64,000 nucleotides of DNA from an uncultured Gammaproteobacteria bacterium (GTDB taxonomy: Bacteria > Patescibacteriota > Patescibacteriia > Veblenbacterales > UBA10138). Both the position numbers and the translations under genes were made by a program. The notes beneath the pieces were generated by a model. It was not told where the DNA came from. It searched no databases and saw only the letters and a list, made by a program, of their open reading frames with translations. Positions 1 to 64,000 of the stretch are shown here, one piece after another. Within the stretch, counting starts at the first letter, position 1. Each line of letters begins with the position of its first letter. Location of the stretch: contig CAYGDX010000002.1 of assembly GCA_964348825.1 (NCBI GenBank), positions 195,013-259,012 of the forward strand. The letters run 5' to 3'.

Positions 1-268
1 AAACGGTTTCTGATTTAAGCCCGCCAATGGTAATTTCATGATACCGGCTGGGTGGATTGCTAGATGACACATAATAACCATAACTTTCGGTTGAACCATA
101 ATCAATCCGGCCGTCGGCCTCGGTATTAGTTAGCCAACTAATTTTAGCTAGTTCTTTGTCTTGGGTAACCGAAACATCACTAATCACTGGGCCTTCGGCC
201 AAAGTGGTGAAAGGTAAAATTGCCAATCCACCGATGATTAAAGATAAAAAAATATTTTTGAGGTTCAT
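1..268 (-). CDS. Partial CDS (N-terminal part; gene runs off the window start). Secreted protein with a signal peptide, MNLKNIFLSLIIGGLAILPFTTLAEG, followed by a beta-rich fibronectin-III/PAP-N-like segment.
   Basis: Reverse-complement translation from ATG (complement of 266-268) is open to the window edge. The six-frame track misses it because it has no stop inside the window. The N-terminus is hydrophobic. Confidence 0.4.
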   Translation of the reverse strand, partial: MNLKNIFLSLIIGGLAILPFTTLAEGPVISDVSVTQDKELAKISWLTNTEADGRIDYGSTESYGYYVSSSNPPSRYHEITIGGLKSETV

Positions 269-404
269 AAGTGATGTAATTAATTCCCAAATCCCAAGAT
301 CCAATTCCCAAAACTCTTATTTTAATCTTTTACTCTTACTAACACTACCCTTCCATCCAACTACTATTTATGCTAACATATTTCAGTAATCAAAGGAATT
401 CTAA

Positions 405-1469
405 ATGACTATGAAAATTCTAGGACTTGAAACATCATGTGATGAAACTTCGGTAGCGATTTTGGAATTAACCCCTAAGCGCCTTAATTTGCTGGGGCAA
501 AATACCGCCTCACAAATTAAATTGCATGCTAAATGGGGTGGCGTGGTACCAGAACTCGCAGCCCGTATGCACGCCGAGAATATTATTCCACTGCTTGATA
601 ATTTATTTAAAGAAACAAAAACCAAACCAGCTGATTTAGATTTGATTGCCGTAACAGCCGGCCCCGGGCTTATAACCGCTCTGCAAGTTGGTGTAGTCAC
701 CGCCAAAACGCTAGCAGTTACCTTCCAAAAACCATTAATTGGTGTTAATCATATTGCTGGACACCTAGTTAGCCCGTTTTTAACTACTCCCTACTCCCTA
801 CTTACTGCCACCTCAACTTATCCTGCAATTTCACTGGTCGTTTCTGGTGGACATACTGAACTTTATTTAATAAAAAATATTCATCATCACAAACTACTGG
901 GAAAAACTTTAGACGATGCGGCGGGTGAAGCGTTTGATAAAGTAGCTAAAATGCTTAAACTGCCTTACCCCGGTGGACCGCAAGTTTCTAAATTAGCTAA
1001 GGATGGTAATCCACTAGCTTTTAATTTTCCACGACCAATGTTAAAAAATAATGATTTTAATTTTAGTTTTTCCGGACTCAAAACTGCTGTACTTTACACT
1101 CTACAAAAATATAAGCCATCTACTATTAGCTATTTGCTAAAAGCCAATCTCTGTGCTTCTTTCCAACAAGCTGTGATAGATGTTCTAATTATTAAAACAT
1201 TAAAAGCCGCCGAAAAGTACAAAGCTAAAACTATAATGATTAGTGGAGGTGTTTCGGCCAATCAACAACTTCGTGACCAAATGACCCAAAAAATACAAAA
1301 ACTACACCCCACACCCTATACGCTATACCCTCAACTCCAATTCACCGGCGACAATGCGGCGATGATTGCCTTGGCAGGCGGATTAGAAGCACAAAAACAC
1401 GGCTTAGCGCGCTATAAAAAAACTTGGACTAAACTTCAAGCCCAAGCTAATTGGGAATTGTGGAATTAG
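405..1469 (+). CDS. tsaD: tRNA N6-adenosine threonylcarbamoyltransferase TsaD (Kae1/YgjD family)
   Basis: N-terminus ILGLETSCDETSVAI and motif GVNHIAGH. Length 354 aa, typical of TsaD. Confidence 0.9.
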   Translation: MTMKILGLETSCDETSVAILELTPKRLNLLGQNTASQIKLHAKWGGVVPELAARMHAENIIPLLDNLFKETKTKPADLDLIAVTAGPGLITALQVGVVTAKTLAVTFQKPLIGVNHIAGHLVSPFLTTPYSLLTATSTYPAISLVVSGGHTELYLIKNIHHHKLLGKTLDDAAGEAFDKVAKMLKLPYPGGPQVSKLAKDGNPLAFNFPRPMLKNNDFNFSFSGLKTAVLYTLQKYKPSTISYLLKANLCASFQQAVIDVLIIKTLKAAEKYKAKTIMISGGVSANQQLRDQMTQKIQKLHPTPYTLYPQLQFTGDNAAMIALAGGLEAQKHGLARYKKTWTKLQAQANWELWN

Positions 1470-1470
1470 T

Positions 1471-1506
1471 TTTAGAATTTAGAAGCTAGAAGTTAGAATT
1501 TAGAAT
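1471..1506. repeat. Heptamer-based tandem repeat tract (TTAGAAT family) in the tsaD-tsaE spacer
   Basis: gttttagaatttagaagctagaagttagaatttagaat. Confidence 0.7.
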
Positions 1507-1941
1507 ATGAAAAAAAAAATTACCACATCTACGTCTGCTCAAACTAAAAATCTTGGTCTTAAAATTGCCCGCACTTTAAAAGGTGGCGAGGTAATTTTAT
1601 TACACGGTGATTTGGGTAGTGGTAAAACTACTTTTGCCAAGGGCTTGGCTAAGGCTTTGGGTATAAAACAAACTATCACCAGTCCGACTTTTGTACTGAT
1701 GAAAGTTTATTCAACTAAACATAAAACTATCAAATGTTTTGTGCACGTTGATTGTTATCGCCTACCGGGTAAAGATTTATTATCGATTGGACTAAATGAT
1801 TATCTGGGAAAAACTGATACAGTAGTCGCCATTGAATGGGCTGAAAAATTACCAAAACTTCCCAATAAAATAGAAAGTATAGAATTATTTTTTAAACACA
1901 ATAAAGAACTAAACGGGAGAATAATTAATTTAAAAAACTAA
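1507..1941 (+). CDS. tsaE: tRNA threonylcarbamoyladenosine biosynthesis protein TsaE (P-loop ATPase)
   Basis: Walker A GDLGSGKTTFAKG. Length 144 aa. Immediately downstream of tsaD. Confidence 0.8.
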   Translation: MKKKITTSTSAQTKNLGLKIARTLKGGEVILLHGDLGSGKTTFAKGLAKALGIKQTITSPTFVLMKVYSTKHKTIKCFVHVDCYRLPGKDLLSIGLNDYLGKTDTVVAIEWAEKLPKLPNKIESIELFFKHNKELNGRIINLKN

Positions 1942-2086
1942 AACACCCTTCGACAAGCTCAGGGTGTTTTTTATAATTAATTGACTGTGCTATTCGTAGC
2001 TCGCACTAATAAACAGTGTATGTTATTTAGTAGCCCATCCTTCGCTAAAGCTACGGAGGGCATTCTTCGCTCTAGCGAGCGAAGAA

Positions 2087-2163
2087 TGGTGGGCGGCGAT
2101 GGATTCGAACCATCGGCCTCTTCATTATCAGTGAAGTGCTCTAACCGGGCTGAGCTAGCCGCC
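2087..2163 (-). tRNA. tRNA-Ile (anticodon GAU), 77 nt including an encoded CCA
   Basis: Reverse complement reads GGGCGGCTAGCTCAGCCCGGTTAGAGCACTTCACTGATAATGAAGAGGCCGATGGTTCGAATCCATCGCCGCCCACCA. The T-loop is GGTTCGAATCC and the anticodon loop is CTGATAA. Confidence 0.85.
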
Positions 2164-2371
2164 CTTAATTTTATACTGTTAATAAACTTATAACCAAATA
2201 ATCATTATGGAACGACAGTGCTGCCTGCCCCGATGACCATCGGGGAGCTAGCCGTCCCAATAACAACTAAACTAGATTATTAAACGCCTGAATATATTAA
2301 CAAAATATGTTTAGTAAGGCAAGAGTATATCAAATACTAGAATGCAAAGCAAAAATTGCCTTAATATACTA

Positions 2372-3469
2372 CTAAAGATCTAAAAGCACGGCCGCAATCC
2401 AAGGAAAGGCCACCGTAACATCACTTTGAATAATCTGATAGTAACTTTCAGTGGAAAGTTTATCCCAAGTAATTTTTTCCTTACCCCCCGCGCCAGAATA
2501 CGAACCGTAAGACATTGGCGAAGAGCCAATTTCAATAAACCCAGCCCAATCTCTAACTTTTGCTAATTTCAAATCATGTTTCAAAGATGGTACCACACAA
2601 ATCGGAAAATCAGCCGAAATGCCACCACCAAGTTGCAAAAAAGCAATTGGCGCAAGTTTGCTTTCTTTCATATACCAATCATACATCAAATGGAAATATT
2701 CCAATCCTGTTTTCATAATATTTCCATCTAACTTAACATCACCCTTTTTCTTATGTGGTCCATCATAAACATAACTAGAAAAAATATTACCCATTGTAGA
2801 ATCCTCAAAGCCTGGCACTATAATTGGGATATTTTTTTCAAAAGCCGCCAGCGTCCAACAATCAGCTGGATTAGCCTTAGAATCAGGCTTAATCAATTTT
2901 TCTTTAAACAGTCGGCGAAAATATTCATGTGGAAAATATCTTTCTTTCTTACTTTCCGCTTGCTGCCACATCTTTAATAAATGTGGTTCCATAATACGCA
3001 CGCTTTCGTCTTCTGGTAAAAATGTATCGGTAATTCGCCTGAGCCCCGCGTCCCTAAGTTCTGCTTCTTGTTTAGGAGTAAGCTCAGTATAACGAGGAAT
3101 GTAGGCATAGTGCGAATGAGCTACATAGCGGTAATACGATTCTTCGTGATTAGCGCCGGTGGCTGAAACTAAATGTACTTTGTTTTTGCGAATGAGTTCC
3201 GCCAGCATTACCCCAACTTGAAAAGAGCTTAGGGCGCCCGCTAAAGTTACAATTAATTTTCCTCCACTTTTTAGATGATTTTTTAACCACAAAGCCGCTT
3301 GCATAGTTGAGCCACCATTGCAATGCATCAGCGTTCTTTCGGCAAACTTACTAATCGGTGCCGGACTTTTTTTTATATTCTCACTCAAAGCACCGGCCGC
3401 TTTATTACCTTCAGATATAATGAATTTTCTTAACCCAGGCGAAAGTTTATTTAGTCTATTTTTTGACAT
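2372..3469 (-). CDS. Deoxyhypusine synthase family protein (DHS-like, NAD-dependent)
   Basis: 365 aa with the layout and motifs of deoxyhypusine/homospermidine synthase-like proteins: GGSTMQAALW and LQLGGGISADFPICVVP. Confidence 0.7.
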   Translation of the reverse strand: MSKNRLNKLSPGLRKFIISEGNKAAGALSENIKKSPAPISKFAERTLMHCNGGSTMQAALWLKNHLKSGGKLIVTLAGALSSFQVGVMLAELIRKNKVHLVSATGANHEESYYRYVAHSHYAYIPRYTELTPKQEAELRDAGLRRITDTFLPEDESVRIMEPHLLKMWQQAESKKERYFPHEYFRRLFKEKLIKPDSKANPADCWTLAAFEKNIPIIVPGFEDSTMGNIFSSYVYDGPHKKKGDVKLDGNIMKTGLEYFHLMYDWYMKESKLAPIAFLQLGGGISADFPICVVPSLKHDLKLAKVRDWAGFIEIGSSPMSYGSYSGAGGKEKITWDKLSTESYYQIIQSDVTVAFPWIAAVLLDL

Positions 3470-3518
3470 ATGATTATAATATAAAAATTTTCTTAATTCT
3501 TTATTGGTTATTCTGAAA

Positions 3519-4763
3519 CTAGTAATCCTTTAATTTCCTCATACCAAAATTATCCTTAATTCTTTCTAAGGCCTTGGCTTCAATTTGCCGAATACGTTCC
3601 CGAGTCACACCAAACTCCTGTCCTACTTCTTCCAGTGTATGTGAAACACCATCTTGCAAACCAAAACGCATTTCTAAAATTTTCTGTTCTCGAGGTGTTA
3701 AATCAGCTACAATTTCACGCACATGATCACGCAAAAGTTGCATAGCGGCCACACGATCAGGTGCCACAGTTTTTATATCTTCAATAAAATCCCCCAAAGT
3801 TGAATCATCGTCACTACTTTCATCGCCGACTGAAGTTTCCAAAGATACAGTTTCCTGAGAAATTTTAATAATGTGATGAATTTTTTCCACTGGCTCACCC
3901 ATTTCAGCCGCGATTTCTTCAGGCAGTGGCTCACGTCCTAAATCTTGAATCAATTGACGCTCAACTTGTTGAAAACGATTAATTGTTTCCACCATATGCA
4001 CCGGAATACGAATGGTACGCGATTGATCAGCTAGTGCTCGAGTAATGGCTTGGCGAATCCACCAAGTGGCGTAGGTTGAAAATTTATAACCTTTACGATA
4101 ATCAAATTTTTCCACAGCGCGAAACATACCAATATTACCTTCTTGAATTAAATCAAGCAGTGATAATGATTTACCGGTAAATTTTTTAGCAATTGAAACC
4201 ACTAAACGTAAATTGGATTCAATTAAACGCCGCTTGGCCTCGGCATCGCCGCGTTCTTTGCGCTTGGCTAAATTAATTTCATCTTCAGTAGATAAGAGTG
4301 GTACTTTACCAATCTCCCGTAAATACATTTGAATAGAATCAGCCGAAATTTCAGAAAGATCGTAAGGTTTTTTATCGGCACTTAAACCAGCGCGCTGGAG
4401 TAACTCCCCTTTTTTCTCAGCCATATCTAAAATTCCACCTTCAGTTTCGAGCACTTGCACACTTTGCTTTTCCAAATCATCTAAAAATTCATCATACAAA
4501 TCAAGATATTCTTCAACTTCAGGAAAAACACCCAGTACTTCTGGCTCAGTTATAAAACCACGCGAGCGTCCCCGTTGAATCATTTTTTTTATTTCTAAAA
4601 CATCCGGCAAAGTAAATTTAACCGTAGCGCGAGGTTTAGGCGCGACATAGCTTTTCTTTATTTTTTTTGCCTTGGCTGATTTTTTAATTGATTTCACAAC
4701 CCGTTTTTTTAACGGTTGATGTTTTTTTATTTTTTTTACAATGCGCCTTAATTTCTTGGGCAT
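3519..4763 (-). CDS. rpoD: RNA polymerase sigma-70 factor with a Lys-rich N-terminal extension
   Basis: Region 2 motif [27 protein letters not shown] and region 4.2 [23 protein letters not shown]. Confidence 0.85.
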
Positions 4764-4857
4764 AAAAAACTCCCAACTAAATAATCAGCCCCAACTTTTT
4801 CAAATTGTAAACCATAATTTTATGGCTACAAAATTGATAAGCTAAGGATGAATTTAA

Positions 4858-6639
4858 TTATAATAATGAAACTTGACGACTAATTTCGGCGAAACGGCTT
4901 AATAATTCATTAAGCTCTGCATTGTTGCCGATTTTTTCAGCGCTGGCTATGCCAGCACTTAAACGCCGGAGTTCCAGCGCAAAATAATGTTGTTTAAGTG
5001 AACGAGCGGCCGCGGAAAGCTCGGCTTCTAGCACCACATCTTCTAATTCACCCCACTCATCTTCCGTTTGCAAAAAAATACTTTCCAGATTGTTAAGTAA
5101 TTCCGCTCGATTTATTAACTCAGATTTCAACTCATCTAAATCCAACCGATGTCTTTCATTATAAAATAAAGTAAACAAAGTGTAAAGCTCTTGCTGGGTA
5201 GGGGCTATCATTTCCGGGGTAACAGTGTTAAAAGCTTCATTACCCGCTTTTAAACTATAACTTTTTAAAATCAAACCTAAAAAACGTTTTGACAATATTT
5301 CATGCTTATCGGCAATAGGTTGTAACGCACCAACTGACTGATTACCTGATGCATTTTGATTTGTTGTAGTATTTAAACCTGCAAAACGCTCGCGTAAACT
5401 ACGTTCATCAATTTCCAGTTCGCTAGCGATTTTTTTTAAATAATAATCACGTTCCACTGGATCAGGTAATTTAGCAATAGCGATAAGTAATCGCCTAGCG
5501 GCCTCTTTCTTGCCTTCACGTGTGCTCCCGTCAACTTGCGTGAGCACTGTGGCCATTACATAGTCACCAATTGGCACAGCTTCGGCCACCGCCTTTTGAT
5601 ATGCGGCTGGATCTTTTTTGGCACATTCATCGGGATCTTTACCAAATGGTAATTTAATTATTTTTACCTCAAGTTCAGCTTGGAGAGCTAAATCAATACC
5701 ACGGTCAGCTGCACTTTGACCAGCGAGATCAGCATCAAAGGCCAATCTAATATCATTGGTATAACGTTTCAATAAAGTAATTTGATCACGAGTCAGCGCG
5801 GTGCCAGAAGTAGCGGCGACATTTTTTACGCCTGCTTGCCACGACCCAACTACATCCATATAACCCTCCACTAAAACTAGGAAGCCTGCTTCTTTAATAA
5901 ACTCTTTAGCTCGGTCTAAATTATAAAGAATTAAACTTTTATTATAAATTAATCCTTGTGGTGAATTTATATACTTGGCTTCTTTTGCGTCAGCTTGTAA
6001 AGTACGACCACCAAAACCCACTACGCGCCCCTGCGAATCATTAATTGGAAATATTAACCGATCACGAAACCTATCATAAGCACCCGGCCCACGATTACTT
6101 TTTAAAGCTAACCCTGCGGCAATGATTTCTTCTAAACTAAAACTTAGTTTTCTTAAAAAATTTATTAACTTATCCCATTCAACTGGAGCATACCCAACGC
6201 TGAATGTAGCCAAACTTTCGTCGTTAATTTGCCGAGCTTTAATATACTCTTGAGCTTTGACACTTGATGATTTTTTTAATTCTTGTTGATAAAATTCACT
6301 AGCTAAATTTAAAATTTTAAATAATTTCAAACGTTGATTGGTTTCAGCTGGGCTATGCCGTACAATTTCCACACCAGCCTTACGCGCTAAAATTTCTAAT
6401 GCTTCTGGAAAATCGACTTTTTCAATTTTTTGAATAAAAGAAAAAATATCCCCACCTTCTGAACAACCAAAACAGTGCCAAATCTGCTTGCCCTTATGTA
6501 CCATAAACGAGGGTGATTTTTCACCATGAAACGGGCACAAACCTTTCCAGTTCGCGCCGGATTGCTTGAGGCGCACAAATTCACCTATTACATCCACTAC
6601 ATCAAGCCGCGCTTTAATTTGCTCTACTTCATTGGCCAT
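4858..6639 (-). CDS. dnaG: DNA primase DnaG
   Basis: Zinc ribbon CPFHGEKSPSFMV...CFGC and Toprim EGYMDV. 593 aa. The dnaG-rpoD order is the classical one. Confidence 0.9.
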   Translation of the reverse strand: MANEVEQIKARLDVVDVIGEFVRLKQSGANWKGLCPFHGEKSPSFMVHKGKQIWHCFGCSEGGDIFSFIQKIEKVDFPEALEILARKAGVEIVRHSPAETNQRLKLFKILNLASEFYQQELKKSSSVKAQEYIKARQINDESLATFSVGYAPVEWDKLINFLRKLSFSLEEIIAAGLALKSNRGPGAYDRFRDRLIFPINDSQGRVVGFGGRTLQADAKEAKYINSPQGLIYNKSLILYNLDRAKEFIKEAGFLVLVEGYMDVVGSWQAGVKNVAATSGTALTRDQITLLKRYTNDIRLAFDADLAGQSAADRGIDLALQAELEVKIIKLPFGKDPDECAKKDPAAYQKAVAEAVPIGDYVMATVLTQVDGSTREGKKEAARRLLIAIAKLPDPVERDYYLKKIASELEIDERSLRERFAGLNTTTNQNASGNQSVGALQPIADKHEILSKRFLGLILKSYSLKAGNEAFNTVTPEMIAPTQQELYTLFTLFYNERHRLDLDELKSELINRAELLNNLESIFLQTEDEWGELEDVVLEAELSAAARSLKQHYFALELRRLSAGIASAEKIGNNAELNELLSRFAEISRQVSLL

Positions 6640-6679
6640 ATTGACAGTTTATACCACTTATGCTAATATAATTATATCA

Positions 6680-7126
6680 TTACGAAGAAGACCCTGGTGT
6701 GGTTCCGTCCACATTGGGGGCTTTTTCTTTTTGCTTAATAGCTATAACTTCAATCTCCACTTCACAACCTTCTTTAACAGTTTTAGAAATTTCAACGAAC
6801 GTGCTTACTGGTTTCGCGGTTTCAAAATATTTATTCCGTACCGCTGAAATTTCTTTAAATTTACTAACATCAGTTACAAAAATAGTGGCCTTAACCACAT
6901 CATTAATTGAAGCTCCGCCCTCCTTTAAAATTTTTTCTATATTTTGAAAAATAAATTCGGTTTGCGAAGTAAAAGCACCGGGTGACACCGCTTGACCACT
7001 ACTATCCATGGCAATTTGTCCGGTAATAAAAATCATTTCCGAATCACCTAAGCCAACTTTAATGCCATGCGAGTAGGCTCCCATGGCAGGCGTAAAATCG
7101 GGTGGATTTAAATATTGTTTATTCAT
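6680..7126 (-). CDS. ridA: RidA/YjgF family reactive-intermediate deaminase
   Basis: 148 aa with YjgF-like pattern PAMGAYSHGIKVG...IFVTD...EVEIEVIA. Confidence 0.75.
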   Translation of the reverse strand: MNKQYLNPPDFTPAMGAYSHGIKVGLGDSEMIFITGQIAMDSSGQAVSPGAFTSQTEFIFQNIEKILKEGGASINDVVKATIFVTDVSKFKEISAVRNKYFETAKPVSTFVEISKTVKEGCEVEIEVIAIKQKEKAPNVDGTTPGSSS

Positions 7127-7150
7127 AATAGAAATAATTTAAAATGTTAT

Positions 7151-7768
7151 CTACTCAATAATAATAACTTCACCATCTCTAATTTCTTTATATGGAATAT
7201 TATTTTCTTTGCAATACGCAATTTCTTTTTCAATATCCGCCGATTCAGGATGATTGGAATCCCAATGTGGCATAAAACGAAAATCGACAAATCCTAATCC
7301 ATCCCATAAAATTTCCTTTTGTTCTTCATATGGAGTATCAAGCGGGTCGACTATATCCATACCTTTTAGACTTGACGCTAGAACACAACCAGCGGCGCTA
7401 TAACCAGCGTAAAGAAAATTACTATCATTACGAAGTTCTTTTAGAATTTCATCAAGCCCGCTTAATTTCATCGCTTGGCGCAGAACAAACACATTACCTC
7501 CGCTGATAAAAATTGCGCCAAGTTCATTAAGTTTATTTTTAAGTTCATTCTGCTTTCCGAAATAATCTTGCAAGTTTAAAAGCTCCACTTCAAGACCGAG
7601 TTTACAAAGCGAACCCATATCATTTTCGTTACGCTTAACCCGCCTCTCTGGGTCAGCGCCGGTAAAATCTCGTGCGTTCGGAATATAGCCGATTTTCCCC
7701 TTCGGAACGAGCTTTTTCAACTTTTCCGTCTCGTTTCCAATTTCGTAAGATGATAGATAATATTTCAT
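7151..7768 (-). CDS. Peptidase S51 family protein (dipeptidase E / cyanophycinase-like)
   Basis: 205 aa, pattern GAIFISGGNVFVL...AGYSAAG typical of the S51 family. Confidence 0.6.
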   Translation of the reverse strand: MKYYLSSYEIGNETEKLKKLVPKGKIGYIPNARDFTGADPERRVKRNENDMGSLCKLGLEVELLNLQDYFGKQNELKNKLNELGAIFISGGNVFVLRQAMKLSGLDEILKELRNDSNFLYAGYSAAGCVLASSLKGMDIVDPLDTPYEEQKEILWDGLGFVDFRFMPHWDSNHPESADIEKEIAYCKENNIPYKEIRDGEVIIIE

Positions 7769-7778
7769 AATTTTATTC

Positions 7779-7834
7779 TAGCGGTGTACTCGGGCTCAGT
7801 ACCAAGGGTACGAGACACCGTAAGGGTTGTTTGG
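7779..7834. repeat. Diverged partial copy of the cassette-array repeat (3' portion); left boundary of the tRNA-Ser island
   Basis: tagcggtgtactcgggctcagtaccaagggtacgagacaccgtaagggttgtttgg aligns with tggcggtgtactcgggttaggtaccaaaatactagaggtattgtaaggggttt of the full repeats. Confidence 0.55.
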
Positions 7835-7887
7835 AAGAAATTTATAGACTAAACCGAGACATGTGGATTACTGGTCCAAATTTTAGA

Positions 7888-8487
7888 TTAATCCTTTTTA
7901 AGGGTCAGCACTCCACCCGTTATATCACTCAGCAAAAAGCTGGCATATTTTTCCAAAACAGGAACAGTGAGAGGAATTTCGATCTCGGGCTGATTAAAAG
8001 CAATTAGCGTTTTAAAATTCTTTTTGGCAATTTTTTCCTTAGTTACGCAGGTATCGATGTTTCCGGACAGAATTATTTTTTCAATAGTGAGAGAAATATC
8101 AAGAATTACTTCGCTAAACACTTCCATATTTTTTATTAAAACCACTCGTTCTTGTAGATCCGGGAGAATCTTAACTGCCTCAAGGAACAGAGCCTCATCT
8201 CCACTTTTTAGAATAATGGCTTGAGCGTTCAAGGATTTTTCTAACTCGGAAATAGAATCAACAAAGGCAACATCTGAATGGTCGTTACCGATTTGCTCAA
8301 GAAAATTTTCCCGTGCCATGGGGTAGGCTGTAAGAAACAGGATTTTAGAACCTGACAAAAAGAGATTCGCAATAAGTACTATAGATAAATGCGATCCGCC
8401 CATATGTTCGCCATATGTGATGAGGCAAGGGAGATTGCTTTCCGAGATTATGTATGATTCATTGTTTAATACCAACTTTCCTAACAT
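7888..8487 (-). CDS. Hypothetical protein; first cassette of the tRNA-Ser array
   Basis: 199-aa ORF bounded on both sides by array repeats. No recognisable motif. Confidence 0.4.
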   Translation of the reverse strand: MLGKLVLNNESYIISESNLPCLITYGEHMGGSHLSIVLIANLFLSGSKILFLTAYPMARENFLEQIGNDHSDVAFVDSISELEKSLNAQAIILKSGDEALFLEAVKILPDLQERVVLIKNMEVFSEVILDISLTIEKIILSGNIDTCVTKEKIAKKNFKTLIAFNQPEIEIPLTVPVLEKYASFLLSDITGGVLTLKKD

Positions 8488-8561
8488 GTTTATATTTTAG
8501 CTTAAATAAAAACTTTAGGATAATCATGGCTCGAGTCACCCTATTACCCTAAGTAAATAGG

Positions 8562-8744
8562 TCGACTCCGATAAAAAGTTGTCGTGGCGGGGTGTACGAT
8601 ATTCGAACTAAGTGGGTCGCCTATCTTTCATAAGTAAGTAGGTCACCCCTTTTACTCAGGAATATGGGTTCACTCCGATAATAAAATGTGCTGGCGGTGT
8701 ACTCGGGTTAGGTACCAAAATACTAGAGGTATTGTAAGGGGTTT
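8562..8744. repeat. Cassette-array repeat, full copy (~183 bp). Contains two sub-repeats, each ending in TGGCGG(G)TGTAC, which resembles the tRNA-Ser 3' end.
   Basis: Identical to 9961-10143 apart from about 2 substitutions. tcgtggcggggtgtacgatATTCGAACtaagtggg mimics the tRNA-Ser 3' end tggcggagaggggagATTCGAACtccc. Confidence 0.85.
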
Positions 8745-8812
8745 TAGGGGTTTAGTCTATGCGACTATTTAAGGTGCTTGAGTCAGCTTGTATTTTATAA
8801 ACCTCGCCGTTT

Positions 8813-9307
8813 TTAATATTTTACTAAACTCTTTTTCATTTCTATTGTATTGGGATGATTTTTAGATTTAGTATGGTTTATTTTCACCTTTTTGTATCCT
8901 CTTCGTTTATAAAATTCAAAAGCCCCGAAACTGGAAGGAACTTTTACTGTTTTATGCCCTTTCTTTTTTGCCAACTCTTCAACTTTATCCATTAATTTTG
9001 AGCCAACACCTTTTCTATGAATTTTAGGGTTCACGAAAACTGTATACACAGTGTCTCCTTTTAAACTAGCTGTACCAATAACTTTTCCTTTTTCAGTGAC
9101 AACATAAATTGTTCTATTTTTCGAATTAGAAATAATCAATGCTGGTGTGAAAAAATTACACAGACTTATAATGACTTTTTTGGAATATTCTTTAATATTC
9201 ACTTCCTTAAGACATTTTCTAATTATATTAGAAACACTTTTAGCATCCTCTTTTTTAAATTTTCTAATACGCATACAAATAAAATTATCGAGATACAATT
9301 TTGACAA
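8813..9307 (-). CDS. GNAT family N-acetyltransferase (cassette 2)
   Basis: Acetyl-CoA motif RKGVGSKLMDKVEELAKKKG. The likely true start is the internal MRIRKF. Confidence 0.7.
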   Translation of the reverse strand: MSKLYLDNFICMRIRKFKKEDAKSVSNIIRKCLKEVNIKEYSKKVIISLCNFFTPALIISNSKNRTIYVVTEKGKVIGTASLKGDTVYTVFVNPKIHRKGVGSKLMDKVEELAKKKGHKTVKVPSSFGAFEFYKRRGYKKVKINHTKSKNHPNTIEMKKSLVKY

Positions 9308-9315
9308 TCATAATT

Positions 9316-9385
9316 AGGCACTCGGGTCTACCGATTATAAGTATTCTTGGTGGTGTATTTTGACTAGACATTAGAATCCTAAGGG
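9316..9385. repeat. Diverged short copy of the cassette-array repeat
   Basis: aggcactcgggtctaccgattataagtattcttggtggtgtattttgactagacattagaatcctaagggg shares the cactcggg...taagggg ends with the full repeats. Confidence 0.4.
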
Positions 9386-9432
9386 GTATATAAAGAAGAT
9401 AACCAATCTAGTTATTTGCTATAAGTAGCTCA

Positions 9433-9909
9433 TTATCGTGATTCAATAATTTTCAAATCCTTGTTAAATCGGTGATATGTAAAAAATAATTCTCCATCTT
9501 TGGAATTTATTATGAGTTTAATGTGGCGTTTTAAATCTGGATAGAGTTTAGGGTCATCAAGGGCTTGATCAATATCTAACCACACTGGGATACCCTCTCT
9601 TGATTTTTTAATTGAACCACTAAAATTATCTGCTACAAAAATATATACTTGGTAAACTTTTGATTTATATTCATGATAATGCGTAGCGATAATTCGTAAC
9701 GAAGCATCTTTTACTAAAAACCCAGTCTCTTCTAATGTTTCACGAAAAGCTGCCTCTTTAGATGTTTCGTTTTTTTCCTGTTTGCCTCCTGGCAACATGT
9801 ACCAGCCAGGAAATTCAGAGAGAGTATCGCTACGTTTAATCAAAAGAATTTGTCCACCCTTAATAAGTAGCATGTTAGTTGTCGGAGAATAGATGATCTT
9901 TGAATCCAC
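9433..9909 (-). CDS. NUDIX hydrolase (cassette 3)
   Basis: Nudix box GGKQEKNETSKEAAFRETLEETG. Confidence 0.75.
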   Translation of the reverse strand: MDSKIIYSPTTNMLLIKGGQILLIKRSDTLSEFPGWYMLPGGKQEKNETSKEAAFRETLEETGFLVKDASLRIIATHYHEYKSKVYQVYIFVADNFSGSIKKSREGIPVWLDIDQALDDPKLYPDLKRHIKLIINSKDGELFFTYHRFNKDLKIIESR

Positions 9910-9960
9910 ACATTTAAGTTTAAACCTTACTCAATAAAGAGCAAGGTTTAGGTATTCGGC

Positions 9961-10143
9961 TCGACTCCGATAAAAAGTTGTCATGGCGGGGTGTACGATA
10001 TTCGAACTAAGTGGGTCGCCTATCTTTCATAAGTAAGTAGGTCACCCCTTTTACTCAGGAATATGGGTTCACTCCGATAATAAAATGTGCTGGCGGTGTA
10101 CTCGGGTTAGGTACCAAAATACTAAAGGTATTGTAAGGGGTTT
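9961..10143. repeat. Cassette-array repeat, full copy (~183 bp)
   Basis: Near-identical to 8562-8744. Confidence 0.85.
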
Positions 10144-10177
10144 CGGTGGATCAGGTAATACATAAGCCATGATAATA

Positions 10178-10921
10178 TTATCCCAGGGTATTGATATAGT
10201 GAACAAAACCCTTGAGTAGATTGTCGTACTTTTTTATAATCTGCGGATTGTAACTGTTCAACTTAATTTCGTTAAGCGTTGCGGCTACTTGTGTCTCCAT
10301 TTCTCCTTCTGCACGGGATATGAGATTCGAATATGAGAACGCGCCTCTCGCCCCCTTATCTTTCTGCAGAAGATCAAGTAATTGTGCAATCTTTTTTATA
10401 TAGTAATCATCTTCTGCAACAACACCTTCTTGGTGGAGCCGAGCACGTCTCTCCATTTCAGGGAGTTCGTCAAGAAGCGCTTCGTGGTAGGTTGGCAGTG
10501 TTTGCCGAAAATCAGTGGGTACAAACTTTTTTCCAGCAACATGCTTCCAATTAGGTAAATCAAGGATGTGCGACTTCGGACTCTGTACTGTTGCGAGAAA
10601 ACTTTTAATTTGTCCACCGCTGAGTTCACTTTTATAGAGTACACGAAATCCGAATTTTTTGATCTCAGGAACTTTACCGATTAGATACATTCTAATTTCT
10701 TGCTCCAGTTCAAAGGACACCATATCGTCGACAATAGCGATTGAGTCTATATCGCCTGTTTCAAAATGAAAATCATCGCGCAGAATCGATCCCCAGAGAT
10801 AGACAGCCTCTATACCTTGTAACCGAAAGTCTTTATACACTTCCCGTAAGATAGTTTCCGCTTTTTGTAAAATTGTTTCTCTTGTCTCCATGTTATCTGA
10901 TTTTGATACTTTAAAATTCAT
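10178..10921 (-). CDS. Nucleotidyltransferase-domain protein (ANT/Lnu/KNTase-like; cassette 4)
   Basis: GS...D.D nucleotidyltransferase signature in YLWGSILRDDFHFETGDIDSIAIVDD. 247 aa. Confidence 0.6.
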   Translation of the reverse strand: MNFKVSKSDNMETRETILQKAETILREVYKDFRLQGIEAVYLWGSILRDDFHFETGDIDSIAIVDDMVSFELEQEIRMYLIGKVPEIKKFGFRVLYKSELSGGQIKSFLATVQSPKSHILDLPNWKHVAGKKFVPTDFRQTLPTYHEALLDELPEMERRARLHQEGVVAEDDYYIKKIAQLLDLLQKDKGARGAFSYSNLISRAEGEMETQVAATLNEIKLNSYNPQIIKKYDNLLKGFVHYINTLG

Positions 10922-10940
10922 TCGTAGTGTAAGATATTTA

Positions 10941-11030
10941 AACTAAGTGGGTCGCCTATCTTTCATAAGTAAGTAGGTCACCCCTTTTACTCAGGAATAT
11001 GAGTTCACTCCGATAATAAAATGTGCTGGC
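10941..11030. repeat. Cassette-array repeat, 3' part only, fused directly to the 3' end of tRNA-Ser
   Basis: aactaagtgggtcgcctatctttcataagtaagtaggtcaccccttttactcaggaatatgagttcactccgataataaaatgtgcTGGCGG runs straight into the tRNA CCA end. Confidence 0.8.
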
Positions 11031-11114
11031 GGAGAGGGGGAGATTCGAACTCCCGATACCTTGCGGTATGCCGCCTTTCCAAGGCGGTGCACTAGGCCAC
11101 TATGCGACCTCTCC
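11027..11114 (-). tRNA. tRNA-Ser (anticodon GGA), 88 nt with a long variable arm and an encoded CCA
   Basis: Reverse complement reads GGAGAGGTCGCATAGTGGCC...CGCCTTGGAAAGGCGG...GGGAGTTCGAATCTCCCCTCTCCGCCA. Anticodon loop is TTGGAAA. Confidence 0.85.
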
Positions 11115-11227
11115 AAAAACTTTAAACTTAACAATATTAGCGTTGTTACGGTAACATATTATAAGTAAAAAATAAAGACCTGTGATTACTTGCATAACCC
11201 AGGCCTAAAAACATTTAGCTTATTTCA

Positions 11228-11560
11228 TTATTTTTTATTAAATACTAATACCTCCTGCAAACAACTATCTATCTGATAAGTATGTTCACCGGTAAACACA
11301 AAATGTTTGTTTTGATTTTTAATACGTACACCGCTAACAGTCTGATTCAGACTAAGCCTCAACTTCTCATTATGTAAATCAGATAATGATTTAATAGGGA
11401 TTTCTACTTTGCAACTATGTTTAAATATCAATACAGATACTCCAGAAGTAACTCCAGTTAAATCTGAGATTAATTTTTTTAATTCAATCTCCGTCAGTTC
11501 TGGTACACCTGATTTAGGAAATTTTGATAAATAACTTTTTTTATGTTTTTTCATAACCAA
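11228..11560 (-). CDS. Hypothetical protein (110 aa)
   Basis: ORF only; AT-rich. Confidence 0.35.
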   Translation of the reverse strand: MVMKKHKKSYLSKFPKSGVPELTEIELKKLISDLTGVTSGVSVLIFKHSCKVEIPIKSLSDLHNEKLRLSLNQTVSGVRIKNQNKHFVFTGEHTYQIDSCLQEVLVFNKK

Positions 11561-11566
11561 TTCCCT

Positions 11567-11893
11567 TTATTTGTTTTTGTTGTGATGTTTTTTTGCCATA
11601 CGGGCAATTTGTTCAAGTACCCAAGGCCCGGTCGCAGAAACACGAAAAGTATTATCTAACTCTTCCAATTTAATAAATTTGGTCATTTCCTTACTGACAC
11701 CAACATCTAAATATGTTTGTACTGTATCTTCAACCGCCCACTCCCAACTTGTTTTTAAAATTTCATCCTGATAAACCAGTATGTGATACAACCCACTTTC
11801 TGTATCTCGACGAAATGAATGTAGAGTATTTCCCAACAAACTTTTTATTTGGGTATGAGCTAACTGAAAATGTTGCTCTTCAATATATTGCAT
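11567..11893 (-). CDS. Hypothetical protein (108 aa)
   Basis: ORF only; tightly spaced with its neighbours. Confidence 0.35.
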   Translation of the reverse strand: MQYIEEQHFQLAHTQIKSLLGNTLHSFRRDTESGLYHILVYQDEILKTSWEWAVEDTVQTYLDVGVSKEMTKFIKLEELDNTFRVSATGPWVLEQIARMAKKHHNKNK

Positions 11894-11928
11894 TATTATC
11901 CTTTTTTCATTTTTTGTTTCTTAAACGA

Positions 11929-12303
11929 TTAATTATTTTTGTTATTTAAATTAAAGACGATATTTTCCACGGCGGAAGATAAACTATCCAACTCGTTTGA
12001 ATAAATCTTAGTAAAGTTATCGCCATTACCATTGGAAATTACTTTTACCTTAACGTTAGATTTACGCGAAATTCTTCTACATAGTTTAAAATGCTCCGGA
12101 CTTATTAATAAATAAAAATAAGTTTCGTTGTGTAGTTTTTTCTTTTTACTATCTGGATCCTTTATCTTTATTACTCGTTCACCACGTTTTAATTTGAAAC
12201 CAATTTTACATTTTTTTAATGCATCTTTAATCTCAAAATAAGTTTTTTTATTATAATCATCGCGTGGGAAACTACGACCGTCTAATACTTTGTCAGTATG
12301 CAA
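11929..12303 (-). CDS. Hypothetical protein (124 aa)
   Basis: ORF only. Confidence 0.35.
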   Translation of the reverse strand: MHTDKVLDGRSFPRDDYNKKTYFEIKDALKKCKIGFKLKRGERVIKIKDPDSKKKKLHNETYFYLLISPEHFKLCRRISRKSNVKVKVISNGNGDNFTKIYSNELDSLSSAVENIVFNLNNKNN

Positions 12304-12426
12304 TTTATTTTTCCCTTACTATTGGCTTGTTAAATAATTGTTTTGATTGCTTTAGCAATCACCCGCCGAAGAGGTGGGTAAAATCTAAAGATTTTATTTT
12401 AATTTGTAATTCATTTTACTACAAAA

Positions 12427-12455
12427 AACAAACCGCGTCAAGCAGTTTGTTTTTT
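12427..12455 (+). terminator. Rho-independent terminator-like hairpin followed by a T-run
   Basis: aacaaaccgcgtcaagcagtttgtttttt. Confidence 0.4.
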
Positions 12456-12504
12456 GGAAGGACTTTTATTACCCCGCCTAACCTCCCCTTTTAGGGGAGA
12501 AAAT

Positions 12505-14898
12505 TTAACGTTTCATTTTCTTCTCTTGTTTCGCTAAGCGCACCGTAGTAGCAAGCACGGTATCAGGATTTAGAGAAATAGAATCAATTCCCTCACGCAT
12601 TAAAAATTCAGCGAAATCAGGAAAATCAGAAGGCGCTTGGCCACAAATACCTATTTTTCGCTTAGTGGCTTTGCAAGTCCGAATAACCTGCCGAATTAAA
12701 GTTTTAACTGCTTCATTTCTTTCATTATAAACATGGCTCACTAATTCTGAATCACGATCCACCCCCAAAGTTAATTGCGTTAAATCGTTAGAACCAATTG
12801 AAAAACCATCAAAAATTTTAGCAAATTCGCTAGCTAAAATCACATTCGATGGAATTTCACACATCACATAAACTTCCAAACCATTTTTACCACGCTTCAA
12901 ACCTTCACTAGCCATAATCGCGAGCACTTTTTTACCTTCTTCAATAGTGCGACAGAAGGGCACCATAATTTTTAAATTAGTCAGGCCCAACTCTTCGCGC
13001 ACTTTTTTAAGCGCCTGGCATTCCAGCCGAAAAGCTGGTTCGTATTTTGGATCATAATAACGCGAAGCCCCACGCCAACCAATCATTGGATTTCTTTCGG
13101 TTGGTTCAAACGCCGCACCACCTACTAAATTGGCATACTCATTAGAACGAAAATCAGATAATCGTACAATTACATCTTTAGGATAAAAGGCCGCCGCAAT
13201 TTGCGCTACGCCGTGTGATAACTTATCAATAAAGTATTCTGTTTTATTTTTATAGCCAATTGTTAATTTATCAATTTGCGCTATGGCTTGTTTATCTTTT
13301 AATTTAGCATAATTAATTAAAGCTAGCGGATGCGCTTTAATTTGATCATTGATTACAAACTCTTCACGCGCCAAGCCCACACCGTCATTGGGTAAGAAAG
13401 AAAAATTAAAGGCCTGATGTGGTTCACCCACATTCATCATAATTTTTACTTTAGGTTTTTTAAGATTTTTAAAACTATGTTTGGTTACTTCGAATGGTAG
13501 CAATCCTTGATAAACATTCCCCACCTCACCCTCGGCGCAGGAAACTGTAACATCTATATTATTTTTTATAATTTTACTGCCACTAGCCGTACCAACTACA
13601 CAAGGAATTCCGAGTTCACGAGAAACAATGGCGGCGTGACAAGTGCGCCCACCTTCATCGGTCACAATGGCGGCCGCTTGTTTCATAACTGGCTCCCAAT
13701 CGGGATCAGTCATTTTAGTTACGAGCACACTCCCCGGCTTAAAATTACTAATTTCCTTAACATTTTTTATCACCATCACTTTACCCTGACCAATTTTACC
13801 GCCCACCGCTGTACCACTGACCAAAATCTTACCAGCTTTTTTTAATGTATAATTTTCCACTTGCGTAGTATTTTTTCTGGCTTGTACAGTTTCGGGTCGC
13901 GCCTGCACAATCCACAACTCACCGGTTACGCCATCCTTAGCCCATTCAATATCCATTGGACGTTTGTAGTGCTCTTCAATTACCACACCCCACTTAGCTA
14001 AAAACAAAACTTCTTTATCAGAAATACTATATTGCTCGCGTTCTGATTGCAAAACTGTTTCATTTTTGGTTGAATTTGTTCCGGTACTATAAATTAATTT
14101 TTTTTCTTTAGTACCAAGTTGTTGTTTGATAATAGAAGCATAACCTTGCTTTAAAGTTGGTTTGAAAACCATAAATTCATCGGGCGTTACCACACCCTTC
14201 ACCACATATTCACCTAAACCATATGCACTATTGATAATTACTACATCGCGAAAGCCAGATTCAGTATCAATCGTAAACATTACACCTGATGAACCTTTGT
14301 CGGACCGCACCATTTTCTGTACACCGATTGATAAACCAATTTTAAAATGATCAAAATGTTTATCTACCCGATAAGAAATTGCCCGATCAGTAAAAAGTGA
14401 AGCAATACATTCACGGCTGGCCTTAAGTAAAGCCGTTTCGCCCTTGATATTTAAATAAGTTTCTTGTTGGCCAGCAAATGAAGCATCGGGCAAATCCTCG
14501 GCCGTGGCAGATGAACGTACCGCCACGTCAACTTCCGCTACTTTAAATTCGGCGCATAATTTTTTATAATTTTTTAATATTTCTTGTGTTAAATCAGCTG
14601 GAAATTCAGCTTGCAAAATTACTTCGCGCACCGCTTTGCCACGAGCCGCTAAACCTTTTAAATCATTAGTATTAAGCCCTCGTAAAATCTGTTTAATTTT
14701 TTTATCAGTGCCGGTAGCTTTCAAAAAATAGTGGTAAGCTTGGGCAGTGACGGCAAAACCATTCGGCACTTTCACGCCTTTTTTGGTTAAACGTTGATAC
14801 ATTTCGCCTAAGGAAGCATTCTTGCCACCTACAAGAGGTACGTCCTTGATACCAAGTTGATTAAAAGGGATAACGAATTTTTTATTGGGCATAATCAC
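12505..14898 (-). CDS. ppsA: Phosphoenolpyruvate synthase (pyruvate, water dikinase)
   Basis: 797 aa. N-terminal ATP-grasp region, mobile His domain GGRTCHAAIVSRELGIPCVVG, and a C-terminal PEP-utilising TIM barrel. Confidence 0.85.
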   Translation of the reverse strand: MIMPNKKFVIPFNQLGIKDVPLVGGKNASLGEMYQRLTKKGVKVPNGFAVTAQAYHYFLKATGTDKKIKQILRGLNTNDLKGLAARGKAVREVILQAEFPADLTQEILKNYKKLCAEFKVAEVDVAVRSSATAEDLPDASFAGQQETYLNIKGETALLKASRECIASLFTDRAISYRVDKHFDHFKIGLSIGVQKMVRSDKGSSGVMFTIDTESGFRDVVIINSAYGLGEYVVKGVVTPDEFMVFKPTLKQGYASIIKQQLGTKEKKLIYSTGTNSTKNETVLQSEREQYSISDKEVLFLAKWGVVIEEHYKRPMDIEWAKDGVTGELWIVQARPETVQARKNTTQVENYTLKKAGKILVSGTAVGGKIGQGKVMVIKNVKEISNFKPGSVLVTKMTDPDWEPVMKQAAAIVTDEGGRTCHAAIVSRELGIPCVVGTASGSKIIKNNIDVTVSCAEGEVGNVYQGLLPFEVTKHSFKNLKKPKVKIMMNVGEPHQAFNFSFLPNDGVGLAREEFVINDQIKAHPLALINYAKLKDKQAIAQIDKLTIGYKNKTEYFIDKLSHGVAQIAAAFYPKDVIVRLSDFRSNEYANLVGGAAFEPTERNPMIGWRGASRYYDPKYEPAFRLECQALKKVREELGLTNLKIMVPFCRTIEEGKKVLAIMASEGLKRGKNGLEVYVMCEIPSNVILASEFAKIFDGFSIGSNDLTQLTLGVDRDSELVSHVYNERNEAVKTLIRQVIRTCKATKRKIGICGQAPSDFPDFAEFLMREGIDSISLNPDTVLATTVRLAKQEKKMKR

Positions 14899-15014
14899 TA
14901 ATAATTTAAAAATAAAAAATCAAAATGCAAAATGATAATTAAAGCTTGGCTTTCACCCCGCTTAGCGGGATAGTTGTTAAAACAACTAAAATGTAAAATT
15001 ATTCAGTAGAACCG

Positions 15015-15175
15015 TGCCGCCCTGTCGTAGGGCTTGTACAGAGCGGAAGTCAAACGAGCTTTAGGTCAGGCCGTGTTTGTGGTCGTTTAGCATAGGCCTG
15101 ACCAACTCGTTTGACGAGCACTGTTCAAATATGGAGACCGAGGCGGCGATTTTGTGTTACTTTATAAAAAGTAAC
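15015..15175 (+). repeat. Structured GC-rich dispersed repeat, copy 1 (orientation A): ~140-nt long-hairpin core plus a terminal palindrome gttactttataaaaagtaac
   Basis: Copies also at 34621-34780, 39138-39297 (reverse) and 54951-55113 (reverse). Inner stem is gaagtcaaacgagc / gctcgtttgac. Confidence 0.8.
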
Positions 15176-15199
15176 AAAATAAAAAATAATTATAAATTT

Positions 15200-15484
15200 T
15201 TATATTTTTATTTTCTCCAAAACCCACTTCACTCCCGGCAGTTCAAACTCTTCTCCTTGCCAAACCGCTACTAAGCCCCGCAAAGAAAATAAAAAACTAA
15301 TCACCCACCCTACCAAGGGTAATAGCAACATTACAATCAAGCCACCCCCAAGAACCACCAAACCTTGCCGAGTATGAAATTTTACAAATTCACTATCGCG
15401 TTTAAATAAAAATGGAATAAAAACCGCGAGCCAAAGATAGGCCAAAGCAGACCAGAGTTTTTCATTATCGGATATTTTGTGCAT
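15200..15484 (-). CDS. Small membrane protein (about 3 TM helices)
   Basis: 94 aa with hydrophobic stretches LWSALAYLWLAVFIPFLF and GLVVLGGGLIVMLLLPLVGWVISFLF. Confidence 0.5.
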   Translation of the reverse strand: MHKISDNEKLWSALAYLWLAVFIPFLFKRDSEFVKFHTRQGLVVLGGGLIVMLLLPLVGWVISFLFSLRGLVAVWQGEEFELPGVKWVLEKIKI

Positions 15485-15549
15485 AATAATATTATTCCTT
15501 AAACTTATACGCCTCCATAACCCTAAATTTAAATATTTAAAAAAATTTT

Positions 15550-15600
15550 AGATTTTAGTTATTGGAATTTATTTCGGATTTCGGATTTAGAGTTTCGTAT
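15550..15600. repeat. Heptamer repeat tract (TCGGATT family)
   Basis: agattttagttattggaatttatttcggatttcggatttag. Confidence 0.7.
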
Positions 15601-16091
15601 TTTTGAGAGATTGCTTCGTCGTTCGCCTTACTCACTCCTCGCAATGACATTACACTATTATTCTTTCCAAATACTCCCGCTGATTTAAAAAACCACACTG
15701 TAATTATACTTACCACCGAAGCAAGTAACGCGCTAAGAATTGGTTCAGTTATTAAATTAAAGGCCAACCACACATACCAAAAACGAATTAGTGACCAAAT
15801 GGCCGAAACAAATCCTGCTCCAGCCCCCACGAGCGCGGCTACGAGCATTAACTCGCGCCAATTTAATTTAGCTATCACACCAAGCTTCCAACCCACATAA
15901 CAAGCCATCGCGATTTGTAAAAATAAAACTATCGGTGCGGCTACACTTAAATAACTCAACTGTAACCAAAAACTAATCAAAAACAAAAATGATAAAACTG
16001 CCGACAAAATCACAAAGGGTCGCGCCGCCGCTTCAATGTAAAACCGCACGGTTTGATCAAAAATCAAAATTGGTTGATTAGTATAAGCCAC
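15555..16091 (-). CDS. Membrane protein (multi-TM). Its C-terminal tail is encoded by a heptamer-repeat tract plus a 45-nt conserved motif.
   Basis: 178 aa. C-terminus ...ETLNPKSEINSNN is read from the ggatttcggattt repeats. Confidence 0.5.
   Translation of the reverse strand: MAYTNQPILIFDQTVRFYIEAAARPFVILSAVLSFLFLISFWLQLSYLSVAAPIVLFLQIAMACYVGWKLGVIAKLNWRELMLVAALVGAGAGFVSAIWSLIRFWYVWLAFNLITEPILSALLASVVSIITVWFFKSAGVFGKNNSVMSLRGVSKANDEAISQKYETLNPKSEINSNN
15605..15649. repeat. 45-nt conserved motif gagagattgcttcgtcgttcgccttactcactcctcgcaatgaca; second copy at 59309-59353
   Basis: 41/45 identity with 59309-59353. Both copies immediately follow a heptamer tract. Confidence 0.7.
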
Positions 16092-16183
16092 TACTTAATT
16101 ATAGATTAAAATTAACCCAAAAACAAACTGCTTTGCGTTAAACAAAGCAGTTGTTAGTTGTCAGTTATTTGTTGTCGGCTAAA

Positions 16184-17935
<1,752 letters not shown>

Positions 17936-17943
17936 TTTTTAAA

Positions 17944-18240
17944 CTATTCAACAATCGCAATAACATCTGACAATTGTAGTGTTCCAAACTCCTCTTCATC
18001 TAACTTAAACTCATCTAATGCGTATTTTTTAAATAAAATCTTGTTACCAACTGCTACTTCCATCGGAGCACGGGTGCCATTATCTAAAAGTTTGCCCGGA
18101 CCAACTGCTATCACCTCACCAGTTTCTTGCTTTTCTTTATCGACTGTATCAGGTAATACAATACCGCTCTTCGTAACTTTATCTTCCTTTGAAACTTTGA
18201 CCACCAAGTGATCACCCAAAGGTTTGAGTTTTAAGTTCAT
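17944..18240 (-). CDS. groS: Co-chaperonin GroES
   Basis: 98 aa, MNLKLKPLGDHLVVKV...GIVLPD... Confidence 0.9.
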   Translation of the reverse strand: MNLKLKPLGDHLVVKVSKEDKVTKSGIVLPDTVDKEKQETGEVIAVGPGKLLDNGTRAPMEVAVGNKILFKKYALDEFKLDEEEFGTLQLSDVIAIVE

Positions 18241-18265
18241 AATATATTTGCTTAATGATTAACAA

Positions 18266-18292
18266 TTAGCACTCTATATTATAGAGTGCTAA
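18266..18292. promoter_or_regulatory. CIRCE operator (HrcA binding site) upstream of groES-groEL
   Basis: ttagcactc-tatattata-gagtgctaa is a perfect match to the TTAGCACTC-N9-GAGTGCTAA consensus. Confidence 0.85.
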
Positions 18293-18320
18293 CAGTATTT
18301 TAGCAAGTGGGGAGAGGTTG

Positions 18321-19919
18321 TCAAGAGATATTGATCTTTGTATCTGACTCTAAGTTTACTAGAGCTAAAATTAACCAAAATAACATAAACATACTAGGGA
18401 TTGTCCACCAGTAGTGGTCAAACATAGCCGTTATTATTATAGCCACCAGCCAATAGCTACTAGTTACTTGCGTATTACTAAAAGTGACGAAGATCCAATG
18501 GCGAAGAACCAACGACCTAATACCTATCCACAACAACCAAATAAATATAATCAACCCCACAATCCCCAACTCGGTAAAGACTAATAAAAACATATTATGT
18601 ACTGGTTGATAAAAACGCGGGGAAAGATTAGGTTGAATTTTTTGTAACTCCACTGTGTAATTATCCATACCTGTGCCACGCCACCACACGCGCGCTAAAA
18701 TACTTTGACTATCTTTTACGCTTCCCACTCGCTCTTCAACCGATTGTTGCTCCAAACGACCACCACCAAAAATTCTGGTTTGTACGAGTGGATAATAAAC
18801 TGCGGATAGAATAATAAATACTGATGTTGTAATGATAAGTACATTACGCCATCTACTGCTGTCATTCCCGCGCCATTCGGCCTCGAGCTCATGGCCGAGA
18901 GGAAGGCGGGAATCCAGAAACAAAAATGAATCAGCTTTTTGAGTTTCTATTTGTTTCTGGATCCCGGATCCTCGTCCGGGATGACACCTGCTTTGCCACC
19001 ACCAAATTATTAAACTCACACCTAAAGCCAACCACGCCCCACGGGAAAAAGTAAAAAATAAACCAGCAAGTTGAATTATATACAGTGAGAATAAAATTAT
19101 TTTTTTTAAATTCGAATATCGAAATTCGAAATTCGAAAATTTTTGGTCATTGGGATTTATTTCGGATTTCGGATTTCGGATTTCGGATTTTTCTATGAAA
19201 TATAACCATATCGTTGCTAAACATGTAACCACTAGCAATCCCCCCAGCACATTGGGGTGCACTTGCCCACCATAAGCTCGTAACCAATTTTCACCACCTG
19301 ATAAAATAACTGAAGTGCCAGCTTGGGTTAATGAATGCGCCGCTACACCCAACCATTTATTCGCAAAAGTTGATTGGGTAAAAAATTGTACAATTCCCCA
19401 TAATGCTTGAATTGCTCCCGCCAGCGTGAGTGACCAAAAGATACCTAACAACTTTGGTTTAATAGTTTTAATTAACAACCACAATAAACCGCCTTCTAAT
19501 AATCTTGCATTCCACACCGCGGCCAGCACTTTGTCGCTTGACCAAATAATAGATAAAAATGATAAACACAGTAAAACTAAATAAATAATTTTGAAATTTG
19601 AGATTTGGGAATTATTTAGGATTTCGGATTTCGGATTTCGGATTTTTAAATCCTTAATCTCCCGCCAAATCATCGGCCACGACACTATTATCAATAATAA
19701 AAATATTATATCCCAACTATACAATGAGATCCTTCCATATTCCCAAATTCTCTCGACTCCGCTCGGGACCTGCGGCCGCCAAATATGTAGATCGCGAACA
19801 ATCCACCTCGTTTGCCAAGGGAGGAGAAAAATGAATAGATAAAATAACCAAACTAGTATTTTAAGCCAAGTTAATGTCATAACTATATTATGTGCTAGTG
19901 AGTCATATTTTACAAACAA
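18321..19919 (-). CDS. O-antigen ligase/polymerase-like polytopic membrane protein (Wzy_C-like), carrying three in-frame repeat insertions
   Basis: Many TM helices and FTFSRGAWLALGVSLIIWWW in a periplasmic loop. Two EIRNPKSEI segments are encoded by TCGGATT tracts. One GC-rich palindromic insert lies at 18860-18985. Confidence 0.5.
   Translation of the reverse strand: MFVKYDSLAHNIVMTLTWLKILVWLFYLFIFLLPWQTRWIVRDLHIWRPQVPSGVERIWEYGRISLYSWDIIFLLLIIVSWPMIWREIKDLKIRNPKSEILNNSQISNFKIIYLVLLCLSFLSIIWSSDKVLAAVWNARLLEGGLLWLLIKTIKPKLLGIFWSLTLAGAIQALWGIVQFFTQSTFANKWLGVAAHSLTQAGTSVILSGGENWLRAYGGQVHPNVLGGLLVVTCLATIWLYFIEKSEIRNPKSEINPNDQKFSNFEFRYSNLKKIILFSLYIIQLAGLFFTFSRGAWLALGVSLIIWWWQSRCHPGRGSGIQKQIETQKADSFLFLDSRLPLGHELEAEWRGNDSSRWRNVLIITTSVFIILSAVYYPLVQTRIFGGGRLEQQSVEERVGSVKDSQSILARVWWRGTGMDNYTVELQKIQPNLSPRFYQPVHNMFLLVFTELGIVGLIIFIWLLWIGIRSLVLRHWIFVTFSNTQVTSSYWLVAIIITAMFDHYWWTIPSMFMLFWLILALVNLESDTKINIS
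19101..19190. repeat. Heptamer-repeat element forming a long imperfect palindrome (cgaaattcgaaattcgaaa ... tttcggatttcggatttcgg). It lies inside the CDS in-frame.
   Basis: Sequence seen directly; translates to FEIRNPKSEINPNDQKFSNFEFRYSN. Confidence 0.7.
19592..19652. repeat. Heptamer-repeat tract (TCGGATT x3-4) inside the CDS in-frame
   Basis: ttatttaggatttcggatttcggatttcggatttttaaatcc translates to KDLKIRNPKSEILNNSQIS. Confidence 0.7.
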
Positions 19920-19981
19920 AACCGCTCTAAATTAGAGCGGTTTTTTGTATACAATACAAAATTCTACTTATTGCTTACTAA

Positions 19982-22876
19982 CTACAAAACCTTCCTCAAC
20001 CACTGCCCGGTATAACTGCATTTCACTTTGGCTACTTCGCGTGGTGTGCCGCAAGCTACAATCTCGCCACCCTTATCGCCGCCTTCTGGTCCAAGGTCAA
20101 TAATCCAATCGGCACATTTTATAACATCTAAATTATGTTCAATCACCAGCACAGTATTCCCCCGCTCCACCAGTTCATTGAGAACCTGGAGTAGCCGCTT
20201 TACATCTTCAAAATGAAGTCCAGTCGTTGGTTCATCTAAAATATAAAGTGTGCGACCAGTGGAGCGACGTGAAAGTTCAGTCGCTAATTTTATTCTTTGT
20301 GCTTCACCACCCGAAAGTGTAGTAGCACTTTGACCTAAATGAATGTAACCTAAGCCCACCTCACAAAGCACTTTTAATTTATCGCGCACTTGCGGCACAT
20401 TTTCAAAAAATGTGGCGGCCTCTTCAGCTGTCATTTGCAAAACATCAGAAATATTTTTTCCCTTATAATGAATTTCCAGCGCTTGACTATTGTAACGCTT
20501 ACCATGACACTCTTCACATTCTACATAAACGTCAGGCAAGAAATGCATTTCAATCCGCACCAAACCATCACCTTCGCAGGCCTCACAACGCCCACCTTTT
20601 ACATTGAATGAAAATTTACCCGGATCATAGCCGCGAATTTTGGCTTCGGGTAACTGCGAAAATAAATCACGAATTGGTGTGAATACGCCAGTGTAAGTAG
20701 CAGGGTTTGAGCGTGGCGTGCGACCAATAGGACTTTGGTCAATATCTATTACTTTATCAATATGCTCTAATCCCTTTATTTGCTTATGCTTACCCGGCAA
20801 TTCTTTAGCATTATAAAAATGTTGGGCCAATGCTTTCGCTAAAATTTCAGTCATTAAAGTAGATTTGCCCGAGCCCGAAACACCAGTAATACAAACTAGC
20901 TTCCCTAAAGGAATTTCTACTTTAATATTTTTTAAATTAAATTCTGAAGCGCCTTCAATTATTAATTGTTTGCCATTGCCAGTATGAAATTTACTGGGTG
21001 CGGCAATTTGCAAACGCTTAGATAAATATTGACCAGTTAATGATTTTTTATCACGCGCTACTTCTTGCGGCGTGCCTTGCGCTACTACTTCACCACCGTG
21101 TTTACCCGCCCCTGGTCCAATATCAATCAATTGATCAGCCGCCATCATTGTTTCTTCGTCATGCTCCACTACTAATACTGTATTTCCTAAATCACGCAAA
21201 CGTTTAAGCGTGGCGATTAATTTATCATTATCGCGTTGGTGTAAACCAATTGATGGTTCATCTAAAATATAAATCACACCCACCAAGCTTGAACCAATTT
21301 GAGTAGCCAGTCGTATGCGCTGAGCTTCACCGCCCGAAAGTGTGGCGGCCGCGCGATCCAAAGTTAAGTATTCCAAACCCACATCAGCCAAAAAAAGTAG
21401 GCGCGCTTTTATTTCTTTAATTACCTGACGCACAATTTTTAATGCTCGTTCGCTTAATTTATTTTCTAAAATATTAAAAAACTCCACGGCAACACTCACC
21501 GACATTTTAGCCACATCAGAAATACTTTTATCTAAGAGTGTTACCCCAAGCACTTCGGGCTTCAAACGCTTACCATTGCACTCTGGGCAAGGCCACACGC
21601 GCATATAACGCTCAATTTCACTGCGCATATAGTCGGATTCGGTTTCTTTATAACGGCGCATTAAATTCGGAATCACGCCTTCAAAAGTAGTAAAAAACTC
21701 ACGCACTTTACCGCCCATGCTACTCCCCGCATTCACATTATAATTTTGCTCGCCCGTACCATAAAAAACAATTTTCAAATCTTCGCGTGATAATTTACTC
21801 ACTGGCTCAAGTAAAGAAAATTTATGTTCCCGCGCCACCGCTTCTAAAATTCGATAGTACCAAGTTTGATTAGCGGAAGTGCGCGACCACGGCCGAACTG
21901 CCCCTTCAGCAATTGATAATCTTTTGTTGGGAATTACTAAATCAGGATCGACTTCTAATTTAGTACCAAGGCCGGTGCAAGTGGAACACGCGCCATGCGG
22001 TGAATTAAAAGAAAAACTACGCGGCTCAATTGAGGGCAAATCAAGCGAACAATGTGGACAAGCCAAATGTTCACTAAATAATAATTCATTATTATTGCTT
22101 GATGACTTAACACGCACAATGCCGTCACCCAAATCTAAAGCCGTTACTAAAGAATCATGTAGTCGTGTAATATCATCTTTATCGGTTGATACAATTACTT
22201 TATCTACTGTAACTTCAATGGTGTGGCGTTTTTGTTTATCTATTTTTTTATCTTCTACTTCATCCATACCCATATCATAACCATCAAATCGTAATTGGGT
22301 GTAACCAGCTTTTTTAAGCTCAGCTAAAATACCGCGGTGCTCACCTTTTTGATCGCGCACTACTGGCGCAAGTAAAATAAGCTCTGTGCCAAGTGGCGAA
22401 GTTTGCAAGCGTTTAACAATTTGATCCACTGATTGCTTAGCTACTTCACGACCACACTTGGGACAATGCGGCACACCTACCCGCGCAAAAAGTAAACGTA
22501 AATAATCATAAATTTCGGTAACTGTACCAACCGTGGAGCGAGGATTATGTGAAGTGGAACGTTGATCAATGGAAATAGCTGGGCTTAACCCATCAATTTG
22601 ATCAACATCGGGCTTATCCATTAAACCTAAAAATTGCCGCGCATAAGAAGATAGTGATTCAATATACCGACGTTGACCTTCGGCATAAATCGTATCAAAA
22701 GCCAGTGAAGATTTACCCGAGCCAGAGAGGCCAGTAAGCACCACCAACTTATTGCGTGGAATATCAAGCGAAATATTTTTCAAATTATGCACCCGTGCGC
22801 CACGAATGGTAATAAAATCAACTCGCGATACGGCACGAGCTGATGACTGAATATTTTTTGAAGAATTTTTTGACAT
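19982..22876 (-). CDS. uvrA: Excinuclease ABC subunit A (UvrA)
   Basis: Two ABC modules ([14 protein letters not shown] and [10 protein letters not shown]) with LSGGEAQRI signature motifs and zinc-finger cysteines. The start is most likely the internal MSKNSSK (22876); the track ORF is over-extended to 22945. Confidence 0.9.
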
Positions 22877-23042
22877 AAAAATTAACAAATATTGGTGAAT
22901 GCGCAAAAGTGGGTTCATTATATACCATCTGTCAAGTATGGTCAAGGGATAAAATAAAAAACCCTACAAGCTTAGCTTAAGGGTTATAAAAATACAATTA
23001 ACTCTATGTAAAAAATTGATTAGTCGATACAAAGTCGCTTAA

Positions 23043-23300
23043 CTATACAATACTAATCCCTAATTGAATTAGCTCATTGCGTAACAAAACTTCATTAGAA
23101 AAAGAAGTTGTTATATCAACTTCAAATTGACTTTCAAAACCCTGTTTTTTTAATACTGTAACCCAACCATTCGGTGGATTTAATTTTGTTACTTCAGCCA
23201 GTGCGACTCTCACAGCGCTAGCCACAGACTCTATTGTTGTAGCCTCTTTCAATAAAGGATACGCCGATTTTATTATATCAACTGTGATACTAATTTTCAT
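23043..23300 (-). CDS. Small hypothetical protein (about 85 aa)
   Basis: ORF divergent from uvrC. Start chosen at the internal MKISITV. Confidence 0.3.
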   Translation of the reverse strand: MKISITVDIIKSAYPLLKEATTIESVASAVRVALAEVTKLNPPNGWVTVLKKQGFESQFEVDITTSFSNEVLLRNELIQLGISIV

Positions 23301-23425
23301 AAAAGTGCCTTTTATATGTTTGTTTAATTTTTTGATTCTTTGATTCAATGATTGTATTTTAATTATAACAATGTTAATACTAAATATAGTTATTGTCAAT
23401 TATCTAATGTAAATTTAAGCTTTTT

Positions 23426-25177
23426 ATGAAAACTATACATTATCAAATTAAACAATTGCCAAACCAATCAGGTATTTATCAATTCTTTGGTGCCAACAAT
23501 AAACTACTATATGTTGGTAAGGCTAAAAATCTTAAAAATCGCGTGCGGTCGTATTTCCAAAAACCAACTGCACTTAGTCCGGCTAAAAAAATAATGGTCG
23601 AAGCTATCCACCATTTGCAAATCACGCCCACTCAAAATGAAACCGAAGCATTGCTACTCGAAGGTAATTTAATTAAACAACATCAACCACCCTACAATGT
23701 GGTTTTGAAAGACGACAAAAGTTGGCTATATTTTGCGATTGATTTTCGCACTGAATTTCCTAGTGTTAATTTAGTTAGAAAAACTGGGGTACGTGGTATT
23801 AAATATTTCGGTCCATATCCGCAAGCCAACAGTGCGCGCTCGGCCTTTTATTGGCTCAAAAAAACTTTGGGTTTAAAAACCTGTACCAACCCGGCTGACA
23901 AACCTTGCTTTGCCGCGCGACTCGGGCGCTGTTTAGGTCACGGTGAAAAAATAGAACGCATTTTTTACTTACAACAAATTAAATTACTAGAAAAAATTCT
24001 ACACGGCGAAACTAAAGAGGTAATGATAAATTTAGAACAACAAATGAAATCAGCTAGCAAAAAACAACAATTTGAACGCGCGGCACGACTCCGTAATCAA
24101 TTAAAAGCGCTGGCGCAATTCAGTGTAAAACAAAATGTTTTGAAAGCAACTAAAGAATCATTTGATATTTTTAATCTGGCTGTATCACTAAATTCAGCCG
24201 CTATTTGTCGCCTACCTGTACGTAGCGGGGTTATGCTCGATAGTGAACGTTTTCTACTCGAAAAATCTACTTCATTATCCGAAGCAGAAATCATGCAAGA
24301 ATTTTTAGAACACTACTACCCGCAAGTTACCACTAAACCAAAAATCGCTTATGTGCCGATAACATTATCAGAAAATAAAATTAACGGAGTGAATATAAAA
24401 ATACCAGAACGTGGGGCTAAAAAACAATTACTAAAACTAGCTCAAAACGCCGCACAATTACACTTGGATCAAAGCGCGGCTTCTTGGGAAAGAAAAAATG
24501 TCCGCACTAAAAATGGTTTAACAGAACTCGCCAAAATACTTAATTTGTCAAAATTACCCGAAAGAACAGAAGGGTATGATATTTCTAATATCCAAGGCAC
24601 TCTGCCAGTTGGCGCAATGGTGGTTTTAATAAATGGCGAACCCGCGCCCAAAGAATATCGCAAATTTAAAATTGTGGGTTTTAAAGAGCCCAATGATTTT
24701 GCGATGCTGGCGCAAATGCTAACTCGGCGCTTTAGTGGTAAACACGATTGGCCCGAGCCCGATTTAATAATGTTAGATGGCGGATTGCCCCAACTTTCAG
24801 TAGTTAAAAAAGAGTTGGATAAAAATAATATCAAAATCCCACTGGTCGCTTTAGCCAAACAAGAAGAAATTTTATATTCACCCAATATTGCCACGCCAAT
24901 TAAACTAAATAGAACTTCACCGGCCTTACAATTACTACAAACACTGCGTGATGAAGCCCACCGTTTCGGCATTACTTTTTATAGATCACGTCATCGTAAA
25001 CAAAATTTAAAATCGGCTTGGGATGAACTGCCCGGCATCGGCCCAAAACTCAAAAAACGATTAAAAACTAAATTTGGTAGTATTAAAAATCTACGCGGAG
25101 CTGATTTATCTGAATTGACTAGCGTTGTTGGCACAAAAAAAGCAACCCGATTAAAAGAAATCATCATACACTTATAA
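23426..25177 (+). CDS. uvrC: Excinuclease ABC subunit C (UvrC)
   Basis: GIY-YIG N-terminus GIYQFFGANNKLLYVGKAKNLKNRVRSYF, UvrBC motif and C-terminal HhH. 583 aa. Confidence 0.9.
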   Translation: MKTIHYQIKQLPNQSGIYQFFGANNKLLYVGKAKNLKNRVRSYFQKPTALSPAKKIMVEAIHHLQITPTQNETEALLLEGNLIKQHQPPYNVVLKDDKSWLYFAIDFRTEFPSVNLVRKTGVRGIKYFGPYPQANSARSAFYWLKKTLGLKTCTNPADKPCFAARLGRCLGHGEKIERIFYLQQIKLLEKILHGETKEVMINLEQQMKSASKKQQFERAARLRNQLKALAQFSVKQNVLKATKESFDIFNLAVSLNSAAICRLPVRSGVMLDSERFLLEKSTSLSEAEIMQEFLEHYYPQVTTKPKIAYVPITLSENKINGVNIKIPERGAKKQLLKLAQNAAQLHLDQSAASWERKNVRTKNGLTELAKILNLSKLPERTEGYDISNIQGTLPVGAMVVLINGEPAPKEYRKFKIVGFKEPNDFAMLAQMLTRRFSGKHDWPEPDLIMLDGGLPQLSVVKKELDKNNIKIPLVALAKQEEILYSPNIATPIKLNRTSPALQLLQTLRDEAHRFGITFYRSRHRKQNLKSAWDELPGIGPKLKKRLKTKFGSIKNLRGADLSELTSVVGTKKATRLKEIIIHL

Positions 25178-25331
25178 GATACAGCTTATTACTGTTAATT
25201 TTTCTACTTACTACCTGCCACCAACTACTAGCTAATCCAACATTGACAACTCCCCATTTATAATGGTAAAAATACTAAAAGATTTTTTCAAAAAATAAAA
25301 ACTATTTCACTTTAACAACCAAAAGGACTTT

Positions 25332-25949
25332 ATGTTTACTAACTTTATTAGTTATTTGTCGTCTCTATTGCGCTTTAACGTTGATATTGAAACAGTGTTA
25401 TCAATGCTAAACTCTGCTCAAGCGACCTTACAATACAAAGATTGTTATATTTCAGTTTTGCCAAAACGAGTGGCTGAATTAAAAAGCAACAAAATGATAT
25501 TTGTATATTACTATATAAAAAACACTGAGTATTGCCTGACGGCCATAAAGGATACGGCAACTCGTTTAGAAATTAAAAAGGAATTACGATTGGCGTCTTA
25601 CAGTAAGAAAAGGGGTACTTATTGGTTTGTAAAGTTTGGTGATTTTATTCAAGCATCACCGCACCCCTGTAATAACAAAAATAGTTTATTGTTAGAGCTA
25701 AAAACTCAAACATTAACTATTTATAAGCATCTTAGCCAAAATGAAAGAGATCACGTCAACAGTGTGGTCTTTATTCCCCAAAATTTAATTGGACTAGTAA
25801 ATAGAAAAGATAAGCAATTAATTGATATCAAAGTGGTATCAGAAAGTTATTTTTACGCCTTATTCCACAGCTCATTACCGGGCGGTCAGTATATGCTGGA
25901 CGAAAAAATAGGTTATCATATGCATGAAATCAAGAAATTACTCAACTAA
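25332..25949 (+). CDS. Hypothetical protein (205 aa)
   Basis: ORF only; AT-rich with no motif. Confidence 0.35.
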   Translation: MFTNFISYLSSLLRFNVDIETVLSMLNSAQATLQYKDCYISVLPKRVAELKSNKMIFVYYYIKNTEYCLTAIKDTATRLEIKKELRLASYSKKRGTYWFVKFGDFIQASPHPCNNKNSLLLELKTQTLTIYKHLSQNERDHVNSVVFIPQNLIGLVNRKDKQLIDIKVVSESYFYALFHSSLPGGQYMLDEKIGYHMHEIKKLLN

Positions 25950-25977
25950 TAAACAATCAAAAAGGATAAAAACAAAC

Positions 25978-26559
25978 ATGGAACAATTTATTTCTATTAG
26001 GGCTTACTGTGAAAAACATAATATTAGTATTCAACTGGTCAAAGAGATTGTTAAAAGGGTGCCAGGTAGTTATAAAACTGAATACAAAAACTTTATTATT
26101 GCGGGGCCAAATTGCGAAAATGTATTATCACCTAACACATTTGAGCAAATAATCATTCCTACTACTAAGTACCGAATACTATTATTCAATGCCCCACCGG
26201 AAACTTCAGAAATCAACAACTGTTCTTGCGGCGAAACTCACGAAATAAGTGATACAATGATCTGGGGAAAGCTACTCGAACGAGGTTTATGTGAAGATGA
26301 TTCTGAAAAATGGCGCGGACAAGAAACTATTGTAATTTTTATTTTCAACTCTATACCGGAACAAGAATCAATAATTGATTTCGAAAACGTGGAAAATTAC
26401 CCTCTTTATACCGCTGGACCAATTACATTTTTTCATCTTACAGCCGAACAATCCATAAACTTCCGGCTGCACGAAGAAATTAAAGCTAAACTCAAAAAAA
26501 ATCAAGAAGTTCGAGTGTCGTTCAACCCGATAACTCATTTTCGGGTTATCATTCGATAA
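25978..26559 (+). CDS. Hypothetical protein (about 193 aa from the internal Met MEQFISIR)
   Basis: ORF only; Cys pair CSCGETHE. Confidence 0.35.
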   Translation: MEQFISIRAYCEKHNISIQLVKEIVKRVPGSYKTEYKNFIIAGPNCENVLSPNTFEQIIIPTTKYRILLFNAPPETSEINNCSCGETHEISDTMIWGKLLERGLCEDDSEKWRGQETIVIFIFNSIPEQESIIDFENVENYPLYTAGPITFFHLTAEQSINFRLHEEIKAKLKKNQEVRVSFNPITHFRVIIR

Positions 26560-26702
26560 CTAATAAACAAATCTTTTCCAATCCCACCCCAAATAATCAG
26601 GTGTGGGATTTTTTATTTTCCAAAATCCTCAAAAAATAAACTTATGATAAAATGTAACGATCGTTACATTTTATAACAATAGTAAAATACGTCACAATAG
26701 TG

Positions 26703-28838
26703 TTAAAAATAATCTTTTCCACTATCTGCCGACACATTTACAAACATTTCTTCGGGTAATTCACTTAAAAATCGCGACGGCACAACTTGTGATGTTTTAC
26801 CAAAAATTGTCCGCATACTTGCATAAGAACAATAAACATTCTCACGCGCGCGAGTAAGCGCCACATACACCAAACGCCTTTCTTCTTCTAATTCTTTTGG
26901 ATCACTAAGCGATGAGTTGTGCGGGAATAAACCTTCTTCCATTCCCACCACAAAAACGGTTTGAAATTCCAAACCTTTGGCGGCGTGTACCGTCATTAGA
27001 GTTACACCATTTTTTTTATCATCGGAGTTATCTAAATCCTGCCACAAAGAAATATCGGTTAAAAATTTAGTCAGCGCTTCTTTACCCTTCCCTTGCGCCC
27101 GCGCCTGCGACACACTTTTTAATTCGGAAATATTCTCGAGTCGCCTTTCGCCTACACTGGTACCATCATCTAATTCCCCGGTTAACCCACTATTTTTTGC
27201 CACCTCATCAATCAATTCCGCCACAGTTAATTCTGGTAATAATTTTTCCCACTTAGCAAACAAATCCACAAAACCAAGCAATCCTTTTTGCCTAGCGGGC
27301 GCTAAATTCAAACTTTCATCACGAGCCGCTTGGAGTAAAGAAATATTATTTATTTTAGCGCGATTCAAAACCGCTTCCACTGTGGTAAGCCCAACGCCAC
27401 GGGTTACACTCAAAATCGCTCGTTCAAAACTTATACTATCGCTTGGATTTTGCAAAAACCGTAGCCAAGCCAACATATCTTTTACCTCACGTCGTTCATA
27501 AAATTTTATTCCACCCACTAATTGATATGGCAACCCCGCTCTTAAACACGCTTCTTCCAGCGCCCGACTTTGCACATTAGTGCGATACAACACTGCAAAA
27601 TTATTTAAAGCCGCGCGTTCACCTTGCCATTTTTTAATTTTCATATAATCCGGTAAAAATTCTCGCACTTGAATTTTATCTTCATATTCCACCAAAGTTT
27701 CCACGGCTGGTAAAAACTCAACTTTTCGGATTTTGGATTTCGCTCGCCCGCCGATGAGGTGGGGATTTCGGATTTCCGTCAGCTTTATTATTTCCTCCAC
27801 TACAAATCTCGCCTCCGCAGTTTCGTCTTCAACTTGTATAATTTTAATTGGCTCACCCTCGTTATTATTAGTCCATAAAGTTTTGTCAGCTTTAATAGTT
27901 GCCCCCTTCATTATAGTATTACCAGCCGCTACAATAATTTTAGTGGAGCGATAATTTTGTTCTAATTTTATTACTTGCGCTTCCGGATAATCTTCTTTAA
28001 ATCGTAAAATGTTAGCTGAATTCGCCCCGCGCCAACCATAAATTGATTGCCAATCATCACCCACTACACATAAATTATGATGGTTAGTAGCAAGTAAACT
28101 AGTCCAAATATATTGCGCTTGATTTACATCTTGATACTCATCAACCAATAAATATTTAAAATTAGTTTGATATTTTTTAAGCACTTCTGGATTTTCTTGC
28201 CACACTCGCACCATCTGACCAATTAAATCATCAAAATCAAAGGCCTTATTTTTTACCAGCAACGCCTGATAACGTTCATAAATACGCGCTACATTTTCGG
28301 TAAAAAAATCATCCGCTACATCACGGGCATAATCCTGAGGCGACATTAAATCTGATTTAGCCCGCGAAATTGCATTTAAAATTGCGCCCGGTTGAATTTG
28401 TTTGATACTTAAACCAATTTCCCGTAAAGCCTCTTTAACTAATGATTTTTGATCGCCTTCATCATAAATTGTAAAATGTGGCGGATAATTTAAATATTTA
28501 GCTTCTTGCCTTAAGAAACGACAACTGACCGCGTGAAAAGTGCCGACTAATGGGCCATTTTTATCAATTGGTTTACCAAGTAGTGCACCAACTCGCGACT
28601 TCATTTCTTGTGCCGCTTTGTTGGTAAAAGTAACTGCTAAAATTTGACGGGGTTCAACTTTTTCATGCGCTATTAAATAAGCCAAACGATGAACCAAGGT
28701 TTTGGTTTTACCGCTACCCGCGCCAGCCAACACTAAAAGTGGGCCGCGGGTCGCAACTACAGCCTCGGCTTGGGGTAGGTTTAAATTGCTTAGTAATTTA
28801 TCTTTATTAATCATCGTGTTAACTATTATGTTTGACAA
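26703..28838 (-). CDS. pcrA: ATP-dependent DNA helicase, PcrA/UvrD family (SF1), with an in-frame repeat-derived insertion
   Basis: Motif I AGAGSGKTKTLVHR, motif II DEYQD, and motifs III-VI are present. The insertion TEIRNPHLIGGRAKSKIRK is encoded by 27718-27790. Confidence 0.85.
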   Translation of the reverse strand: MSNIIVNTMINKDKLLSNLNLPQAEAVVATRGPLLVLAGAGSGKTKTLVHRLAYLIAHEKVEPRQILAVTFTNKAAQEMKSRVGALLGKPIDKNGPLVGTFHAVSCRFLRQEAKYLNYPPHFTIYDEGDQKSLVKEALREIGLSIKQIQPGAILNAISRAKSDLMSPQDYARDVADDFFTENVARIYERYQALLVKNKAFDFDDLIGQMVRVWQENPEVLKKYQTNFKYLLVDEYQDVNQAQYIWTSLLATNHHNLCVVGDDWQSIYGWRGANSANILRFKEDYPEAQVIKLEQNYRSTKIIVAAGNTIMKGATIKADKTLWTNNNEGEPIKIIQVEDETAEARFVVEEIIKLTEIRNPHLIGGRAKSKIRKVEFLPAVETLVEYEDKIQVREFLPDYMKIKKWQGERAALNNFAVLYRTNVQSRALEEACLRAGLPYQLVGGIKFYERREVKDMLAWLRFLQNPSDSISFERAILSVTRGVGLTTVEAVLNRAKINNISLLQAARDESLNLAPARQKGLLGFVDLFAKWEKLLPELTVAELIDEVAKNSGLTGELDDGTSVGERRLENISELKSVSQARAQGKGKEALTKFLTDISLWQDLDNSDDKKNGVTLMTVHAAKGLEFQTVFVVGMEEGLFPHNSSLSDPKELEEERRLVYVALTRARENVYCSYASMRTIFGKTSQVVPSRFLSELPEEMFVNVSADSGKDYF
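27718..27790. repeat. Composite heptamer-repeat element with a GC-rich core, inside pcrA in-frame
   Basis: ttttcggattttggatttcgctcgcccgccgatgaggtggggatttcggatttccg. Confidence 0.7.
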
Positions 28839-28944
28839 AGAAACTACCTCGTGCTATGATATAAACATTAATTTTCCTCACCAATAAAATTTAATAGGAA
28901 TTTAATTAACCGTAGTAAATAATTGCTAATCTATTTTACCTGAT

Positions 28945-29163
28945 ATGAGTCGATATCTCCAAATCGCACAGCTAGTTATTTCAATTTTATTGATTGTAGC
29001 TATCCTCCTTCAAAACCGCGGCGCTGGCTTGGGCGGAATTTTTGGTGGTGAAGGTAATGTGTATCGCACCAAACGTGGTGCTGAAAAAATGATTTTTACT
29101 GCTACTATTGTTTTAGCTATCGCCTTTTTTGGCTTAGCCATTTGGAATTTACTGGCGGCTTAA
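28945..29163 (+). CDS. secG: Preprotein translocase subunit SecG
   Basis: 72 aa, two TM helices, LLQNRGAGLGGIFGG motif. Confidence 0.7.
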   Translation: MSRYLQIAQLVISILLIVAILLQNRGAGLGGIFGGEGNVYRTKRGAEKMIFTATIVLAIAFFGLAIWNLLAA

Positions 29164-29248
29164 CCCCGTTAGTTAGATAAATAACTTTAAACGATCAACT
29201 TGCGTTATTCGCCAGCTGATTGGTTAATTTGGTATTATTATCAATTTC

Positions 29249-31042
29249 GTGACATATTTTACTCCACCACGCTTACGTTTCGGTGAATTTTTACAACGGC
29301 TACTCGCCCGTTTATATGGTACGCGTGATTGGAAAATTGAAACTGTTTTAAAACAAGCTGGCCAGAATTTATCTGTTAGTCCACGCCAATTTCGTTTACT
29401 GCCAAGAATTTTAACCCGCTTAGAAAAGCGCACGGCTTTATTTTTAGTTTTAATTGTTCTTTTGACCGGCGGTTTGTGGACTACGCGCTGGTACAATAAT
29501 CATACTTTTGTTTTACCAGAAGTAGGTGGCACCTTAAACGAGGGGTTGATTGGTTTCCCGCGCACTACTAACCCGCTACTAGCCCAAAATCAAAGCGAAC
29601 AAGATTTAGCTCGTTTACTTTATCGGAGTTTATTTCATCACACTGCCGCAGGTGAAATTGCCACTGATTTAGTAGATAAATGGGAAGTTGATCGCAGTGG
29701 TAAAAAATACCAAATCACCTTAAAATCAAATTTATTTTGGCAAGATGGTAAGCCAATAACTAGTCGTGATGTAGTTTTTACCTTTAATTCCCTGCTTGAT
29801 AAAAATTTAAATAGCCCACTAGGTAGTGGCTTCAAAAATGTTAAAGCAATAGTAATAAATGATAAAACTTTCACCATTTCCTTACCTGATTCTTATGCTG
29901 GCCTCATTCATAACTTAACTTTTGGTATTTTGCCCGAACATATTTGGCAAAGTATTTCCATTAACGATTGGTTAAAACAAACTGCTAATTTAACCCCCAT
30001 CGGAAGTACGCTCTGGCAAATTAAAGAATGGAAAAGAAATCAACAAAACCAAATCGTAGCTGTTAGTTTAGCACCTTTTACTAACCAAAATGATACGCCT
30101 TATTTAACCGATTTCAATTTGCGTTTTTTTGAAAATAACACCGAAGCTTTAGGCGCGCTTAAACAAGGATTAATTAATGCTTTGGCTGGTTTAAATTTAA
30201 ATCAAACTCAAACTATCAGTCGTTCACAATACAACCTACACCAATTACAACTACCTCAGTACACCGCTTTATTTTTTAATACTGATCAAGCCCCCTTAAA
30301 TGATAAAAATATCCGCCAAGCTCTTAATTTGTTAATAAATAAAAATGATTTAATTGCTACAGCTTTAAATAATCAAGTTACGCTAGCTAACGGACCTTTA
30401 ACTAATTCTGCTGTAAAAATAAATAATTCAACTACCAAATTACCTGATTTAGCTTACATAGAGAAATTATTAACCACCTCTGGCTTTACCAAAAAAGAAG
30501 ATACCTGGCAAAATAAAAACGGGTCCTTAACTTTAACTATTACCGCGCTTGATCAAGCCCACTTCCGCGCCACGGCTGAATATCTTAAAACTGTCTGGGA
30601 AAAATTTGGCGTAAAAACTGAATTAAAATTTGTCTCGGCTGATGATTTATCAACCAATATAATTCCTAATCGTTCTTACACCGCCTTGCTTGCCACTGAA
30701 ATTATTGGTTTAGATAACGACCTGCTAGCCTTTTGGCATTCTTCACAAAGCTCACGAGGCGCAAATTTATCAAATTTTAAATACCGCGATTTAGACATAC
30801 TACTTGAAAATCTTCGCTTTGAACAAAATTCTGAAAAAATAAAGGAGCTACAACAAAAATTAACAAATATTTTGTTAACCGAAGCACCGGCGATATTTTT
30901 ATACCAACAGTATTATAACTACGTTATGACCAAGGATATTAAAGGGGTAAATTCAACTATTATCAATCAACCTTCCGATCGTTTAAATACTTCAGCCAAT
31001 TGGTACACCAAAACCAAACACGTTTTTAAGTTAAATAAATAA
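29249..31042 (+). CDS. ABC transporter substrate-binding protein, family 5 (peptide/nickel type), N-terminally membrane-anchored
   Basis: 597 aa. TM segment ALFLVLIVLLTGGLW followed by the SBP_bac_5-like architecture. Confidence 0.65.
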   Translation: MTYFTPPRLRFGEFLQRLLARLYGTRDWKIETVLKQAGQNLSVSPRQFRLLPRILTRLEKRTALFLVLIVLLTGGLWTTRWYNNHTFVLPEVGGTLNEGLIGFPRTTNPLLAQNQSEQDLARLLYRSLFHHTAAGEIATDLVDKWEVDRSGKKYQITLKSNLFWQDGKPITSRDVVFTFNSLLDKNLNSPLGSGFKNVKAIVINDKTFTISLPDSYAGLIHNLTFGILPEHIWQSISINDWLKQTANLTPIGSTLWQIKEWKRNQQNQIVAVSLAPFTNQNDTPYLTDFNLRFFENNTEALGALKQGLINALAGLNLNQTQTISRSQYNLHQLQLPQYTALFFNTDQAPLNDKNIRQALNLLINKNDLIATALNNQVTLANGPLTNSAVKINNSTTKLPDLAYIEKLLTTSGFTKKEDTWQNKNGSLTLTITALDQAHFRATAEYLKTVWEKFGVKTELKFVSADDLSTNIIPNRSYTALLATEIIGLDNDLLAFWHSSQSSRGANLSNFKYRDLDILLENLRFEQNSEKIKELQQKLTNILLTEAPAIFLYQQYYNYVMTKDIKGVNSTIINQPSDRLNTSANWYTKTKHVFKLNK

Positions 31043-31168
31043 AATAATTTTGGGCGTGTGGGTGAAAAGTTAACTAGTGTAACTTTTCACGGGCAACAAA
31101 AAGTTGCCCGGGCCGACACGAGCCACAGTTTTTTAATCGAGGCCAAAGCCGAGATGTTTAATAATTTT

Positions 31169-31255
31169 GGGCGAGTGGCGGAACTGGCATACGCGCTAGC
31201 TTCAGGTGCTAGTGCCCGCAAGGGATTGAGGGTTCAACTCCCTCCTCGCCCACCA
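31169..31255 (+). tRNA. tRNA-Leu (anticodon CAG), 87 nt with a long variable arm and an encoded CCA
   Basis: GGGCGAGTGGCGGAACTGGCATACGCGCTAGCTTCAGGTGCTAGTGCCCGCAAGGGATTGAGGGTTCAACTCCCTCCTCGCCCACCA. Close to the canonical bacterial tRNA-Leu(CAG). Confidence 0.85.
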
Positions 31256-31524
31256 AGACAAAGGTTCGCTTGTCCGCCGCAGCTCTCGCCGTCGCGTAGC
31301 CGCTATGGCGGAGCACGGTTAGCGAAGGCGGAAGTCCCTCCTTCGGCACCACTTAAAAGACGACGGGTTCAACCTGCGCCCCGTAGATCTGCTTCAGCAG
31401 ATTCTACTGGGGTCCCTCCTCGCCCAAATAAAAAATTTAAAATCACTAAAACGCTTAAACACTAAAACATTTTTTATTTTAATGTTCTAGTGATCTAATA
31501 TTCTAAATATAAAACTACTAACTA

Positions 31525-33414
31525 ATGACTAACAACTCAATTATGACTCCAATTAAAAACTATCAACCTCGAACTAATTCCCGCCCCGCCCCACGTGGTC
31601 GTTTTTGGGGCGCACGGCCTAAAAAACCAATCGTAACAAACGAAGCGCTTAAACCTTATTTACCAACTACCAACACTTCTAACCGACCAACCAACACTCC
31701 AATCCGTCCAATCGCTACACCTATCCGAACTGCACCTGCTTCTTCCGAACACAAACTAAAAATTATCCCCTTAGGTGGTCAAGAAGAAGTCGGTCGCAAT
31801 ATGACAGTATTTGAATACGATGGCGACATTGTAGTTTTAGATATGGGACTACAATTTCCGGAAGAAGATATGCCGGGCATTGATTATATTATTCCCGATA
31901 CACGTTATCTTAAAGGTAAAGAGCGACAAATCAAAGGCATATTACTTTCACACGGTCACTTGGATCACATTGGCGCCTTACCTCACATTATGCCTCAACT
32001 GGGTTGGCCCACAGTTTATGCTAGTAAAATGACACTAGCTTTAGTACGACGCCGACTTGAGGAATCAAACTTACAAAACTATTTAAAGGCCTATGAAATT
32101 AAATCATCTCAAGAGCGACTAACTTTAGGTAAATTTAAAATAAATTTCTTTGACGTGACTCACAGTATTATGGACGCCTTAGGTGTAATTATTCAAACAC
32201 CGGTAGTGAATGTTATTCACCCCGGCGATTGGCGCTACGATTTAAACCCAGTTACAGGTAAGCCAACTGATTTTTCTGCTCTAGCCCAGTGGAATACCAA
32301 AACTGTTCCATCAGTTTTAATGATGGAAAGTTTGGGTTCAACCAAAGAGGGTTCACAAATTCCCGAGTTAGAAGTATTCCGCAATATCAAACAATTAGTG
32401 GAAAAAGCACCGGGTCGTATTATCATTGCTACTTTCTCTTCAATGGTGGAACGAGTAAGCTGGATAATAAATGTGGCGGAAACTTTGGGTAAAAAAGTGG
32501 CGCTCGACGGTTACTCCATGAAAACGACTATCGAAATCGCCAAAAAAGTTGGTTATATAAAATTCAAACCTACAACCTTGATTGATATTAAACGCGCCCA
32601 CGATTACCCCGATAATAAAGTGGTGATTGTTTGTACTGGAGCTCAAGGTGAAGATCGTGCCGTATTAATGCGGATTGCGAATGGCGAACACCGCTCTATT
32701 AAAATTAAAAAAACTGACACTATTATTTTCTCCTCTTCGGTAATTCCAGGTAATGAACGCTCCATTCAGCGACTTAAGGATTCTTTGTATCGCCAATGTG
32801 ATAATGTAATTCACAAAGAGCTTATGGGTGTGCATGGTGGCGGTCACGCTTTGATTGAAGATATTAAATTATTAATTCGACAAGTCAGGCCACACTACTT
32901 TTTACCAATTTATGCCAACCATTATTTACTGAAAGAAGGCGCTAAAGTAGCCATGTCAATCGGCTTTCCACCACAAAATATTTTTATTTTAGATAATGGC
33001 AGTGTTGCTGAAGTAACAGCCAGCGGGCTGAAAGTATTAGATCAAAAAATTCCGATTGAATATGTTTTTGTTGATGGTTTAGGCGTTGGCGATGTTTCTC
33101 ATGTCGTACTCCGTGATCGACAAATGCTAGCGGCCGATGGTATGGTAGTAATAGTGGTCACAGTTGACGCGAGGAATGGTCAACTCATCGGTAGTCCAGA
33201 TATTATTTCCCGCGGTTTTGTGTATATGAAAGATAATAAAAAAATGATTGAAGAAACCCGTAACAAAATAAAACAACTAGTCAAAAATCAAAACCCAGCC
33301 GTAGCTACTGATGAAAATTATATTAAAGATAAAATCCGGAACGAAATCGGTCAATTTTTGTTTACCAAACTAGAACGGAGACCTATGATTTTACCGGTTG
33401 TGATTGAAGTGTAA
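31525..33414 (+). CDS. rnj: Ribonuclease J (metallo-beta-lactamase / beta-CASP) with an ~80-aa Pro/Thr-rich N-terminal extension
   Basis: HGHLDHIG motif, beta-CASP region, and C-terminal domain. 629 aa. Confidence 0.85.
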   Translation: MTNNSIMTPIKNYQPRTNSRPAPRGRFWGARPKKPIVTNEALKPYLPTTNTSNRPTNTPIRPIATPIRTAPASSEHKLKIIPLGGQEEVGRNMTVFEYDGDIVVLDMGLQFPEEDMPGIDYIIPDTRYLKGKERQIKGILLSHGHLDHIGALPHIMPQLGWPTVYASKMTLALVRRRLEESNLQNYLKAYEIKSSQERLTLGKFKINFFDVTHSIMDALGVIIQTPVVNVIHPGDWRYDLNPVTGKPTDFSALAQWNTKTVPSVLMMESLGSTKEGSQIPELEVFRNIKQLVEKAPGRIIIATFSSMVERVSWIINVAETLGKKVALDGYSMKTTIEIAKKVGYIKFKPTTLIDIKRAHDYPDNKVVIVCTGAQGEDRAVLMRIANGEHRSIKIKKTDTIIFSSSVIPGNERSIQRLKDSLYRQCDNVIHKELMGVHGGGHALIEDIKLLIRQVRPHYFLPIYANHYLLKEGAKVAMSIGFPPQNIFILDNGSVAEVTASGLKVLDQKIPIEYVFVDGLGVGDVSHVVLRDRQMLAADGMVVIVVTVDARNGQLIGSPDIISRGFVYMKDNKKMIEETRNKIKQLVKNQNPAVATDENYIKDKIRNEIGQFLFTKLERRPMILPVVIEV

Positions 33415-33493
33415 AGAATTTAGAATATAGAAGTTAGAATCTAGAATTAGTACTATACTTATCTAACTTCAAAATTCTAGCTTCTAGATTCGG
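33413..33493. repeat. Heptamer-based (TTAGAAT family) long imperfect palindrome in the rnj-trpS spacer
   Basis: agaatttagaatatagaagttagaatctagaattag ... ctaacttcaaaattctagcttctagattc. Confidence 0.6.
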
Positions 33494-33569
33494 AACAATA
33501 TAAATTGCGCTCCACTTTTAATTTTTAATTAACCACTTAGAACTACCTACACTATTAACCATCCAAACT

Positions 33570-34562
33570 ATGTTACCTACCAACAAAATCATCTTCTCAG
33601 GTATTCAACCTTCTGGTGAAATTCACTTTGGTAATTACTTGGGCGCGCTAAAAAATTGGGTACTACTCCAAGAACAAAATACCTGCTTTTTTGGAATTGT
33701 AGATTTGCATGCTATTACCGTACCTTATGAAACCAAAGATCTACCTACTAAGGTATTTGATTTAGCGGTAAATTATTTAGCGGCTGGGCTTGATCCTGAA
33801 AAATGTGTAATTTTTGTACAATCACAAGTGCCAGAACACACTGAACTGGCTTGGCTATTAAACACCATTACTCCTTTAGGCGAACTAGAAAGAATGACAC
33901 AATTCAAAGATAAATCCGATCAACATAAAAATTCAATTAACGCCGGCTTGTTAAATTATCCAGTGCTTATGGCGGCGGATATTTTGCTTTATCATGCAGA
34001 ATCAGTGCCGGTGGGTGAAGATCAAACCCAACACGTGGAACTCACCCGTGTAATTGCTCGCAAATTCAATAGCATGCATGGTGAATATTTCCGTGAACCA
34101 AAAGTTTGGGCTGGCGCAGTGCCAAAAGTTATGTCATTACTTGATCCCACTAAAAAAATGTCTAAGTCGCTTGGCGCTGGGCACTATATTGCGCTAGATG
34201 ATTCTCCAGAAATTATTCGCAAAAAAATTGCTCGCGCTGTAACTGATAGTGGTAGCGCTACCGACCGTGAAATCTCTGGTGGACGTAACTTACTCCAACT
34301 TTTTAAAGTTTTATCCGATGATAAGGCATTAAAACAAGAACTGCACGAGGCCTACAACAATGGTGAATTAAAATACAGTGAATTTAAACCACTCTTAGCA
34401 GAAACAATTATTAAAATATTAGAACCAATTCAATCTAAGCGCGCTGAACTAACGGCCAAACCAAAGGAAGTAAAAAAAATTTTACAAGATGGTCGCGATC
34501 GCGCCCGCCTCATCGCCCAAAAGACATTACAAGATGTGAAAGAGAGAATGGGGTTGTTGTAA
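33570..34562 (+). CDS. trpS: Tryptophan--tRNA ligase
   Basis: HIGH-class motif in IFSGIQPSGEIHFGNYLGA, plus KMSKS. 330 aa. Confidence 0.9.
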   Translation: MLPTNKIIFSGIQPSGEIHFGNYLGALKNWVLLQEQNTCFFGIVDLHAITVPYETKDLPTKVFDLAVNYLAAGLDPEKCVIFVQSQVPEHTELAWLLNTITPLGELERMTQFKDKSDQHKNSINAGLLNYPVLMAADILLYHAESVPVGEDQTQHVELTRVIARKFNSMHGEYFREPKVWAGAVPKVMSLLDPTKKMSKSLGAGHYIALDDSPEIIRKKIARAVTDSGSATDREISGGRNLLQLFKVLSDDKALKQELHEAYNNGELKYSEFKPLLAETIIKILEPIQSKRAELTAKPKEVKKILQDGRDRARLIAQKTLQDVKERMGLL

Positions 34563-34587
34563 AAACTTTTATTAATTTAAACTTTTT

Positions 34588-34613
34588 AAAAAGCGACAAA
34601 ATTGTCGCTTTTT
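34588..34613 (+). terminator. Rho-independent terminator of trpS
   Basis: aaaaagcgacaaaattgtcgcttttt. Confidence 0.7.
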
Positions 34614-34620
34614 AAATTAC

Positions 34621-34780
34621 TGCCGCCCTGTCGTAGGGTTTGTACAGAGCGGAAGTCAAACGAGCTTTAGGTTCGGGCGTGCTGTGGTAGTTGTGCATAG
34701 CCCGAATCAGCTCGTTTGACGAGCACTGTTCAAACCCGGAGACCGAGGCGGCGATTTTATGTTACTTTATAAAAAGTAAC
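34621..34780 (+). repeat. Structured GC-rich dispersed repeat, copy 2 (orientation A)
   Basis: tgccgccctgtcgtagggtttgtacagagcggaagtcaaacgagc...gttactttataaaaagtaac. Shows a compensatory stem change relative to copy 1: ttcgggc/gcccgaa here against tcaggcc/ggcctga there. Confidence 0.8.
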
Positions 34781-34862
34781 ACGATTGATATTGACAAAAC
34801 CGCCAAAAATAATAAAATTAAACAAACACACACCATCAAAAAACAAAGATTGGAATTTAACA

Positions 34863-35648
34863 ATGAAATACATTATCTTAATAATTCTACTAATTACCCC
34901 AACTTACGCCCAAAATCAAATCGACACCTTACTTAAAAACACATTAGTAATAATTGACGCCGGGCATGGTGGCAAAGATCCTGGTGCAAGCACAACCTAC
35001 AACGGAAACATTATTTGGGAAGATGAATATGCTTATGACATTGGGCTTAAACTAAAAAATCAAATAGAAGCTTGTGGCGGTAAAGCGCTAATGACAGTAA
35101 TTGATATTAATCAACCCGCCTTCCATACTAATCAAGAAATATTACCATTAACTTATGGTGAAATTTTTGCTTTTGATAGTAGTTTAGTAACCGCTGATAG
35201 CACTGGTCTACAAAAACGTTGTCAATTTGGTAATTTACAACTTAAAAAATTTCCAAAAACGACTATTGTTTGGATATCAATTCACTTAGATATCGCAGCC
35301 GACTCTGCCACTCAAGGCGTTATGATAATTGCGCCCGATACTAATTCTTTATTAGCTAAAAACTTTCGCGATGTTTTTGCAAAAAATAATTTACTCCGCG
35401 ATAGTTGCTCGCTAGTAAAAAATAAAGACCGACCTTGCCGTATAAGAAACCTGCATGTTTTACGTACTAACAATAAAATTAAAGATCGTATTTTTTTAGA
35501 ATTAGGAAATATGCTAAATAAATATGATTTAAGTTTAATTATTAGTGAACAAGGTAGAAATAATTATGTTCATCATTTAATGAACGGATTACAAAACTTT
35601 TTAATCACCAAACAATTTTTAACCAAACTAAAAAGCGGTTCGGAATAA
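34863..35648 (+). CDS. N-acetylmuramoyl-L-alanine amidase (Amidase_3 family), secreted
   Basis: Signal peptide MKYIILIILLITPTYA and Zn-site motif IIDAGHGGKDPGA. Start at the internal Met (34863). Confidence 0.7.
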   Translation: MKYIILIILLITPTYAQNQIDTLLKNTLVIIDAGHGGKDPGASTTYNGNIIWEDEYAYDIGLKLKNQIEACGGKALMTVIDINQPAFHTNQEILPLTYGEIFAFDSSLVTADSTGLQKRCQFGNLQLKKFPKTTIVWISIHLDIAADSATQGVMIIAPDTNSLLAKNFRDVFAKNNLLRDSCSLVKNKDRPCRIRNLHVLRTNNKIKDRIFLELGNMLNKYDLSLIISEQGRNNYVHHLMNGLQNFLITKQFLTKLKSGSE

Positions 35649-35668
35649 TTCCCAACCGCTTTATTTTT

Positions 35669-36466
35669 TTACAAACTAACTTTTTGTAATTTAACTTTTC
35701 TCCTTAACCACTTCTCCGCAATCATTTGGGTTTGTTCATTTAAGTCAGTTACATAAAATTCACTCTCACCCATTTCTAAATCATCTACTTTGATATTTTT
35801 TAATAAAGCGCTAGCAGTTTCTTCAGCTGGATCAATTAAAATAGCCCGCTTTGGTAAACGCGGAATAATAATTTTTTTAAGTAATGGATAATGTGTGCAA
35901 GCCAACACCAAAGCATCCACTTGATGCTGTTTAAACGGTTGTAAATAGGTTTTTACAATTCGTTTAGTTTCTGATTTGTCTAACCAATTTTCTTCAACGA
36001 GTGGTACTAAAAGTGGTGCAGAACGAGCAATCACTTCAAAATCACCTTGTTCTTTTAATAATTTTTGATAAATACCACTATTCACGAGTGCCCTAGTTCC
36101 CATAATACCCACTTGATAGTTCCTAGTTCCTAGCCACTGGTTCTTAGTTTTTTTAGAAACAGTTGTAATCGCCTGAACAGTTGGCGTTATTACATCAAAC
36201 ACTTTAATTTTTGGAAATTCTTTTTTAATTGCTTCTATTCCAACCGCTGAAACAGTATTGCAAGCCACCACAATTATTTTTGCACCCTTTTCTACTAAAA
36301 ATCGGGCCGCTTCCACGCCATAACGAGATACTACCTCAGCTGATTTATTACCATACGGCGTACGCGCAGTATCACCTAAATAAATAAGTTTAGCACCAGG
36401 TAATTTTTTCTGCACTTCTTTAAGTACAGTGAGCCCGCCTACTCCAGAATCAAATAAGCCAATCAT
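35669..36466 (-). CDS. murI: Glutamate racemase
   Basis: MIGLFDSGVGGLTVLKEV, two catalytic Cys regions (VACNT and LACTHYP). 265 aa. Confidence 0.85.
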   Translation of the reverse strand: MIGLFDSGVGGLTVLKEVQKKLPGAKLIYLGDTARTPYGNKSAEVVSRYGVEAARFLVEKGAKIIVVACNTVSAVGIEAIKKEFPKIKVFDVITPTVQAITTVSKKTKNQWLGTRNYQVGIMGTRALVNSGIYQKLLKEQGDFEVIARSAPLLVPLVEENWLDKSETKRIVKTYLQPFKQHQVDALVLACTHYPLLKKIIIPRLPKRAILIDPAEETASALLKNIKVDDLEMGESEFYVTDLNEQTQMIAEKWLRRKVKLQKVSL

Positions 36467-36602
36467 ACCCAGTATATCAACTTCACTACGCCAAATTAAA
36501 GCGTAGATTAGTTGCGTAGTTAATGATTAAATTACAAATTTTATAAAATAACATAGTTAAGTACTAATTTGGCAAAAGTTTAAGTGAAGTTGTATATCTG
36601 GG

Positions 36603-37931
36603 TCATATTTTGGATTTAATAAAATCTAATAATTCCTTTTGTTTAATTTGCAACATCGTTTGATCTTTAGCTTCCACTGTTATACGAAGTAATGGTTCAG
36701 TATTTGAGGGTCGCACATTGCACCACCAATCTGGATAACTCACAGTAACCCCATCCAACTCATCAATGGCGCCATCTTTATAATATTCTTTAATTTCAGT
36801 CAAAATTTCAGCTTGGTTTTTTACTTCTAAATTTACCTCTGGTGCTTTAGTATAAGGCGAATATTCTTTAACTAATTCTGACAGTGGTTTATCAGCGCGC
36901 GATAACATTTCTAAAACTAATAAGGCCGCAATCATACCTGAATCAGCACTATAATTATCACGGAATGAATAATGTGCCGAAATTTCCCCACCCATTATCG
37001 CACCTTGATGGAGTAGTGCCTGACTAACATTTACATAACCAACCGCGGTTCTAATTGGTTTACCACCCCACTTGGTTATAAATTCTGGCACAGCCCGTGA
37101 GCAAATTAAATTATAAGCAATGGCCGCGCCTGGCTCACGATGTAAAAATTCATTAGCGAGTAGTAAAAGTGTAACATCAGCCGGTACAAATCTACCTGTT
37201 TCATCAATAAAAAACACTCGATCAGTATCACCATCAAACATAATTCCAATATCAGCCTCTGATTCACGCACGGTTTGACTAATTTTATCAGCCGCATTGG
37301 GCGCTAAGGGATTAGACGGTCGATTGGGAAAAGAACCATCTAATTCAAACCAGAGTGGTTGATGTTTAAAAGGAAAATTTTCAAACAATAATGGGATAGC
37401 TTTTCCGGCCATACCATTGCCGGCATCCACTACTACTTTAAGTGGTTTTAAAATTTTAACATCTACAAACGATCGAACATGTTTTAAATAATCCGGCCAA
37501 ATATCAAACTTTGATACTTGCCCTAAATTATTCATAACTGGTAATTCAGCTTTTACTAAATCACGTAATTCTCGCCCGCGTACCCACTGCGTATGGCGAC
37601 GCATTACTTTAAAACCATTATACTCCGGCGGATTATGTGAAGCTGTTACCATAATACCAGCTAGATAATCAAATTTCCCCACTGCAAAATAAACTGCATC
37701 AATTGGTACTAAATCTATGTCGTGTACATTAACACCGCCCTTACACAAACCTAAAATTAAGGCCTGATGTAAAACCGGCGATGATAAACGCATATCTCTA
37801 CCTACTACCACCGTTCCTTCACCAACTAATTGTCCTATGGCGCGACCAACTGCTTCAGCCGCTTCGGCATTTAATTCACTGGGATAAATGCCGCGAATAT
37901 CATAGGCCTTAAAAATACTATCTGAATACAT
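36603..37931 (-). CDS. Phosphomannomutase/phosphoglucomutase (alpha-D-phosphohexomutase)
   Basis: Active site TASHNPPEYNGFK and metal-binding DGDTDR. Start at the internal MYSDSIFKAYDIRG. Confidence 0.8.
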   Translation of the reverse strand: MYSDSIFKAYDIRGIYPSELNAEAAEAVGRAIGQLVGEGTVVVGRDMRLSSPVLHQALILGLCKGGVNVHDIDLVPIDAVYFAVGKFDYLAGIMVTASHNPPEYNGFKVMRRHTQWVRGRELRDLVKAELPVMNNLGQVSKFDIWPDYLKHVRSFVDVKILKPLKVVVDAGNGMAGKAIPLLFENFPFKHQPLWFELDGSFPNRPSNPLAPNAADKISQTVRESEADIGIMFDGDTDRVFFIDETGRFVPADVTLLLLANEFLHREPGAAIAYNLICSRAVPEFITKWGGKPIRTAVGYVNVSQALLHQGAIMGGEISAHYSFRDNYSADSGMIAALLVLEMLSRADKPLSELVKEYSPYTKAPEVNLEVKNQAEILTEIKEYYKDGAIDELDGVTVSYPDWWCNVRPSNTEPLLRITVEAKDQTMLQIKQKELLDFIKSKI

Positions 37932-37935
37932 AAAA

Positions 37936-39057
37936 TTAAAATGATTGAATGGTTCGCTTTTGTACTCGCACCAAAGCGCCCCAAGCAGCCAGTGTGCCGA
38001 ACAATCCAAGCAACCAACCTAAAAATGGGATGGTAACTAGTAACGAATAAATTACAATACCAAAACTAACGGTAGCAAGTTGCGACCATTTTTTAATTTT
38101 GGTAAAATTTTTATTATCTTTTAAATAAATCCCGAGTGTGGCTCCAGCTAAAGCTGTACTTAATAACAATCCAATAAAATATACAGCGGTTAAAATTAAA
38201 GCCAACGGCCAACCAATAATGGTAATTAATAAAACAATAATCACTATCGGTACAACTACCGCAAAGGCCGCCCCCCAACCTAAACTCGGCCAAAATTTAG
38301 TTAAAACCTCTTGACTTACTTCTGATAATTTATGAGGTAACAATTTTACCAGCACTAAACCAACCACTAAAGCACTAAACAAACCAATTAATTTATTCCA
38401 CCACCAACCTAGTGCATTTGACTTATCAACCAATGGTTTGTGAATTAAATTAGCCGATACACTAGCCTGCTCTGATATCTGCGCGGGCCTCACTGCTTCA
38501 TAAATAAATTGATTCTGAAGTACCGCCTTGTCATTAATTTTTAAACTTCCTCTTTTTTCAATTGCTAAATTGGTCTGCCCAAAAACTGAACCGTTTATTA
38601 TCGCCCGCTCCGCTCTACCATTTACACTGCCAACCACCTTACCATTTAAATAAAAACTACTTGCTATAAAATTAATATGGCCTTTAATTTCATTTTTATC
38701 ACTTAACATCAAACTACCAGCGGCTATCGAAACATTTTTACCAATCGTACCAAATAAATCTACTTGTTCACCAAACACACGTACATTACCTAAAACTTCC
38801 CCATTAATTTTTACAGTGCCCCCAATTGCCAACACATCACCCTTCACTTGACCGTTAACAACAACTTGACCACCAATTACTACCACATCACCCTCCACCG
38901 TGCCATTAATTTCCACCGTACTTCCCACTCGATACAAATTACCCGTCACAGTTTCACCCACACCCACGTAAACACTAGCCAAATCGCCAGCTAAAACCGG
39001 AGTTGAATTAAATAATAATACAGCAGCCAAAAACAAAAAAATTACCTTAAATTTCAT
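37936..39057 (-). CDS. Bactofilin-like (beta-helical repeat) protein fused to a C-terminal multi-TM domain
   Basis: N-terminal signal/TM, then repeated G.V.G(D/N)V.I.G motifs typical of bactofilin/CcmA beta-helices, then 4 TM helices. Confidence 0.5.
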   Translation of the reverse strand: MKFKVIFLFLAAVLLFNSTPVLAGDLASVYVGVGETVTGNLYRVGSTVEINGTVEGDVVVIGGQVVVNGQVKGDVLAIGGTVKINGEVLGNVRVFGEQVDLFGTIGKNVSIAAGSLMLSDKNEIKGHINFIASSFYLNGKVVGSVNGRAERAIINGSVFGQTNLAIEKRGSLKINDKAVLQNQFIYEAVRPAQISEQASVSANLIHKPLVDKSNALGWWWNKLIGLFSALVVGLVLVKLLPHKLSEVSQEVLTKFWPSLGWGAAFAVVVPIVIIVLLITIIGWPLALILTAVYFIGLLLSTALAGATLGIYLKDNKNFTKIKKWSQLATVSFGIVIYSLLVTIPFLGWLLGLFGTLAAWGALVRVQKRTIQSF

Positions 39058-39137
39058 AAATTAATGTTATATTTAATGATTAATCAGCCATTATATTATA
39101 ACGGCTGAAGGGGAAAATAACAAATATTTCCTTACCG

Positions 39138-39297
39138 CTTCTCTAGAGAAGTGGTGCAAGAATCGCCGCCTCGGTCTCCGTATTTAAACAGTGCTCGTCA
39201 AACGAGCTGGCTCGGCCTATGCACAGCGGCCACAAACACGGCCTCGCCGGACGCTCGTTTGCCTTGCGCTCTGTACAAATACTACGACAGGACGGCA
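39138..39297 (-). repeat. Structured GC-rich dispersed repeat, copy 3 (reverse orientation), with a terminal palindrome cttctctagagaag
   Basis: Reverse complement aligns with copies 1 and 2 across the long-hairpin core. Confidence 0.75.
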
Positions 39298-39300
39298 AAA

Positions 39301-39335
39301 CTTTCGGATTTCGATATTCGGATTTAGGATTTGAG
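39301..39335. repeat. Heptamer tract (TCGGATT family) adjacent to repeat copy 3
   Basis: ctttcggatttcgatattcggatttaggatttgag. Confidence 0.6.
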
Positions 39336-40241
39336 TAATTTAATCCACTTAACCACTACCTTCACCAACTCCCCCTCCTTGCCATCAAACCCATGATTGG
39401 CTCCAGTAATTAATTGACCAGTAAAAAATTCAGTCGGAATTTGATTTTTAAAAATCTGCAAAATTTTAGCTGGTGGAAGATCGGCATATTGATCTTTCTC
39501 GCCAATTAATACTAACGTTGGTTTATTTAATTTTTTGACCCAAGTGAATTTACATTTTGATTGATAATAGGGAAACATATCTTCTACGCTATTTGAAGTA
39601 GCAATACTTAAAAATCTTTGGGCTGACCATAAAATACCTTTAAATAAATTCAAAGGTAACAATTCATCACCACGTTTTTGTGTGACCATTTTTTTAGCCA
39701 AATTTAAAGTACTTTGGTATTTCTGACCTAAAACTTTTTTAAATCCTGGTACATCACTAAGCGGCCCGAGTAATCCAACCCCAACAATCCCCTTACCGCC
39801 AGTAGTTTGTATATAATAAGCCACCTTGTTAGCGCCCGTGCTGTGACCACACAAAATAATTTTTTTATAACCCTGACCTTGCAAAAACCTTATACCGGCC
39901 TCAATATCAAAAATACAATCGGTAAATTTTTCATAAGCCGTACCGCCTAACTCACGCTGTTCTTTTTTAAGACCCTTTCTTAATCTCACCGCCACACCTG
40001 AACCACGATGCTCTAGTATTGCAAGCGACAATCCTTGTTTAATAAATTCTTCGGCCAACTTTTTTACCTTACTTGCCCGTGGCATAATGGAAAAAGAAAG
40101 CGCTCCCAACCACAAAACTACCGTACGACTTTTCCCCTGCGGTTCAAATAACATCCCACCTAAATTTAACTTATCGCGAGTTAATACTGAAAAAAGGTTA
40201 GTTTGCATAAACATCTTCTTAATTTTAACAAAAAATATCAA
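39324..40241 (-). CDS. Alpha/beta hydrolase fold protein
   Basis: Nucleophile elbow CGHSTGAN (GxSxG). 305 aa. Confidence 0.6.
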   Translation of the reverse strand: MIFFVKIKKMFMQTNLFSVLTRDKLNLGGMLFEPQGKSRTVVLWLGALSFSIMPRASKVKKLAEEFIKQGLSLAILEHRGSGVAVRLRKGLKKEQRELGGTAYEKFTDCIFDIEAGIRFLQGQGYKKIILCGHSTGANKVAYYIQTTGGKGIVGVGLLGPLSDVPGFKKVLGQKYQSTLNLAKKMVTQKRGDELLPLNLFKGILWSAQRFLSIATSNSVEDMFPYYQSKCKFTWVKKLNKPTLVLIGEKDQYADLPPAKILQIFKNQIPTEFFTGQLITGANHGFDGKEGELVKVVVKWIKLLKS

Positions 40242-40290
40242 AAAATAAAAATCCCCTGATTGTTGTTACAATCAGGGGTAAATAGCTTGT

Positions 40291-40500
40291 TTAGCTCACC
40301 GCTTTGGCGGCTTTACTAATTGCCTCTTCACGTGTATCAGCCGAACCTATATATTTGCCATCTTTAATAATATCAAAACCGCCATTACCGGAGGTATCAA
40401 ATGATATTAAACGCATAATAGGGTCGTCTGGCTTACGCTGCACCTCTGCTTCACTCTTACCATCACTTGATGTAATGGTGGCAATAGTTTTGTTGGCCAT
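40291..40500 (-). CDS. Small hypothetical protein (69 aa) downstream of operator site 1
   Basis: ORF only. The palindromic operator lies 70 bp upstream. Confidence 0.4.
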   Translation of the reverse strand: MANKTIATITSSDGKSEAEVQRKPDDPIMRLISFDTSGNGGFDIIKDGKYIGSADTREEAISKAAKAVS

Positions 40501-40567
40501 AATAGACCTTTCTATGTTTCACTCTACAGCTCCACTGTAGTCTGGGGTGATTTGTCACCTGTTTATT

Positions 40568-40595
40568 TGTATCAACGTATTAACACATTGATACA
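40568..40595. promoter_or_regulatory. 28-bp palindromic operator-like site 1 (TGTATCAACGTATTAACACATTGATACA); candidate YerC/TrpR-family binding site
   Basis: Near-perfect dyad with a GTTAAC centre. Near-identical copy at 47261-47287 and related copy at 47649-47677. Confidence 0.55.
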
Positions 40596-41450
40596 ATTTT
40601 GCAATTGATCCACAATTGGTATTTTATTAGAAGATAAATTTATTATTCCCCTAGGTAAATCCTGTGGATAAAGTACGCGATTATTAATATTCCCAATCTC
40701 TTTCCAAAGTAATATGGTTTGCTCTAAACACATTACCGAAAATTTAACTTGTTTATTTTCCGGAATTGAAGCCCATTTAACTGGATTACCAAATGGTAAA
40801 ATATACGGCACGCCGATATTACCACTTCCAACCAACTGGCGTCCGGAAAATGGCACACCTGGATAAAAATCACGCTCACACACCTCATCAATAACTTCAT
40901 CAAAAACAAAAAGACTCTTAACCTCTACACCCCTACCCTGCAATCTCTCAACCCCCTCCTTAATAGCTATTGATGTACAAATTGTTGGCACTTGAATACC
41001 CGACCCACCAAACATATCAACCACCTCGATCATTTGCTGACCACTGAATACCACATCATCAACTAACACGATGCGATTCAAATTAAAATTAGCCAATAAA
41101 TCAAGTTGCTCTTTTATGTTGGTAGCACCAGCACGACTGCCCAAACCCACATCCAAACCTTTCTCATCAACTAACCGTGTTATATTTAATTGATGTTTGG
41201 TTTTGTAATATACTCGATCAAGCGAAACTGGTGTGAGGTTAGTTTTCTCAACCAGAGATTTAATCCCCACAAAATTTATCTCTGGCATAAATCTAAAATC
41301 TGGAAATATCCGCTTCACAAATATCGAAAAGTTAAGACGGAGTTCTGCAAAAAAATCTTCTGTTGGTAACGTAAAATTTTTTTGCTTCGCCCACTCAGCT
41401 AATAACGCCTCAATATCACCTGAAACAATATAACATTTATCCTTACGCAT
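40572..41450 (-). CDS. Phosphoribosyltransferase-like protein (PRPP-binding motif)
   Basis: RIVLVDDVVFSGQQM resembles the PRTase type I PRPP-binding loop. 292 aa. Confidence 0.5.
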   Translation of the reverse strand: MRKDKCYIVSGDIEALLAEWAKQKNFTLPTEDFFAELRLNFSIFVKRIFPDFRFMPEINFVGIKSLVEKTNLTPVSLDRVYYKTKHQLNITRLVDEKGLDVGLGSRAGATNIKEQLDLLANFNLNRIVLVDDVVFSGQQMIEVVDMFGGSGIQVPTICTSIAIKEGVERLQGRGVEVKSLFVFDEVIDEVCERDFYPGVPFSGRQLVGSGNIGVPYILPFGNPVKWASIPENKQVKFSVMCLEQTILLWKEIGNINNRVLYPQDLPRGIINLSSNKIPIVDQLQNCINVLIR

Positions 41451-42276
41451 TGTAATTCTCCTCTGTTATTTTTTTAATCAACTCAATCACACCAGCCGTC
41501 CGTTTTTCTTTGGCTATAAACTGACAGCAAGCTTTAAAATCGGAGCTAGCATTCGCGACGCCACAATGAATGATCTTTTTGTCACCTAGATAATCGGACA
41601 TGCTATTTCCTATCATATAAATGACATTACTATCCACCGTAAATTGCTCCGTAGCTATACTTTTTTCTGTTAGCCTGTGGTGAATTATGCAGATTCCATA
41701 TAAAATATTTTTATCAATATTCCATTGGCATTCTACGCCATTCTCTACACCAATCTCCAATAGAATATTCACTACTTCATCCAAACTTCTAGTAGTGGTT
41801 TGCCATTTATTATCCACTCGTTCACGAACATAACATGAAAAGCTTCGTAATCGCAGCGAATTAATTAATATTGACACTTGTGGTAATACTTCAACAGCTG
41901 AATACGAAGGGAGTTTGTTTGCTATAGTATTAACACTTCCTGTAACAACTAGATACTTGTTGTCATCCATTAGCCTCTCCACCACTTTCTTACGAAATGT
42001 AAAGAAATATTCTGCCTCCTTGATGGTATAAAATGGCTCACAAGCGATATTGGCTAATATTACGCCACCCTTCTCAGCTATAATTGGACCTTTCATTCCC
42101 CATAATTCAGCTTGATGCTGTAAGGTCATTAATGATGAGTCAGAATTGAGACCTATCTCATACCCTCTAGTTTGCGCTCTTGCAACAGCGGCTTTTAATA
42201 CTGAATGACTTACTGTCAATTTATAATTTTTATCCGTCAATGTTTCATCAACATCGATTAAAATAATTTTTCTCAT
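41443..42276 (-). CDS. HAD superfamily hydrolase (phosphatase)
   Basis: Motif I ILIDVDETLTD, motif IV MIGNSMSDY. Confidence 0.65.
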   Translation of the reverse strand: MRKIILIDVDETLTDKNYKLTVSHSVLKAAVARAQTRGYEIGLNSDSSLMTLQHQAELWGMKGPIIAEKGGVILANIACEPFYTIKEAEYFFTFRKKVVERLMDDNKYLVVTGSVNTIANKLPSYSAVEVLPQVSILINSLRLRSFSCYVRERVDNKWQTTTRSLDEVVNILLEIGVENGVECQWNIDKNILYGICIIHHRLTEKSIATEQFTVDSNVIYMIGNSMSDYLGDKKIIHCGVANASSDFKACCQFIAKEKRTAGVIELIKKITEENYNA

Positions 42277-42285
42277 GCTTGTTCC

Positions 42286-43227
42286 TTATGATATAGCTCT
42301 TGTTAGAGCAATGGTGGCCTGTTGACCGTAAATAATTGCCTGCTGTATATCTGTATTACGACGGACATACGCAGAAAGAATTAATTGTAAAGCTTTGCCT
42401 AATTCAAGCATTTGCTCTATGTTATAGCGTTTACACCCCAATACCTTAGGTAGAGTGTTTAATGCAAAATTACTCAACATTTCAACGCCTTCACTAGAAT
42501 TAGGTAAATGATAAATATCACGTGCAGATACAATGAACTGCCCAATACTAATTGCGGTATGCCCTAAATAAGTATTCTGCCGCCAGGGGTCAATATAAGT
42601 AATTCCATCAGCCTTAAGAAATATGTTATCCGGCGTAAAATCCAATAGAAATAATGCCACATAATCGCTGGGTACTTCTACTATTGGATCATTAATTAGG
42701 TCAAAAAAATTTGCTGGTAATATTCCAGAAATCTCTTTGGCAAATGACCGAATATAATTTATTGTTTCTGTAATAGACTTTTTGCCATATTGACCACCAA
42801 AATCGTACCTAACAGTTAGCGTAGTAAGTTTCTCCACAGAGCTTTGTAAAAGATTAAAACACTCAATACTTGATTGACTTGCTATCTTAAAACAAGGTTC
42901 TAAATAACGCATAACTAATACTGTTAAGCCATCTACTATTTTCACCGCATAATCATTCGGAATTAAAATACTCGCACCTATTTTTTTGATTCCAGCATAA
43001 CCAACTATATTGTCCTTCAAATGATTCAAATCCGGAGGATTAGTTTCTGAAAGATAAAATTTTGCTACAAATTCTACTCCGTCTGATACTCGCTGCAATT
43101 TAATAATAGAGGCATTAGTGTGCCCTCCATTAATATCGGCTACATAACGTAATCCTAATTGCCATTCGAGTTGAGCAATAAAGTCATGGAATATTCTAAG
43201 CTTTTTTTTTCGATTGTTAAAATTCAT
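42286..43227 (-). CDS. Protein-kinase-like fold phosphotransferase (APH/choline-kinase-like)
   Basis: Catalytic-loop-like LLDFTPDNIFL and YIDPW (Brenner / DxxxxN ... IDxE-type). Confidence 0.45.
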   Translation of the reverse strand: MNFNNRKKKLRIFHDFIAQLEWQLGLRYVADINGGHTNASIIKLQRVSDGVEFVAKFYLSETNPPDLNHLKDNIVGYAGIKKIGASILIPNDYAVKIVDGLTVLVMRYLEPCFKIASQSSIECFNLLQSSVEKLTTLTVRYDFGGQYGKKSITETINYIRSFAKEISGILPANFFDLINDPIVEVPSDYVALFLLDFTPDNIFLKADGITYIDPWRQNTYLGHTAISIGQFIVSARDIYHLPNSSEGVEMLSNFALNTLPKVLGCKRYNIEQMLELGKALQLILSAYVRRNTDIQQAIIYGQQATIALTRAIS

Positions 43228-43270
43228 TTTTTCTCTTTCAAAAATATGTTTTTATTTTCGGGTTTATAAA

Positions 43271-43304
43271 GATAACCCCTTCCCAAACTTGAGAAGGGGT
43301 TATC
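43271..43304 (-). terminator. Terminator-like hairpin downstream of the HAD gene at 43349-44128
   Basis: gataaccccttcccaaacttgagaaggggttatc followed by a T-rich run on the minus strand. Confidence 0.5.
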
Positions 43305-43348
43305 TTAAAAAAATATTAAAACAACCCTTTCTCAAGTTCATTAAAAAA

Positions 43349-44128
43349 CTATAAATTATTTTTATCAATATATTGTAAAATTTCTACCACGCCTTGGGTG
43401 TACAATTTTTTAGCAACATATATAGCCTTATTTTTCAATTTTTTCTCTGCATTACCAACTGCAAAAAATGCATCTACTACTCGCTGTGTTGACAAATCTG
43501 CTGAATCGTCACCGATCATAAATAACTTCGTCTTAGAAAAATATTTCTTACGAAGAATTGTTAGTGCTCTGCCTTTATCCATCAACCGCGGACTGATCAA
43601 AACATTTGAGAATATTGGTGATACCTGAACATTATATTTAAATTTCGAATCTCTTTTGAGTAATCGCTTTAACCTTATAGCTGCTTTATAATCTCTTTTG
43701 CCATATGTAAAGACATGAATACTGGCAGTCCATTTACGATATTTATTAATAGCCCAAACCAAAGGTATTGATTTAAATTTATCGAAAGGATAATTTACTG
43801 TATCCACTAATTTTATAACCGCGCCATTCTGAACTGCTAAATTATTTAATCTATCAACTATTTGTTCGCGAATAACTCGACTTTTAACCAGAAAGAATTG
43901 TTTATTTTGAAAAAAATAAACTACGCCACCCTCACCAATTATTGGCCCATTAATACCAAGTAATTTGCTGATTAATTTTAAATCCCGTTCCGACCGATTA
44001 GAATTCAAACCAAATAAATATCCCTTTTTTGAAAGTTTTCTAATATACTTTTGTACCAACCTCGAGTTCATTGTATAATCGGGCTTTAATAGTGTTCCAT
44101 CTATATCAAAAAATAAAAGGGTTTTCAT
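43349..44128 (-). CDS. HAD superfamily hydrolase (HAD-IIB-like phosphatase)
   Basis: Motif I LLFFDIDGTLLKPD, motif IV MIGDDSADL. Confidence 0.65.
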   Translation of the reverse strand: MKTLLFFDIDGTLLKPDYTMNSRLVQKYIRKLSKKGYLFGLNSNRSERDLKLISKLLGINGPIIGEGGVVYFFQNKQFFLVKSRVIREQIVDRLNNLAVQNGAVIKLVDTVNYPFDKFKSIPLVWAINKYRKWTASIHVFTYGKRDYKAAIRLKRLLKRDSKFKYNVQVSPIFSNVLISPRLMDKGRALTILRKKYFSKTKLFMIGDDSADLSTQRVVDAFFAVGNAEKKLKNKAIYVAKKLYTQGVVEILQYIDKNNL

Positions 44129-44676
44129 ATATTTTTAATTTTAGCAATCTGTTTAATAACTATTGCTACTGCTTCTTGAGCTGTTTTAGCAGATATTATT
44201 TTTATTTTTTTTCTATCATCTAGGTATTGGTTAGCTAGTTTTTCGCTCCATCCACCACTATTTTGTAACACAACTATTGGAATACTGGCTTGATATGCTA
44301 TGGCGATTTCTGTGAGTGTGCCTGAACCACCATTAAGTGCAATAATTGCATCACAACTCAAAATCAAAGCTAATTCTCGACCACCACCTCTTTCCAAACC
44401 GCTAGCTATTACCACATCCACGTTATTTTTCTCAAAAATATCCAACCCCTTACCATAGGTCACACCAACAGTTAAACCTCCAGCTTTTTTAGCTCCACGA
44501 CAAGCCGCTGTTGACAATGAATCATAGTCTTTCTCAGCGCCAAACATTAAAGTAGCACCATTTTTCGCAATCCAATAACCAACCTCTTCAGCCGCTTTTT
44601 GCAACTGTTTAGTATATTTAAGATCGGCACTGGAGCCCATAACACCAATTTGTATTTTTCTAAAATTCTTATTCAT
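44125..44676 (-). CDS. LOG-family / TIGR00725-like protein (SLOG fold; nucleotide 5'-monophosphate nucleosidase-like)
   Basis: IGVMGSS, then GG...G in RGAKKAGGLTVGV, then ALNGGSGTLTEI, matching LOG motifs GGGxGxMG and PGGxGTxEE. Confidence 0.6.
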   Translation of the reverse strand: MNKNFRKIQIGVMGSSADLKYTKQLQKAAEEVGYWIAKNGATLMFGAEKDYDSLSTAACRGAKKAGGLTVGVTYGKGLDIFEKNNVDVVIASGLERGGGRELALILSCDAIIALNGGSGTLTEIAIAYQASIPIVVLQNSGGWSEKLANQYLDDRKKIKIISAKTAQEAVAIVIKQIAKIKNI

Positions 44677-44744
44677 ATAATAAAAAATAATAATTAAAAT
44701 TCTTCCTTATACCAAATAATGAAGGTTCACGAACTAGTATAAAG

Positions 44745-44772
44745 ATGGGAGAAAATAATTAATCTCTCCCAT
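44745..44772 (-). terminator. Hairpin between the two sub-operons of the cluster
   Basis: atgggagaaaataattaatctctcccat. Confidence 0.35.
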
Positions 44773-44798
44773 GTTAAATATTTAATTTTCTACTTCTT

Positions 44799-45767
44799 TT
44801 AATTATTTAATTTTAATCCTTGTATCATGCGTTCACGGTCATATAAATCCGCCGTTTGTTCCCGAGGAAACAAATATGGATTTACTCCCATAAGCCATAC
44901 TGAATCAGATTCGGCCTTAAGCATTAATGGGTTATGTCGAGGAGATACAATAGCCGTACTATTACCCGTCACAAAGTAACGAACCAACGGATCAATTAAC
45001 CTTACTGGTCTCGTAGTATATTGAGCCAAAACTTCGCCCGTAAATTGAAATCGTTCAGTATCAATCCTAAATTCTGATTCCGAAACAATTATAGTTTTTT
45101 CCTCCTTAGCCAAATCTGCTAAGATTAACAATCCTTCTGCGCCTTTTAAACTAGCCATTTGAACTTGAGAAGGTGTTATACTTTTACTAACTTCCATTTT
45201 CAAAACGTTTAATAGCTGAGTGGCACTGGTTGTTAATGATAATGTTTGAGATGTTCCTTCGCTTATTTTATTAATTACTGATTTGCTGACCGCTACCGCA
45301 AACACCGTATAGCCAACTTGATAAATTGGCAGTGAGTATTTAAGTGCCAACTGTGCCACAAATGGCGGTATCAGCATATTATGAAATGCTTCAATGCCAT
45401 TTTCAAGTAACACATTTGCCGCTTCTTCCTGCACCGTAATGCAGAACGGCTCACCACTTAGTGTTACTCCGCCAAAAAAGGAAAATCGTTCGTCATCTCT
45501 CATATGACTATAGAGAAATTGATCAAAATCGTGAGATTGTGGATTTGCTCTAAAGATATAAAATTCAGGTCGATTAATTGACCCATTCGGATGCGGTAGA
45601 GCTAAACTATTACCACTGCGAAATGGCCATTTTTTTAAACCAATCTCTTTTCCATAATAAATCCGTAGATCTCCATGGTTATCACCAACTCTACTTGGTA
45701 AATCAGATGATTTTTCCACCAAAGTTAAAGATGTGTTTCCAGAAATTATTTGTTTCATACAAACCAC
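44799..45767 (-). CDS. Hypothetical protein (322 aa)
   Basis: ORF in an operon-like arrangement; no motif recognised. Confidence 0.4.
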   Translation of the reverse strand: MVCMKQIISGNTSLTLVEKSSDLPSRVGDNHGDLRIYYGKEIGLKKWPFRSGNSLALPHPNGSINRPEFYIFRANPQSHDFDQFLYSHMRDDERFSFFGGVTLSGEPFCITVQEEAANVLLENGIEAFHNMLIPPFVAQLALKYSLPIYQVGYTVFAVAVSKSVINKISEGTSQTLSLTTSATQLLNVLKMEVSKSITPSQVQMASLKGAEGLLILADLAKEEKTIIVSESEFRIDTERFQFTGEVLAQYTTRPVRLIDPLVRYFVTGNSTAIVSPRHNPLMLKAESDSVWLMGVNPYLFPREQTADLYDRERMIQGLKLNN

Positions 45768-45813
45768 CTATTCTATTTTTGATTGATTGTTATTTATTTT
45801 TAATTTTCTACAA

Positions 45814-46551
45814 CTACCAACGGGCGCCTATTTTACTAGGCGGTGTTGTTTTTATGTGACGTTTGACAGTGTATTCTAGTTCCATAATCCTAGCATGTGG
45901 TACCAGAACGCGATAAACTTTCCAGAATTTTTTTTTAATCTGGCTAGACAAACTATCAAACGTCGGCTCATAGTGTATAAATTCTGTTATTTCATGATTA
46001 GGTCTTGCCGGCCGTTTTCGAAAGCAGTCAGTAAACACATCACTACCAACTTCAATCTTTTGTGAGTCAAAGTCCACTGTTAAAAAAATTGAAGAATAAA
46101 TACCACGATGATCTCTAAAACCAGCCCATTTTTCTTTTTTTTCTGCTTCCGGTGGTTTCATAAAACGATCATCTGGCGATTGAAGTAGATTTTTATAAAT
46201 AGTAATTTTATTGCCGAAGTATTCATCACTACCTGCTTCAGACCACACCACCTGCACATTAAAAAATTCCTTACTAGCAATATTTTTCTTTACCCCCAAA
46301 GAAACTACTATCTCATTTATTTTTTTCTCAAACAATTTTGGCAATGTTGCATCTAATTTAGATTCCGCCAAAAAACAAAGCACTGGAATCATTATATTAG
46401 CGTACATTTTATTATTTATTACCGGCGAAAAATAATACTGGACTATTCTACGACCAATTTTGAAGCAAATAATCATGCCGATTGCCGATCCAGTTGCATA
46501 AGCAGTATTTTCATAGCATCTCCTAAGAGTATCTCTATATCGTTTTTTCAT
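45814..46551 (-). CDS. Hypothetical protein (245 aa)
   Basis: ORF only. Confidence 0.4.
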   Translation of the reverse strand: MKKRYRDTLRRCYENTAYATGSAIGMIICFKIGRRIVQYYFSPVINNKMYANIMIPVLCFLAESKLDATLPKLFEKKINEIVVSLGVKKNIASKEFFNVQVVWSEAGSDEYFGNKITIYKNLLQSPDDRFMKPPEAEKKEKWAGFRDHRGIYSSIFLTVDFDSQKIEVGSDVFTDCFRKRPARPNHEITEFIHYEPTFDSLSSQIKKKFWKVYRVLVPHARIMELEYTVKRHIKTTPPSKIGARW

Positions 46552-46599
46552 AACGACTCCTATTTTATTAATTAATAACTTTTATAAGGATATACATTT

Positions 46600-47046
46600 C
46601 TATTCTGATGGTATTTTTACATGTTTTATATTCCAACCATATGTTTCACGTCGATAAATTTTTTTACCAAACTTAGTTAACTTCCAATTATTACTCCATA
46701 TCTGAGGCATAAGGTCACATGCCATACAATTCTCACATATTTCAATTACCTTTTTTTTAAAATCAATTGAAATAGATTGGTCATATAAAAGTTCTTTACA
46801 TTCAATATGAAAAGGACAATTATATTTTTCATTCCATGAAGCTATAATTCGACGGTACACGAGCTCCCCGTTATAAATTTCTTGCTCAAATTTATTAATT
46901 TGATCCTCCAAAGATTCAACGGTCAAATCATTTTTCGTTGCTAGAAACTCAATTATTGGCTGAGTCAATAAATACCCACTACTCCAAATAGCTACTTGAA
47001 TAATACAGCCGTCAAGCCTCCGGTAAGTTATACAACCTTGGGTCAT
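46600..47046 (-). CDS. Hypothetical Cys-rich protein (148 aa), possibly metal-binding
   Basis: Cys clusters CPFHIEC and CENCMAC. Confidence 0.4.
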   Translation of the reverse strand: MTQGCITYRRLDGCIIQVAIWSSGYLLTQPIIEFLATKNDLTVESLEDQINKFEQEIYNGELVYRRIIASWNEKYNCPFHIECKELLYDQSISIDFKKKVIEICENCMACDLMPQIWSNNWKLTKFGKKIYRRETYGWNIKHVKIPSE

Positions 47047-47122
47047 AGTGTTTGCCTTTCATGAAATTCTACAGTGTTCATAATTTTATCTTTCCTTTTT
47101 TAATTATTTAATTGTAAATGAA

Positions 47123-47149
47123 CAACCCCTCTCACTTTGAGAGGGGTTG
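47123..47149. other. Stable hairpin caacccctctcactttgagaggggttg in the leader between operator site 2 and the first cluster gene
   Basis: Seen directly. Related to the hairpin at 43271-43304. Confidence 0.5.
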
Positions 47150-47260
47150 GGAATGGTGTTTAATAAAATTACACAGCACTCCTCACCGCTTCAAGCGAGA
47201 GTTAAAAACTAAATTGTGATGATGATTAATTAATAAACTCATAAAATTGTTATTTTTCTT

Positions 47261-47287
47261 TGTATCAACGTGTTAACACATTGATAC
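47261..47287. promoter_or_regulatory. Palindromic operator-like site 2 (TGTATCAACGTGTTAACACATTGATAC)
   Basis: Differs from site 1 at one position; GTGTTAACAC core. Confidence 0.55.
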
Positions 47288-47320
47288 TGTTATAAAAATG
47301 ATTAAAATTAACTAATTAAA

Positions 47321-47620
47321 TTACTTTAGTAGCCCAAGTCGCGCGAGGACTAACTTGTATCCACCCATTCCCTGATTCAACCATTGGGCTACACGAGCTA
47401 CAGTAGTAGTGCTCATACCTAATTCTTTAGCAATTTCTCGGTAATCGCGGTCACGCGCCAGCATTTTTACAGCTTGAAAGCGATCTGACATATCTACCAA
47501 TTCATCAGGTGTGCACAAATCACGCATAAAACGCTTAATTTCGTCTTTGGTCTTCAATTTAAGCATAGCGGTAAATAATTCATCCGCCGCCGCACTATTC
47601 CACTTTTTAGCTTTTTTCAT
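47321..47620 (-). CDS. yerC: YerC/YecD family TrpR-like DNA-binding protein
   Basis: 99 aa. ...ELFTAMLKLKTKDEIKRFMRDLCTPDELVDMSDRFQAVKMLARDRDYREIAKELGMSTTTVARV... closely follows the YerC/YecD family pattern. Confidence 0.8.
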   Translation of the reverse strand: MKKAKKWNSAAADELFTAMLKLKTKDEIKRFMRDLCTPDELVDMSDRFQAVKMLARDRDYREIAKELGMSTTTVARVAQWLNQGMGGYKLVLARLGLLK

Positions 47621-47648
47621 ACAATTACAAATAAATCATTAAAATACT

Positions 47649-47677
47649 CTGTATCACTGTGTTAACACACTAACACA
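47649..47677. promoter_or_regulatory. Operator-like site 3 (CTGTATCACTGTGTTAACACACTAACACA) in the divergent yerC / glyA promoter region
   Basis: Left arm TGTATCA and core GTGTTAACAC are conserved; the right arm is diverged. Confidence 0.45.
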
Positions 47678-47782
47678 AGTTATTTTAACTGTCAAACTAT
47701 TACCTGTGGATAACTCAATTTATCCTTAAAAACACCACTAAAATGGACAAAACTACTAAAACACGCTAATATAAAAACACTT

Positions 47783-49066
47783 ATGCTAAAGCAATTTGAC
47801 CCACAATTAAAATCGTTAATTAATTCCGAACTCACCCGCCAACGTGAGGGTTTGGAAATGATTCCGAGTGAAAATTTTACCTCACTCGCTGTGATGGAAG
47901 CGCTTGGCTCAATCCTCACTAATAAATATTCTGAAGGTTATCCAGGTAAACGTTATTATGGGGGTAATCAATTTATTGATGAAGTAGAAAATTTAGCGCG
48001 CGACCGAGCTAAAGAACTCTTTGGCGTGGAGCACGTCAATGTTCAACCCTACTCTGGCTCACCAGCCAATATGGCAGTTTATTTTGCTTTACTTAATCCG
48101 GGTGACACTGTACTCGGGTTAGAACTAGCTCAAGGCGGGCATTTAACTCATGGCTATAAATTAAATTTTTCCGGCAAATACTATAGGGCAGTAAGTTATG
48201 GTGTTGATCCACAAACCCATTTACTAAATTATGATAGTATTCGCGAAATCGCACAACGCGAAAAACCAAAAATGATTATTTGTGGAGCCACGGCTTACCC
48301 GCGGCAAATTGATTTCGCTGCTTTCCGAAAAATCGCCGATGAAGTACAAGCTTATTTATTAGCCGACATTTCTCATATTTCTGGTTTAATAATTGCGGGT
48401 GCACACCCTTCACCTATTCCCTACGCTGACGTAGTAACCACCACTACTCACAAAACTTTACGCGGCCCACGTGGGGCGATGATTTTAGTACCTAAAGTTA
48501 TTGATCGTTTTCATGATCTTTATCACCCAACTTCCAAACGCAACTTAGCTGAATTAATTGATGCGGCAATTATCCCCGGGCTTCAAGGTGGTCCACATAA
48601 TCACCAAACCGCCGCTATTGCCGTAGCTATCAAAGAAGCATCTGCACCAGAATTTAAAAATTACGGCGCTCAAATTGTAAAAAATGCAAAAAGCTTAGCT
48701 GAATCACTAACTCAAAATGGCGCCAAACTTATTACTGGTGGTACCGATAATCATTTAATTTTAATGGACGTTTCGCCATTTAATTTATCTGGCAAACAAG
48801 CTGAAATTTTGCTGGATAGTATTGGTATTACTGTAAATAAAAATTTAATTCCTTATGATGCACGCCCACCGCTTGACCCATCGGGTATTCGTTTTGGCAC
48901 ACCAGCCCTTACCACTCGTGGATTTACCGAAAACGATATGACACAAATTGGTGAAATAATTAGTAGCATACTTAAAAATCCTGAATCAACTGATGTTAAA
49001 AATAAAGCTAAGCAAAAAATAAAAGAACTAACTGAATTACATCCACTTTATCCGGAATTAGTTTAA
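47783..49066 (+). CDS. glyA: Serine hydroxymethyltransferase
   Basis: PLP site TTTTHKTLRGPRG. 427 aa. Confidence 0.9.
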   Translation: MLKQFDPQLKSLINSELTRQREGLEMIPSENFTSLAVMEALGSILTNKYSEGYPGKRYYGGNQFIDEVENLARDRAKELFGVEHVNVQPYSGSPANMAVYFALLNPGDTVLGLELAQGGHLTHGYKLNFSGKYYRAVSYGVDPQTHLLNYDSIREIAQREKPKMIICGATAYPRQIDFAAFRKIADEVQAYLLADISHISGLIIAGAHPSPIPYADVVTTTTHKTLRGPRGAMILVPKVIDRFHDLYHPTSKRNLAELIDAAIIPGLQGGPHNHQTAAIAVAIKEASAPEFKNYGAQIVKNAKSLAESLTQNGAKLITGGTDNHLILMDVSPFNLSGKQAEILLDSIGITVNKNLIPYDARPPLDPSGIRFGTPALTTRGFTENDMTQIGEIISSILKNPESTDVKNKAKQKIKELTELHPLYPELV

Positions 49067-49072
49067 TAAATC

Positions 49073-49912
49073 ATGGCAATTTTAATCAACGGCCGGGCTT
49101 TGGCTGATACTCTACTACTAGAATTAAAAAATAAAATTAAAGAGCTATCATTTACTCCTACTTTAGGAGTTATTTTGATTGGTGATGACGAGGCCTCACA
49201 TTTATATGTAAACTTAAAAATCAAAGCAGCCGAAGAAGTTGGTATTAAAGTTGATAAGAAAATATTACCTAAAACTATAAGCGAAAATGAAGTGTTACAA
49301 ATTATTAATGACTTTAATTGTCGGATAGATATTAATGGTATTTTAATTCAATTACCACTACCTGATCCATTTGATGAAAATAAAATTATCAATGCCATGT
49401 CACCCGCCAAAGACGCTGATGGTTTTCATCCAACTAACTTAAAGTTACTAACTGAGAATAAACCCTACTTAATTCCCGGGCTCGTTGAAGGTATTATTAA
49501 ATTAATTGAACAACCCCAATTATCACTCCAAAATAAAACTGCTGTGCTGCTGGTAAATAGTGAAATTTTTGCGAATCCACTTAAAAAAATACTAAGTGAG
49601 CAAGGAATAATTTCTCAAGTCATTAATCAACCAAATTCTATTATTCTAAAAACAGCTGATATTATTGTATCAGCGCTTGGTCAACCTAATATAATAAAAA
49701 GTGATGACATAAAAGATGGCGCAATTGTAATAGATGTCGGCACAACTAAAGTTAATGGGCGTCTACAAGGCGATGTTGATGCTGATAGTTTAAATAATAG
49801 AAATATTTATTTAACACCAGTGCCGGGTGGAGTTGGGCCAATGACTGTGGCGATGCTACTTTGGAATGTTTATAATTTAACTGTTATCCAACATAAAATT
49901 ACCAATAAATAA
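49073..49912 (+). CDS. folD: Bifunctional methylenetetrahydrofolate dehydrogenase/cyclohydrolase
   Basis: 279 aa, FolD architecture. Immediately downstream of glyA. Confidence 0.85.
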   Translation: MAILINGRALADTLLLELKNKIKELSFTPTLGVILIGDDEASHLYVNLKIKAAEEVGIKVDKKILPKTISENEVLQIINDFNCRIDINGILIQLPLPDPFDENKIINAMSPAKDADGFHPTNLKLLTENKPYLIPGLVEGIIKLIEQPQLSLQNKTAVLLVNSEIFANPLKKILSEQGIISQVINQPNSIILKTADIIVSALGQPNIIKSDDIKDGAIVIDVGTTKVNGRLQGDVDADSLNNRNIYLTPVPGGVGPMTVAMLLWNVYNLTVIQHKITNK

Positions 49913-49925
49913 TAATTTATTTTCT

Positions 49926-49984
49926 CTGTGCCAATGTGTTAACCTAAGTACTACTAAGAGTACTGGGCACAGCACATTGGCACA
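49926..49984. terminator. Long hairpin between convergent folD and the riboflavin kinase gene; likely a bidirectional terminator
   Basis: ctgtgccaatgtg ... cacattggcaca stems with an internal agtact..agtact sub-palindrome. Contains the GTGTTAAC core. Confidence 0.5.
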
Positions 49985-49997
49985 ATAAACAAAAATA

Positions 49998-50369
49998 TCA
50001 CAAACCCAATATAATTTTGGTTTGTTTAATATCTTGCTCAATTTGTTTTTTTATATCTTCCAAATTAGTTGTGCGTATCACGTCGCGTAATTTTTGCACC
50101 ATTTCCACTTGTAAATTCTGTCCATATAGATCATCTGAAAAATCGAGTAAATAAACTTCTTGGCGTGGCTCGCCAGAAGCTTCTTGTTCTACACCAGATA
50201 CCAAAACTCCAGCATATTTTGTGTCGCCTAAAAAAACCCAAACTGCATAAATGCCAGTTTGGGCACGAAAGCTATCCTCAATTAATTTCAAATTAGCCGT
50301 AGGATAACCAATTTGTCTGCCCTCACCCTTACCCCGTATCACTCGGCCAGTTATTATTTCCTTAATCAT
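49998..50369 (-). CDS. Riboflavin kinase domain protein (monofunctional, no FAD synthetase domain)
   Basis: GRVIRGKGEGRQIGYPTANL ... pattern of the RibF C-terminal kinase domain. 123 aa. Confidence 0.65.
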   Translation of the reverse strand: MIKEIITGRVIRGKGEGRQIGYPTANLKLIEDSFRAQTGIYAVWVFLGDTKYAGVLVSGVEQEASGEPRQEVYLLDFSDDLYGQNLQVEMVQKLRDVIRTTNLEDIKKQIEQDIKQTKIILGL

Positions 50370-50994
50370 GGCGGCGCAAACTTAAATCATATTGAATATC
50401 TTCCAACTTTCGCAAATGTTGTTTAGCTTGATCAAATTTACTGCGCAAACTTCCAGTTAAATTCATAGCCGCAAGTTCCCCCACTGTTGCAGTTGCCACT
50501 TCTACTAAAATTTTGATTGTTTTTTTATCACCACCTGTCGCTTGCTTCACCGCATAACGTGCTAATTCTCCTAACAAATCAGAAATCGCTCCTAAATAAA
50601 CATCAGTTGGAATTTTATACCCCGTAACTGGCACGATTTTTTTAGTTTCTAAATAACTCACAAATAATTTAGCTTCCACATATTCTTCTAGCGCTGCTCG
50701 CCAACTGCCCAAGTATTCTATTTCCTCCACTTTTTTTAACACTGCCTTGCCATTTGTAAAAAATCCTTCTGATTTTTTAAGTAAAGTATTGGCTTCCACT
50801 AAATTATCGCGTTGCGCCGCAAAAATTGCCTGTTTAGCTAAAGCTTGAGCTTGATTGGCAAAATCAGATAATTGCCGCCTACCCGCCGCCGCTTTTTGAT
50901 AGGCCTTACCTAAATCATTTAAAAATTTTGTATTATTCATATGGTTAATATCACCAAGATACCACACTAACAACAAATTGCCAAATAAACTCAA
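50362..50994 (-). CDS. Hypothetical all-helical protein (translin-family-like?)
   Basis: 210-aa ORF overlapping the kinase gene by 8 nt; weak resemblance only. Confidence 0.35.
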   Translation of the reverse strand: MSLFGNLLLVWYLGDINHMNNTKFLNDLGKAYQKAAAGRRQLSDFANQAQALAKQAIFAAQRDNLVEANTLLKKSEGFFTNGKAVLKKVEEIEYLGSWRAALEEYVEAKLFVSYLETKKIVPVTGYKIPTDVYLGAISDLLGELARYAVKQATGGDKKTIKILVEVATATVGELAAMNLTGSLRSKFDQAKQHLRKLEDIQYDLSLRRHD

Positions 50995-51060
50995 AAAGAG
51001 GTATAATAAGATTGTTAAGTCAAAAGTAAAAACTTAAAACTATAAATAAAAAATTTTGAC

Positions 51061-51095
51061 TTTTGAATTTAGGATTTTGATATTCGGATTTAAAT
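51061..51095. repeat. Heptamer tract (GGATTT/TCGGATT family)
   Basis: ttttgaatttaggattttgatattcggatttaaat. Confidence 0.5.
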
Positions 51096-51098
51096 TTT

Positions 51099-51608
51099 AT
51101 GCCTCTCAACCTCAACCTCAATCCCCAAGCTGATACTGGCCAAGTAGAATTGCGCTGGAATTTTGCTGAACCACGCGCGCCTGAACGTGGGCAAGTGTGG
51201 TGGATTTTAATGAGTTTAGTCGGCGTAGGTTTAATTATTTATGCCGTTTTAACAGCCAGCTTTTTATTTGCCTTAATTATTGTACTTGGCGCCGCCATTT
51301 TAGTGCAAGAATCTCGTCGCCCACGGCGGCGGCTGGATTGCAAAATTACCAATACTGGTGTAGCAGTTGGAAAAAAATTCTGGAAATGGTCTGAACTACA
51401 TGAATTTTTTATTGTTTACCGCCCACCGGAAGTATCTAATTTATATATTGTACCAAATGCCCTGCACGATCCACGGGTAAAAGTGCCACTTGAAAAAACC
51501 AACCCGTTAAAAGTACGTGATATTTTAATTAAATATTTAAAAGAAAATTTGGAACGCGAAGATATTCCTACTTCCGAAGCCATTTCTAAACTACTAAAAC
51601 TACAGTAA
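51099..51608 (+). CDS. Hypothetical membrane protein (2 TM helices)
   Basis: 169 aa, hydrophobic VWWILMSLVGVGLIIYAVLTASFLFALIIVLGAAIL. Confidence 0.45.
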   Translation: MPLNLNLNPQADTGQVELRWNFAEPRAPERGQVWWILMSLVGVGLIIYAVLTASFLFALIIVLGAAILVQESRRPRRRLDCKITNTGVAVGKKFWKWSELHEFFIVYRPPEVSNLYIVPNALHDPRVKVPLEKTNPLKVRDILIKYLKENLEREDIPTSEAISKLLKLQ

Positions 51609-51687
51609 TGGACTTGCCAAATATAATAATATGGCGTATATTAATCTAGCCAACTTTGACTAGATTTTAAATTATTAAAATAGTTTT

Positions 51688-51738
51688 GACCTTTGACCTT
51701 TGACCTTTGACTTTTGACTTTTGACTTTTGACTTATTT
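51688..51738. repeat. Tandem heptamer array (TTGACCT x3, TTGACTT x3) immediately upstream of tRNA-Arg
   Basis: gacctttgacctttgacctttgacttttgacttttgacttttgacttattttg. Each unit contains the -35-like TTGAC. Confidence 0.8.
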
Positions 51739-51740
51739 TG

Positions 51741-51815
51741 GCCCCTGTCGTTTAATGGATAGGACGCAGGATTGCGGATCCTGCAATTGAGGTTCGATTC
51801 CTCACGGGGGCACCA
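51741..51815 (+). tRNA. tRNA-Arg (anticodon reads GCG; G37), 75 nt with an encoded CCA
   Basis: GCCCCTGTCGTTTAATGGATAGGACGCAGGATTGCGGATCCTGCAATTGAGGTTCGATTCCTCACGGGGGCACCA. Anticodon stem CAGGA/TCCTG, loop TTGCGGA. Confidence 0.75.
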
Positions 51816-51916
51816 CTAAAATTTTACTTGCTATGACAACCATATTGTTTGAATAAACATAAAAATAAAACAGCGAGACGCTCACTGTTTTATTTTTATA
51901 AAAGAATCATTAATAT

Positions 51917-52516
51917 ATGGAATTAAAAATTATTTTCGGTACAATTGCAGCAGCCCTTGCCCTATTCAGTTCATATTTATATATTCGAGATATTTTTCGA
52001 GGAAATACAAAACCCCACATGTACACTTGGCTTATTTGGTCCATTGTCACAACCATAGCTTTCTTTGGACAATGGGTTTCTGGTGGAGGCCCAGGGTCTT
52101 GGGCAACAGGAGTAGCTGCCATTGTAACTATTGGAACATTTTTCCTTTCCCTAAAAAGTAAATATGGCACTAAAGATATTACGAATTTCGATAAAATTTG
52201 CTTAGTGCTTGCAATTCTTTCAATTCTCCCTTGGTTGCTCACCAAAAGTGTCTTATGGTCAGTTCTACTTGCAACATTTATTGACCTTATTGCATTCTTT
52301 CCAACTATGCGTAAAACTTGGTCCTCTCCAAAAAGCGAATCATTGGGATCTATGTATGTGGATGCTGTGAAGCACGCACTATCTACATTTTCTATGGGCA
52401 CATATTCCTTAGTTACATTAATATACCCCCTCTCTGTTCTAGCAACAAAATTTATAATAATTGGAGAGATAATTTTTTTGAATAAATTTAAATCAGATAA
52501 TAGTAGTTCAATATGA
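51917..52516 (+). CDS. Hypothetical polytopic membrane protein (about 6 TM helices)
   Basis: 199 aa. Preferred over the overlapping antisense ORF 51910-52401 because of consistent hydrophobic helices. Confidence 0.45.
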   Translation: MELKIIFGTIAAALALFSSYLYIRDIFRGNTKPHMYTWLIWSIVTTIAFFGQWVSGGGPGSWATGVAAIVTIGTFFLSLKSKYGTKDITNFDKICLVLAILSILPWLLTKSVLWSVLLATFIDLIAFFPTMRKTWSSPKSESLGSMYVDAVKHALSTFSMGTYSLVTLIYPLSVLATKFIIIGEIIFLNKFKSDNSSSI

Positions 52517-52797
52517 AAAAAGCGTCTATTTTTATAATTGTAATTATTTTTTTGATACTTGGCGGATTGGTATTATATGGATATTTAAGTGGATATCTAG
52601 TTGGTTTTAATAATGGACGATTAGTTGTCCGTTATTATTTTTGCTCCGATGTTTGCCCGAAAAATGACCGGCAAAATTATGGTAGTTGGGTTGAAGCATA
52701 TTTTGGAGTACGTAGTAAAGAAAGTTGTGAAAAAATTGGTGGCCGTTCTATGATTGATCCGGCTTGGGGTGGTTTTATCGGTTGCGCTCCTAAATAA
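52513..52797 (+). CDS. Small membrane-anchored or secreted Cys-containing protein (94 aa)
   Basis: N-terminal TM/signal IFIIVIIFLILGGLVLYGY. Overlaps the upstream stop by 4 nt. Confidence 0.35.
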   Translation: MKKASIFIIVIIFLILGGLVLYGYLSGYLVGFNNGRLVVRYYFCSDVCPKNDRQNYGSWVEAYFGVRSKESCEKIGGRSMIDPAWGGFIGCAPK

Positions 52798-52885
52798 TTA
52801 AAATTTATAATTCTTATACATTACCCATTTTATACCAATCCATTTTGGACTGGTATTTTGTTTTAGAAAAAGAGATAATAAATAT

Positions 52886-54940
52886 ATGCTACATATCTCC
52901 GACAAACTTACCGCGATTACCGGCCTTGGCCTTCAAACCGCCAAACGACTAAATAAACTTGGCCTTATTACGATTCAAGATTTACTACTTCATTTTCCTG
53001 CCCGCTATGAAGATTTTTCTAAAACCATACCAATTGCACAAGTAAAACTAGGCGAACAAATTACTATTCAAGGTAAAATTCAAACCATTATCGCGCGCAC
53101 CAGCCGTACCCGACGCTTAACTATCACTGAAGCACTTATTTCTGATGCTTCTGGTAGCGTAAAGGCAGTTTGGTTTAATCAACCATACCTTACGCAATCA
53201 TTAGCCAGTGGACAAGAAATAATGCTAGCTGGAAAAATCACAGCTTCTAACTATGGTTGGCAAATTGAACAACCCAACTGGGAATTAGTTACTAAACAAA
53301 CCAATATCCACACCGGCCGTCTAGTGCCTTTTTACCCTTTAACCGCGGGGCTTACGCATTATTTTTTTCGCAAAATTATCGGACGAATTATAAATTTAGT
53401 TGATCAAATACCTGATTTAGTACCGCCTGAAATTAGACAAAATTTAAAAATACCACCACTTAGCATCGCTATAAAAAATTTACATTTCCCAACTAATCAA
53501 ACTGATTTAATTACAGCCCGCCGGCGTGTCGCCTTTGATGAACTATATTTCTTAAGTTTGGCTTCACGACTGGCACACTCACAAACCAATAACCTTAAAG
53601 CACCAACTATACCATTTTCCACCGCCACCCAAAAAATAGTGAGTGAACTACCTTGGCCACTTACACCTGATCAAAAAAAATCGGCTTGGGAAATTATTCA
53701 AGATTTAAATAAAGATAAACCAATGCACCGCTTACTCCAAGGCGAAGTGGGTAGTGGTAAAACTATTGTGGCTGGCCTTGCGGCTTTCAACGTGATTCAA
53801 GCTAACTTGCAAGTAGTAATTCTAGCCCCAACTGAAATACTAGCAGTACAACATTTTCACACTTTAACCAATTTGTTTGCCAATTGGCCAATAAAGTGTG
53901 CCTTGCTAACACGTGGTCATAAAACCACTAATTTTGAAACCAAATCAACCAAACTAAAAATACTTAATCAATTAAAAAATGGGGAAATAAATATTATTAT
54001 TGGCACACATGCACTACTATCCGACAAAATTAATTTTAATAAACTGGGCTTGGTGGTAATTGATGAGCAACACCGTTTTGGGGTGGTACAAAGGCAGTGG
54101 TTAACTAAAGATACTAATATTACACCTCATCTTTTATCACTCTCCGCCACACCAATTCCACGCTCACTGGCCCTAACAATTTTTGGTGATCTTAATATTT
54201 CAATAATAAAACAAATGCCTACTGGACGGCAACCAATTTCTACTTTAATTGTACCACCCCAAAAACGCAGTGGAGCATATAATTTTATTCGACAAGAAAT
54301 TAAGCTTGGTCACCGCGCTTTTATTATTTGTCCACTGGTAGAAGAATCGGATGCTTTAGGTGTACGTGCCGTAACAAGTGAGTATGAAAAATTATCACGT
54401 CAAATTTTTCCTGATATAAAAATTGGTTTACTCCATGGCCGCTTAAAAGCTAAAGCCAAAACCGAAATTATGGCTGAATTTAAAAATGGTACCAAACCAA
54501 TTTTAATCAGTACTTCAGTAGTGGAAGTGGGAGTAGATGTACCCGAGGCCACCATTATGATGATTGAGGGTGCTGAACGATTTGGTATTGCCCAACTCCA
54601 TCAATTTCGTGGCCGAGTAGGTAGATCTAATTTAAAAAGCTATTGCTTATTATTTACTGATACTCAATCAGAACATTCTCTAAAACGTTTACAAGCACTT
54701 ACTAAATATCAAAACGGTTTTGATTTAGCCGAATTTGATTTAAAAAAACGTGGGCCAGGTAATTTGCTAGGCGAAATGCAGTCGGGCTGGGGTAAATTAA
54801 AATTCGCTGAACTGGTAGATTTAAAACTTTTAGATACTGTGCGGAGTGCTACTACTTTAACACTTGGTTTGAATTCCACCCTCACCCGCTGGCCAGAATT
54901 AAAAAATAAAATTGGGGAATTTAATTTTCATCCGGAATAA
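52886..54940 (+). CDS. recG: ATP-dependent DNA helicase RecG
   Basis: N-terminal wedge/OB region, helicase motif I GEVGSGKT, DEQH box in VIDEQHRFG, and C-terminal helicase domain. 684 aa. Confidence 0.85.
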   Translation: MLHISDKLTAITGLGLQTAKRLNKLGLITIQDLLLHFPARYEDFSKTIPIAQVKLGEQITIQGKIQTIIARTSRTRRLTITEALISDASGSVKAVWFNQPYLTQSLASGQEIMLAGKITASNYGWQIEQPNWELVTKQTNIHTGRLVPFYPLTAGLTHYFFRKIIGRIINLVDQIPDLVPPEIRQNLKIPPLSIAIKNLHFPTNQTDLITARRRVAFDELYFLSLASRLAHSQTNNLKAPTIPFSTATQKIVSELPWPLTPDQKKSAWEIIQDLNKDKPMHRLLQGEVGSGKTIVAGLAAFNVIQANLQVVILAPTEILAVQHFHTLTNLFANWPIKCALLTRGHKTTNFETKSTKLKILNQLKNGEINIIIGTHALLSDKINFNKLGLVVIDEQHRFGVVQRQWLTKDTNITPHLLSLSATPIPRSLALTIFGDLNISIIKQMPTGRQPISTLIVPPQKRSGAYNFIRQEIKLGHRAFIICPLVEESDALGVRAVTSEYEKLSRQIFPDIKIGLLHGRLKAKAKTEIMAEFKNGTKPILISTSVVEVGVDVPEATIMMIEGAERFGIAQLHQFRGRVGRSNLKSYCLLFTDTQSEHSLKRLQALTKYQNGFDLAEFDLKKRGPGNLLGEMQSGWGKLKFAELVDLKLLDTVRSATTLTLGLNSTLTRWPELKNKIGEFNFHPE

Positions 54941-54950
54941 ATTATTTTTA

Positions 54951-55113
54951 CTACTTCTCTAGAGAAGTAGCGCAAGAGTCGCCGCCTCGGTCTTCGTATT
55001 TGAACAGTGCTCGTCGGACTCGTTGGCTCGGCCTATGCACAGCGGCCACAAACACGGCCTCGCCGGACACTCGTCCGACTTCCGCTCTGTACAAATACTA
55101 CGACAGGGCGGCA
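54951..55113 (-). repeat. Structured GC-rich dispersed repeat, copy 4 (reverse orientation), with terminal palindrome ctacttctctagagaagtag
   Basis: Aligns with copy 3. Inner stem shows a compensatory change: gtcggac/gtccgac here against gtcaaac/gtttgac in copy 1. Confidence 0.75.
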
Positions 55114-55366
55114 AAACTTTCTAATGCTGTTGACAAATACTGTCAATTTGCTAAACTTTATCTTAATTAATATTGTTCCTTCTCAGCCGGAATTACAGAA
55201 GTTAATGATGTCTAAAAAAGATGTGGAGTTTTTGGTCTCCAATCTTGGCGCCTTAGACATCATCGGGGGTGATTCCGGCTGTATTTTAAAAACCAAAAGA
55301 GTATTGTAAATCAAAATCAAAAAACCAAAATAATTCACTATATTAACAATCAAAACCAAAAACAAA

Positions 55367-55648
55367 ATGCATCGTTCTAATTTACAACCAACTCCATCCA
55401 TTACAGTTGGTTACGTTCAAACAAACAAAAAACGCTCCCCAGATTTCCCTATAAAGGTTAACTCTAACGACCCGTTGGTTATAGCAAACCAACTTGATAT
55501 ACCAGGTCGTCAGGATACTCTAATTAAAGCAATAAAACATTTCCGTGCTAGTGGAATAAAATTTATGCTTAAAGAAGATAAAAATATTCTTAAGGAATTA
55601 ATAAATTATCAAATAGAGTTAAGCGAATCTGAAATTTTAAAGGAGTAA
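55367..55648 (+). CDS. Hypothetical small protein (93 aa)
   Basis: The ORF is followed by a clear intrinsic terminator at 55667-55697. Confidence 0.45.
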   Translation: MHRSNLQPTPSITVGYVQTNKKRSPDFPIKVNSNDPLVIANQLDIPGRQDTLIKAIKHFRASGIKFMLKEDKNILKELINYQIELSESEILKE

Positions 55649-55666
55649 TCATAAAAAATTCAAAAA

Positions 55667-55697
55667 GCCGACAAGTCCAATGTCGGCTCTTTTTTTT
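55667..55697 (+). terminator. Rho-independent terminator
   Basis: gccgacaagtccaatgtcggc followed by ttttttttt. Confidence 0.7.
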
Positions 55698-55710
55698 ATT
55701 TAAAATAAAT

Positions 55711-55775
55711 TTGGGGATTGGAATTTAAATATTTTGGATTTATTTAGGATTTAGATATTCGAATTTAGGATTTTA
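55711..55775. repeat. Heptamer tract (GGATTT/TCGAATT family)
   Basis: ttggggattggaatttaaatattttggatttatttaggatttagatattcgaatttaggatttt. Confidence 0.5.
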
Positions 55776-55778
55776 ACA

Positions 55779-57128
55779 CTACCTCATCCACTCCACTGCC
55801 TCAGCTAAATTATGCACCTCAACTATCATAATTCCTTTAGGCACCTTAGCGCCTTCTCCCAGTGGCGGTAGCACGGCTTCAGTAAAACCGAGACGCGCCG
55901 CTTCGTTTAAACGTTTATCTATTGCATTCACTGGCCTTACTTCTCCACCCAAACCAACTTCACCAAAAATTACTACTTGGCGTGAGATTGATTTTTTTAA
56001 ATAAGCCGAAGCCACCGCCAAACACACAGCTAAATCAAGTGCTGGTTCACGCGATTTTAATCCGCCAACCAAATTCACATACACATCACTCCAATTTAAT
56101 TTTACACCGGCTCGTTCACCTAAAACCGCGAGGAGTACTTCTAATCTTTTATAATCAAAACCTGTGGCAGAACGTTTGGGATAATTTTGCCGTGAATGGC
56201 TCACTAAAGCTTGTACTTCAAGTAGTAGTCCGCGCGAACCCTGCATTAAGCAAGTCACCACCGCGCCGGCACCCGCATGACGCTCGGCTAAAAATAAACT
56301 CGATGGATTCGCTACTTCTTGCAAACCATTTTCCTCCATCTTAAACACTCCAACTTCGTCGGTTGAACCAAAACGATTTTTCTCAGCCCGTAAAATTCGT
56401 AAAACTCCACTGCGTTCACCTTCTAAACTTAAAACTACATCTACCAAATGCTCCACCGCTTTTGGCCCAGCCGCCTCACCTGCTTTGGTAATATGACCAA
56501 TTACCATTACTGCTACTTGATTTGATTTGGCAAACTCTATTAAAGCCGATAAAACCGCTCGCACCTGCGTTGGCGAACCAGCAGTCGCTTCTGATTCTGA
56601 GTTGTGCATAGTTTGCAAAGAATCTATCACCAATAATATTGGTTTTAAATCACGTGCCGCGGAAGTTATCGCACCAATTTCAGCTTCAGCTGTAAAATGT
56701 AAATTCTTACCCACGAGTCCTAATCGTTTTAAACGATCAGATACTTGAGTCGCCGCTTCTTCGCCTGAGGCATACAAAACTGTTTGTTGTAATTTTTCAG
56801 CGAGCGCCAAAACTAAGGTTGATTTACCCGCCCCCGGTTCGCCAGTTAATAAAATCACACCGCCCGGCGTAATACCACCACCGAGCACTCTATCTAACTC
56901 ATTCAAACCAGTAGAAAGTTTTGGCGTAGCTGTCGCCGATGAATTACCTAAAGAAACCACGGTTGCTGGAGAAGTTGAATAACTGGCGGTTGAATTTTTT
57001 TGATTAGAAATGGTAATTGATTCGGTAGATATTGTACCGAATTTACCACAAGTATTACAACGCCCCGCCCATTTTGGATACTGGGCGTCGCAATTAGAGC
57101 AAGTATACACTGTAATTGATTTAGGCAT
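55779..57128 (-). CDS. radA: DNA repair protein RadA/Sms
   Basis: N-terminal zinc finger CSNCDAQYPKWAGRCNTC, Walker A GEPGAGKST, KNRFG motif, and C-terminal Lon-protease-like domain. Start at the internal MPKSITVY. Confidence 0.9.
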   Translation of the reverse strand: MPKSITVYTCSNCDAQYPKWAGRCNTCGKFGTISTESITISNQKNSTASYSTSPATVVSLGNSSATATPKLSTGLNELDRVLGGGITPGGVILLTGEPGAGKSTLVLALAEKLQQTVLYASGEEAATQVSDRLKRLGLVGKNLHFTAEAEIGAITSAARDLKPILLVIDSLQTMHNSESEATAGSPTQVRAVLSALIEFAKSNQVAVMVIGHITKAGEAAGPKAVEHLVDVVLSLEGERSGVLRILRAEKNRFGSTDEVGVFKMEENGLQEVANPSSLFLAERHAGAGAVVTCLMQGSRGLLLEVQALVSHSRQNYPKRSATGFDYKRLEVLLAVLGERAGVKLNWSDVYVNLVGGLKSREPALDLAVCLAVASAYLKKSISRQVVIFGEVGLGGEVRPVNAIDKRLNEAARLGFTEAVLPPLGEGAKVPKGIMIVEVHNLAEAVEWMR

Positions 57129-57129
57129 T

Positions 57130-58470
57130 TTAAAAACAAGTTGAGGACATCTTTGGTTTTTCAAAGTGCCATGGTTCAGAATTTAATTTACAAAAACCTT
57201 GCGCCCGCATAGCTTGAATAAGTAATTTCATACCCCTCACTTCTTCGCAAGCTGGTTTATTTTTTTTACAATTATCTTGTGATATTACTTGCGTGCCAGC
57301 GAAACCTGCCCACAAATCAACTGCTCGTCCAGTAGTATGTGGACAACTCTTTATTCCTTCTCTTAGTATACAGGTATCATGTTTACCTGTTTTAGGATTA
57401 CAACGTTGACTCCCGGGTGGATTCTGACAATTTTCTTTAATTAATTCTATTTGTTTAACTTCACTACGATAACCAGAGGCAATAATCAATTGAATATCAT
57501 CAGCCGCTAATTTGGCGGCTACTATTCTTAAATCGCTTAATAAACTTTTATCTACAGTATAAGATTTACCATTAACAATATTACGACCTTGTGCTAATAC
57601 TGGTTGCACACCAGAAAAATCAGCTATAGTAACAGTATCTGTTTCGGCTTCATCTTCTAAATTAAACTCCACTCGACGAATATCATCTATACCTTGTAGT
57701 GGTGGGAATTCAACTAATGCTGGATTTATTAAATTAAGCAAGGTATAAGAAATCAAAGCGAGCACCAAACCAATAATGGCGCTAAAAATAGCATCATTTG
57801 AATCACTAATTCTTTCCGCATTACCAGCCGCAATAATTCTTTTAAAACCACCCCAAGTAACCATCACTACAGCAATAACCGCTAACAACCCCACAAAAAA
57901 TTTAAAAAAAACACGTATATAATTGCCTAAAAATTTAGCGTCAACCGCAATCCCCTCGCCACTAGTAATTCTAAATTCTTTACCAGCAATTGTAATACTA
58001 CCTGGAATTGTTACTTGCGGTTTAAATTTTAGCCCGGTATCTGAACTAAGTGACATTTCATCCTCACCAAATGGTACACTATCATTAATTTCTCCACACA
58101 TATCATCTTGATGTAAAGTACAACTAACTTGCGAAGCTGAACAATTAGAATTAGTAATACGAATCCAATCATCAATCCCCCCGTACAAAGAAACTAAACT
58201 ATTATAATTACATTGACTAGTAGAATTAATCATTACACATGTAGAACTACCACCACCCACATTTATACTACTATAACCAGCGGCTTGAAAAGATTGCTCA
58301 CAAATACAAGAACAAGACAGCGCCAAAACTGGCTTGGCTGAAAATAAACCCAACACGAAAAATACCAAAGCTGTAATTATTATCAAACTTTGGAATTTGG
58401 TCCGCCAGTTGGCGGATGGGATTTGTGATTTTTTAGAAATTGACATATTTAAATCCGAAATCCGAAGCAC
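57130..58470 (-). CDS. Secreted Cys-rich protein, paralog 1: N-terminal signal/TM, Cys-rich ectodomain, conserved two-helix membrane hairpin, C-terminal M15 (VanY-like, LAS) peptidase domain
   Basis: Hairpin FFKFFVGLLAVIAVVMVTWGGFKRIIAAGNAERISDSNDAIFSAIIGLVLALISYTLLNLINPAL. M15 motifs SGYRS, CPHTTGRAVD and EPWHFE. The start may be the internal MSISKK (58446). Confidence 0.7.
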   Translation of the reverse strand: MLRISDLNMSISKKSQIPSANWRTKFQSLIIITALVFFVLGLFSAKPVLALSCSCICEQSFQAAGYSSINVGGGSSTCVMINSTSQCNYNSLVSLYGGIDDWIRITNSNCSASQVSCTLHQDDMCGEINDSVPFGEDEMSLSSDTGLKFKPQVTIPGSITIAGKEFRITSGEGIAVDAKFLGNYIRVFFKFFVGLLAVIAVVMVTWGGFKRIIAAGNAERISDSNDAIFSAIIGLVLALISYTLLNLINPALVEFPPLQGIDDIRRVEFNLEDEAETDTVTIADFSGVQPVLAQGRNIVNGKSYTVDKSLLSDLRIVAAKLAADDIQLIIASGYRSEVKQIELIKENCQNPPGSQRCNPKTGKHDTCILREGIKSCPHTTGRAVDLWAGFAGTQVISQDNCKKNKPACEEVRGMKLLIQAMRAQGFCKLNSEPWHFEKPKMSSTCF

Positions 58471-58513
58471 TAAATCCGAAAATTTCGTATTTCGAATTTC
58501 GATATTCGGATTT
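58449..58513. repeat. Heptamer element (AATCCGA/TCGGATT) forming an imperfect palindrome at the 5' end of the paralog-1 gene
   Basis: aaatccgaaatccgaagcactaaatccgaaaatttcgtatttcgaatttcgatattcggattttt. Confidence 0.65.
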
Positions 58514-58524
58514 TTAATAAAATA

Positions 58525-59178
58525 TTACTTACTAATCAACTGCCTCAACTCCTCCACTGTAATCACTCCCGTATGCGTTTTTGCGCCCACAATCAAAAAT
58601 GGTGTACCATCTAGCCCAACTGCCTGACCTTCATTAAAATTTTTCTGAATTAAGGCGCGCGATTTATACTCGGTTAAACAAGATTTAAATTCAACGGTAT
58701 CTAACCCCAGCTCTACGGCTAAATTATTATAAAGTACTTCTCCTAAACTATTCTGCGCGGCAAATAATTTATCATGATACTCCCAGAATTTTCCTTGTGC
58801 TCCGGCACACTGCGCCGCTTCAGCGGCGGGTAGCGATTCGGCGTGATCGGGTAAGGGAAAATCTTTCCACACTAATTTTATTTTACCTTTATTATTCTCC
58901 ACCGCAGTTTTAAGAAGTCCCGATACTTCAGCACAATACGGGCAAGAAAAATCACTAAATTCCACAATTGTAACTTCGGCTGATTTTTCGCCTCGCACTG
59001 GATCAGCGCCAAAAATAATAACATCCTGTGGTAATTTAGTACCACTTTCTGTGATTGGATTGTCAAACACTGGTGGACGAAGTAAGTGGGTATCTGAAAT
59101 TTGTTGCCAAATAGCCAAAACACTCACTAAAATGAGTGCGAATAATAACCAAAATTGTGGGGCGCGGTAGAAAGACAC
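58525..59178 (-). CDS. DsbA-like thiol:disulfide oxidoreductase (thioredoxin fold), membrane-anchored
   Basis: N-terminal TM FWLLFALILVSVLAIW and active site CPYC in FSDFSCPYCAEV. 217 aa. Confidence 0.7.
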   Translation of the reverse strand: MSFYRAPQFWLLFALILVSVLAIWQQISDTHLLRPPVFDNPITESGTKLPQDVIIFGADPVRGEKSAEVTIVEFSDFSCPYCAEVSGLLKTAVENNKGKIKLVWKDFPLPDHAESLPAAEAAQCAGAQGKFWEYHDKLFAAQNSLGEVLYNNLAVELGLDTVEFKSCLTEYKSRALIQKNFNEGQAVGLDGTPFLIVGAKTHTGVITVEELRQLISK

Positions 59179-59190
59179 GATTAAAAAAAT

Positions 59191-59303
59191 AATGACTAAT
59201 CTCTAATTTCTAATTTCTAAAATGACTAATTACTTAATAACCAAATTAGTTATTAGGATTTGGGATTTAAAATTTTTTAGAAATTAGAAATTAGTCATTA
59301 GTG
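59191..59303. repeat. Large inverted repeat (CTAATTT family): aatgactaatctctaatttctaatttctaaaatgactaat ... ttttagaaattagaaattagtcattagtg
   Basis: Arms are reverse complements of each other and flank a 45-bp spacer. Confidence 0.7.
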
Positions 59304-59308
59304 ATTTT

Positions 59309-59353
59309 GAGAAATTGCTTCGTCGCTCGCCTTACTCGCTCCTCGCAATGACA
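59309..59353. repeat. 45-nt conserved motif gagaaattgcttcgtcgctcgccttactcgctcctcgcaatgaca (second copy; see 15605-15649)
   Basis: 41/45 identity with 15605-15649. Confidence 0.7.
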
Positions 59354-59384
59354 AACTATACGCTACCCCCTACACCCTAAAACA

Positions 59385-60668
59385 TCACTTCAACTGCACA
59401 CTTCTTAACCTTCCCGATGATCCTTCTGTAAAATACAAAAATTTAGAATCGGCTGATACTTGTAAATTAAGGGCGGTTATTTCTCTGCCTGACTCATTCA
59501 CTGGTCGTGCTAAAATTGTAGTGCCGCCTGTAGCTAAATCAATCCGCCATAAAGTATCGGGTATTTGTGCCGCCAATTCTCGACTAAATCCTACCCCATC
59601 GGGTAATTCATTTGGCACGGCGCAATAAGCAAAACCAGTGACGAGTGTACATTTATCTACCCACGTCTTTAAATTAATAACTTGCTCATGTGCACCAACC
59701 CGATCGACCGAAGCATCCACTAAATAAAGTTGTGGTTTATAATCGGTTTTATCGGAAAAAGACGAATAAAGTAGACGTGTGCCATCAGGTGACCAACGCG
59801 GCTCGAACCCACGTCCATTTATATACAACCCTTTAAAATTTTCACCATTAAACCCAATGAGTAATACTTGTTGTTGAAATAAACCGCTGGGCTCACCAGT
59901 ACGTGACAGTGCCATCACTTGATTATTAGGTGCCCATTCAACATCTACTTTATCGGCATTCTCACCCATTGGTTCAATACCAGTAAGACCTCCACCATCA
60001 CTACCAATGGTTACTAACCAGCGATCCGCTGGATTATCATCTAAAAATTTTCCGGCAATTTTAGAACTATCAGGCGACCAAGAAAATTCCGTCATTTCTC
60101 GAGGCAGTGTTACTTGTTTTTTATTTACAAAATCATAAATCACGTTCGCCCCATCAGGAAATTCCAAAATAGTTTGATTACCTTGTGGCGACCAAGTAAT
60201 GTTTGATACTCCACAATAAGAATTATTAGTTAGTGTTTTATGACTGCCGCCATTGGTAATTTCATAAAATTTACAATCATTGGGATTGTAATAACGCACG
60301 CCACCGCTACTTAAATTTGGCGCTTGAGCTACACTTGGCGTAAGAGCTGGAGCGGACGTTTCTCCACCAATAGCAATGAGTGATGGTTCTAAATTTAATT
60401 CATCAATTGGCTGGTTAACACCACCTTCGTCGCCCGGTAAATTCTGATCACCATCTGGAGGAAAATTGATTGGCGTATTATTAATATTATCTCGCCCACC
60501 AGTATTATTTGGCAGTCGGCCATCTGATACATCGTTATTTCCAATTGGCAAATTTACGTCGCCAGTAGTTGGCTTCATTGCTAAATAAAAAATCCACGAC
60601 AAAATACCTACGGCCAAAATTACTAATCCAATAATAATCAATTTGCGGCGGCTAAAGTTTTCTAACAT
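59385..60668 (-). CDS. Membrane-anchored TolB-like beta-propeller protein (PD40/WD40-like repeats)
   Basis: N-terminal TM LIIIGLVILAVGILSWIFYLA. Repeated W(S/A)P(D/Q)G motifs: ITWSPQGNQ, FSWSPDSSK, VEWAPNNQ, PRWSPDGTR. Confidence 0.6.
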   Translation of the reverse strand: MLENFSRRKLIIIGLVILAVGILSWIFYLAMKPTTGDVNLPIGNNDVSDGRLPNNTGGRDNINNTPINFPPDGDQNLPGDEGGVNQPIDELNLEPSLIAIGGETSAPALTPSVAQAPNLSSGGVRYYNPNDCKFYEITNGGSHKTLTNNSYCGVSNITWSPQGNQTILEFPDGANVIYDFVNKKQVTLPREMTEFSWSPDSSKIAGKFLDDNPADRWLVTIGSDGGGLTGIEPMGENADKVDVEWAPNNQVMALSRTGEPSGLFQQQVLLIGFNGENFKGLYINGRGFEPRWSPDGTRLLYSSFSDKTDYKPQLYLVDASVDRVGAHEQVINLKTWVDKCTLVTGFAYCAVPNELPDGVGFSRELAAQIPDTLWRIDLATGGTTILARPVNESGREITALNLQVSADSKFLYFTEGSSGRLRSVQLK

Positions 60669-60773
60669 ATATTAATTATAACATATTTTAAGCTTCGCCA
60701 CTAGTGTATATAAAAACAAAAACCAAGTGTAAGGCGCACTCGGTTTTAAATGGATAAATATTAAATTATTAAT

Positions 60774-62456
60774 TTATCTATCTTTAAATCCATTTTCTCT
60801 TGTCAAATACAAGCCACAATTCAATAATTTGGTCATATTACCAGAATCGTCATATGGATTTAAAAGTTGATTTTCTGTTATATCTGCAAATTTTAAATCA
60901 TCTGGTTTGTCGCTATTACTTTGAATTATAGGTTTAACATTTTGACTACCACAAGTTGAGGCGTCAATAGCATACCAATCATCTGCCCCCTTACCTTCTA
61001 CCTCAACCTTTAACATCATACCCTTAAAACCAGTACTACAATAACTGGGTTTAAATTCTTCACCAACACCAACTCCTTGGCCACGATAACAACCACCTAT
61101 TGTATAGCTACCCTTACCTTCTACATCCAAATTTTGTCCTTTACCAGAAATTCCCGGACTAGACAGATAACAATGTGATGTACTATAAGAACCATCATTA
61201 CAAATATAACTCATAGCCACATAATTAACTTCTACCCCGCCAATCTTCCCTTGTGCTAAGAACTTCTTACATTCATACCCCGAACCTTCTTCTTTGGGGA
61301 AACAACCACCATTACCGCTCATACATTCCTGACCAACACACTGGGTGCCATTTAACACTAAATTAACACCACAAGTATCTTCAGTTGGCCTAGCTGTATT
61401 AGGAGAATAAAGTGTTGTTTGTATTGAGGCCCCATCTTTCTCCTCCCACCAACCAGCTTCATAATTTCTCTTATCTTGTTCATAAGTTGGACAAAGTGCG
61501 CCGTAAGATACTGGTTTAACTTTTTCCATTAATAATAAATTATTCTCTACTAACTTTGGATTTAATAAATTAAGTAAGGTATAAGAAATTAAAGCCAGTA
61601 CCAAACCAATTATCGCTCCAAAAATGGCGTCATTAGAATCACTAATTCTTTCCTCATTGCCAGCGGCGATTATTCTTTTAAAACCACCCCACATTACCAT
61701 TACTACTGCTGATACTGCTAACATTCCTATAAAAAATTTAGCAAATTGTTGGATATAACCTGGGAAGCCATTTTTAATAGCCGGCTGACATTTGCCTAAT
61801 TTCTGATCAGTACAAATATTTTCATCACTACTACAATCAACTGAATTACCGTTATTATCTAATTCAACACAAGCCTTGGTTGTTACGCCAGGAATACCAA
61901 TTTGTAGTGGCACCGTTGGTGCTATTGCAAAACATCGGGCTGTTTTATATGTTCCAATATCTTCACAAACTTCCAAACTCCATTCATCTTCTAATCCATT
62001 ATTTTTTAATTTATAAGCCTCACTTCTGCCCCACATACCCGAACCATTTTCACAAGGTTTTTGCAACCAACATCTTTCTTGCATCAAAATTGCCAGATTG
62101 TTTGGTTTTTGATTTTTTTCATATTCTAAATTTCTTTTTGTTTCATCAGCTGGAACTGTATTAAAACCACCTGAGGTACCAGTTACATTACCACATTGAT
62201 ATTCTACCTGAGTGGTAGATTGATTAACTTTTGAACAACAAACTTTTCCATTAACCTCTGGTAAGGCACAATTACAACTAACTTGGCTATTATTATATCC
62301 ACATTTATCAGAAAAACAAGCGCTTTGTGTGGCAGTAAAACCATCACCAATCGCCTGACAAGCACTATCATATTCAGCGGCTAAAACATTTTGTGGTAAA
62401 ACAAAAATTATAATCAAAATTATTTTAACTAAAAAAAGTGCGGCGATTTTACTCAT
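60774..62456 (-). CDS. Secreted Cys-rich protein, paralog 2 (560 aa): signal peptide, Cys-rich domain, conserved two-helix membrane hairpin, second Cys-rich domain
   Basis: Hairpin FAKFFIGMLAVSAVVMVMWGGFKRIIAAGNEERISDSNDAIFGAIIGLVLALISYTLLNLLNPKL preceded by the conserved GIPGVT...GFPGYIQ block. Confidence 0.65.
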   Translation of the reverse strand: MSKIAALFLVKIILIIIFVLPQNVLAAEYDSACQAIGDGFTATQSACFSDKCGYNNSQVSCNCALPEVNGKVCCSKVNQSTTQVEYQCGNVTGTSGGFNTVPADETKRNLEYEKNQKPNNLAILMQERCWLQKPCENGSGMWGRSEAYKLKNNGLEDEWSLEVCEDIGTYKTARCFAIAPTVPLQIGIPGVTTKACVELDNNGNSVDCSSDENICTDQKLGKCQPAIKNGFPGYIQQFAKFFIGMLAVSAVVMVMWGGFKRIIAAGNEERISDSNDAIFGAIIGLVLALISYTLLNLLNPKLVENNLLLMEKVKPVSYGALCPTYEQDKRNYEAGWWEEKDGASIQTTLYSPNTARPTEDTCGVNLVLNGTQCVGQECMSGNGGCFPKEEGSGYECKKFLAQGKIGGVEVNYVAMSYICNDGSYSTSHCYLSSPGISGKGQNLDVEGKGSYTIGGCYRGQGVGVGEEFKPSYCSTGFKGMMLKVEVEGKGADDWYAIDASTCGSQNVKPIIQSNSDKPDDLKFADITENQLLNPYDDSGNMTKLLNCGLYLTRENGFKDR

Positions 62457-62465
62457 AATAAAAAA

Positions 62466-64000
62466 TTATAAATCCAAATCTGGTTCACACGACCAACGTT
62501 GATTTAAATTCCATTCGGCCCGACAGCCCATTTTACATAAATCGTAATAACAAAAGGGGAATTCTAATCCTGCCAACTCGCCATCTACATCCTCAAAATC
62601 ACCACAATCATTTGGAGCGGTAAAAGTTTTGTCACCAAAAGTACCACCCTGACAAACAGTATTTTTAAGTGTATTTGACATATAAACACACCTATCATCA
62701 TCTGACAATAGTCCGCCACTTGTACTAGCAACTGCTAATGCGGCGCTACCTGCAACCGTACCTCCATACCCAAGAGGAAAACTAACTACCAAAGCTGGTA
62801 TTATACCTATACCACCAGAAGCGACAGTTATTATAGCGGTGCTTAAACCCACACCTAAAATTGTTACTGCCGTACCAAAATTACTGGTTTCCATCCATAA
62901 ACACTGACCATTTTTGTCACTATAATTAGCGCAAGCTGAAGTAAAAATGTCATGACTATCACTAGCACTACCATGTATACCCTTAACATTGTCATCAGTT
63001 ATATTAGCGCAAGCTGCCCATGAGTTGGTACATTTATATTCAACATTGCCCGCACTATAATTAACTGGGTAACATCCAGCACCTTCGGGAAATCCTAAGG
63101 TCGGTGAGCAACTTGCCCCCTTACAACTTTTACCATCAAAATTATTCCATTCGCCGCAAGAAATATGTTTACTTGGATCATTTGGTAATGGGTCAGGACA
63201 CCAATCACCCAAACTTTGCGTTCTTACTCTATCTATTTGCACACCTGAATTTTCAATTAATTTTGGATTTATTAAATTAAGTAAAGTATAAGAAATTAAA
63301 GCGAGTACTAAACCAATTATAGCTCCAAAAATTGCTTCATTTGAATCACTAATTCTTTCCGCATTACCCGCCGCAATAATTCTTTTAAAACCACCCCACA
63401 TTACCATTACTACTGCTGATACTGCTAACATTCCTATAAAAAACTTAGCGAATTTTTGTATGTAACCTGGAAAACCGTCATTAATGGCTGATTTGCAAGT
63501 ACCTAATTGTTTATTAACACAGTCCTCATCTGTGTTACAAGACTCTGCCTTACCACTATAATTATATTGCGAACAAACTTTTTCAGTTACTCCGGGGATG
63601 CCAATTTGCAAAGCAATTGGTTGTGTGGCAATCAGGCATCTCCTAGTTTCTACCCCACCTTCTCCACCCAATGGCTTACAATCTGGAGAATCTTCTTTAC
63701 TAGCCCATTTACCCCTTTGATCATTTTCACAAGCTGTTTGTGTCCAACATTTATCAAATTGTAAAAGAGATGGATCAATAGCTTCGGGATCAGAATTTCC
63801 ACAACTATTATCAGCAAAATATTGACATTTTTTTTCCCATGCATCTTCCCTAATTTTACCCCTTGCATTCTGGTTATCACACTCACTCTTTGTTATATTC
63901 TCCTGACAAGCAGGTGCAGTAAATAAACGATCATCAAAACACCTACACGATCCTGCCCAAGTAGTATTCACAATTAAAAAATTTAATAAAACAAAAACTA
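62466..64000 (-). CDS. Secreted Cys-rich protein, paralog 3; partial, with the 5' end beyond the window
   Basis: Same hairpin FAKFFIGMLAVSAVVMVMWGGFKRIIAAGNAERISDSNEAIFGAIIGLVLALISYTLLNLINPKL. The reading frame stays open to the window edge and encodes a signal-peptide-like VFVLLNFLIVNTTWAG upstream of the GTG at 63971. Confidence 0.6.
   Translation of the reverse strand, partial: VFVLLNFLIVNTTWAGSCRCFDDRLFTAPACQENITKSECDNQNARGKIREDAWEKKCQYFADNSCGNSDPEAIDPSLLQFDKCWTQTACENDQRGKWASKEDSPDCKPLGGEGGVETRRCLIATQPIALQIGIPGVTEKVCSQYNYSGKAESCNTDEDCVNKQLGTCKSAINDGFPGYIQKFAKFFIGMLAVSAVVMVMWGGFKRIIAAGNAERISDSNEAIFGAIIGLVLALISYTLLNLINPKLIENSGVQIDRVRTQSLGDWCPDPLPNDPSKHISCGEWNNFDGKSCKGASCSPTLGFPEGAGCYPVNYSAGNVEYKCTNSWAACANITDDNVKGIHGSASDSHDIFTSACANYSDKNGQCLWMETSNFGTAVTILGVGLSTAIITVASGGIGIIPALVVSFPLGYGGTVAGSAALAVASTSGGLLSDDDRCVYMSNTLKNTVCQGGTFGDKTFTAPNDCGDFEDVDGELAGLEFPFCYYDLCKMGCRAEWNLNQRWSCEPDLDL

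Follow-up and report, generated by a model that had tools for sequence, protein, structure and literature searches.

How did four co-oriented genes come to stand in a row behind the 3' end of a tRNA gene, divided by near-identical spacers and with no gene for their own movement? The window (the whole 64-kb stretch of DNA that was analysed), from a bacterium of Patescibacteria type with a small genome, holds these genes 3' of tRNA-Ser(GGA) and on its strand, as originally predicted and as ARAGORN, Rfam and the ORFs agree; all array features lie on the minus strand (Table 1). The cargo consists only of a nucleotidyltransferase (NTase), a NUDIX hydrolase, a GNAT acetyltransferase and a 199-aa protein, recombination and transfer genes being absent. 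The GNAT gene probably starts at the ATG at 9274, and its 153-aa form is the one on record. The 199-aa protein gives zero matches in Pfam, NCBIfam and PADLOC, while exactly the same protein is recorded in three other assemblies. Around the array lie the tRNA, three small unknown ORFs, PEP synthase, peptidase S51, RidA and DnaG. No large serine recombinase (LSR) was found by tblastn in the array or in the 64-kb window, in agreement with the recombinase-less array first described.

The spacers 8562-8744 and 9961-10143 had been estimated to differ at about two of 183 positions, and they differ at exactly two (8584/9983 and 8726/10125), though the cargo adjoining them is unrelated. A 106-nt copy (10927-11032, 96 % identity) adjoins the tRNA CCA, which bears out the exact fusion that had been proposed; 7781-7837 is a diverged copy of one part only, named Y below (nhmmer E=4.6e-6), and 9314-9353 a weak one (nhmmer E=0.0016). 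Each spacer is a junction made of a right end Y (~55 nt), a six-nucleotide core CCGCCA and a left end X. The core is shared with the tRNA: on the attL side it is the final six bases of tRNA-Ser(GGA), 11032-11027. The 183-bp repeat is itself composite: Y (terminal ACACCGCCA), a 107-nt gene-less unit closed by another tRNA-like 3' end (GTTCGAAT..CCCGCCA), and then the beginning of a new X. The repeats described originally are real, but because of this composition the array contains seven CCGCCA-type cores instead of five. The 107-nt spacing is also present in contigs L093, L108 and L118.

Two tRNA-like ends per repeat are present as claimed, Y being colinear with the T-arm and the 3' acceptor strand of the tRNA (GGGTNCNNANCCC plus 13 nt to CCA), but similarity beyond the core is modest (10.4 of 28 positions versus 7.0 +/- 2.3 in shuffles). 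Identity between the tRNA end and Y is limited to CCGCCA(G), and the homology breaks fall at that core; att partners identical over a few bases round the crossover are what an LSR-type site displays. Neither Y nor X exhibits clear dyad symmetry around the core, nor do the junctions become steadily more decayed away from the tRNA. The left part of Y1, the Y type found here, contains a -10-like TACAAT. X and Y1 profile matches bound each cassette. The distal Y1 forms the attR-type end of the array, 10 nt ahead of the peptidase S51 start codon, and by alignment no X follows it. NUDIX and GNAT, first described as two single-gene cassettes, probably moved together as one composite unit.

Table 1. 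Features of the tRNA-Ser(GGA) array, from the tRNA outwards
Feature	Position	Strand	Evidence
tRNA-Ser(GGA)	11027..11114	-	ARAGORN; Rfam tRNA 54.9 bits
X, left end of cassette 1; long form, distal tRNA-like end decayed	10927..11026	-	blastn 96 % to other copies; nhmmer X E=5e-12
Cargo 1: 247-aa nucleotidyltransferase-fold protein	10178..10921	-	ORF; weak NTP_transf_2, E=0.0047, below cutoff
Y1, right end of cassette 1 (T-arm mimic), core CCGCCA 10096-10091	10091..10152	-	nhmmer Y1 E=3e-11; alignment
107-nt gene-less unit: X body to GTTCGAAT..CCCGCCA, second core 9989-9984	9990..10090	-	nhmmer X matches at 10096, 9989
Short X start (TGACAACTTTTTATCGGAGTCGA), left end of cassette 2	9948..9983	-	nhmmer X E=3e-7
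Cargo 2: NUDIX hydrolase	9433..9909	-	Pfam NUDIX 1.1e-15
Decayed NUDIX/GNAT junction: Y-like, core CCACCA 9353-9348, short X-like part	9314..9385	-	alignment; nhmmer X E=0.0016
Cargo 3: GNAT acetyltransferase	8813..9307	-	Pfam Acetyltransf_10 2.9e-16
Y1, right end of probable NUDIX+GNAT unit, core CCGCCA 8697-8692	8692..8756	-	nhmmer Y1 E=5.9e-12
Second 107-nt gene-less unit, core 8590-8585	8591..8691	-	nhmmer X matches at 8697, 8590
Short X start, left end of cassette 4	8530..8584	-	nhmmer X E=1.3e-9
Cargo 4: 199-aa protein, no family	7888..8487	-	ORF
Distal Y1, mutated core CCGCTA 7784-7779	7779..7837	-	nhmmer Y1 E=4.6e-6

The order of the segments could in principle reflect mis-joins induced by the repeats: the two have an exact stretch of 141 nt in common, which is the k used in other assemblies, and these do break inside the repeat. 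Such an artefact is very unlikely. Contig L006 spans the order tRNA-X-NTase-repeat-NUDIX, L175 spans NUDIX-GNAT with repeat-specific SNPs, and L001 to L003 reproduce the repeat, the gene of the 199-aa protein and S51, L001 with the other SNP beside that gene; L006, L175 and L001 are 100 % identical to the window.

The core followed by X recurs in more than 120 metagenome contigs, a collection ascertained by a pattern requiring CCGCCA plus X. In 57 cases the motif comes immediately after the 3' end of a genuine tRNA (Ser 50, Asp 5, Trp 2), and in 57 after a Y-like end. It marks tRNA-Ser ends and cassette boundaries alike, and the view of the spacers as att-type junctions anchored on the tRNA-Ser CCA is supported. 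The 59 units between consecutive junctions measure 107 bp to 13.7 kb, most being 0.4-3 kb long and recombinase-less, and arrays of three to four units occur in L016, L094 and L124. The Y1 pattern is present in two GTDB Patescibacteria genomes, in one of which (L007) tRNA-Ser(CGA) is followed by two ORFs and then a Y1-X junction. An ordinary dispersed repeat of the MITE or REP kind, lying near the tRNA by chance, would also account for assemblies that break inside it, as they do in any multi-copy repeat. Yet blastn and nhmmer find no further copies within the 64-kb window, so that the repeat is local here, and half of the junctions found adjoin a tRNA CCA end to the base; a chance neighbourhood is hardly credible.

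Polymorphism falls on the same junctions when related tRNA-Ser loci are compared. In sample ERZ27247837, the same NTase cassette has Y in front of it on contig L005, along with an additional element of at least 11 kb that joins it exactly at Y1-X. This element encodes HTH_17, UmuDC, Mtase and LexA-like proteins, and a homologue of its left-most ORF sits elsewhere beside an LSR; no LSR was found by tblastn in 10.9 kb of L005. In L130, from the same sample, the chromosome matches the window at 99.945 % identity through the final tRNA base (11027, CCA) and diverges beyond it. No X-like sequence follows the tRNA there, so the left end of the big element, if this is it, would differ. The anticodon stem of the tRNA exhibits six compensatory differences between the haplotypes. 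Neither a circular junction nor a precise cassette loss was observed. These sequence comparisons support the view that the array behaves as an insertion hot spot. The serial site-specific insertion proposed originally is supported because of the junction anatomy, the recurrence at tRNA ends and the polymorphism at exact junctions; LSR catalysis, the order of the events and the present-day mobility of the cassettes are what we infer beyond this.

Several observations point to the recombinase that probably belongs to these ends. The largest ORF cluster adjoining X is an LSR: 39 copies were found in 0.76 Mb, 35 of them on the strand opposite to X. Of the 53 informative loci, those with at least 3 kb downstream, 18 have an LSR no more than 5 kb downstream, in every case on the opposite strand, and only three have one upstream. 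It is the sole recombinase enriched near the core and X, and its domains top the Pfam lists of both unit ORF sets (81 and 137 ORFs), whereas Phage_integrase is not among the 25 most frequent families listed for either. In units that encode an LSR, X is the left end and Y1 the right one, as in the window cassettes: two in L016 (2.6-2.9 kb), one in L116 (5 kb) and one in L084 (13.7 kb). Resolvase, Recombinase and Zn_ribbon_recom domains are encoded in the X- and Y-ended relatives L016, L084, L116 and L068, and L113 retains a 40-aa LSR remnant beside its own Y1. Relatives of this LSR are also encoded on 34 IMG/VR contigs, in 12 of which a tRNA gene lies ~0.1-4.7 kb beyond the LSR 3' end on the opposite strand; close relatives are found at tRNA-Ser, and those at Asp, Glu, Gln, Trp and Asn are more distant. 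Judged from such associations between sequences, the recombinase family tied to these ends is likely the LSR and not a tyrosine integrase, and the tyrosine identity first proposed for a trans-acting enzyme is not supported.

Classical tyrosine-integrase islands whose integrase genes were deleted, Y being displaced tRNA 3' halves, are a rival reading. Partial tRNA repeats at tRNA 3' ends are their textbook signature, as in tycheposons, and Y is indeed colinear with the T-arm; L005 possesses HTH_17, an excisionase-like gene, and the anticodon-stem differences could mean an element-borne tRNA 3' part. This origin is nonetheless improbable: the tRNA and Y share the core and a loose T-arm pattern only, Y1 remains conserved even where the genomes have different tRNAs, L005 bears no displaced tRNA 3' part at its right end, and the Pfam lists are headed by LSR domains.

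X has hairpin potential (mean z = -1.35 over 111 variants), with 75 % of cells paired versus ~35 % when slid. The repeats might then be intergenic modules with an RNA or regulatory function (signals for tRNA-like processing or for stabilisation, promoters, hairpins) in an operon led by the tRNA, the array having grown by duplication, homologous recombination and gene conversion between them and not by site-specific recombination. The co-orientation of all cargo with the tRNA, the absence of any predicted terminator within the array and the -10-like motif of Y1 would fit, as would the near-identity of the two 183-bp copies, expected from gene conversion. But covariation in X is weak (47 of 500 shuffles match the score), and Rfam 15 covariance models give for X and Y only tRNA and tRNA-overlapping sub-threshold matches. 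Such modules would leave unexplained the LSR association with its orientation bias, the exact junction polymorphisms, the recurrence of these ends around unrelated cargo across many genomes and the Y-flank ends without X, and we regard them as an unlikely origin of the array. An RNA-level role of X may be compatible with site-specific insertion.

The region is probably a series of small, non-autonomous integrative cassettes that accumulated in tandem at the tRNA-Ser(GGA) CCA end, with an LSR acting in trans. Several results count against this explanation: the NTase homologues of ~50 % identity found in Parcubacteria-type contigs have no X or Y contexts around them, and the missing dyad symmetry, the irregular junction decay, the sequence behind the tRNA in L130, the absence of an LSR from the window and from 10.9 kb of L005, and the lack of an observed circle or cassette loss weigh on the same side. 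In a free circle, the cassette ends would be joined as attP, in the order Y, CCGCCA, X, and the crossover would take place within or beside the core. Y mimics the T-arm and acceptor end of the tRNA, and therefore both partner sites would offer a tRNA-like left half. The integration products would be tRNA-X on the proximal side and Y-flank on the distal side, and a later integration into tRNA-X would create an internal Y-X junction. The window would then read: tRNA, X-NTase-Y, 107-nt empty unit, X-NUDIX-(decayed junction)-GNAT-Y, 107-nt empty unit, X-unknown-Y, flank. The putative enzyme, with Resolvase, Recombinase and Zn-ribbon domains, would be a relative of SPbeta SprA/YokA and TP901-1 Int, supplied by an autonomous relative whose ends are the same X and Y, either a phage or a minimal 2.6-14-kb element. 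A serine integrase ordinarily recombines attP with attB and nothing else; for insertion into tRNA-X, an attL-type site, its choice of partner would have to be relaxed, as in CcrAB.

The array is a new flavour of known genomic-island building and not a new mechanism, because the cassette ends match those of LSR-encoding elements. Nor is the architecture as unusual for a reduced genome as first thought, since Dehalococcoides ssrA islands (PMC3146451) and tycheposons are precedents. The former (DsiB, a CcrB-like serine recombinase) likewise form tandem islands downstream of a single-copy tRNA-like gene in a streamlined genome, are bounded by repeats of the target-gene 3' end with conserved sequence extending past the direct repeat, and have a reverse-strand LSR next to attL, a likeness of gene position and strand; 15 of them, without integration module, were proposed to be cis-mobilizable (PMC3146451). 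Conversely, their target is the T-loop of tmRNA with a 20-bp repeat, instead of a 6-nt core at the CCA of tRNA-Ser or, in some loci, of Asp and Trp, and they are many kb long and carry an integration module of six genes, one of them for a second small recombinase, while the units here measure 0.1-3 kb, often hold one gene, and can be autonomous with an LSR and one to three genes.

In SCC arrays, recombinase-less members are thought to move in trans or with their neighbours, and newcomers to enter the gene-proximal site. SCCmec and psi-SCC elements (CcrAB/CcrC, rlmH 3' end) share with the present units LSRs and tandem arrays split by short integration-site repeats (summarised in PMC3146451). 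They differ in their target, a protein gene, their size (20-60 kb), their Firmicutes host and the lack of a tRNA mimic in the element end. The CIMEs of the accretion-mobilisation concept (ICESt1/ICESt3 of Streptococcus thermophilus), in the outline that PMC3146451 provides, are elements without recombination genes flanked by functional att sites and in tandem with autonomous elements sharing these sites. The window cassettes resemble them in their bounding X and Y1 matches and in carrying no recombination genes; the larger element that L005 presents in tandem at Y1-X, in another sample, may be such an autonomous partner, its contig ending before any recombinase. Those CIMEs are larger remnants, with tyrosine integrases, an fda target and conjugative partners.

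The tycheposons of Prochlorococcus also reside in a reduced genome, where islands next to tRNA genes expand through repeated integration, each newcomer displacing older elements inwards; partial tRNA copies separate elements and, as here, degenerate remnants occur (10.1101/2020.12.28.424599). Tyrosine recombinases are found in 910 of 937 elements, and the repeats are true partial tRNAs (10.1101/2020.12.28.424599). The present units instead combine a probable LSR, a 6-nt core and a T-arm mimic as end. Of the two traits that define tycheposons, a tRNA-specific tyrosine recombinase clade and partial tRNA copies, the first has no sign among the 25 most frequent Pfam families listed for the unit ORFs, which do not include Phage_integrase, and the second is replaced by Y, a mimic.

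Integrons use a tyrosine recombinase, IntI, encoded beside attI, and folded single-stranded attC sites (R''-L''/L'-R' imperfect palindromes). Their arrays resemble this one by single-gene, promoter-less-looking, co-oriented cassettes that carry their own recombination sites and line up at one attachment site, with the recombinase outside the cassettes. Here, no intI, which in an integron adjoins attI with a Pc promoter, stands next to the array; a tRNA end serves as attachment site, and the enzyme associated with it is a serine recombinase. A more far-reaching and tentative proposal, which we hold as doubtful, is that Patescibacteria have an integron-like gene capture driven in trans by LSRs of phages or mini-elements, with composite-site single-gene cassettes stacked serially at the tRNA-Ser CCA. 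The composite site would comprise the tRNA T-arm/CCA mimic, the 6-nt core and a structured X with ACCCGAGT repeats. An occupied tRNA-X would be a better target than the empty site, which would make arrays self-reinforcing, and read-through from the tRNA promoter may express the cassettes.

Patescibacteria (CPR) have tiny genomes and few recognised gene-exchange routes. A widespread, sequence-defined tRNA-Ser hot spot would give a searchable handle on their accessory gene pool; NUDIX, GNAT, Fic, toxin, methylase, CBASS and restriction cargo belong to that pool in these units. If serine integrases recognise the 3' end of a tRNA by way of an attP that imitates it and shares just six nucleotides with it, their attB/attP pairs would be unusual and of interest as genome-engineering tools.

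The array follows the tRNA-Ser(GGA) gene, after which come, in the tRNA direction, the genes for a nucleotidyltransferase-fold protein (NTase), a NUDIX hydrolase, a GNAT acetyltransferase and a 199-aa protein; PADLOC and NCBIfam searches of this cargo returned no specific function. The original prediction placed near-identical repeats between the cassettes, and these are present: the large spacers 10143..9961 and 8744..8562 mismatch at 2 of 183 positions and have an exact stretch of 141 nt in common, a 106-nt copy (96 %) directly adjoins the tRNA CCA, as had been read, and two diverged partial copies lie at 9385..9314 and 7837..7779. No further copy was detected elsewhere in the 64 kb by blastn and profile searches. 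The gene adjacencies are recovered at 100 % identity in independent assemblies of other samples, which end within the repeats. Exact protein look-up of the NUDIX protein and of a 110-aa upstream ORF gave no match, differing start codons being the probable cause. A separate dispersed intergenic repeat of ~150 nt, unrelated to the array junctions, occurs at 15015-15176, 34621-34781, 39161-39297 and 54965-55113, its copies being 81-89 % identical.

Genes of the tRNA-Ser array; all array features lie on the minus strand
Feature	Coordinates	Strand	Evidence
tRNA-Ser(GGA)	11114..11027	minus	Rfam, 54.9 bits
Cargo 1, 247-aa nucleotidyltransferase-fold protein	10921..10178	minus	ORF call and family search
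Cargo 2, NUDIX hydrolase	9909..9433	minus	ORF call and family search
Cargo 3, GNAT acetyltransferase	9307..8813	minus	ORF call and family search
Cargo 4, 199-aa protein without any family match	8487..7888	minus	ORF call and family search

Aligned with each other and with the tRNA, in tRNA orientation, the repeats reveal a three-part junction in every spacer: the right end of one cassette (Y), a core, and the left end of the next (X). The core, CCGCCA, is the tRNA 3' end. Y is about 55 nt long (..CCCTTACAATAC..GGTACCTAACCCGAGTACA) and colinear with the T-arm and acceptor 3' strand of the tRNA (GGGTNCNNANCCC, then 13 nt up to CCA); beyond that colinearity the likeness is loose, 10.4 of 28 positions versus 7.0 for shuffles. 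X, found six times inside the array, reads RRACAATTTWTTATCGG, then ACCCGAGT, a hairpin-prone stretch and GCGACCCGAGT. The tRNA-proximal junction is tRNA/X, without Y, and the distal one is Y/flank, without X, its core mutated to CCGCTA 10 nt ahead of the peptidase S51 start codon. NUDIX and GNAT are bounded by two intact, nearly identical junctions, with a decayed one (core CCACCA) between them, and probably behave as one composite unit. Each 183-bp repeat holds two cores spaced 107 nt apart: Y comes first, then a 107-nt unit that has no gene and closes with another tRNA-like 3' end (GTTCGAAT..CCCGCCA), and finally the start of the next X. These gene-less units (9990-10090 and 8591-8691), in which an X body and a tRNA-Ser-like 3' end are bounded by the two cores, have counterparts of equal length in the unrelated contigs L093, L108 and L118; empty cassettes and displaced tRNA ends are both possible origins. 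The peptidase S51 gene at the distal flank (7151-7768) may itself be an old cassette; a gene 77 % identical to it in another contig (L097, 285-751) is followed by an end of class Y1, that of the window cassettes.

A search with the Y-core pattern matched two GTDB genomes, a Patescibacteria MAG and Ca. Uhrbacteria UBA10169, where tRNA-Ser(CGA) is followed by two ORFs and then Y1/X. The pattern of core plus X matched at least 120 metagenome contigs. Among the matches listed, a real tRNA 3' end directly precedes core and X in 57 junctions (50 tRNA-Ser with five anticodons, 5 tRNA-Asp, 2 tRNA-Trp), Y-like ends, belonging to four or more classes, do so in 57, and 10 lie at contig edges; since the collection pattern required CCGCCA and X, these counts describe the family and not its frequency among all tRNA genes. 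Profile scans uncovered many Y ends with no X following, that is, right ends against flank. Consecutive junctions delimit 59 units, the shortest 107 bp and the longest 13.7 kb; most span 0.4-3 kb and contain one or two genes. Three- or four-unit arrays occur in L016, L094 and L124. The cargo is varied (NUDIX, GNAT, Fic, HigB, methylases, SAVED, MFS, dehydrogenases); the NTase homologues examined in other genomes lie outside X/Y contexts. Contigs L085 and L094 share their upstream context and the first cassette (a 394-aa ORF) after tRNA-Ser(GCT) and differ distally, L094 having two extra cassettes and itself ending at a second tRNA-Ser(TGA), and L085 a Y2-like sequence instead. On the minus strand of L008/L012 (Patescibacteria H43 bin), a direct ~150-bp repeat (7090-6945 and 5703-5560) brackets an AbrB-like gene, a Y/X junction, a DUF218 cassette and a Y end; with no tRNA gene in the neighbourhood, this may represent integration at some other kind of site.

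Occupancy of the window's own locus varies between samples. Contig L006 (ERZ27247817) is arranged as in the window. In L005 (ERZ27247837), the NTase cassette and its X are preceded by a Y1 copy instead of the tRNA, and upstream lie at least 10 kb of another element, with HTH_17, UmuD/UmuC, an N6/N4 methylase, a LexA-like repressor and DUF3892. Its left-most ORF has a homologue adjoining a divergent large serine recombinase gene in another contig; a homologue search with this ORF did not recover the missing left end of the element. The chromosomal contig L130, also from ERZ27247837, is 99.945 % identical to the window over 10,867 bp, and the match stops exactly at the tRNA CCA (11027), with unrelated sequence beyond. 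Occupancy of the site thus differs, and the break points fall at the core. The tRNA-Ser(GGA) gene exists as two alleles (window 11027-11114, L130 10780-10867) with six base differences, all in the anticodon stem and forming three compensatory pairs (CCGCC/GGCGG versus CTTGC/GCAAG); no other difference is seen across the surrounding 10.9 kb, and Logan contig L131 stops just ahead of this stem. The allele pattern, read from sequence, suggests that the island was exchanged via recombination anchored in the tRNA.

A tyrosine recombinase acting in trans had been proposed as one of two options, but the associated class is a large serine recombinase (LSR). A single family dominates when the ORFs downstream of X are clustered: proteins of 440-520 aa that combine Resolvase, Recombinase and Zn_ribbon_recom domains and whose relatives include the SPbeta integrase YokA/SprA and the TP901-1 integrase. 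It ranks first in Pfam counts, both for 81 ORFs in bounded units and for 137 ORFs downstream of X, and Phage_integrase is absent among the 25 most frequent families listed for these sets. Of its 39 copies in 0.76 Mb, 35 run antiparallel to the tRNA and X. In a non-redundant set of 53 loci that extend 3 kb or more past X on the downstream side, an LSR gene is found at most 5 kb downstream in 18, on the opposite strand in all 18, and upstream in three only. LSR genes lie, for example, at 8071-9441 in L016 and 1109-2461 in L068. In units containing an LSR the left end is X and the right end Y1, matching the window cassettes; the smallest (2.6-2.9 kb) consist of the LSR and one to three small genes, and the recombinase-less unit of L113 retains a 40-aa LSR remnant next to Y1. 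Neither the window nor L005 encodes an LSR. In IMG/VR, 34 contigs carry relatives, 12 of them with an opposite-strand tRNA gene about 0.1-4.7 kb past the LSR gene 3' end. The closest relatives are at tRNA-Ser with X, and more distant ones (L142-L171; 45-65 % identity) at tRNA-Asp, -Glu, -Gln, -Trp and -Asn. An AGCGACC motif about 20 nt past the tRNA end is common to the more distant relatives' sites, a hint that serine integrases targeting tRNA ends form an entire clade. One viral contig (L145, UViG_3300025154_002045) has a phage lysis module terminating in a Y4 end and, immediately behind it, an X-bounded element with a LexA-like repressor, a CBASS pair (SMODS and Cap15), an LSR and a type I restriction system. 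The Y4/X contig (L139/L145) was considered as a clean free attP and rejected, being a tandem of the lysis module and the LSR/CBASS/type I RM element.

The sequences show how the junctions are built, that they recur at tRNA ends, that an LSR is associated with them and that the polymorphism breaks exactly at junctions. The mechanism proposed is that non-autonomous integrative elements accreted in tandem at the tRNA-Ser CCA end. An attP of the form Y/core/X would recombine with an attB of the form tRNA end/core/flank to give tRNA/X and Y/flank, and subsequent insertions into tRNA/X would create the internal Y/X junctions. The catalyst would most likely be an LSR that an autonomous element sharing these ends provides in trans; we infer its catalysis, a crossover inside CCGCCA, the order of events and present-day mobility. 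If X were instead host sequence, tRNA/X would be the empty attB; this reading was rejected because X lies directly beside LSR genes and is present in six copies within the array. Tandem accretion meets difficulties of its own. Serine integrases usually accept no partner for attP other than attB, so using an attL-type site for insertion calls for a laxity like that of the Ccr enzymes. No clear dyad symmetry relates Y and X, and the L130 sequence past the tRNA is not X-like.

Conservation of X spans 60-100 nt, exceeding a serine-integrase half-site, and X folds better than shuffles (mean z = -1.35), with stems wholly different from one subfamily to another. A hand-drawn structure for the main subfamily has 75 % of cells paired versus about 35 % for slid partners, with weak covariation. 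RNAalifold on 68 and 34 X copies gave no consensus hairpin, and Rfam matched tRNAs and no other family in the window region and 14 related loci. X may have an RNA role besides acting as a putative half-site. Y1 contains one copy, and X two, of the near-palindromic octamer ACCCGAGT, which may be a protein site. Promoter-like motifs mark the conserved left part of Y1 (CCCTTACAAT; 8731-8759, minus strand, and other copies), which fits a -10 hexamer, with a -35-like TAGACT 17 nt upstream; such a putative promoter could transcribe the cassette that follows or, in a circle, the gene of its own cassette. In L022 (about 1900-1967) and L073, tRNA-like 3' ends directly before X have their T-loop split by a GC-rich hairpin of ~35 nt, and are not called as tRNAs by ARAGORN.

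The feature is thus real, and the original prediction, serial insertion of integrase-less single-gene cassettes at the tRNA-Ser 3' end, was largely right, save for the recombinase class and the suggestion of an unfamiliar mechanism, for which precedents exist. The closest comes from Dehalococcoides, in which islands are stacked in tandem at the 3' end of ssrA, the tmRNA gene, and a CcrB-like serine recombinase is encoded on the reverse strand, adjacent to attL; 15 of the islands lack an integration module and were proposed to be cis-mobilizable (PMC3146451). SCCmec/psi-SCC arrays, CIME accretion and tycheposons have a logic in common with the array. Full-text literature searches, of incomplete coverage, returned no published description of the system. 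The window system differs from its precedents in its target, the very CCA end of tRNA-Ser, in its 6-nt core and T-arm-mimicking element end, in its cassette scale of single genes and even 107-nt empty units, and in its host group.

Follow-up and report, generated by a model that had tools for sequence, protein, structure and literature searches.

The ERIC/IRU elements of Enterobacteria and Vibrio are imperfect palindromes of ~127 bp that are intergenic and often lie in or beside transcription units; their conservation between species exceeds that of the flanking DNA, and in some copies insertions are found at fixed internal positions. The Rickettsia palindromic elements (RPEs) and the Correia elements of Neisseria are 100-150-bp palindromic repeats that give stable transcript hairpins and have multiplied in genomes that are small or host-associated. 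RPEs often insert in frame into genes; Correia elements are bounded by 26-bp terminal inverted repeats and duplicate a TA target. REPINs, doublets of REP sequences mobilised by RAYTs (e.g. in Pseudomonas fluorescens SBW25), are mobile DNA hairpins with two inverted conserved ends and a less conserved middle that is kept paired by compensatory changes (PMC3116915). Thus, compensatory change alone is no proof of an RNA gene.

Here we describe a family of interspersed hairpin repeats in a 64-kb window (the whole stretch of this genome that was analysed) and in about 100 kb of loci from a sister species. On our best reading the family was previously undescribed, and is a new family of an already known kind. 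Patescibacteria/CPR genomes are small and streamlined, yet the scarce intergenic space of this lineage holds several hairpin-repeat families, of which the 135-nt rod presented here is the clearest. It provides a well-defined, covariation-backed model for the persistence of hairpin repeats in reduced genomes, and also a practical warning that covariation alone yields 'novel ncRNA' calls for mobile DNA hairpins.

The copies resemble REPINs in being extragenic, dispersed, non-coding and present in both orientations, in forming a long single-strand hairpin (~100 nt) whose left and right ends are conserved and whose less conserved middle is compensated, and in constituting a sequence population common to related genomes. 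However, the sequences are not similar, conservation here extends to the apical loop, the unit is asymmetric because it carries an additional palindromic tail rich in AT, and no RAYT was found among the scanned proteins. Nor do the arms appear to be short self-palindromic REPs: REP ends are palindromes of ~20-40 nt with a GTAG-type 5' motif, whereas here GTAG occurs in the 5' arm only (positions 13-16) and the arms are by eye not self-palindromic except for a 3-bp CCC/GGG stem in some variants. With ERIC/IRU the family shares a similar size, a whole-element imperfect palindrome, intergenic location, conservation beyond the flanks and internal insertions; it differs in being GC-rich in an AT-rich genome, in its modular tail and in its confinement to two sister CPR species, and blastn gave no sign of homology, with no match in 5,426 E. 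coli genomes. RPEs and Correia elements are palindromic repeats of a comparable kind, but all copies here are intergenic, unlike many RPEs, and no target duplication was seen by eye.

Four copies of a modular unit in the window

Exact matches to each of two conserved blocks (20 and 28 specified bases) occur four times in the 64-kb window, as against none in 100 dinucleotide shuffles. These four copies, c1 to c4, had been proposed as a four-copy intergenic family from the sequence alone. All four are present at the positions given there and are intergenic, and a covariance-model scan of the full window with filters off found no further or degraded copies; the count of four holds for the window but not beyond it, since the sister genome has at least 11. 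The cores, at 55-61% GC, stand out from a background of 34-40% GC (~37% overall). Each unit of ~170-180 bp comprises a 135-nt GC-rich core, a perfect AT-rich palindrome of ~20 nt, which is of type A (GTTACTTTATAAAAAGTAAC) in c1 and c2 and of type B (CTTCTCTAGAGAAG) in c3 and c4, and an A-rich end. The outer stem GCCGCC/GGCGGC, the long inner hairpin and the two tail palindromes of the sequence-only reading were all recovered. The core ends, TGCCGCC… and …GGCGGCGA, are imperfect inverted repeats of each other over roughly 30 nt, and the asymmetric tail also belongs to the repeated unit.

The c1 core (15015-15149, + strand, 135 nt; 140 bits, E 7e-32) comprises helices 1-5 and the apical loop. 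Its type-A tail (15150-15192) consists of the linker TTTTGT, the palindrome GTTACTTTATAAAAAGTAAC at 15156-15175 and then the conserved AAAATAAAAAATAAT, and ends ~8 nt from the stop codon (15200) of a convergent 94-aa gene; this tail occurs only joined to cores. The c2 core (34621-34754, + strand; 152.5 bits) starts 6 nt past the intrinsic terminator of TrpRS (about 34589-34614), and is followed by a type-A tail (34755-34781; palindrome 34761-34780), beyond which lies a promoter match, TTGACA-16-TAAAAT, at 34791-34818; c2 is thus placed between a terminator and a promoter match. The c3 core (39163-39297, - strand; 149.6 bits) has its 5' end 26 nt past the stop codon of a co-directional DUF1749 hydrolase gene and carries a type-B tail (39132-39162) with CACTTCTCTAGAGAAGCGG at 39135-39153. 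Sense-upstream of c3, on the same strand, is a run of AAATCC repeats (39320-39345, end approximate) that ends 22 nt from the 5' end of the core. Finally, the c4 core (54979-55113, - strand; 161.8 bits) has a type-B tail (54945-54978) with TACTTCTCTAGAGAAGTAG at 54951-54969, the end of which is 5 nt from the stop codon (54940) of the convergent recG.

A covarying rod with a strand preference

The core folds as a single rod at about -70 kcal/mol (for c1, MFE -70.1 kcal/mol and z -6.27), and the opposite strand folds about equally well (-69.1 kcal/mol). We assessed covariation in an alignment of 13 copies, four from the window and nine from the sister species. Standard pairs fill 97.4% of pair cells, and 11 of the 45 pairs are changed on both sides, in 44 cells; the observed covariation score was reached by none of 500 shuffles, and pairing dropped to 26-40% in slid-register controls. 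The two compensatory sets noted earlier, TCAGGCC/GGCCTGA against TTCGGGC/GCCCGAA and GTCAAAC/GTTTGAC against GTCGGAC/GTCCGAC, are indeed there, and the claim that selection acts on secondary structure and not on a peptide gains strength from the 13 copies. Compensatory change is a hallmark of such selection, as had been argued; it does not by itself prove an RNA gene, as REPINs show the same (PMC3116915). G·U wobbles outnumber A·C mismatches by 42:5, an excess that identifies one of the strands as the one that folds.

Conservation of sequence is concentrated in two basal arms of ~34 nt, the unpaired basal nucleotides and the apical loop, and the middle helices vary only through paired changes. 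Across the copies, tail types and helix variants occur in independent combinations; one copy (L010), for example, joins a c4-like core to an A tail. Nested insertions occur at three sites, all of them in unpaired positions that leave the rod intact, and the 20-nt mini-hairpin of these insertions is also found free-standing.

Distribution and non-conserved positions

Among GTDB species only one matches, a sister MAG with ~90% nucleotide identity in genes, in which at least 11 sites carry the element (three copies within 21.8 kb at locus L030). No match to a known family was found in Rfam, phages, plasmids, E. coli genomes, IMG/VR or JGI metagenomes, and three relatives (PGM, ~70-73% identical) have no copy in their syntenic loci of 13-21 kb. 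Orientation is mixed, both relative to neighbouring genes and inside one replichore.

The two sister lineages do not share copy positions: both orthologous sites that can be compared differ. At the c1 site, between a MamF-like gene and ppsA, the sister lineage has no copy and has other hairpin repeats in its place, and the L030 copy upstream of bipA is missing from L029, where BipA is 99% identical. In both comparisons the whole intergenic filler differs, and no clean pair of empty and filled sites was recovered. Instead, the closest relative of each window copy is a sister-species copy at a non-orthologous locus (98.5% identity for c4 and L008, the highest of such pairs; 91.9% for c1 and L005), so that subfamilies cut across the species. 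Identity of the copies between species thus exceeds, at its highest, that of genes, and orthologous intergenic DNA cannot be aligned.

Inspection by eye of the junctions of 15 copies, for both the core and the core-plus-tail borders, revealed no target-site duplication or conserved target motif, a check that the sequence-only reading had suggested alongside an Rfam scan; a classical MITE mobilised by a DDE transposase would have such a duplication around each copy. No autonomous parent IS with the same ends was found in the window or the sister loci examined. Elements derived from IS200/IS605 insert 3' of a fixed tetra- or pentanucleotide, with a strand bias that follows replication direction; here the 5' flanks have by eye no fixed motif, and two (+) and two (-) copies lie in uniform GC skew (n=4). 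Integron attC sites, with their R''/L''/L'/R' boxes, lie in cassette arrays in one orientation between promoterless cassettes, whereas the copies here lie 4-20 kb apart among housekeeping genes in both orientations. The family shares with structured sRNAs of Rfam 15 a compact covarying fold and a sense strand marked by G·U pairs; however, no Rfam 15 family matched the window at gathering score, and a permissive scan of the c1 region gave chance-level matches, none aligned to the rod. Pfam annotation or scans of most window genes (outside about 44.5-55 kb) and of 10 selected proteins, a minority, of the sister loci revealed no transposase or integrase, and no RAYT (Y1_Tnp), which a REP-RAYT system would carry in the same genome flanked by the repeats. 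A reverse transcriptase was seen in the sister genome.

A probable mobile hairpin repeat and competing explanations

On balance, we lean towards a lineage-restricted family of non-coding, non-autonomous interspersed repeats that fall into one general class with REPINs, ERIC, Rickettsia palindromic elements and Correia-type elements. A hairpin that is kept by compensatory changes and sits at differing positions in two sister species is most likely a small non-coding mobile hairpin and not a conserved RNA or peptide gene; the conserved ends and the variable but compensated middle also follow a REPIN/MITE-like pattern. Further support comes from the dispersal of the copies in mixed orientation, their closest relatives at non-orthologous loci, the reassorted helix and tail modules, the nested insertions in unpaired positions, the lack of a sigma-70 match just upstream of the window copies and the placement of most of the 13 assessable copies beside a stop codon. 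We infer mobility itself, as well as a single-strand intermediate, a trans-acting enzyme and any effect on mRNA. The element would be copied, now or recently, to fresh intergenic positions by a factor whose gene lies elsewhere in the genome and which may recognise the single strand in its folded form. Protein recognition would then fall to the conserved basal arms and the loop, and the middle helices would need pairing only. Copies would persist mainly just downstream of stop codons, sparing promoters, and a co-transcribed rod would give a stable 3' hairpin in whichever orientation. Several observations count against a mobile repeat. The absence of truncated or decayed copies from the window is odd for selfish DNA unless deletion is fast, and the sense-oriented AAATCC runs fit a promoter-driven RNA gene. 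The sequence-conserved apical loop, the asymmetric core-plus-tail unit, and the failure to find a target-site duplication, a target motif, a transposase, RAYT or integrase among the scanned proteins, or a clean empty/filled pair point the same way.

Less probable, but a serious alternative, is that the family instead consists of independently transcribed multicopy small RNAs, with the AAATCC run as promoter module, the 135-nt rod as the RNA and the tail hairpin as its 3' end, the loop and basal bulges binding a protein or target. The strong covariation and the wobble asymmetry would define its sense strand, every copy is intact, the apical loop and unpaired basal nucleotides are kept in sequence, and between-species identity rises above that of genes. 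The AAATCC module lies 9-54 nt upstream of 7 of 15 copies (c3 and six sister-species copies), each time in sense orientation, and no AAATCC run was noted in the downstream flanks inspected. In three of the seven (L004, L007 and L030) the module faces the element only, with the 3' end of a convergent gene beyond it, and the same module occurs 40-200 nt upstream of several protein genes. If this association reflects real transcription, the product would be unusually abundant for an RNA of a CPR cell. However, AAATCC runs also occur inside an ORF (a Wzy_C-like gene) and directly past the stop codon of a RadA-like gene at 55779-57164, and are therefore not proven promoters. In a sigma-70 scan, none of the four window copies had a promoter match directly in front of it, c2 follows a terminator by 6 nt, and neither strand of the tail hairpins has a U-tract despite canonical terminators in the genome. 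To our knowledge, one copy per ~16 kb in a presumed ~1-Mb genome would be an unprecedented density for an sRNA gene family. Among the three candidates of the sequence-only reading, a REP/BIME-like or mobile hairpin element is favoured, and a structured sRNA less so given the non-conserved positions at ~90% identity, the absence from the relatives checked and the lack of an upstream sigma-70 match.

We think it unlikely that the repeat is a host-serving cis element of whatever origin, host-selected and no longer mobile, acting as a 3'-end stabiliser, an exonuclease roadblock, or an insulator or terminator between packed genes. ERIC, REP and Correia elements have been reported with such transcript effects, and most of the 13 assessable copies do adjoin a stop codon, whichever way they point: nine have their tail towards the stop of a convergent gene, 5-112 nt away, and three have their 5' end 23-58 nt past the stop of a co-directional gene. 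The near-equal folding of both strands, the intactness of all copies and the presence of UUUUGUGUU directly after the GC-rich rod base in type-A copies would also suit this role. Yet the same genes lack the element in the sister lineage and relatives, c2 sits behind an existing canonical terminator, and a simple barrier needs no sequence-conserved loop or basal bulges. Moreover, the G·U asymmetry favours one strand, yet the neighbouring gene would transcribe the other in 9 of 13 assessable copies.

More improbable still is a self-propagating structured-RNA gene, a bacterial SINE-like 'mobile sRNA' in which the AAATCC-driven 135-nt rod would be both functional product and copied entity, present about once every 16 kb of an ultra-small CPR genome; copying might proceed via RNA or a single-strand intermediate and a trans-encoded enzyme, for example the sister-genome reverse transcriptase. 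A small-protein family encoded by the short ORF (…SFDEHCSN.ETEAAIL…) is scarcely credible: a similarly translated frame is open in c1-c4, but it starts with TTG only (no ATG) and at differing positions, is shifted by 20-nt insertions in L004 and L011m, has its ETEAA segment rewritten in L011p, changes by base-paired double substitutions and ends differently with tail type A or B, so that the ORF is incidental, as first suggested.

Several contigs (L002, L003 and L011/L012) end inside the repeat, which explains assembly breaks in these MAGs.

The repeat unit and its fold

The sequence-only reading had reported four copies of a GC-rich repeat, and all four (c1 to c4) were found exactly where it had placed them. 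They can be aligned over about 175 nt with a mean column identity of 82%, and two conserved blocks gave four matches each in the window compared to none in 100 shuffles. A unit consists of a 135-nt core and, after it, a short tail that carries a perfect AT-rich palindrome. The cores of c1 (15015-15149) and c2 (34621-34754) lie on the forward strand and those of c3 (39297-39163) and c4 (55113-54979) on the reverse strand, and at 55-61% GC they do stand out, as had been noted, from the AT-rich window (34-40% GC). The tail palindrome is either type A, GTTACTTTATAAAAAGTAAC (c1 and c2), or type B, C/TACTTCTCTAGAGAAGC/TG/AG (c3 and c4), both with an A-rich end on their 3' side, and in all sequence examined (the window and the relatives' loci) tails were always attached to a core, never alone. 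A covariance-model scan of the window with filters off revealed no fifth or degraded copy.

The c1 core folds into one rod of -70.1 kcal/mol (z = -6.3 against shuffles), and its opposite strand folds almost as stably (-69.1 kcal/mol). Covariation was analysed in 13 full-length copies, covering 45 pairs and 585 pair cells. Standard pairs occupied 97.4% of the cells, double-sided change affected 11 of the 45 pairs (44 cells), and the observed covariation score was reached by 0 of 500 shuffles; when the 3' partners were slid by 1-3 columns as a control, pairing was only 26-40%. The compensatory, stem-keeping substitutions claimed from the sequence are thus upheld in this set. Sequence is conserved in the basal ~34 nt of each side, including bulged bases, and in the apical loop, and it varies with compensation in the middle of the rod. 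Helix 4 occurs as AAACGAGC/GCUCGUUU, GGACGAGU/ACGAGUCC and UCCGCGAAU/AUGAGCGGA, helix 5 in five variants that are all paired, and helix 3 switches between GG/CC and UA/UA. Counted in cells, G·U pairs outnumber A·C mismatches by 42 to 5, and counted in sites by about 11 to 4; of the G·U pairs, two are fixed or almost fixed and another is a U·G/C-G polymorphism. Because of this excess, the strand written 5'-UGCCGCC… is the folding strand, whether as RNA or as single-stranded DNA.

Copies in the sister species harbour nested insertions. A 20-nt GC mini-hairpin, CCTGCCTGCCGGTAGGCAGG, is inserted 3' of G31 in an internal loop, 3' of A127 in a bulge, or at both points, and one copy (locus L007) has a hairpin of ~110 nt within the apical loop. 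None of the three sites is base-paired in the model and the insertions leave the rod intact, so the structure is respected in vivo. The mini-hairpin, absent from the window, behaves like a REP-size repeat and was located at L003 23-42, L006 6497-6516, L011 4475-4494 and 4364-4380, L004 3183-3203 and, free-standing, L009 1095-1116. Since it is both nested and free-standing, the genome hosts other small hairpin repeats.

Distribution and positional instability

In gene content the window is an unremarkable housekeeping region of a Patescibacteria chromosome (tsaD/E, rpoD, dnaG, ppsA, groES/EL, uvrA/C, trpS, murI, PGM, SHMT, recG and a RadA-like gene), with no transposase among its annotated or scanned proteins. 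Among 185,579 GTDB species genomes, the pattern CTGTCGTAGNNNTTGTACAGAGC occurred at 11 sites, all in one Patescibacteria MAG, JBBTZY01 'H52-bin160_1'. This MAG comes from the Hainich H52 assembly, as its contig JBBTZY010000009.1 and locus L031 are one and the same, and belongs to the lineage of the sister loci L019, L020 and L030, whose genes are about 87-92% identical to the window at the nucleotide level. Scans of IMG/VR and of JGI metagenomes, with two patterns each, gave zero matches, and by blastn there was no match in phages, plasmids or E. coli genomes. At the gathering threshold Rfam 15 returned only four tRNAs from the whole window, and a permissive scan around c1 added nothing above chance level; nothing relevant was found in the literature on repeats or structured RNAs of CPR/Patescibacteria.

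Copy positions differ between genomes. The c1 site, between a MamF-like 94-aa gene and ppsA, is syntenic in L019/L020 and has no copy there, the 247-nt spacer containing other hairpin and simple-repeat elements instead. In L030 a copy precedes bipA by about 150 nt; at L029, where BipA is 99% identical to that of L030, there are three other small hairpins and no copy. Syntenic loci of 13-21 kb from three relatives, whose PGM is 70-73% identical, are free of copies. No clean empty site was found, the syntenic loci of the three ~70% relatives having rearranged neighbours and the sister lineage having its whole intergenic filler replaced, and a 638-aa neighbour protein used as query found no window-lineage ortholog. 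Every window copy is nearer to a non-orthologous sister-species copy than to any of the other window copies (98.5% identity for c4 and the L008 copy, 91.9% for c1 and the L005 copy), and mean copy identity, 84-85%, is equal within and between genomes. Helix variants and tail types assort independently among copies, which can be explained by nested contiguous exchange between them.

Nature of the element

We lean towards a hairpin repeat that is mobile or was so until recently. On balance the evidence points to a non-autonomous element of the REPIN/ERIC/RPE kind, because the family is dispersed, lineage-restricted and positionally unstable, because it has trans-specific subfamilies and conserved ends with a compensated middle, and because a scan for the sigma-70 promoter consensus gave no match in the sequence directly upstream of the window copies. 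REPINs are mobile DNA in which compensatory changes in the hairpin have been explicitly reported (PMC3116915), and covariation therefore does not settle the case in favour of an RNA gene. The element has not been placed in any one known family: its arms do not look like REP palindromes, it has no homology to ERIC, no RAYT or parent IS was seen in the window and sister loci examined, and no target duplication was seen at the copies. The element is a real, cleanly defined new family of an already known general type, in an under-studied phylum.

An independently transcribed multicopy sRNA is an unlikely reading. The main evidence for transcription of its own is a ~45-nt AAATCC-run module (AAATCCTAAATCCGAATATCTAAATCCTAAATAAATCCAAAAT-like) that lies sense-upstream of 7 of 15 copies, ends 9-54 nt before the core and is always in sense orientation relative to the element; no AAATCC run was noted in the inspected downstream flanks, the count covering the sense-upstream configuration only. 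The linkers between module and core are non-homologous among copies. The module also recurs in intergenic DNA, often 40-200 nt sense-upstream of protein genes, directly past the stop of the RadA-like gene, and twice inside a Wzy_C-like ORF (18321..19919). Its occurrences include window 15569-15588, 19157-19190, 19612-19645, 55740-55773 and 59256-59268 (all reverse strand) and 58451-58513, as well as L004 4098-4131, L006 4228-4261 and L030 17910-17943; it may be a promoter module, a slippage-prone satellite or a mobile element. Copy c2 is flanked by the trpS terminator, which ends 6 nt before it, and by a TTGACA-16-TAAAAT promoter match 3' of its tail.

Less probable still is a host-serving cis element that has lost its mobility. 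All copies are intergenic; among 13 assessable ones, the tail faces the stop codon of a convergent gene in nine (gaps of 5-112 nt), the 5' end lies 23-58 nt past a co-directional stop in three, and one sits between divergent genes, with no significant bias of orientation relative to neighbouring genes. A replication-strand bias was rejected, GC skew being uniform across the window and copy orientation mixed. A terminator was also rejected, as there is no U-tract on either strand 3' of tail or rod; canonical terminators are in use elsewhere in the same genome. An attC site was rejected on the mixed orientation of copies amid housekeeping genes. On architecture the element is judged improbable as a retron ncRNA, an IS110 bridge RNA or a TnpB omega-RNA, being a single rod without large guide loops and with no adjacent RT or recombinase. 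A peptide gene has a negligible chance and is ruled out by its broken reading frame: the short ORF, already thought probably incidental, has TTG starts at differing positions, its frame is shifted by the 20-nt insertions in the sister-species copies at L004 and L011 (L011m), and the ORF is rewritten in the other L011 copy (L011p).

Other repeats and side loci

A second GC-rich hairpin repeat, GTCATTGCGAGGAGYGAGTAAGGCGARCGACGAAGCAATYTC, is 85-92% identical between the two species (window 15600-15650 and 59300-59353, reverse strand; L004 4050-4133, L005 1891-1940, L007 2234-2289, L019 10180-10218 and L029 1985-2011). Both species also have long AT-rich palindromes of TTAGAAT/TCTAATT-type simple repeats with arms of 24-32 nt (window 59183-59307 and 33415-33485; L019 10234-10307). 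A hairpin family, GGATTCC(C/T)GCC…GC(G/A)GGAATGAC, recurs beside genes and element tails (L029 148-172, L019 10368-10392, L030 11800-11850, and past tails in L005, L007 and L010), and orthologous intergenic spacers in the lineage show wholesale replacement by different hairpin repeats, this family and others. Downstream of recG in the ~70% relatives (L017 1229-1577; L013 1607-1881), spacers of 275-349 nt are GC-rich and apparently structured; they have the motif ATGAAACTAAACTCAAG in common and are unrelated to the 135-nt element.

In the sister genome, a 334-aa reverse transcriptase (RVT_1) adjoins a 296-aa protein without a Pfam match (L008 873-1877 and 2817-3707), and an Avd-like 23S_rRNA_IVP protein is encoded elsewhere (L004 1275-1718); these are probably parts of diversity-generating retroelements. 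The reverse transcriptase and the Avd-like gene lie 1.4-2.6 kb from the nearest copies, and no link to the repeat was established.

Between murI and the PGM gene, window 36467-36603 is an AT-rich element of 137 nt whose ends form 21-nt inverted repeats (ACCCAGTATATCAACTTCACT / AGTGAAGTTGTATATCTGGGT), with a related copy at L004 2531-2630; since the two genes overlap by 4 nt in the relatives L013, L015 and L017, it looks like an insertion within an operon. At L030 9885-10003, an extra copy of the first ~50 nt of the bipA ORF precedes the real start, with a hairpin (CCCCGCAGTAGAAC…CACTACGGGG) and AT-rich sequence in between; it looks as if a hairpin had inserted into the 5' end of the coding sequence and duplication had repaired the damage. 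Finally, 3' of tRNA-Leu (31169-31255), a GC-rich stretch of ~170 nt (31256-31430) closes with a repeat of the tRNA 3' end (TCCCTCCTCGCCCA, 31413-31426), before which lie the T-loop-like GGGTTCAAC and a hairpin (CCCCGTAGATCTGC…GCAGATTCTACTGGGG). Possible readings of this stretch are an att-like duplication and a disrupted tRNA copy; its positions 31269-31332 are 95% identical to L003 1642-1705.

Follow-up and report, generated by a model that had tools for sequence, protein, structure and literature searches.

An inverted pair of NTS/SRM-type hairpin units carried in frame within a membrane glycosyltransferase gene of Patescibacteria

Within the 64-kb stretch of DNA that we analysed (hereafter the window), a GC-rich module lies inside a gene for a membrane glycosyltransferase and is translated as part of it. 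Judged by its sequence, the module consists of two inverted NTS/SRM (dRS3-type) hairpin units and a spacer; an independent 30-nt repeat lies within one hairpin loop (Table 1). It is a known kind of element at an unusual site, and not a new kind of element. We consider it likely that the module is a copy of an inverted-pair repeat of the NTS/SRM type, widespread in bacteria, which landed in a dispensable loop of the protein and has been kept as an in-frame passenger. An island that looks like an artefact could thereby be read as a known and mechanistically tractable repeat, belonging to the substrate family of the Ssn nucleases.

Table 1. Positions in the window of the module, its parts and the gene that contains it
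Feature	Coordinates	Strand	Description
Whole module	18861..18985	.	125 nt; GTCAT-hairpin-ATCCAG, spacer, CTGGAT-hairpin-ATGAC; codes for host residues 312-353
SRM/NTS hairpin unit 1	18860..18917	+	T-GTCATTCCCGCG-[30-nt insert]-AAG-GCGGGAATCCAG
Nested 30-nt palindromic repeat	18873..18902	.	CCATTCGGCCTCGAGCTCATGGCCGAGAGG; inside the loop of unit 1
AT-rich spacer	18918..18956	.	39 nt, 23% G+C; between the units; equivalent to the 'RS' of dRS3-RS-dRS3
SRM hairpin unit 2	18957..18986	-	TGTCATCCCGGACGAGGATCCGGGATCCAG, read on the - strand
Host gene	18321..19919	-	532-aa Wzy_C/WaaL-like 12-TM membrane glycosyltransferase; module in the TM8-TM9 loop

The initial annotation described three consecutive palindromes. 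All three are present where it placed them, but they are not equivalent, being composed of two inverted SRM copies, a spacer and a nested repeat. The middle hairpin is an inverted repeat made of the spacer ends (AAACAAA/TTTGTTT) together with the unit ends (ATCCAG/CTGGAT), and its pattern matches once in the window and in none of 100 shuffles. The full inverted-pair pattern also matches once, compared with none in 300 dinucleotide shuffles. A second copy of the module is absent from the window; as there is only one pair in these 64 kb, the genome is not visibly rich in SRMs, a statement that applies to the window only. The G+C content is 63-64% in the hairpin units, whereas the rest of the gene, like the whole window, has 37%. 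Positions 18855-18990 are predicted to fold as a four-way junction, with a closing stem (GTCAT/ATGAC) and three hairpins. As RNA, this fold has an energy of -61.3 kcal/mol (+ strand; z = -6.3) or -62.8 kcal/mol (- strand; z = -6.5), a stability reached by none of 200 shuffles, and folding of the module with DNA parameters gives z = -5.8 and -6.8.

An artefact of assembly, a cloning vector or contamination is suggested only by the clustering of restriction sites common in cloning and by the difference in G+C content from the surrounding gene, and we regard this explanation as having almost no chance of being correct. The density of 6-bp palindromes, called striking in the initial annotation, is in fact ordinary: there are 4 in the module compared with 2.2 expected per 126 nt, and up to 11 elsewhere in the window. 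The nested palindromes account for the XhoI, SacI and BamHI sites. Furthermore, the hairpin and 30-nt units are present in hundreds of unrelated contigs, including those of isolate genomes. The closest ortholog of the host gene (L001), in a contig assembled independently from a different sample, also has the two junctions and the left half of the module, so that an artefact of assembly or cloning is refuted as far as sequence comparison can show. An origin from a vector, considered on account of the restriction-site cluster, was ruled out by the ordinary hexamer count together with the recurrence in L001.

The NTS/SRM hairpins are sites recognised by Ssn, a family of GIY-YIG nucleases acting on single-stranded DNA, and the SRM is a generalised form of the Neisseria dRS3/NTS repeat (Chenal et al. 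2025, Nat Commun 16:2388, PMC11893778). Unit 2 is the sole match in the window to the published degenerate SRM motif, HGTCWYN(0-2)YYVSBRHN(0-5)WNVSBRGN(0-2)RNCYNB, for which 0.037 matches are expected. Unit 1 agrees with the NTS consensus CGTCATTCCCGCGMAVGCGGGAATCYRG at all positions except the first base, and is interrupted by the 30-nt insert; because its interior is 38 nt long, it lies outside the strict SRM and dRS3 definitions. The module thus shares with NTS/SRM the primary sequence (GTCAT-TCCCGCG..CGCGGGA-ATCCAG and its CCCGGA stem variant), the hairpin form with covarying stems and a very wide phylogenetic spread. For Ssn, the GTC located 5′ of the palindrome is most important for cleavage, and the C located 3′ of it is most important for binding (PMC11893778). 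Both are retained in each unit, and these conserved critical positions make the module, as single-stranded DNA, a candidate for binding and cutting by Ssn. On the other hand, the module is intragenic, while only 2% of NTS in N. meningitidis are within genes (PMC11893778), and it occurs in Patescibacteria, a group absent from that study. It is also a lone pair in 64 kb instead of a high-copy repeat, has no ssn gene nearby in the window, and bears a foreign 30-nt palindrome in the loop of one unit.

Hairpin units of this type are widely distributed. A scan of other genomes with the pattern GTCATYCC..GGRATCCAG..CTGGATYCC found at least 120 loci in many phyla, and 89 of the 120 loci listed contain complete modules, 99 modules in total. 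Taxa among the matches listed are Alpha-, Beta- and Gammaproteobacteria, Dehalococcoidia, Nitrospirae, Planctomycetota and Patescibacteria, with several cultured isolates, and one module is in a Rickettsiaceae MAG (L101). The spacers of these 99 modules are 15-45 nt long, the range that the pattern allows, and are unrelated in sequence. The arm of unit 1 is found with a 1-nt difference in two unrelated contigs of 50% and 61% G+C (L123 and L125). The stems covary: among 60 distinct 27-nt units from the 120 loci listed, 97.9% of stem cells pair, changes on both sides are seen in 4 of 8 stem pairs, and there are 46 double-change cells, compared with 12.2 in shuffles (none of 500 shuffles reaches 46).

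Most copies in other genomes appear to be outside long ORFs, in unrelated contexts. Other modules that are in frame were found in a tgt gene of Parcubacteria, a gene for a 673-aa membrane protein and one for an Slt-like protein of Nitrospirae. Modulo 3, the lengths of the 99 modules are spread, and in-frame copies do not obey a fixed length. As a rule, 2-4 of the 6 frames of a module are open, so survival in frame does not need special coding. At 102 module flanks we found YY before and RR after the module, often prolonging the outer stem, and no target-site duplication or direct repeat. Furthermore, no gene recurs beside the modules of the 120 loci listed, and transposition as such is therefore not demonstrated. 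These matches extend the range of NTS/SRM to Patescibacteria and into conserved genes, where they form loops of 25-45 residues in membrane enzymes and in tRNA-guanine transglycosylase. They also make the recurring metagenomic peptides VIPAKAGIQ, LDSRLRGND and WIPAFAGMT explicable.

Covarying stems and a very stable predicted RNA fold on both strands could further suggest that the module is a structured RNA in the mRNA or antisense to it, such as an RNase III site, a translational pause for membrane insertion or a small RNA. In addition, other bacterial MITEs (Correia, ERIC) are processed by RNases. Several properties call this idea into question, and we think it very unlikely. Rfam searches, with gathering thresholds and with E <= 10 over positions 18700-19750, yielded no family for the module, only tRNAs located elsewhere and miRNA-like hairpin matches attributable to chance. 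The element has a symmetric structure; within one gene family, some copies run with the host gene and others against it. Moreover, most copies elsewhere seem to be outside long ORFs, and the substrate of SsnA is single-stranded DNA, not RNA (PMC11893778).

The host gene is a 532-aa ORF that runs through the module and yields exactly the peptide quoted in the initial annotation, which had noted that the frame stays open. Its product matches the Pfam family Wzy_C (E = 9.9e-10) in two parts, the match being broken by the insert, and its best PDB match is WaaL (7TPG). Orthologs are typically 420-460 aa long. In the AF2 model, the insert has a pLDDT of 45-57 and is flanked by confident helices (residues 293-312 and 353-374); the approximately 42 extra residues are thus predicted to be probably disordered. 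[quoted passage not shown] This placement between TM8 and TM9 favours the cytoplasmic side, so the insert loop, previously annotated as periplasmic, is most likely cytoplasmic according to the model. Its survival can be explained by a net length that preserves the frame, by the absence of stop codons from the frame in use and by a loop able to accommodate about 42 additional residues. Such inserts inflate and distort protein alignments, domain matches (as in the splitting of Wzy_C in two) and structure predictions.

Comparison with orthologs agrees with the earlier proposal of a miniature palindromic element that is tolerated in a loop: it is translated in frame, the loop is variable and, in the alignment, the majority of orthologs have no insert. 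Further copies occur at other places, in varied contexts and in either orientation. The closest ortholog, L001, has a related module at the same site of the gene, with both junctions in common. Unit 2 is nearly identical in L001 at the equivalent position, and one hairpin arm differs between the two relatives. L001 contains a second module in its TM2-TM3 loop, in the opposite orientation, one arm of which is identical to that of the window in 57 of 57 nt (positions 18861-18917, without the leading T at 18860, correspond to L001 1704-1760). Peptides derived from SRM are present in 6 of 120 homologs, distributed over three loops, and other homologs have unrelated repeat-derived peptides at the same place. 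The host gene as a whole shows strongly mosaic identity to L001, with stretches of 60 identical positions out of 60 beside stretches of about 50% identity. Recombination or gene conversion, and not mobility, could account for the way in which L001 differs from the window.

An adaptive role of the peptide, as a new cytoplasmic loop under selection, would fit the intact ORF and the presence in L001 of HPGRGSGIQKQIET, which is the N-terminal third of the insert peptide. However, the pLDDT is low and most orthologs have no insert. Both substitutions in the part of the peptide in common with L001 are non-synonymous and are at unpaired positions, and the copy of opposite orientation in the other loop of L001 encodes an unrelated peptide, as do the repeats of other homologs. 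We therefore regard selection on the peptide as highly improbable, and infer that the peptide itself has no function.

The module might instead be kept for the benefit of the host at the nucleic-acid level, as in the NIME arrays of Neisseria: its hairpins would be sites where recombination is increased or restricted, either by a dRS3-specific recombinase or by Ssn cutting single-stranded DNA that enters the cell or is being replicated, and would form a hot spot diversifying a surface-glycan gene. In Neisseria, NTS/dRS3 repeats cluster beside genes for surface proteins, and SsnA alters the transformation frequency of NTS-bearing DNA about 5-fold. The host gene encodes a surface-polysaccharide enzyme, its identity to L001 is mosaic, close relatives have different hairpin arms at these loops, and three loops of this enzyme family repeatedly bear such repeats. 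These points are countered by the presence of a single pair and not an array, by the lack of an Ssn gene in the window and by in-frame copies in housekeeping genes such as tgt. Mosaicism can also arise without repeats, and any benefit to the host is putative. We thus rate this possibility as unlikely, and prefer to see the module as a passenger.

Several known systems can be compared with the module. The NIMEs of Neisseria have the structure dRS3-RS-dRS3, in which a 20-bp repeat (ATTCCC-N8-GGGAAT) is inverted around an RS of approximately 19-214 bp (Bentley et al. 2007, PMC1797815). They form intergenic arrays with a G+C wave and were described as specific to Neisseria (PMC1797815). Like a NIME, the module has inverted dRS3-type repeats around a short spacer of lower G+C content, with a G+C wave of 0.64 / 0.23 / 0.63, and neighbouring copies differ as though shuffled by recombination. 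Unlike a NIME, it stands alone inside a gene, in a phylum other than that of Neisseria, and is not part of a Neisseria intergenic array. In addition, the ATTCCC...GGGAAT of unit 1 has an interior of 38 nt instead of 8, and unit 2 has ATCCCG...CGGGAT.

REP doublets (REPIN/BIME) also consist of two inverted hairpin units with a short linker, a nuclease gene can sit between such units, and the proposed mobiliser is a small nuclease acting on single-stranded DNA hairpins (for REP, the RAYT tyrosine transposases). However, the 5′ bases are GTCA in the module and GTAG in REP, and there is no RAYT (Y1) gene among 30 ORFs of the window. The associated enzyme is an HUH/Y1 transposase for REP and a GIY-YIG nuclease (Ssn) for SRM; REP is lineage-specific, while the SRM motif is found across phyla. 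With classical MITEs, the module has terminal inverted units in common, but the target-site duplication is absent from the 102 flanks.

A parallel in terms of location is with the Rickettsia palindromic elements (RPEs; PMC10969869), which resemble the module in layout. In both cases, a palindromic element of approximately 100-150 bp is in frame in unrelated conserved genes, the added peptide fits the protein fold and insertion into genes is recurrent in a lineage with small genomes. The differences are that the present host is not Rickettsia, and that the ends of the module are SRM hairpin units and not simple terminal inverted repeats. The parallel points to a general connection of small genome size with hairpin repeats and the growth of protein loops. 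If SRM pairs are truly mobile in coding sequences, RPE-like palindromes would gain a candidate enzyme in Ssn.

As for the enzyme, a profile of 120 Ssn homologs (E <= 10) detected no Ssn homolog in the window, tblastn gave only matches of E > 1, and a Pfam scan of 30 ORFs revealed no transposase or recombinase, nor any match to Y1_Tnp. The mobilising enzyme is thus inferred, not shown. Elsewhere, genes of the ssn type (single-domain GIY-YIG, cd10448) are associated with such hairpins. In the Novosphingobium plasmid pNL2, a GIY-YIG gene is located between inverted hairpins, in a layout equivalent to that of the module; a hairpin-GIY-YIG gene-hairpin unit in L122 has a different stem variant. In L153 and L132, ssn homologs are at most 0.7 kb from NTS units with identical hairpins, including the variant that bears the 30-nt repeat. 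The units close to ssn in L153 are inverted pairs, and in L153 and L155 the gene is beside the NTS pairs, not between them. Among the best 120 of at least 7,993 matches, Ssn homologs of Patescibacteria belong to Doudnabacteria, Wildermuthbacteria and a record labelled 'Patescibacteria group'.

The module has the layout of a single NIME unit, and of an SRM-ssn-SRM element in which a spacer has replaced the gene. As a passenger, it would have entered the DNA encoding the short, variable TM8-TM9 loop in an ancestor common to this and at least one related lineage of Patescibacteria. Spread could have occurred via single-stranded hairpin DNA and an enzyme whose gene is in another part of the genome, either a nuclease of the Ssn type or a recombinase specific to dRS3. 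Copies would have kept changing afterwards, as the arm that differs between relatives, the identical arm elsewhere in the relative and the 30-nt repeat in the loop suggest.

The 30-nt repeat corresponds to the inner palindrome of the initial annotation, with its XhoI and SacI sites, and is a repeat family of its own. Its exact 23-nt core is present in at least 120 metagenome contigs, and no gene recurs beside it at the 120 metagenome loci listed. Of 115 contexts of the unit, 100 have CCA as the left boundary and 107 have GAGG as the right one. It is at the equivalent position of an NTS loop in 11 of the 120 contexts listed; in the remaining contexts it is in other hairpins or stacked within its own copies. 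These contexts raise the possibility that the unit may be a micro-element, so far unrecognised, whose copying is targeted specifically to the tips of DNA hairpins. If so, the hairpin-in-hairpin arrangement could indicate a new mechanism of insertion or templating that has not been described. The combined proposition, in which SRM pairs are true non-autonomous elements that colonise genes of Patescibacteria as RPEs do and the 30-nt palindrome is a hairpin-tip micro-element, is rather doubtful in our view. The 30-nt unit is identical across genomes with G+C contents of 30-62%. When the module was translated in both orientations and compared with a protein database, only five short spurious ORFs were retrieved, without the host protein itself, and among them the hairpin bearing the 30-nt unit recurs.

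The three palindromes that the initial annotation had described at 18860-18985 are all present exactly as claimed, and folding of window 18855-18990 gives a four-way junction, in which a GTCAT/ATGAC closing stem holds three hairpins. The RNA folding energy is -61.3 kcal/mol on the + strand and -62.8 on the - strand (z ~-6.3 and -6.5), with 0 of 200 dinucleotide shuffles as stable, and folding with DNA parameters gives z = -5.8 and -6.8. The outer hairpins have a G+C content of 63-64%, the middle spacer 23%, and the host gene and the window 37%. The density of 6-bp palindromes, previously considered striking, is ordinary (4 in the module, against an expectation of 2.2 per 126 nt; other parts of the window have as many as 11), which leaves the earlier restriction-site argument unsupported.

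The Neisseria Transformation Sequence (NTS) is a hairpin, CGTCATTCCCGCGMAVGCGGGAATCYRG, that includes the classical dRS3 repeat ATTCCC-N8-GGGAAT and has been generalised as the Ssn-related motif, or SRM (Chenal et al. 2025, PMC11893778). The published SRM motif has a single match in the window, unit 2 of the module, versus 0.037 expected, and unit 1 equals the NTS consensus except for its first base and a 30-nt loop insert. The module also resembles NIME (dRS3-RS-dRS3), in that two inverted dRS3-type units surround a spacer of lower G+C content (PMC1797815). We scanned one genome per species with the pattern GTCATYCC-N(8-38)-GGRATCCAG-N(15-45)-CTGGATYCC, which matched at least 120 loci; the matches listed include Alpha-, Beta- and Gammaproteobacteria, Dehalococcoidia, Nitrospirae, Planctomycetota, Patescibacteria and Prevotella, and several cultured isolates. 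Complete modules (GTCAT-hairpin-ATCCAG, spacer, CTGGAT-hairpin-ATGAC) are found at 89 of these loci, are 69-132 nt long and have unrelated spacer sequences. Among 60 distinct 27-nt units, pairing in the hairpin stem is 97.9% and 4 of 8 pairs show compensatory changes, a level of covariation reached by 0 of 500 shuffles. We conclude that this is a genuine feature, a repeat of known type that is unusual for where it occurs: in a new phylum, within a gene and in frame.

As the initial annotation had stated, the module is translated in frame: a 532-aa ORF spans it and yields the predicted peptide as residues 312-353. This host protein matches Pfam family Wzy_C (O-antigen ligase family), the match being interrupted by the insert, and its closest homologs are Patescibacteria proteins of ~420-460 aa. 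Most orthologs in our alignment (A1) have a loop of ~10 residues where the window protein has 54. An AlphaFold2 model built with 22 homologs has 12 long helices, with the insert (pLDDT 45-57) flanked by confident helices at 293-312 and 353-374; among PDB structures, the model is closest to WaaL ligase 7TPG. [quoted passage not shown] The conserved loop of the host protein (residues 375-442, with R382, R397 and H441 invariant in A1) immediately follows transmembrane helix 9 (TM9). Since the insert loop precedes TM9, this topology would place it on the cytoplasmic face, and not in the periplasm as first proposed; the idea that a loop tolerates a miniature palindromic element was essentially correct.

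The closest ortholog, P0002, is encoded on a groundwater contig (L001) that was assembled independently. At the equivalent site, L001 has a related module with both junctions in common, which excludes an artefact of assembly or cloning. Its left hairpin and half of its spacer are nearly identical to those in the window, and its right hairpin is a different stem variant (TCCGGC), without the inner palindrome. A second L001 module, in the TM2-TM3 loop and in opposite orientation, has a 57-nt arm identical to window 18861-18917. These comparisons show an element that is repeated and whose parts move or recombine; no further copies of the module were found within the 64-kb window. Peptides originating from this repeat occur in 6 of the 120 best homologs, over three loops: TM2-3 (P0002, P0007, P0013), TM6-7 (P0051) and TM8-9 (P0001, P0002, P0050). 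Differing repeat-derived peptides are seen in the same loops of homologs P0003, P0004, P0005, P0016, P0017 and P0022 (A1 columns ~401-445 and 101-160), e.g., VIARSEATKQSH...ARND and CHCEESRQAGRRGNL...LRFARND. Going by peptide sequence only, their source appears to be hairpins that are bounded by GTCAT...ATGAC but have different stems (GTCATTGCGAG...CTCGCAATGAC); in that case, these loops are colonised by an entire group of related hairpin families. The DNA identity between the host gene and its L001 counterpart (1560-3011) is strongly mosaic (77% overall), with stretches of 60/60 identity interspersed with stretches of ~50% identity and indels, which suggests recombination inside the gene.

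In the 99 modules analysed, two to four of the six reading frames typically lack stop codons, and lengths cover all residues modulo 3, so roughly one-sixth of insertions would be tolerated without any coding adaptation. SRM pairs are also in frame within three other genes (see table). Such in-frame insertion inside genes is reminiscent of Rickettsia palindromic elements (PMC10969869). In Neisseria, only 2% of NTS are inside genes (PMC11893778).

Positions of the module, its host gene and other features
Feature	Position	Strand	Remark
Module	18861-18985		125 nt
Unit 1	18860-18917	+	
Nested palindrome	18873-18902		30 nt, in unit 1
Unit 2	18957-18986	-	
Host gene	18321-19919	-	Wzy_C/WaaL-like
Heptamer arrays	19108-19190, 19596-19660		inside Wzy_C gene, in frame
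Heptamer arrays	15571-15595, 27723-27740, 39308-39332, 58451-58513		elsewhere in window
Deoxyhypusine synthase homolog	2375-3469	-	E = 1.8e-29
Translin-family protein	50365-50994	-	E = 2.1e-20
Parcubacteria tRNA-guanine transglycosylase (tgt) gene	L009 6951-7037		in-frame SRM pair
673-aa multi-pass membrane protein, 32% G+C MAG	L112 3115-3184		in-frame SRM pair
Nitrospirae lytic-transglycosylase-like (Slt-like) protein	L049 2826-2894		in-frame SRM pair, between domains

The palindrome nested in unit 1, CCATTCGGCCTCGAGCTCATGGCCGAGAGG, is a separate repeat. At least 120 metagenome contigs, with G+C contents of 30-62%, have an exact copy of its 23-nt core, and across this range the 30-nt palindrome itself is identical (in L131, L141, L168, L132, L153, L162, L166, L169 and others). 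In 11 of these it occupies one fixed position in the loop of an NTS hairpin, and the stem of that hairpin varies with compensatory changes; in the remaining contexts it is found within other hairpin repeats, or nested in its own copies in left-left-right-right order. No recurring neighbouring gene was found among the metagenome matches listed. These contexts suggest that the 30-nt unit may be inserted or templated at hairpin tips.

SsnA is a 94-aa GIY-YIG nuclease that binds and cuts NTS only as single-stranded DNA, and its gene often has these hairpins on its flanks (PMC11893778). Novosphingobium plasmid pNL2 has a GIY-YIG gene between inverted hairpins laid out as in the module. In low-G+C metagenome contigs L153 and L132, ssn homologs are <=0.7 kb from NTS units, which include the variant with the 30-nt insert and in L153 form inverted pairs; Doudnabacteria, Wildermuthbacteria and a 'Patescibacteria group' record also have annotated homologs, ~70% identical to the one on L153. 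Within the window, we found no Ssn homolog at E <= 10 (profile from 120 homologs) and no transposase among 30 ORFs scanned, and therefore only infer the enzyme behind this copy. Target-site duplications were absent from 102 module flanks, and no recurring adjacent gene was found at the modules among the loci listed. Many genes for Ssn-family GIY-YIG proteins of ~95 aa, among the matches listed, are on very short contigs (0.5-1.5 kb), as one would expect if assemblies break at a gene that, like its flanking hairpins, is present in multiple copies.

The window contains a second dispersed repeat family, arrays of ATTTCGG/ATTTCGA heptamers that form AT-rich hairpins (15 matches versus 0.19 expected), whose arms pair via G:T/G:U on the + strand only. 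The two in-frame arrays encode ...IRNPKSEI... and ...EIRNPKSEINP...FSNFEFRYSN, and correspond to loops TM2-3 and TM6-7; in orthologs, these loops have other peptides of low complexity that derive from repeats. The window also encodes members of the deoxyhypusine synthase and translin families, both more familiar from archaea and eukaryotes.

Follow-up and report, generated by a model that had tools for sequence, protein, structure and literature searches.

A candidate histidine-limitation regulon in Patescibacteria: a YerC-type repressor and a His-codon leader at a SLOG-phosphoribosyltransferase gene cluster

We describe a gene cluster of the Patescibacteria that we read, with a probability of roughly 70%, as a histidine-limitation regulon governed by a repressor together with a His-leader attenuator. 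The cluster lies in a 64-kb stretch of DNA, the whole of which was analysed (the window). The computed results behind this reading are the operator sites, synteny, covariation of operator class with recognition helix, a leader family with RNA covariation, and the histidine-gene neighbourhood; from these we infer DNA binding, the effector (histidine as co-repressor), attenuation and enzyme function. The regulator and its sites in the window are as follows.

47321-47620, minus strand: yerC, a YerC/YecD (HisR-type) TrpR-family repressor of 99 aa, called from profile matches
40568-40595, no strand assigned: operator site 1, class II dyad, TGTATCAACGTATTAACACATTGATACA
47261-47288, no strand assigned: operator site 2, class II dyad, ending in GATACT
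47650-47677, no strand assigned: operator site 3, class II dyad, TGTATCACTGTGTTAACACACTAACACA

The assignment of the regulator is strongly supported by the recurrent synteny and the paired operator and helix classes set out below. The 99-aa protein matches TIGR02531 with 79.7 bits (cutoff 42.2), confirming its first-pass identification as a YerC/YecD TrpR-like protein, and PF01371 with 78.1 bits, and its best PDB matches are HisR proteins (3G1C, 3FRW and 3KOR). The 28-bp dyad is matched exactly three times in the 64 kb and never in dinucleotide shuffles, in keeping with the three copies first reported; the coordinates first given for site 1 hold, and those for sites 2 and 3 were off by one base. 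Site 1 takes in the final codons of the phosphoribosyltransferase (PRTase)-like ORF together with its stop codon, and the start of a 69-aa ORF, p69, follows 68 bp downstream. Site 2 begins 33 bp after the yerC stop, with 215 bp between it and the first cluster ORF. Site 3 precedes the yerC ATG by 30-57 bp and overlaps the -10 element (47667-47672) of a minus-strand promoter made up of TTGACA (47690-47695), a 17-nt spacer and TAGTGT; seen from glyA, this site is about 67 bp upstream of the candidate -35 of that gene.

Comparison with recurring loci in other genomes reveals two operator classes, each paired with its own YerC recognition helix. Class I, the commoner, is ACTTTAN6TAAAGT, identical to the Firmicutes HisR consensus (PMC9413887). 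With at most one mismatch it is found 47 times: 30 times upstream of yerC, 9 times upstream of the SLOG gene, 4 times just after the PRTase gene (L014, L015 and L027 have equivalents of site 1 at this position) and 4 times elsewhere, while shuffles gave 6-12 matches with none at the yerC, SLOG or PRTase positions. Class II, the class of the window, lies upstream of yerC in L011, L023, L038 and L085, where the layout of site 3 (a dyad overlapping the -10 after TTGACA) is repeated, and after yerC in L030, L052, L054 and L057; the position of site 2, just after yerC and with roughly 200 bp to the next gene, is shared by these last four and L085. Class II dyads also occur in the divergent yerC-hisG promoter of L079, and L097 and L124 each have one upstream of hisS, at a distance of 103-129 bp. 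The site 1 dyad is found at the same place in L002, followed by a terminator instead of a gene, p69 being absent there. Helices of the form xSS[TA]T[IV]AR[IV]x[KR]WL accompany class I operators in about 24 of 27 genes (at most one mismatch), and helices of the form xSTTTV[AST]RVxxWL accompany class II in 8 of 8; the window helix, MSTTTVARVAQWL, is of the latter type. This pairing, together with synteny, supports the earlier suggestion that the dyads behave as operators of the adjacent YerC-family protein, which would bind them.

The gap that separates operator 2 from the first cluster gene holds an element that the first-pass annotation overlooked:

47183-47242, minus strand: leader ORF, MSLLINHHHNLVFNSRLKR, with a run of three His codons (47216-47224)
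47117-47230, minus strand: predicted His leader attenuator RNA, terminator stem at 47123-47149

The leader ORF has 19 codons (MSLLINHHHNL..., with His codons CAT-CAT-CAC), the terminator-like stem has 12 pairs, and the minimum free energy of the RNA has a z-score of -3.07. No Rfam family matches it. A covariance model, R1, built from other genomes with the window leader left out, matches the window leader with 30.5 bits (E 5.7e-6); it also matches L085 and L117, and in 43 of 80 loci it matches upstream of the PRTase gene on the same strand. Homologous leaders are present in L085, L052, L054, L057 and a wider family, and in most other genomes the leader immediately precedes the PRTase gene. Across 81 loci, made up of the 80 genome loci and of L001, which is a copy of the window locus, we count 22 intergenic HHH ORFs, 17 directly upstream of the PRTase gene and one in an unrelated place; some leaders of the family carry a single His codon, or HRH, HNH or HSH. 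In an alignment of 13 leaders, helices 1:2 and 3:4 are 94.5% paired and the antiterminator 2:3 is 89.5% paired with four compensatory pairs, a covariation score reached by 0 of 500 shuffles. The window leader has a weak antiterminator (5-6 pairs) and a poor U-tract (UUGUUCAUUU), both of which are clearer in L085 and the main leader family.

The genes behind the leader, and the hairpins among them, are:

46600-47046, minus strand: U148, Cys-rich ORFan of 148 aa, first gene behind the attenuator
45814-46551, minus strand: U245, 245-aa ORF with no family assigned
44799-45767, minus strand: U322, ORFan of 322 aa, self match only
44745-44772, minus strand: terminator-like hairpin in the U322/SLOG gap
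44125-44676, minus strand: SLOG, TIGR00725-like / PF18306 LDcluster4 (113.5 bits), core gene with a LOG-type GGSGTLTE motif
43349-44128, minus strand: HAD-IIB (Cof-type) phosphatase, 259 aa, PF08282 75.9 bits
43272-43303, minus strand: terminator-like hairpin ahead of the kinase gene, matching R1 in part (11.5 bits)
42286-43227, minus strand: kinase-like protein with APH/choline-kinase-type family motifs
41443-42276, minus strand: HAD-IIB-like phosphatase, 277 aa, N-terminal motifs only (PF08282 23.7 bits, marginal against a cutoff of 20.9 and confined to the N-terminal 76 residues)
40572-41450, minus strand: type-I PRTase-family protein, core gene with PRPP loop VLVDDVVFSG
40291-40500, minus strand: p69, 69-aa ORF with an SD-like AAAGG
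40253-40278, minus strand: intrinsic terminator at the cluster end, an 11-pair stem followed by ATTTTTATTT

Profile searches thus uphold the original SLOG and 259-aa HAD calls clearly and that of the 277-aa HAD, whose N-terminus is phosphoglycolate-phosphatase-like, marginally. The kinase call stands on motifs, with no Pfam match and no PDB sequence match: VxK, DFTPDN and IDPW are conserved within its family, the invariants being K56, D196-F-x-x-x-N201 and I212-D-P-W, with DFTPDN in seven of eight members, two of the eight matching PF01636 weakly. The SLOG motifs are conserved very strongly, and the PRTase-like protein, with a conserved region DEVCERDFYPGVP...PYILPFGNP...WASIP besides its PRPP loop, represents a novel type-I PRTase family. 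No meaningful Pfam, NCBIfam or PADLOC match was obtained for U148, U245 or U322, nor any family match in these collections for p69. U148 matched only itself among 5.8 billion proteins, and U322 only itself in that collection and a second one; a diverged U148 homologue occupies the same position in L085, and U245 was not found among the 80 genome loci. We regard these three as lineage-specific ORFans. A single-sequence AF2 model of U322 was unusable (pLDDT 31).

The first-pass picture of sites framing one operon is an oversimplification, since terminator-like hairpins inside the cluster divide it. The one ahead of the kinase gene looks like the terminator portion of the His leader but lacks His codons, and together with another hairpin before SLOG it makes leader and operator control over the SLOG and PRTase genes uncertain here.

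What recurs elsewhere is the core. The yerC-SLOG-PRTase neighbourhood, part of the gene set that the first-pass annotation described, recurs with or without HAD and kinase genes among 80 Patescibacteria genome loci encoding the PRTase family: SLOG lies beside the PRTase gene in 62 of the 80 and yerC is present in 36, mostly in the order yerC, SLOG, PRTase, and PfkB, GNAT or nucleoside hydrolase genes are the companions in other genomes. The conserved cargo is thus the SLOG/LOG-like protein and the new type-I PRTase family. Within 10 kb of the PRTase gene we find hisS in 29 of 80 loci, a HAL-type (histidine ammonia-lyase) gene in 13 and hisG in 5, where about 2 loci would be expected for any one single-copy gene by our estimate; hisE, hisI and hisD are neighbouring genes in L079, L063 and L071. 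The 64-kb window itself holds no his, hisS or HAL gene. A HisR-like regulator, the HisR consensus operator in most of its orthologues, a His leader and links to hisS, hisG and HAL in relatives together point to histidine or His-tRNA as the signal and, with the dyads that relatives have upstream of hisS and hisG, to a histidine-limitation regulon rather than a nucleobase-sensing or one-carbon one.

Drawing these elements together, we propose a model with two layers. In the first, the YerC/HisR-type repressor would bind the 28-bp dyads. Occupation of site 3 would cover the -10/+1 region of the yerC promoter and give autoregulation, and occupation of site 2 would keep transcription from entering the cluster; at site 1, spanning the PRTase 3' end and the p69 promoter region, the repressor could act as a roadblock, loop anchor or control of p69. 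In the second, transcripts that pass site 2 would reach a leader-peptide attenuator of the classical type, in which alternative hairpins and a terminator come after the leader ORF with its three His codons; a shortage of charged tRNA-His would stall the ribosome in the leader and allow read-through. Both layers predict that the cluster is expressed only under histidine limitation. The three ORFans have been inserted behind the regulated leader. Plausibly the enzymes interconvert base, riboside and 5'-ribotide and, at histidine shortage, redistribute phosphoribosyl units (PRPP/R5P), although any enzymatic role given to the cluster is a guess.

The first-pass annotation had instead supposed that YerC senses a nucleobase or nucleoside and controls nucleotide salvage or a modified-nucleotide pathway, with site 3 tying it to glyA-folD. 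The PRTase, LOG-like, HAD and kinase-like proteins (PfkB or nucleoside hydrolase in relatives) would suit interconversion of base, nucleoside and nucleoside monophosphate, the residues through which HisR is proposed to contact histidine are conserved only in part, and glyA is divergent from yerC in the window and in L085. We nevertheless consider this reading unlikely: a His-codon leader lies directly behind site 2, most orthologues have the HisR consensus operator, and the recurrent neighbours are histidine genes. The one-carbon link fares no better: outside the window lineage only L085 has glyA next to yerC, no more than 2 of the 80 loci have FolD within 10 kb of the PRTase gene, none of them has GlyA there, and site 3 overlaps the -10 of yerC, well upstream of the putative glyA promoter. 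Another way to read the leader is as a reporter of tRNA-His decoding capacity (for example queuosine-34 of NAY-decoding tRNAs), with the SLOG, PRTase and nucleoside enzymes salvaging a modified base. Enzymes of the LOG-like nucleotide N-glycosidase and nucleoside hydrolase types serve in queuine salvage, the His run often has Asn, Tyr or Asp codons beside it (INHHHN, SHHHN, HHHNY, HHHD), and a class II dyad lies upstream of the tRNA-modification gene miaA in four contigs. Yet the AAT that is conserved behind the His run may be a feature of the RNA sequence and not of the coding, the locus neighbourhoods showed neither tgt nor que genes, and a HisR-type repressor with hisS, hisG, hisD and HAL neighbours points to histidine itself, so that we give this reading about half the weight of the previous one.

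Slightly less probable again is that SLOG and PRTase form a nucleotide-signalling conflict or defence module of the SLOG/PRTase-CE type with YerC as its transcriptional switch. SLOG-PRTase gene pairs are discussed in conflict-system contexts (PMC6459960), and there are weak matches to PF24390 PRTase-CE (22.8 bits) and PADLOC PRTase_III-A (E 2e-4), but these fall below curated cutoffs and cover only the PRPP loop, partners such as a sensor, cyclase or effector are absent, across the phylum both proteins show high conservation and synteny with the housekeeping gene hisS, and His-specific attenuation is a metabolic signature. We give least credence to the dyads being a lineage-specific intergenic palindrome (RNA hairpin, terminator or repeat) that lies near yerC by chance. 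The palindrome would form an RNA hairpin of 12-13 bp, and many of the copies in the 49 contigs that carry the dyad in a scan of JGI metagenome contigs lie between convergent genes or just past stop codons, as do site 1 and its L002 counterpart. However, yerC adjoins the dyad in about 13 of these 49 independent contigs, long contigs carry 1-3 copies each (a single one in 585 kb), the dyad lies on the -10 after TTGACA at yerC promoters, the operator class switches along with the recognition helix, and the stems are AU-rich without a U-tract. Against the regulon reading that we favour, many metagenome class II dyads stand at gene 3' ends or beside unrelated genes (thrS-miaA, malic enzyme, PEP-utilising enzymes), so that the sites may serve a further function or another one altogether.

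The histidine-limitation regulon that we favour was suspected from the start to be absent from described systems, and in the literature we found no description of this regulon. Patescibacteria are generally viewed as amino-acid auxotrophs, and a recurrent, putatively His-controlled PRTase/LOG-like cluster points to an unknown histidine-linked metabolism in these presumed auxotrophs. The E. eligens HisR (PDB 3G1C) is 44% identical to the window YerC. Two of the acidic positions proposed for histidine contact in HisR (PMC9413887) are, however, R and Q/K in the Patescibacteria YerC proteins, and the window operator differs from the HisR consensus, so that the effector could be another molecule. 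As for DNA recognition, TrpR binds as tandem dimers, and we propose the same arrangement for the window YerC, since overlapping TGTnTnAAC-type half-sites 8-9 bp apart, readable in each 28-mer, suggest that it probably occupies the dyads in this TrpR-like way.

By its sequence, the putative repressor encoded beside the cluster is a member of the YerC/HisR family. The protein, ~100 aa long, scores 79.7 bits against TIGR02531 (cutoff 42.2) and 78.1 bits against PF01371 (cutoff 27), and misses the TrpR equivalog (31.2 against a cutoff of 67.25 bits). HisR proteins are its best PDB matches, with 44% identity and no gaps to the HisR of E. eligens (PDB 3G1C). YerC of B. subtilis is the predicted histidine repressor HisR, with the operator consensus cacTTTAnnnnnnTAAAgtg, and for HisR of Ruminococcus gnavus DNA binding has been confirmed in vitro and is improved by histidine (PMC9413887). 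The HisR regulon spans Firmicutes and other phyla, with Patescibacteria outside the scope of that study (Ashniev et al. 2022, PMC9413887). Two acidic positions proposed for contact differ in the YerC proteins of Patescibacteria. The window comes from a Patescibacteria (CPR) bacterium as well. The genes discussed here are as follows.

Genes of the cluster and its regulator in the window (position, strand, description)
40291-40500, minus strand: p69, a 69-aa ORF
40572-41450, minus strand: PRTase-like protein, sub-threshold PRTase matches
41443-42276, minus strand: HAD-like protein of 277 aa, only marginal in family searches
42286-43227, minus strand: kinase-like protein, motifs but no significant family match
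43349-44128, minus strand: HAD phosphatase of 259 aa, clear in family searches
44125-44676, minus strand: SLOG protein, PF18306 at 113.5 bits (cutoff 26.3)
minus strand: U322, a 322-aa ORF, no family match
minus strand: U245, a 245-aa ORF, no family match
minus strand: U148, a 148-aa ORF, no family match
47321-47620, minus strand: yerC

The first-pass annotation had read these genes as a TrpR-like regulator with a LOG-like protein, two HAD phosphatases, a kinase and a phosphoribosyltransferase. YerC, SLOG and the 259-aa HAD are clear; the 277-aa HAD is marginal, the PRTase sub-threshold and the kinase has no Pfam match. SLOG belongs to the LDcluster4 family (PF18306), is extremely conserved in sequence, keeps the LOG-type GGSGTLTE motif and falls under the TIGR00725 cutoff (86.6 against 106.9 bits); among solved structures it is nearest to TM1055 (1RCU) and the Moco carrier protein. 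The PRTase-like protein has a PRPP-binding loop and a type I PRTase fold, scores 21.3 bits against a PF00156 cutoff of 26.3, and lies far below the cutoffs of all NCBIfam equivalogs; about 165 of its 292 residues, N- and C-terminal, have no structural match. Its family counts more than 618 homologues, annotated as 'hypothetical', with source names that are nearly all Patescibacteria lineages. Among eight kinase-like homologues, two match PF01636 (APH) weakly (E 0.013), and the family conserves DFTPDN (7/8 members), IDPW and a VxK lysine. U148 and U322 find only themselves among 5.8 billion proteins, as does U322 among 1.84 billion representatives, and a single-sequence AF2 model of U322 has a pLDDT of 31; U148, U245 and U322 look like lineage-specific insertions behind a regulated leader. 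Terminator-like hairpins stand inside the cluster, before SLOG and before the kinase gene, and the cluster may therefore comprise three or four transcription units.

Outside the cluster, two other stretches of the window drew our attention. A GC-rich non-coding stretch of ~180 nt (39130-39310), between a bactofilin-like ORF and a DUF1749 hydrolase gene, folds to a long rod-like hairpin, with a z of -3.5 (minus strand) and -3.25 (plus strand). Rfam gives no credible match, and the stretch is a candidate structured ncRNA, perhaps of the 6S or SRP kind. On the minus strand, precomputed Pfam marks of the identical Logan contig place a Translin-family protein (PF01997, 50362-50994) beside a short flavokinase-domain protein (49998-50369). 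Translin is mainly archaeal and eukaryotic.

We now consider the operators. The three dyads that the first reading reported hold up: sites 1, 2 and 3 (40568-40595, 47261-47288 and 47650-47677) have no further match in the 64 kb of the window, and 0 matches arise in dinucleotide shuffles. They read TGTATCAAyGTrTTAACACrTTGATACA and lack the 20-bp HisR palindrome cacTTTAnnnnnnTAAAgtg, which occurs in ~27 related Patescibacteria loci. We distinguish the HisR consensus operator (class I) from the window-type dyad (class II, consensus TGTrTyAAyrTrTTAAyAyrTTrAyACA). Scanning one genome per species for the PRTase family of the window gave 80 loci (individual loci and contigs carry L-numbers below), which hold 47 class I matches at ≤1 mismatch: 30 precede yerC, often as two abutting copies, 9 precede SLOG, 4 follow closely on the PRTase stop codon and 4 lie elsewhere. 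Shuffled sequence yields 6-12 matches, with 0 at the yerC, SLOG or post-PRTase positions. Class II dyads occupy the yerC promoters of L011, L023, L038 and L085, covering the -10 behind a TTGACA, and in the window the predicted autoregulation site is site 3; they also lie directly 3' of yerC in L030, L052, L054 and L057, inside the divergent yerC<>hisG promoter of L079, and upstream of hisS in L097 and L124. The putative targets in the window, in contrast to these hisG and hisS sites of its relatives, are not his genes.

The operator class tracks the recognition helix of YerC. The helix form SS[TA]T[IV]AR..[KR]WL pairs with class I operators and the form STTTV[AST]RV..WL pairs with class II in 8/8 genes; the window belongs to a subgroup in which both helix and operator have changed. 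This covariation, which supports binding of the dyads by YerC, is the strongest computational evidence for the predicted interaction.

The 3' placement of some operators recurs as well. Site 1 runs over the stop codon of the PRTase gene. L002 also has this dyad, there with a terminator behind it where the window has p69, and class I counterparts lie 3' of the PRTase gene in L014, L015 and L027. p69 shows no similarity to the small ORF that lies behind the operator of L030. When metagenome contigs were scanned for the exact pattern of the window dyad, 49 carried it, ~13 of them with yerC adjoining, and many of the copies are at gene 3' ends. Long contigs hold 1-3 copies each (a 585-kb contig has 1), too few for a dispersed repeat.

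Several window-type dyads lie by genes that have no evident connection to histidine, in many cases where two genes converge at their 3' ends: in the thrS-miaA spacer (L088, L089, L104, L121), after a malic enzyme gene (L091, L099, L106) and beside genes for PEP-utilising enzymes (L087, L107, L120). These reflect either a broader regulon in some lineages or a second role of the palindrome. A perfect DnaA-box 9-mer, TTATCCACA, stands 30-70 bp upstream of two of the three window dyads (40663-40671 and 47705-47713, minus strand) and, in six other loci (L015, L027, L034, L042, L085, L030), precedes by 8-17 nt the -35 of promoters under putative YerC control, with both operator classes represented; the 1.47 Mb of loci contain 32 copies where ~11 are expected. 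A second factor may bind there.

The control picture of the first-pass annotation, built on the operators, was incomplete: it overlooked a leader after site 2. Between this site and the first cluster gene sits a 19-codon ORF, MSLLINHHHNLVFNSRLKR (47242-47183), with the codons CAT-CAT-CAC at 47224-47216, and 3' of it hairpins and a 12-pair terminator-like stem (47149-47123). The layout of L085 is identical (GlyA< YerC> operator, leader MDNLFNLNLNHHNTT..., terminator with U-tract, U148 homologue), and L052, L054 and L057 share the leader design. A blind scan for small ORFs between genes with ≥3 consecutive His codons covered 81 loci (the 80 genome loci and L001, which duplicates the window locus) and turned up 22 such ORFs: 17 immediately upstream of the PRTase gene, 2 before a GNAT gene preceding PRTase, 1 before SLOG, 1 of the window type and 1 elsewhere. 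Across the family, the leader ORFs carry 1-4 His codons, in a position that stays constant in the alignment.

An alignment of 13 leaders has the conserved sequence CATCATCAC..CTCTTCC.GGAAGAGATTGG...CAATCCCTTCC.AGAAGGGATTTTT and supports mutually exclusive helices with covariation. Helices 1:2 and the terminator 3:4 are 94.5% paired, and the antiterminator 2:3 is 89.5% paired with 4 pairs changed on both sides, a covariation score reached by 0/500 shuffles. The window copy taken alone has a strong terminator, an antiterminator of just 5-6 pairs and a weak U-tract. R1, a covariance model built from these 13 leaders with the window leader left out, has a match shortly before the PRTase gene, on its strand, in 43 of the 80 loci; it also detects L085 and L117, and finds the window leader at 30.5 bits (E 5.7e-6, region search). 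Neither the window region (E ≤ 1) nor the L020 leader (E ≤ 10) matches any Rfam family, RF00514 included; tRNAs alone pass the gathering thresholds, and relaxed thresholds around the cluster and around a family leader give nothing credible. The leader thus described is probably a classical ribosome-mediated attenuator that would read His-tRNA availability.

On the minus strand before the kinase gene, a hairpin at 43272-43303 (AACCCCTTCTC...GGGAAGGGGTT) and the short ORF ahead of it, MNLRKGCF, are similar to the 3' half of the His leader family but lack its His codons; they have the look of a degenerated PRTase-type leader.

What the controlled genes do can be approached through their neighbours. 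The first-pass annotation proposed checking related genomes for conservation of the neighbourhood, and it is indeed conserved: SLOG adjoins PRTase in 62/80 loci and the YerC gene is present in 36/80, usually in the order yerC>SLOG>PRT on a single strand. Checked with Pfam, the recurrent neighbours of the PRTase gene are histidyl-tRNA synthetase (29/80, often directly downstream), a PfkB-like kinase (14/80), an aromatic amino-acid lyase (13/80), a HAD-IA phosphatase (13/80), GNAT (8/80), a nucleoside hydrolase (6/80) and long-form HisG (5/80). In the L070 representative the lyase has, by eye, the Ser-His selectivity motif, which we take to be the mark of histidine ammonia-lyases (HAL). HisG followed by HisE occurs in L079, and HisI adjoins in L063. 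A Saccharibacteria locus (L071:4272-12217) runs HisG>SLOG>PfkB>HAD>PRT>HisS>, with a divergent LOG<HisD<HAD-IIIA phosphatase<; hisA, hisF, hisH, hisB and hisC are absent within 10 kb, and the locus may be an unusual organisation of the histidine pathway. With cluster representatives as queries, the window itself has no hisS, HAL, hisG, PfkB or similar gene.

Around the SLOG and PRTase core, the partners (kinase, HAD, PfkB, GNAT, nucleoside hydrolase) are interchangeable. The closest relative of the window, with a PRTase 90% identical (L002:325-1918), has SLOG>GNAT>PRT and a leader, MLFVKIKFYQLLHSHNFFF..., before the GNAT gene, instead of the window's SLOG>HAD>kinase>HAD>PRT; the genes between SLOG and PRTase are therefore swapped even among near relatives.

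Combining operators and leader, we propose that YerC would repress its own gene at site 3, on the -10 of a TTGACA-17-TAGTGT promoter, and at site 2 would block the entry of transcription into the cluster; the leader would then terminate transcription unless a ribosome stalls at the His codons. Because of the hairpins inside the cluster, control of the SLOG and PRTase genes by site 2 and the leader is inferred for the window genome; in most other genomes the leader is directly before the PRTase gene. A further reading, the most novel one, to which we give roughly one chance in four, is that the core of SLOG and the novel PRTase has a previously unrecognised histidine-supply function in Patescibacteria, possibly a PRPP-dependent salvage or bypass that would give histidine or a substitute metabolite from a scavenged imidazole or ribosyl precursor. 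If true, this would account for two things: that a HisR-type repressor and a His-tRNA-sensing attenuator both have the module as their main target, and that hisS, hisG, hisD and HAL accompany it, also where a lineage is considered auxotrophic for histidine.

Other readings of the locus were weighed as well. Interconversion of base, nucleoside and nucleotide by the cluster enzymes is plausible, and a nucleobase or nucleoside had been suggested as the repressor's ligand; the leader, the HisR consensus operator and the hisS, hisG and HAL neighbours point to histidine instead. Site 3 lies between yerC and glyA, which had suggested a link to one-carbon metabolism, but glyA-folD find no support as regulon members in the geometry of the site or in conservation. 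A PRTase beside a SLOG protein also recalls defence and the PRTase-CE/SLOG conflict systems; PADLOC gives sub-threshold PRPP-loop matches only, PF24390 scores 22.8 against 27 bits, sensor, nucleotide cyclase and effector partner genes are absent and the synteny is phylum-wide, and we reject this reading. That the PRTase-like protein replaces HisG is unlikely, because a canonical long-form hisG adjoins it in L016, L071 and L079.

The regulon was first taken to be undescribed, and this agrees with the literature: we found no paper combining HisR with Patescibacteria terms, and none on the SLOG and PRTase targets, the second operator class with its helix, the two devices in series or the occurrence in Patescibacteria. 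Patescibacteria (CPR) make up a large share of bacterial diversity, their gene regulation is almost unstudied, and they are regarded as reliant on hosts for their amino acids and nucleotides. The locus offers a regulator-operator pair with a natural specificity switch (two operator classes, two recognition helices) and a phylum-wide His-codon attenuator absent from Rfam. By this expression logic, two highly conserved 'hypothetical' enzymes would matter when histidine runs out; once their substrate is identified, epibiotic bacteria could prove to have a new pathway linked to histidine or PRPP, or a starvation response, and leader and operator are possible histidine-responsive genetic parts for the few cultivable Saccharibacteria.

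Among known systems, the HisR regulon (PMC9413887) is similar in its TIGR02531 regulator, in the operator cacTTTAnnnnnnTAAAgtg used by most Patescibacteria orthologues, in predicted autoregulation and in the sites at hisG and hisS in relatives of the window. The differences are that SLOG and a new PRTase family are the putative targets here, in place of genes for histidine biosynthesis or transport, that the window lineage has another 28-bp operator and an altered recognition helix, and that extra operator copies stand at operon 3' ends. With the enterobacterial his leader (RF00514) and the short His leaders of some Firmicutes (PMC9413887), our family shares a short ORF with consecutive His codons. 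The leader may work like the enterobacterial attenuator, with exclusive 1:2, 2:3 and 3:4 helices, an intrinsic terminator and read-through expected when His-tRNA is scarce. Unlike RF00514-type leaders, it has only 1-4 His codons, and no Rfam family resembles it in sequence or by covariance model; it would control a PRTase/SLOG cluster (sometimes hisS), not hisGDCBHAFI, and in the window lineage it and a HisR-type operator are placed in series.

E. coli TrpR and its trp, aroH and trpR operators share the fold, autoregulation and a GTTAAC-centred palindrome with TGTA...TACA ends, and probably tandem dimers on overlapping half-sites ~8 bp apart, as we would predict here. The operator is 28 bp here against 20 bp there, and no tryptophan genes are nearby.

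In E. coli, nucleotide 5'-monophosphate nucleosidases of the LOG family (LOG, PpnN/YgdH) act with purine and pyrimidine PRTases in amino-acid starvation. The module described here differs in that its SLOG falls in the uncharacterised TIGR00725/LDcluster4 branch, its PRTase carries ~165 residues of unmatched N- and C-terminal structure, and its control is predicted to be transcriptional (repressor and attenuator) and histidine-specific rather than (p)ppGpp-allosteric. Common to both are a LOG-type Rossmannoid with a GGxGTxxE motif and a type I PRTase; in both, amino-acid limitation would turn these proteins on, and they could shift base and ribose-5-phosphate/PRPP between pools.
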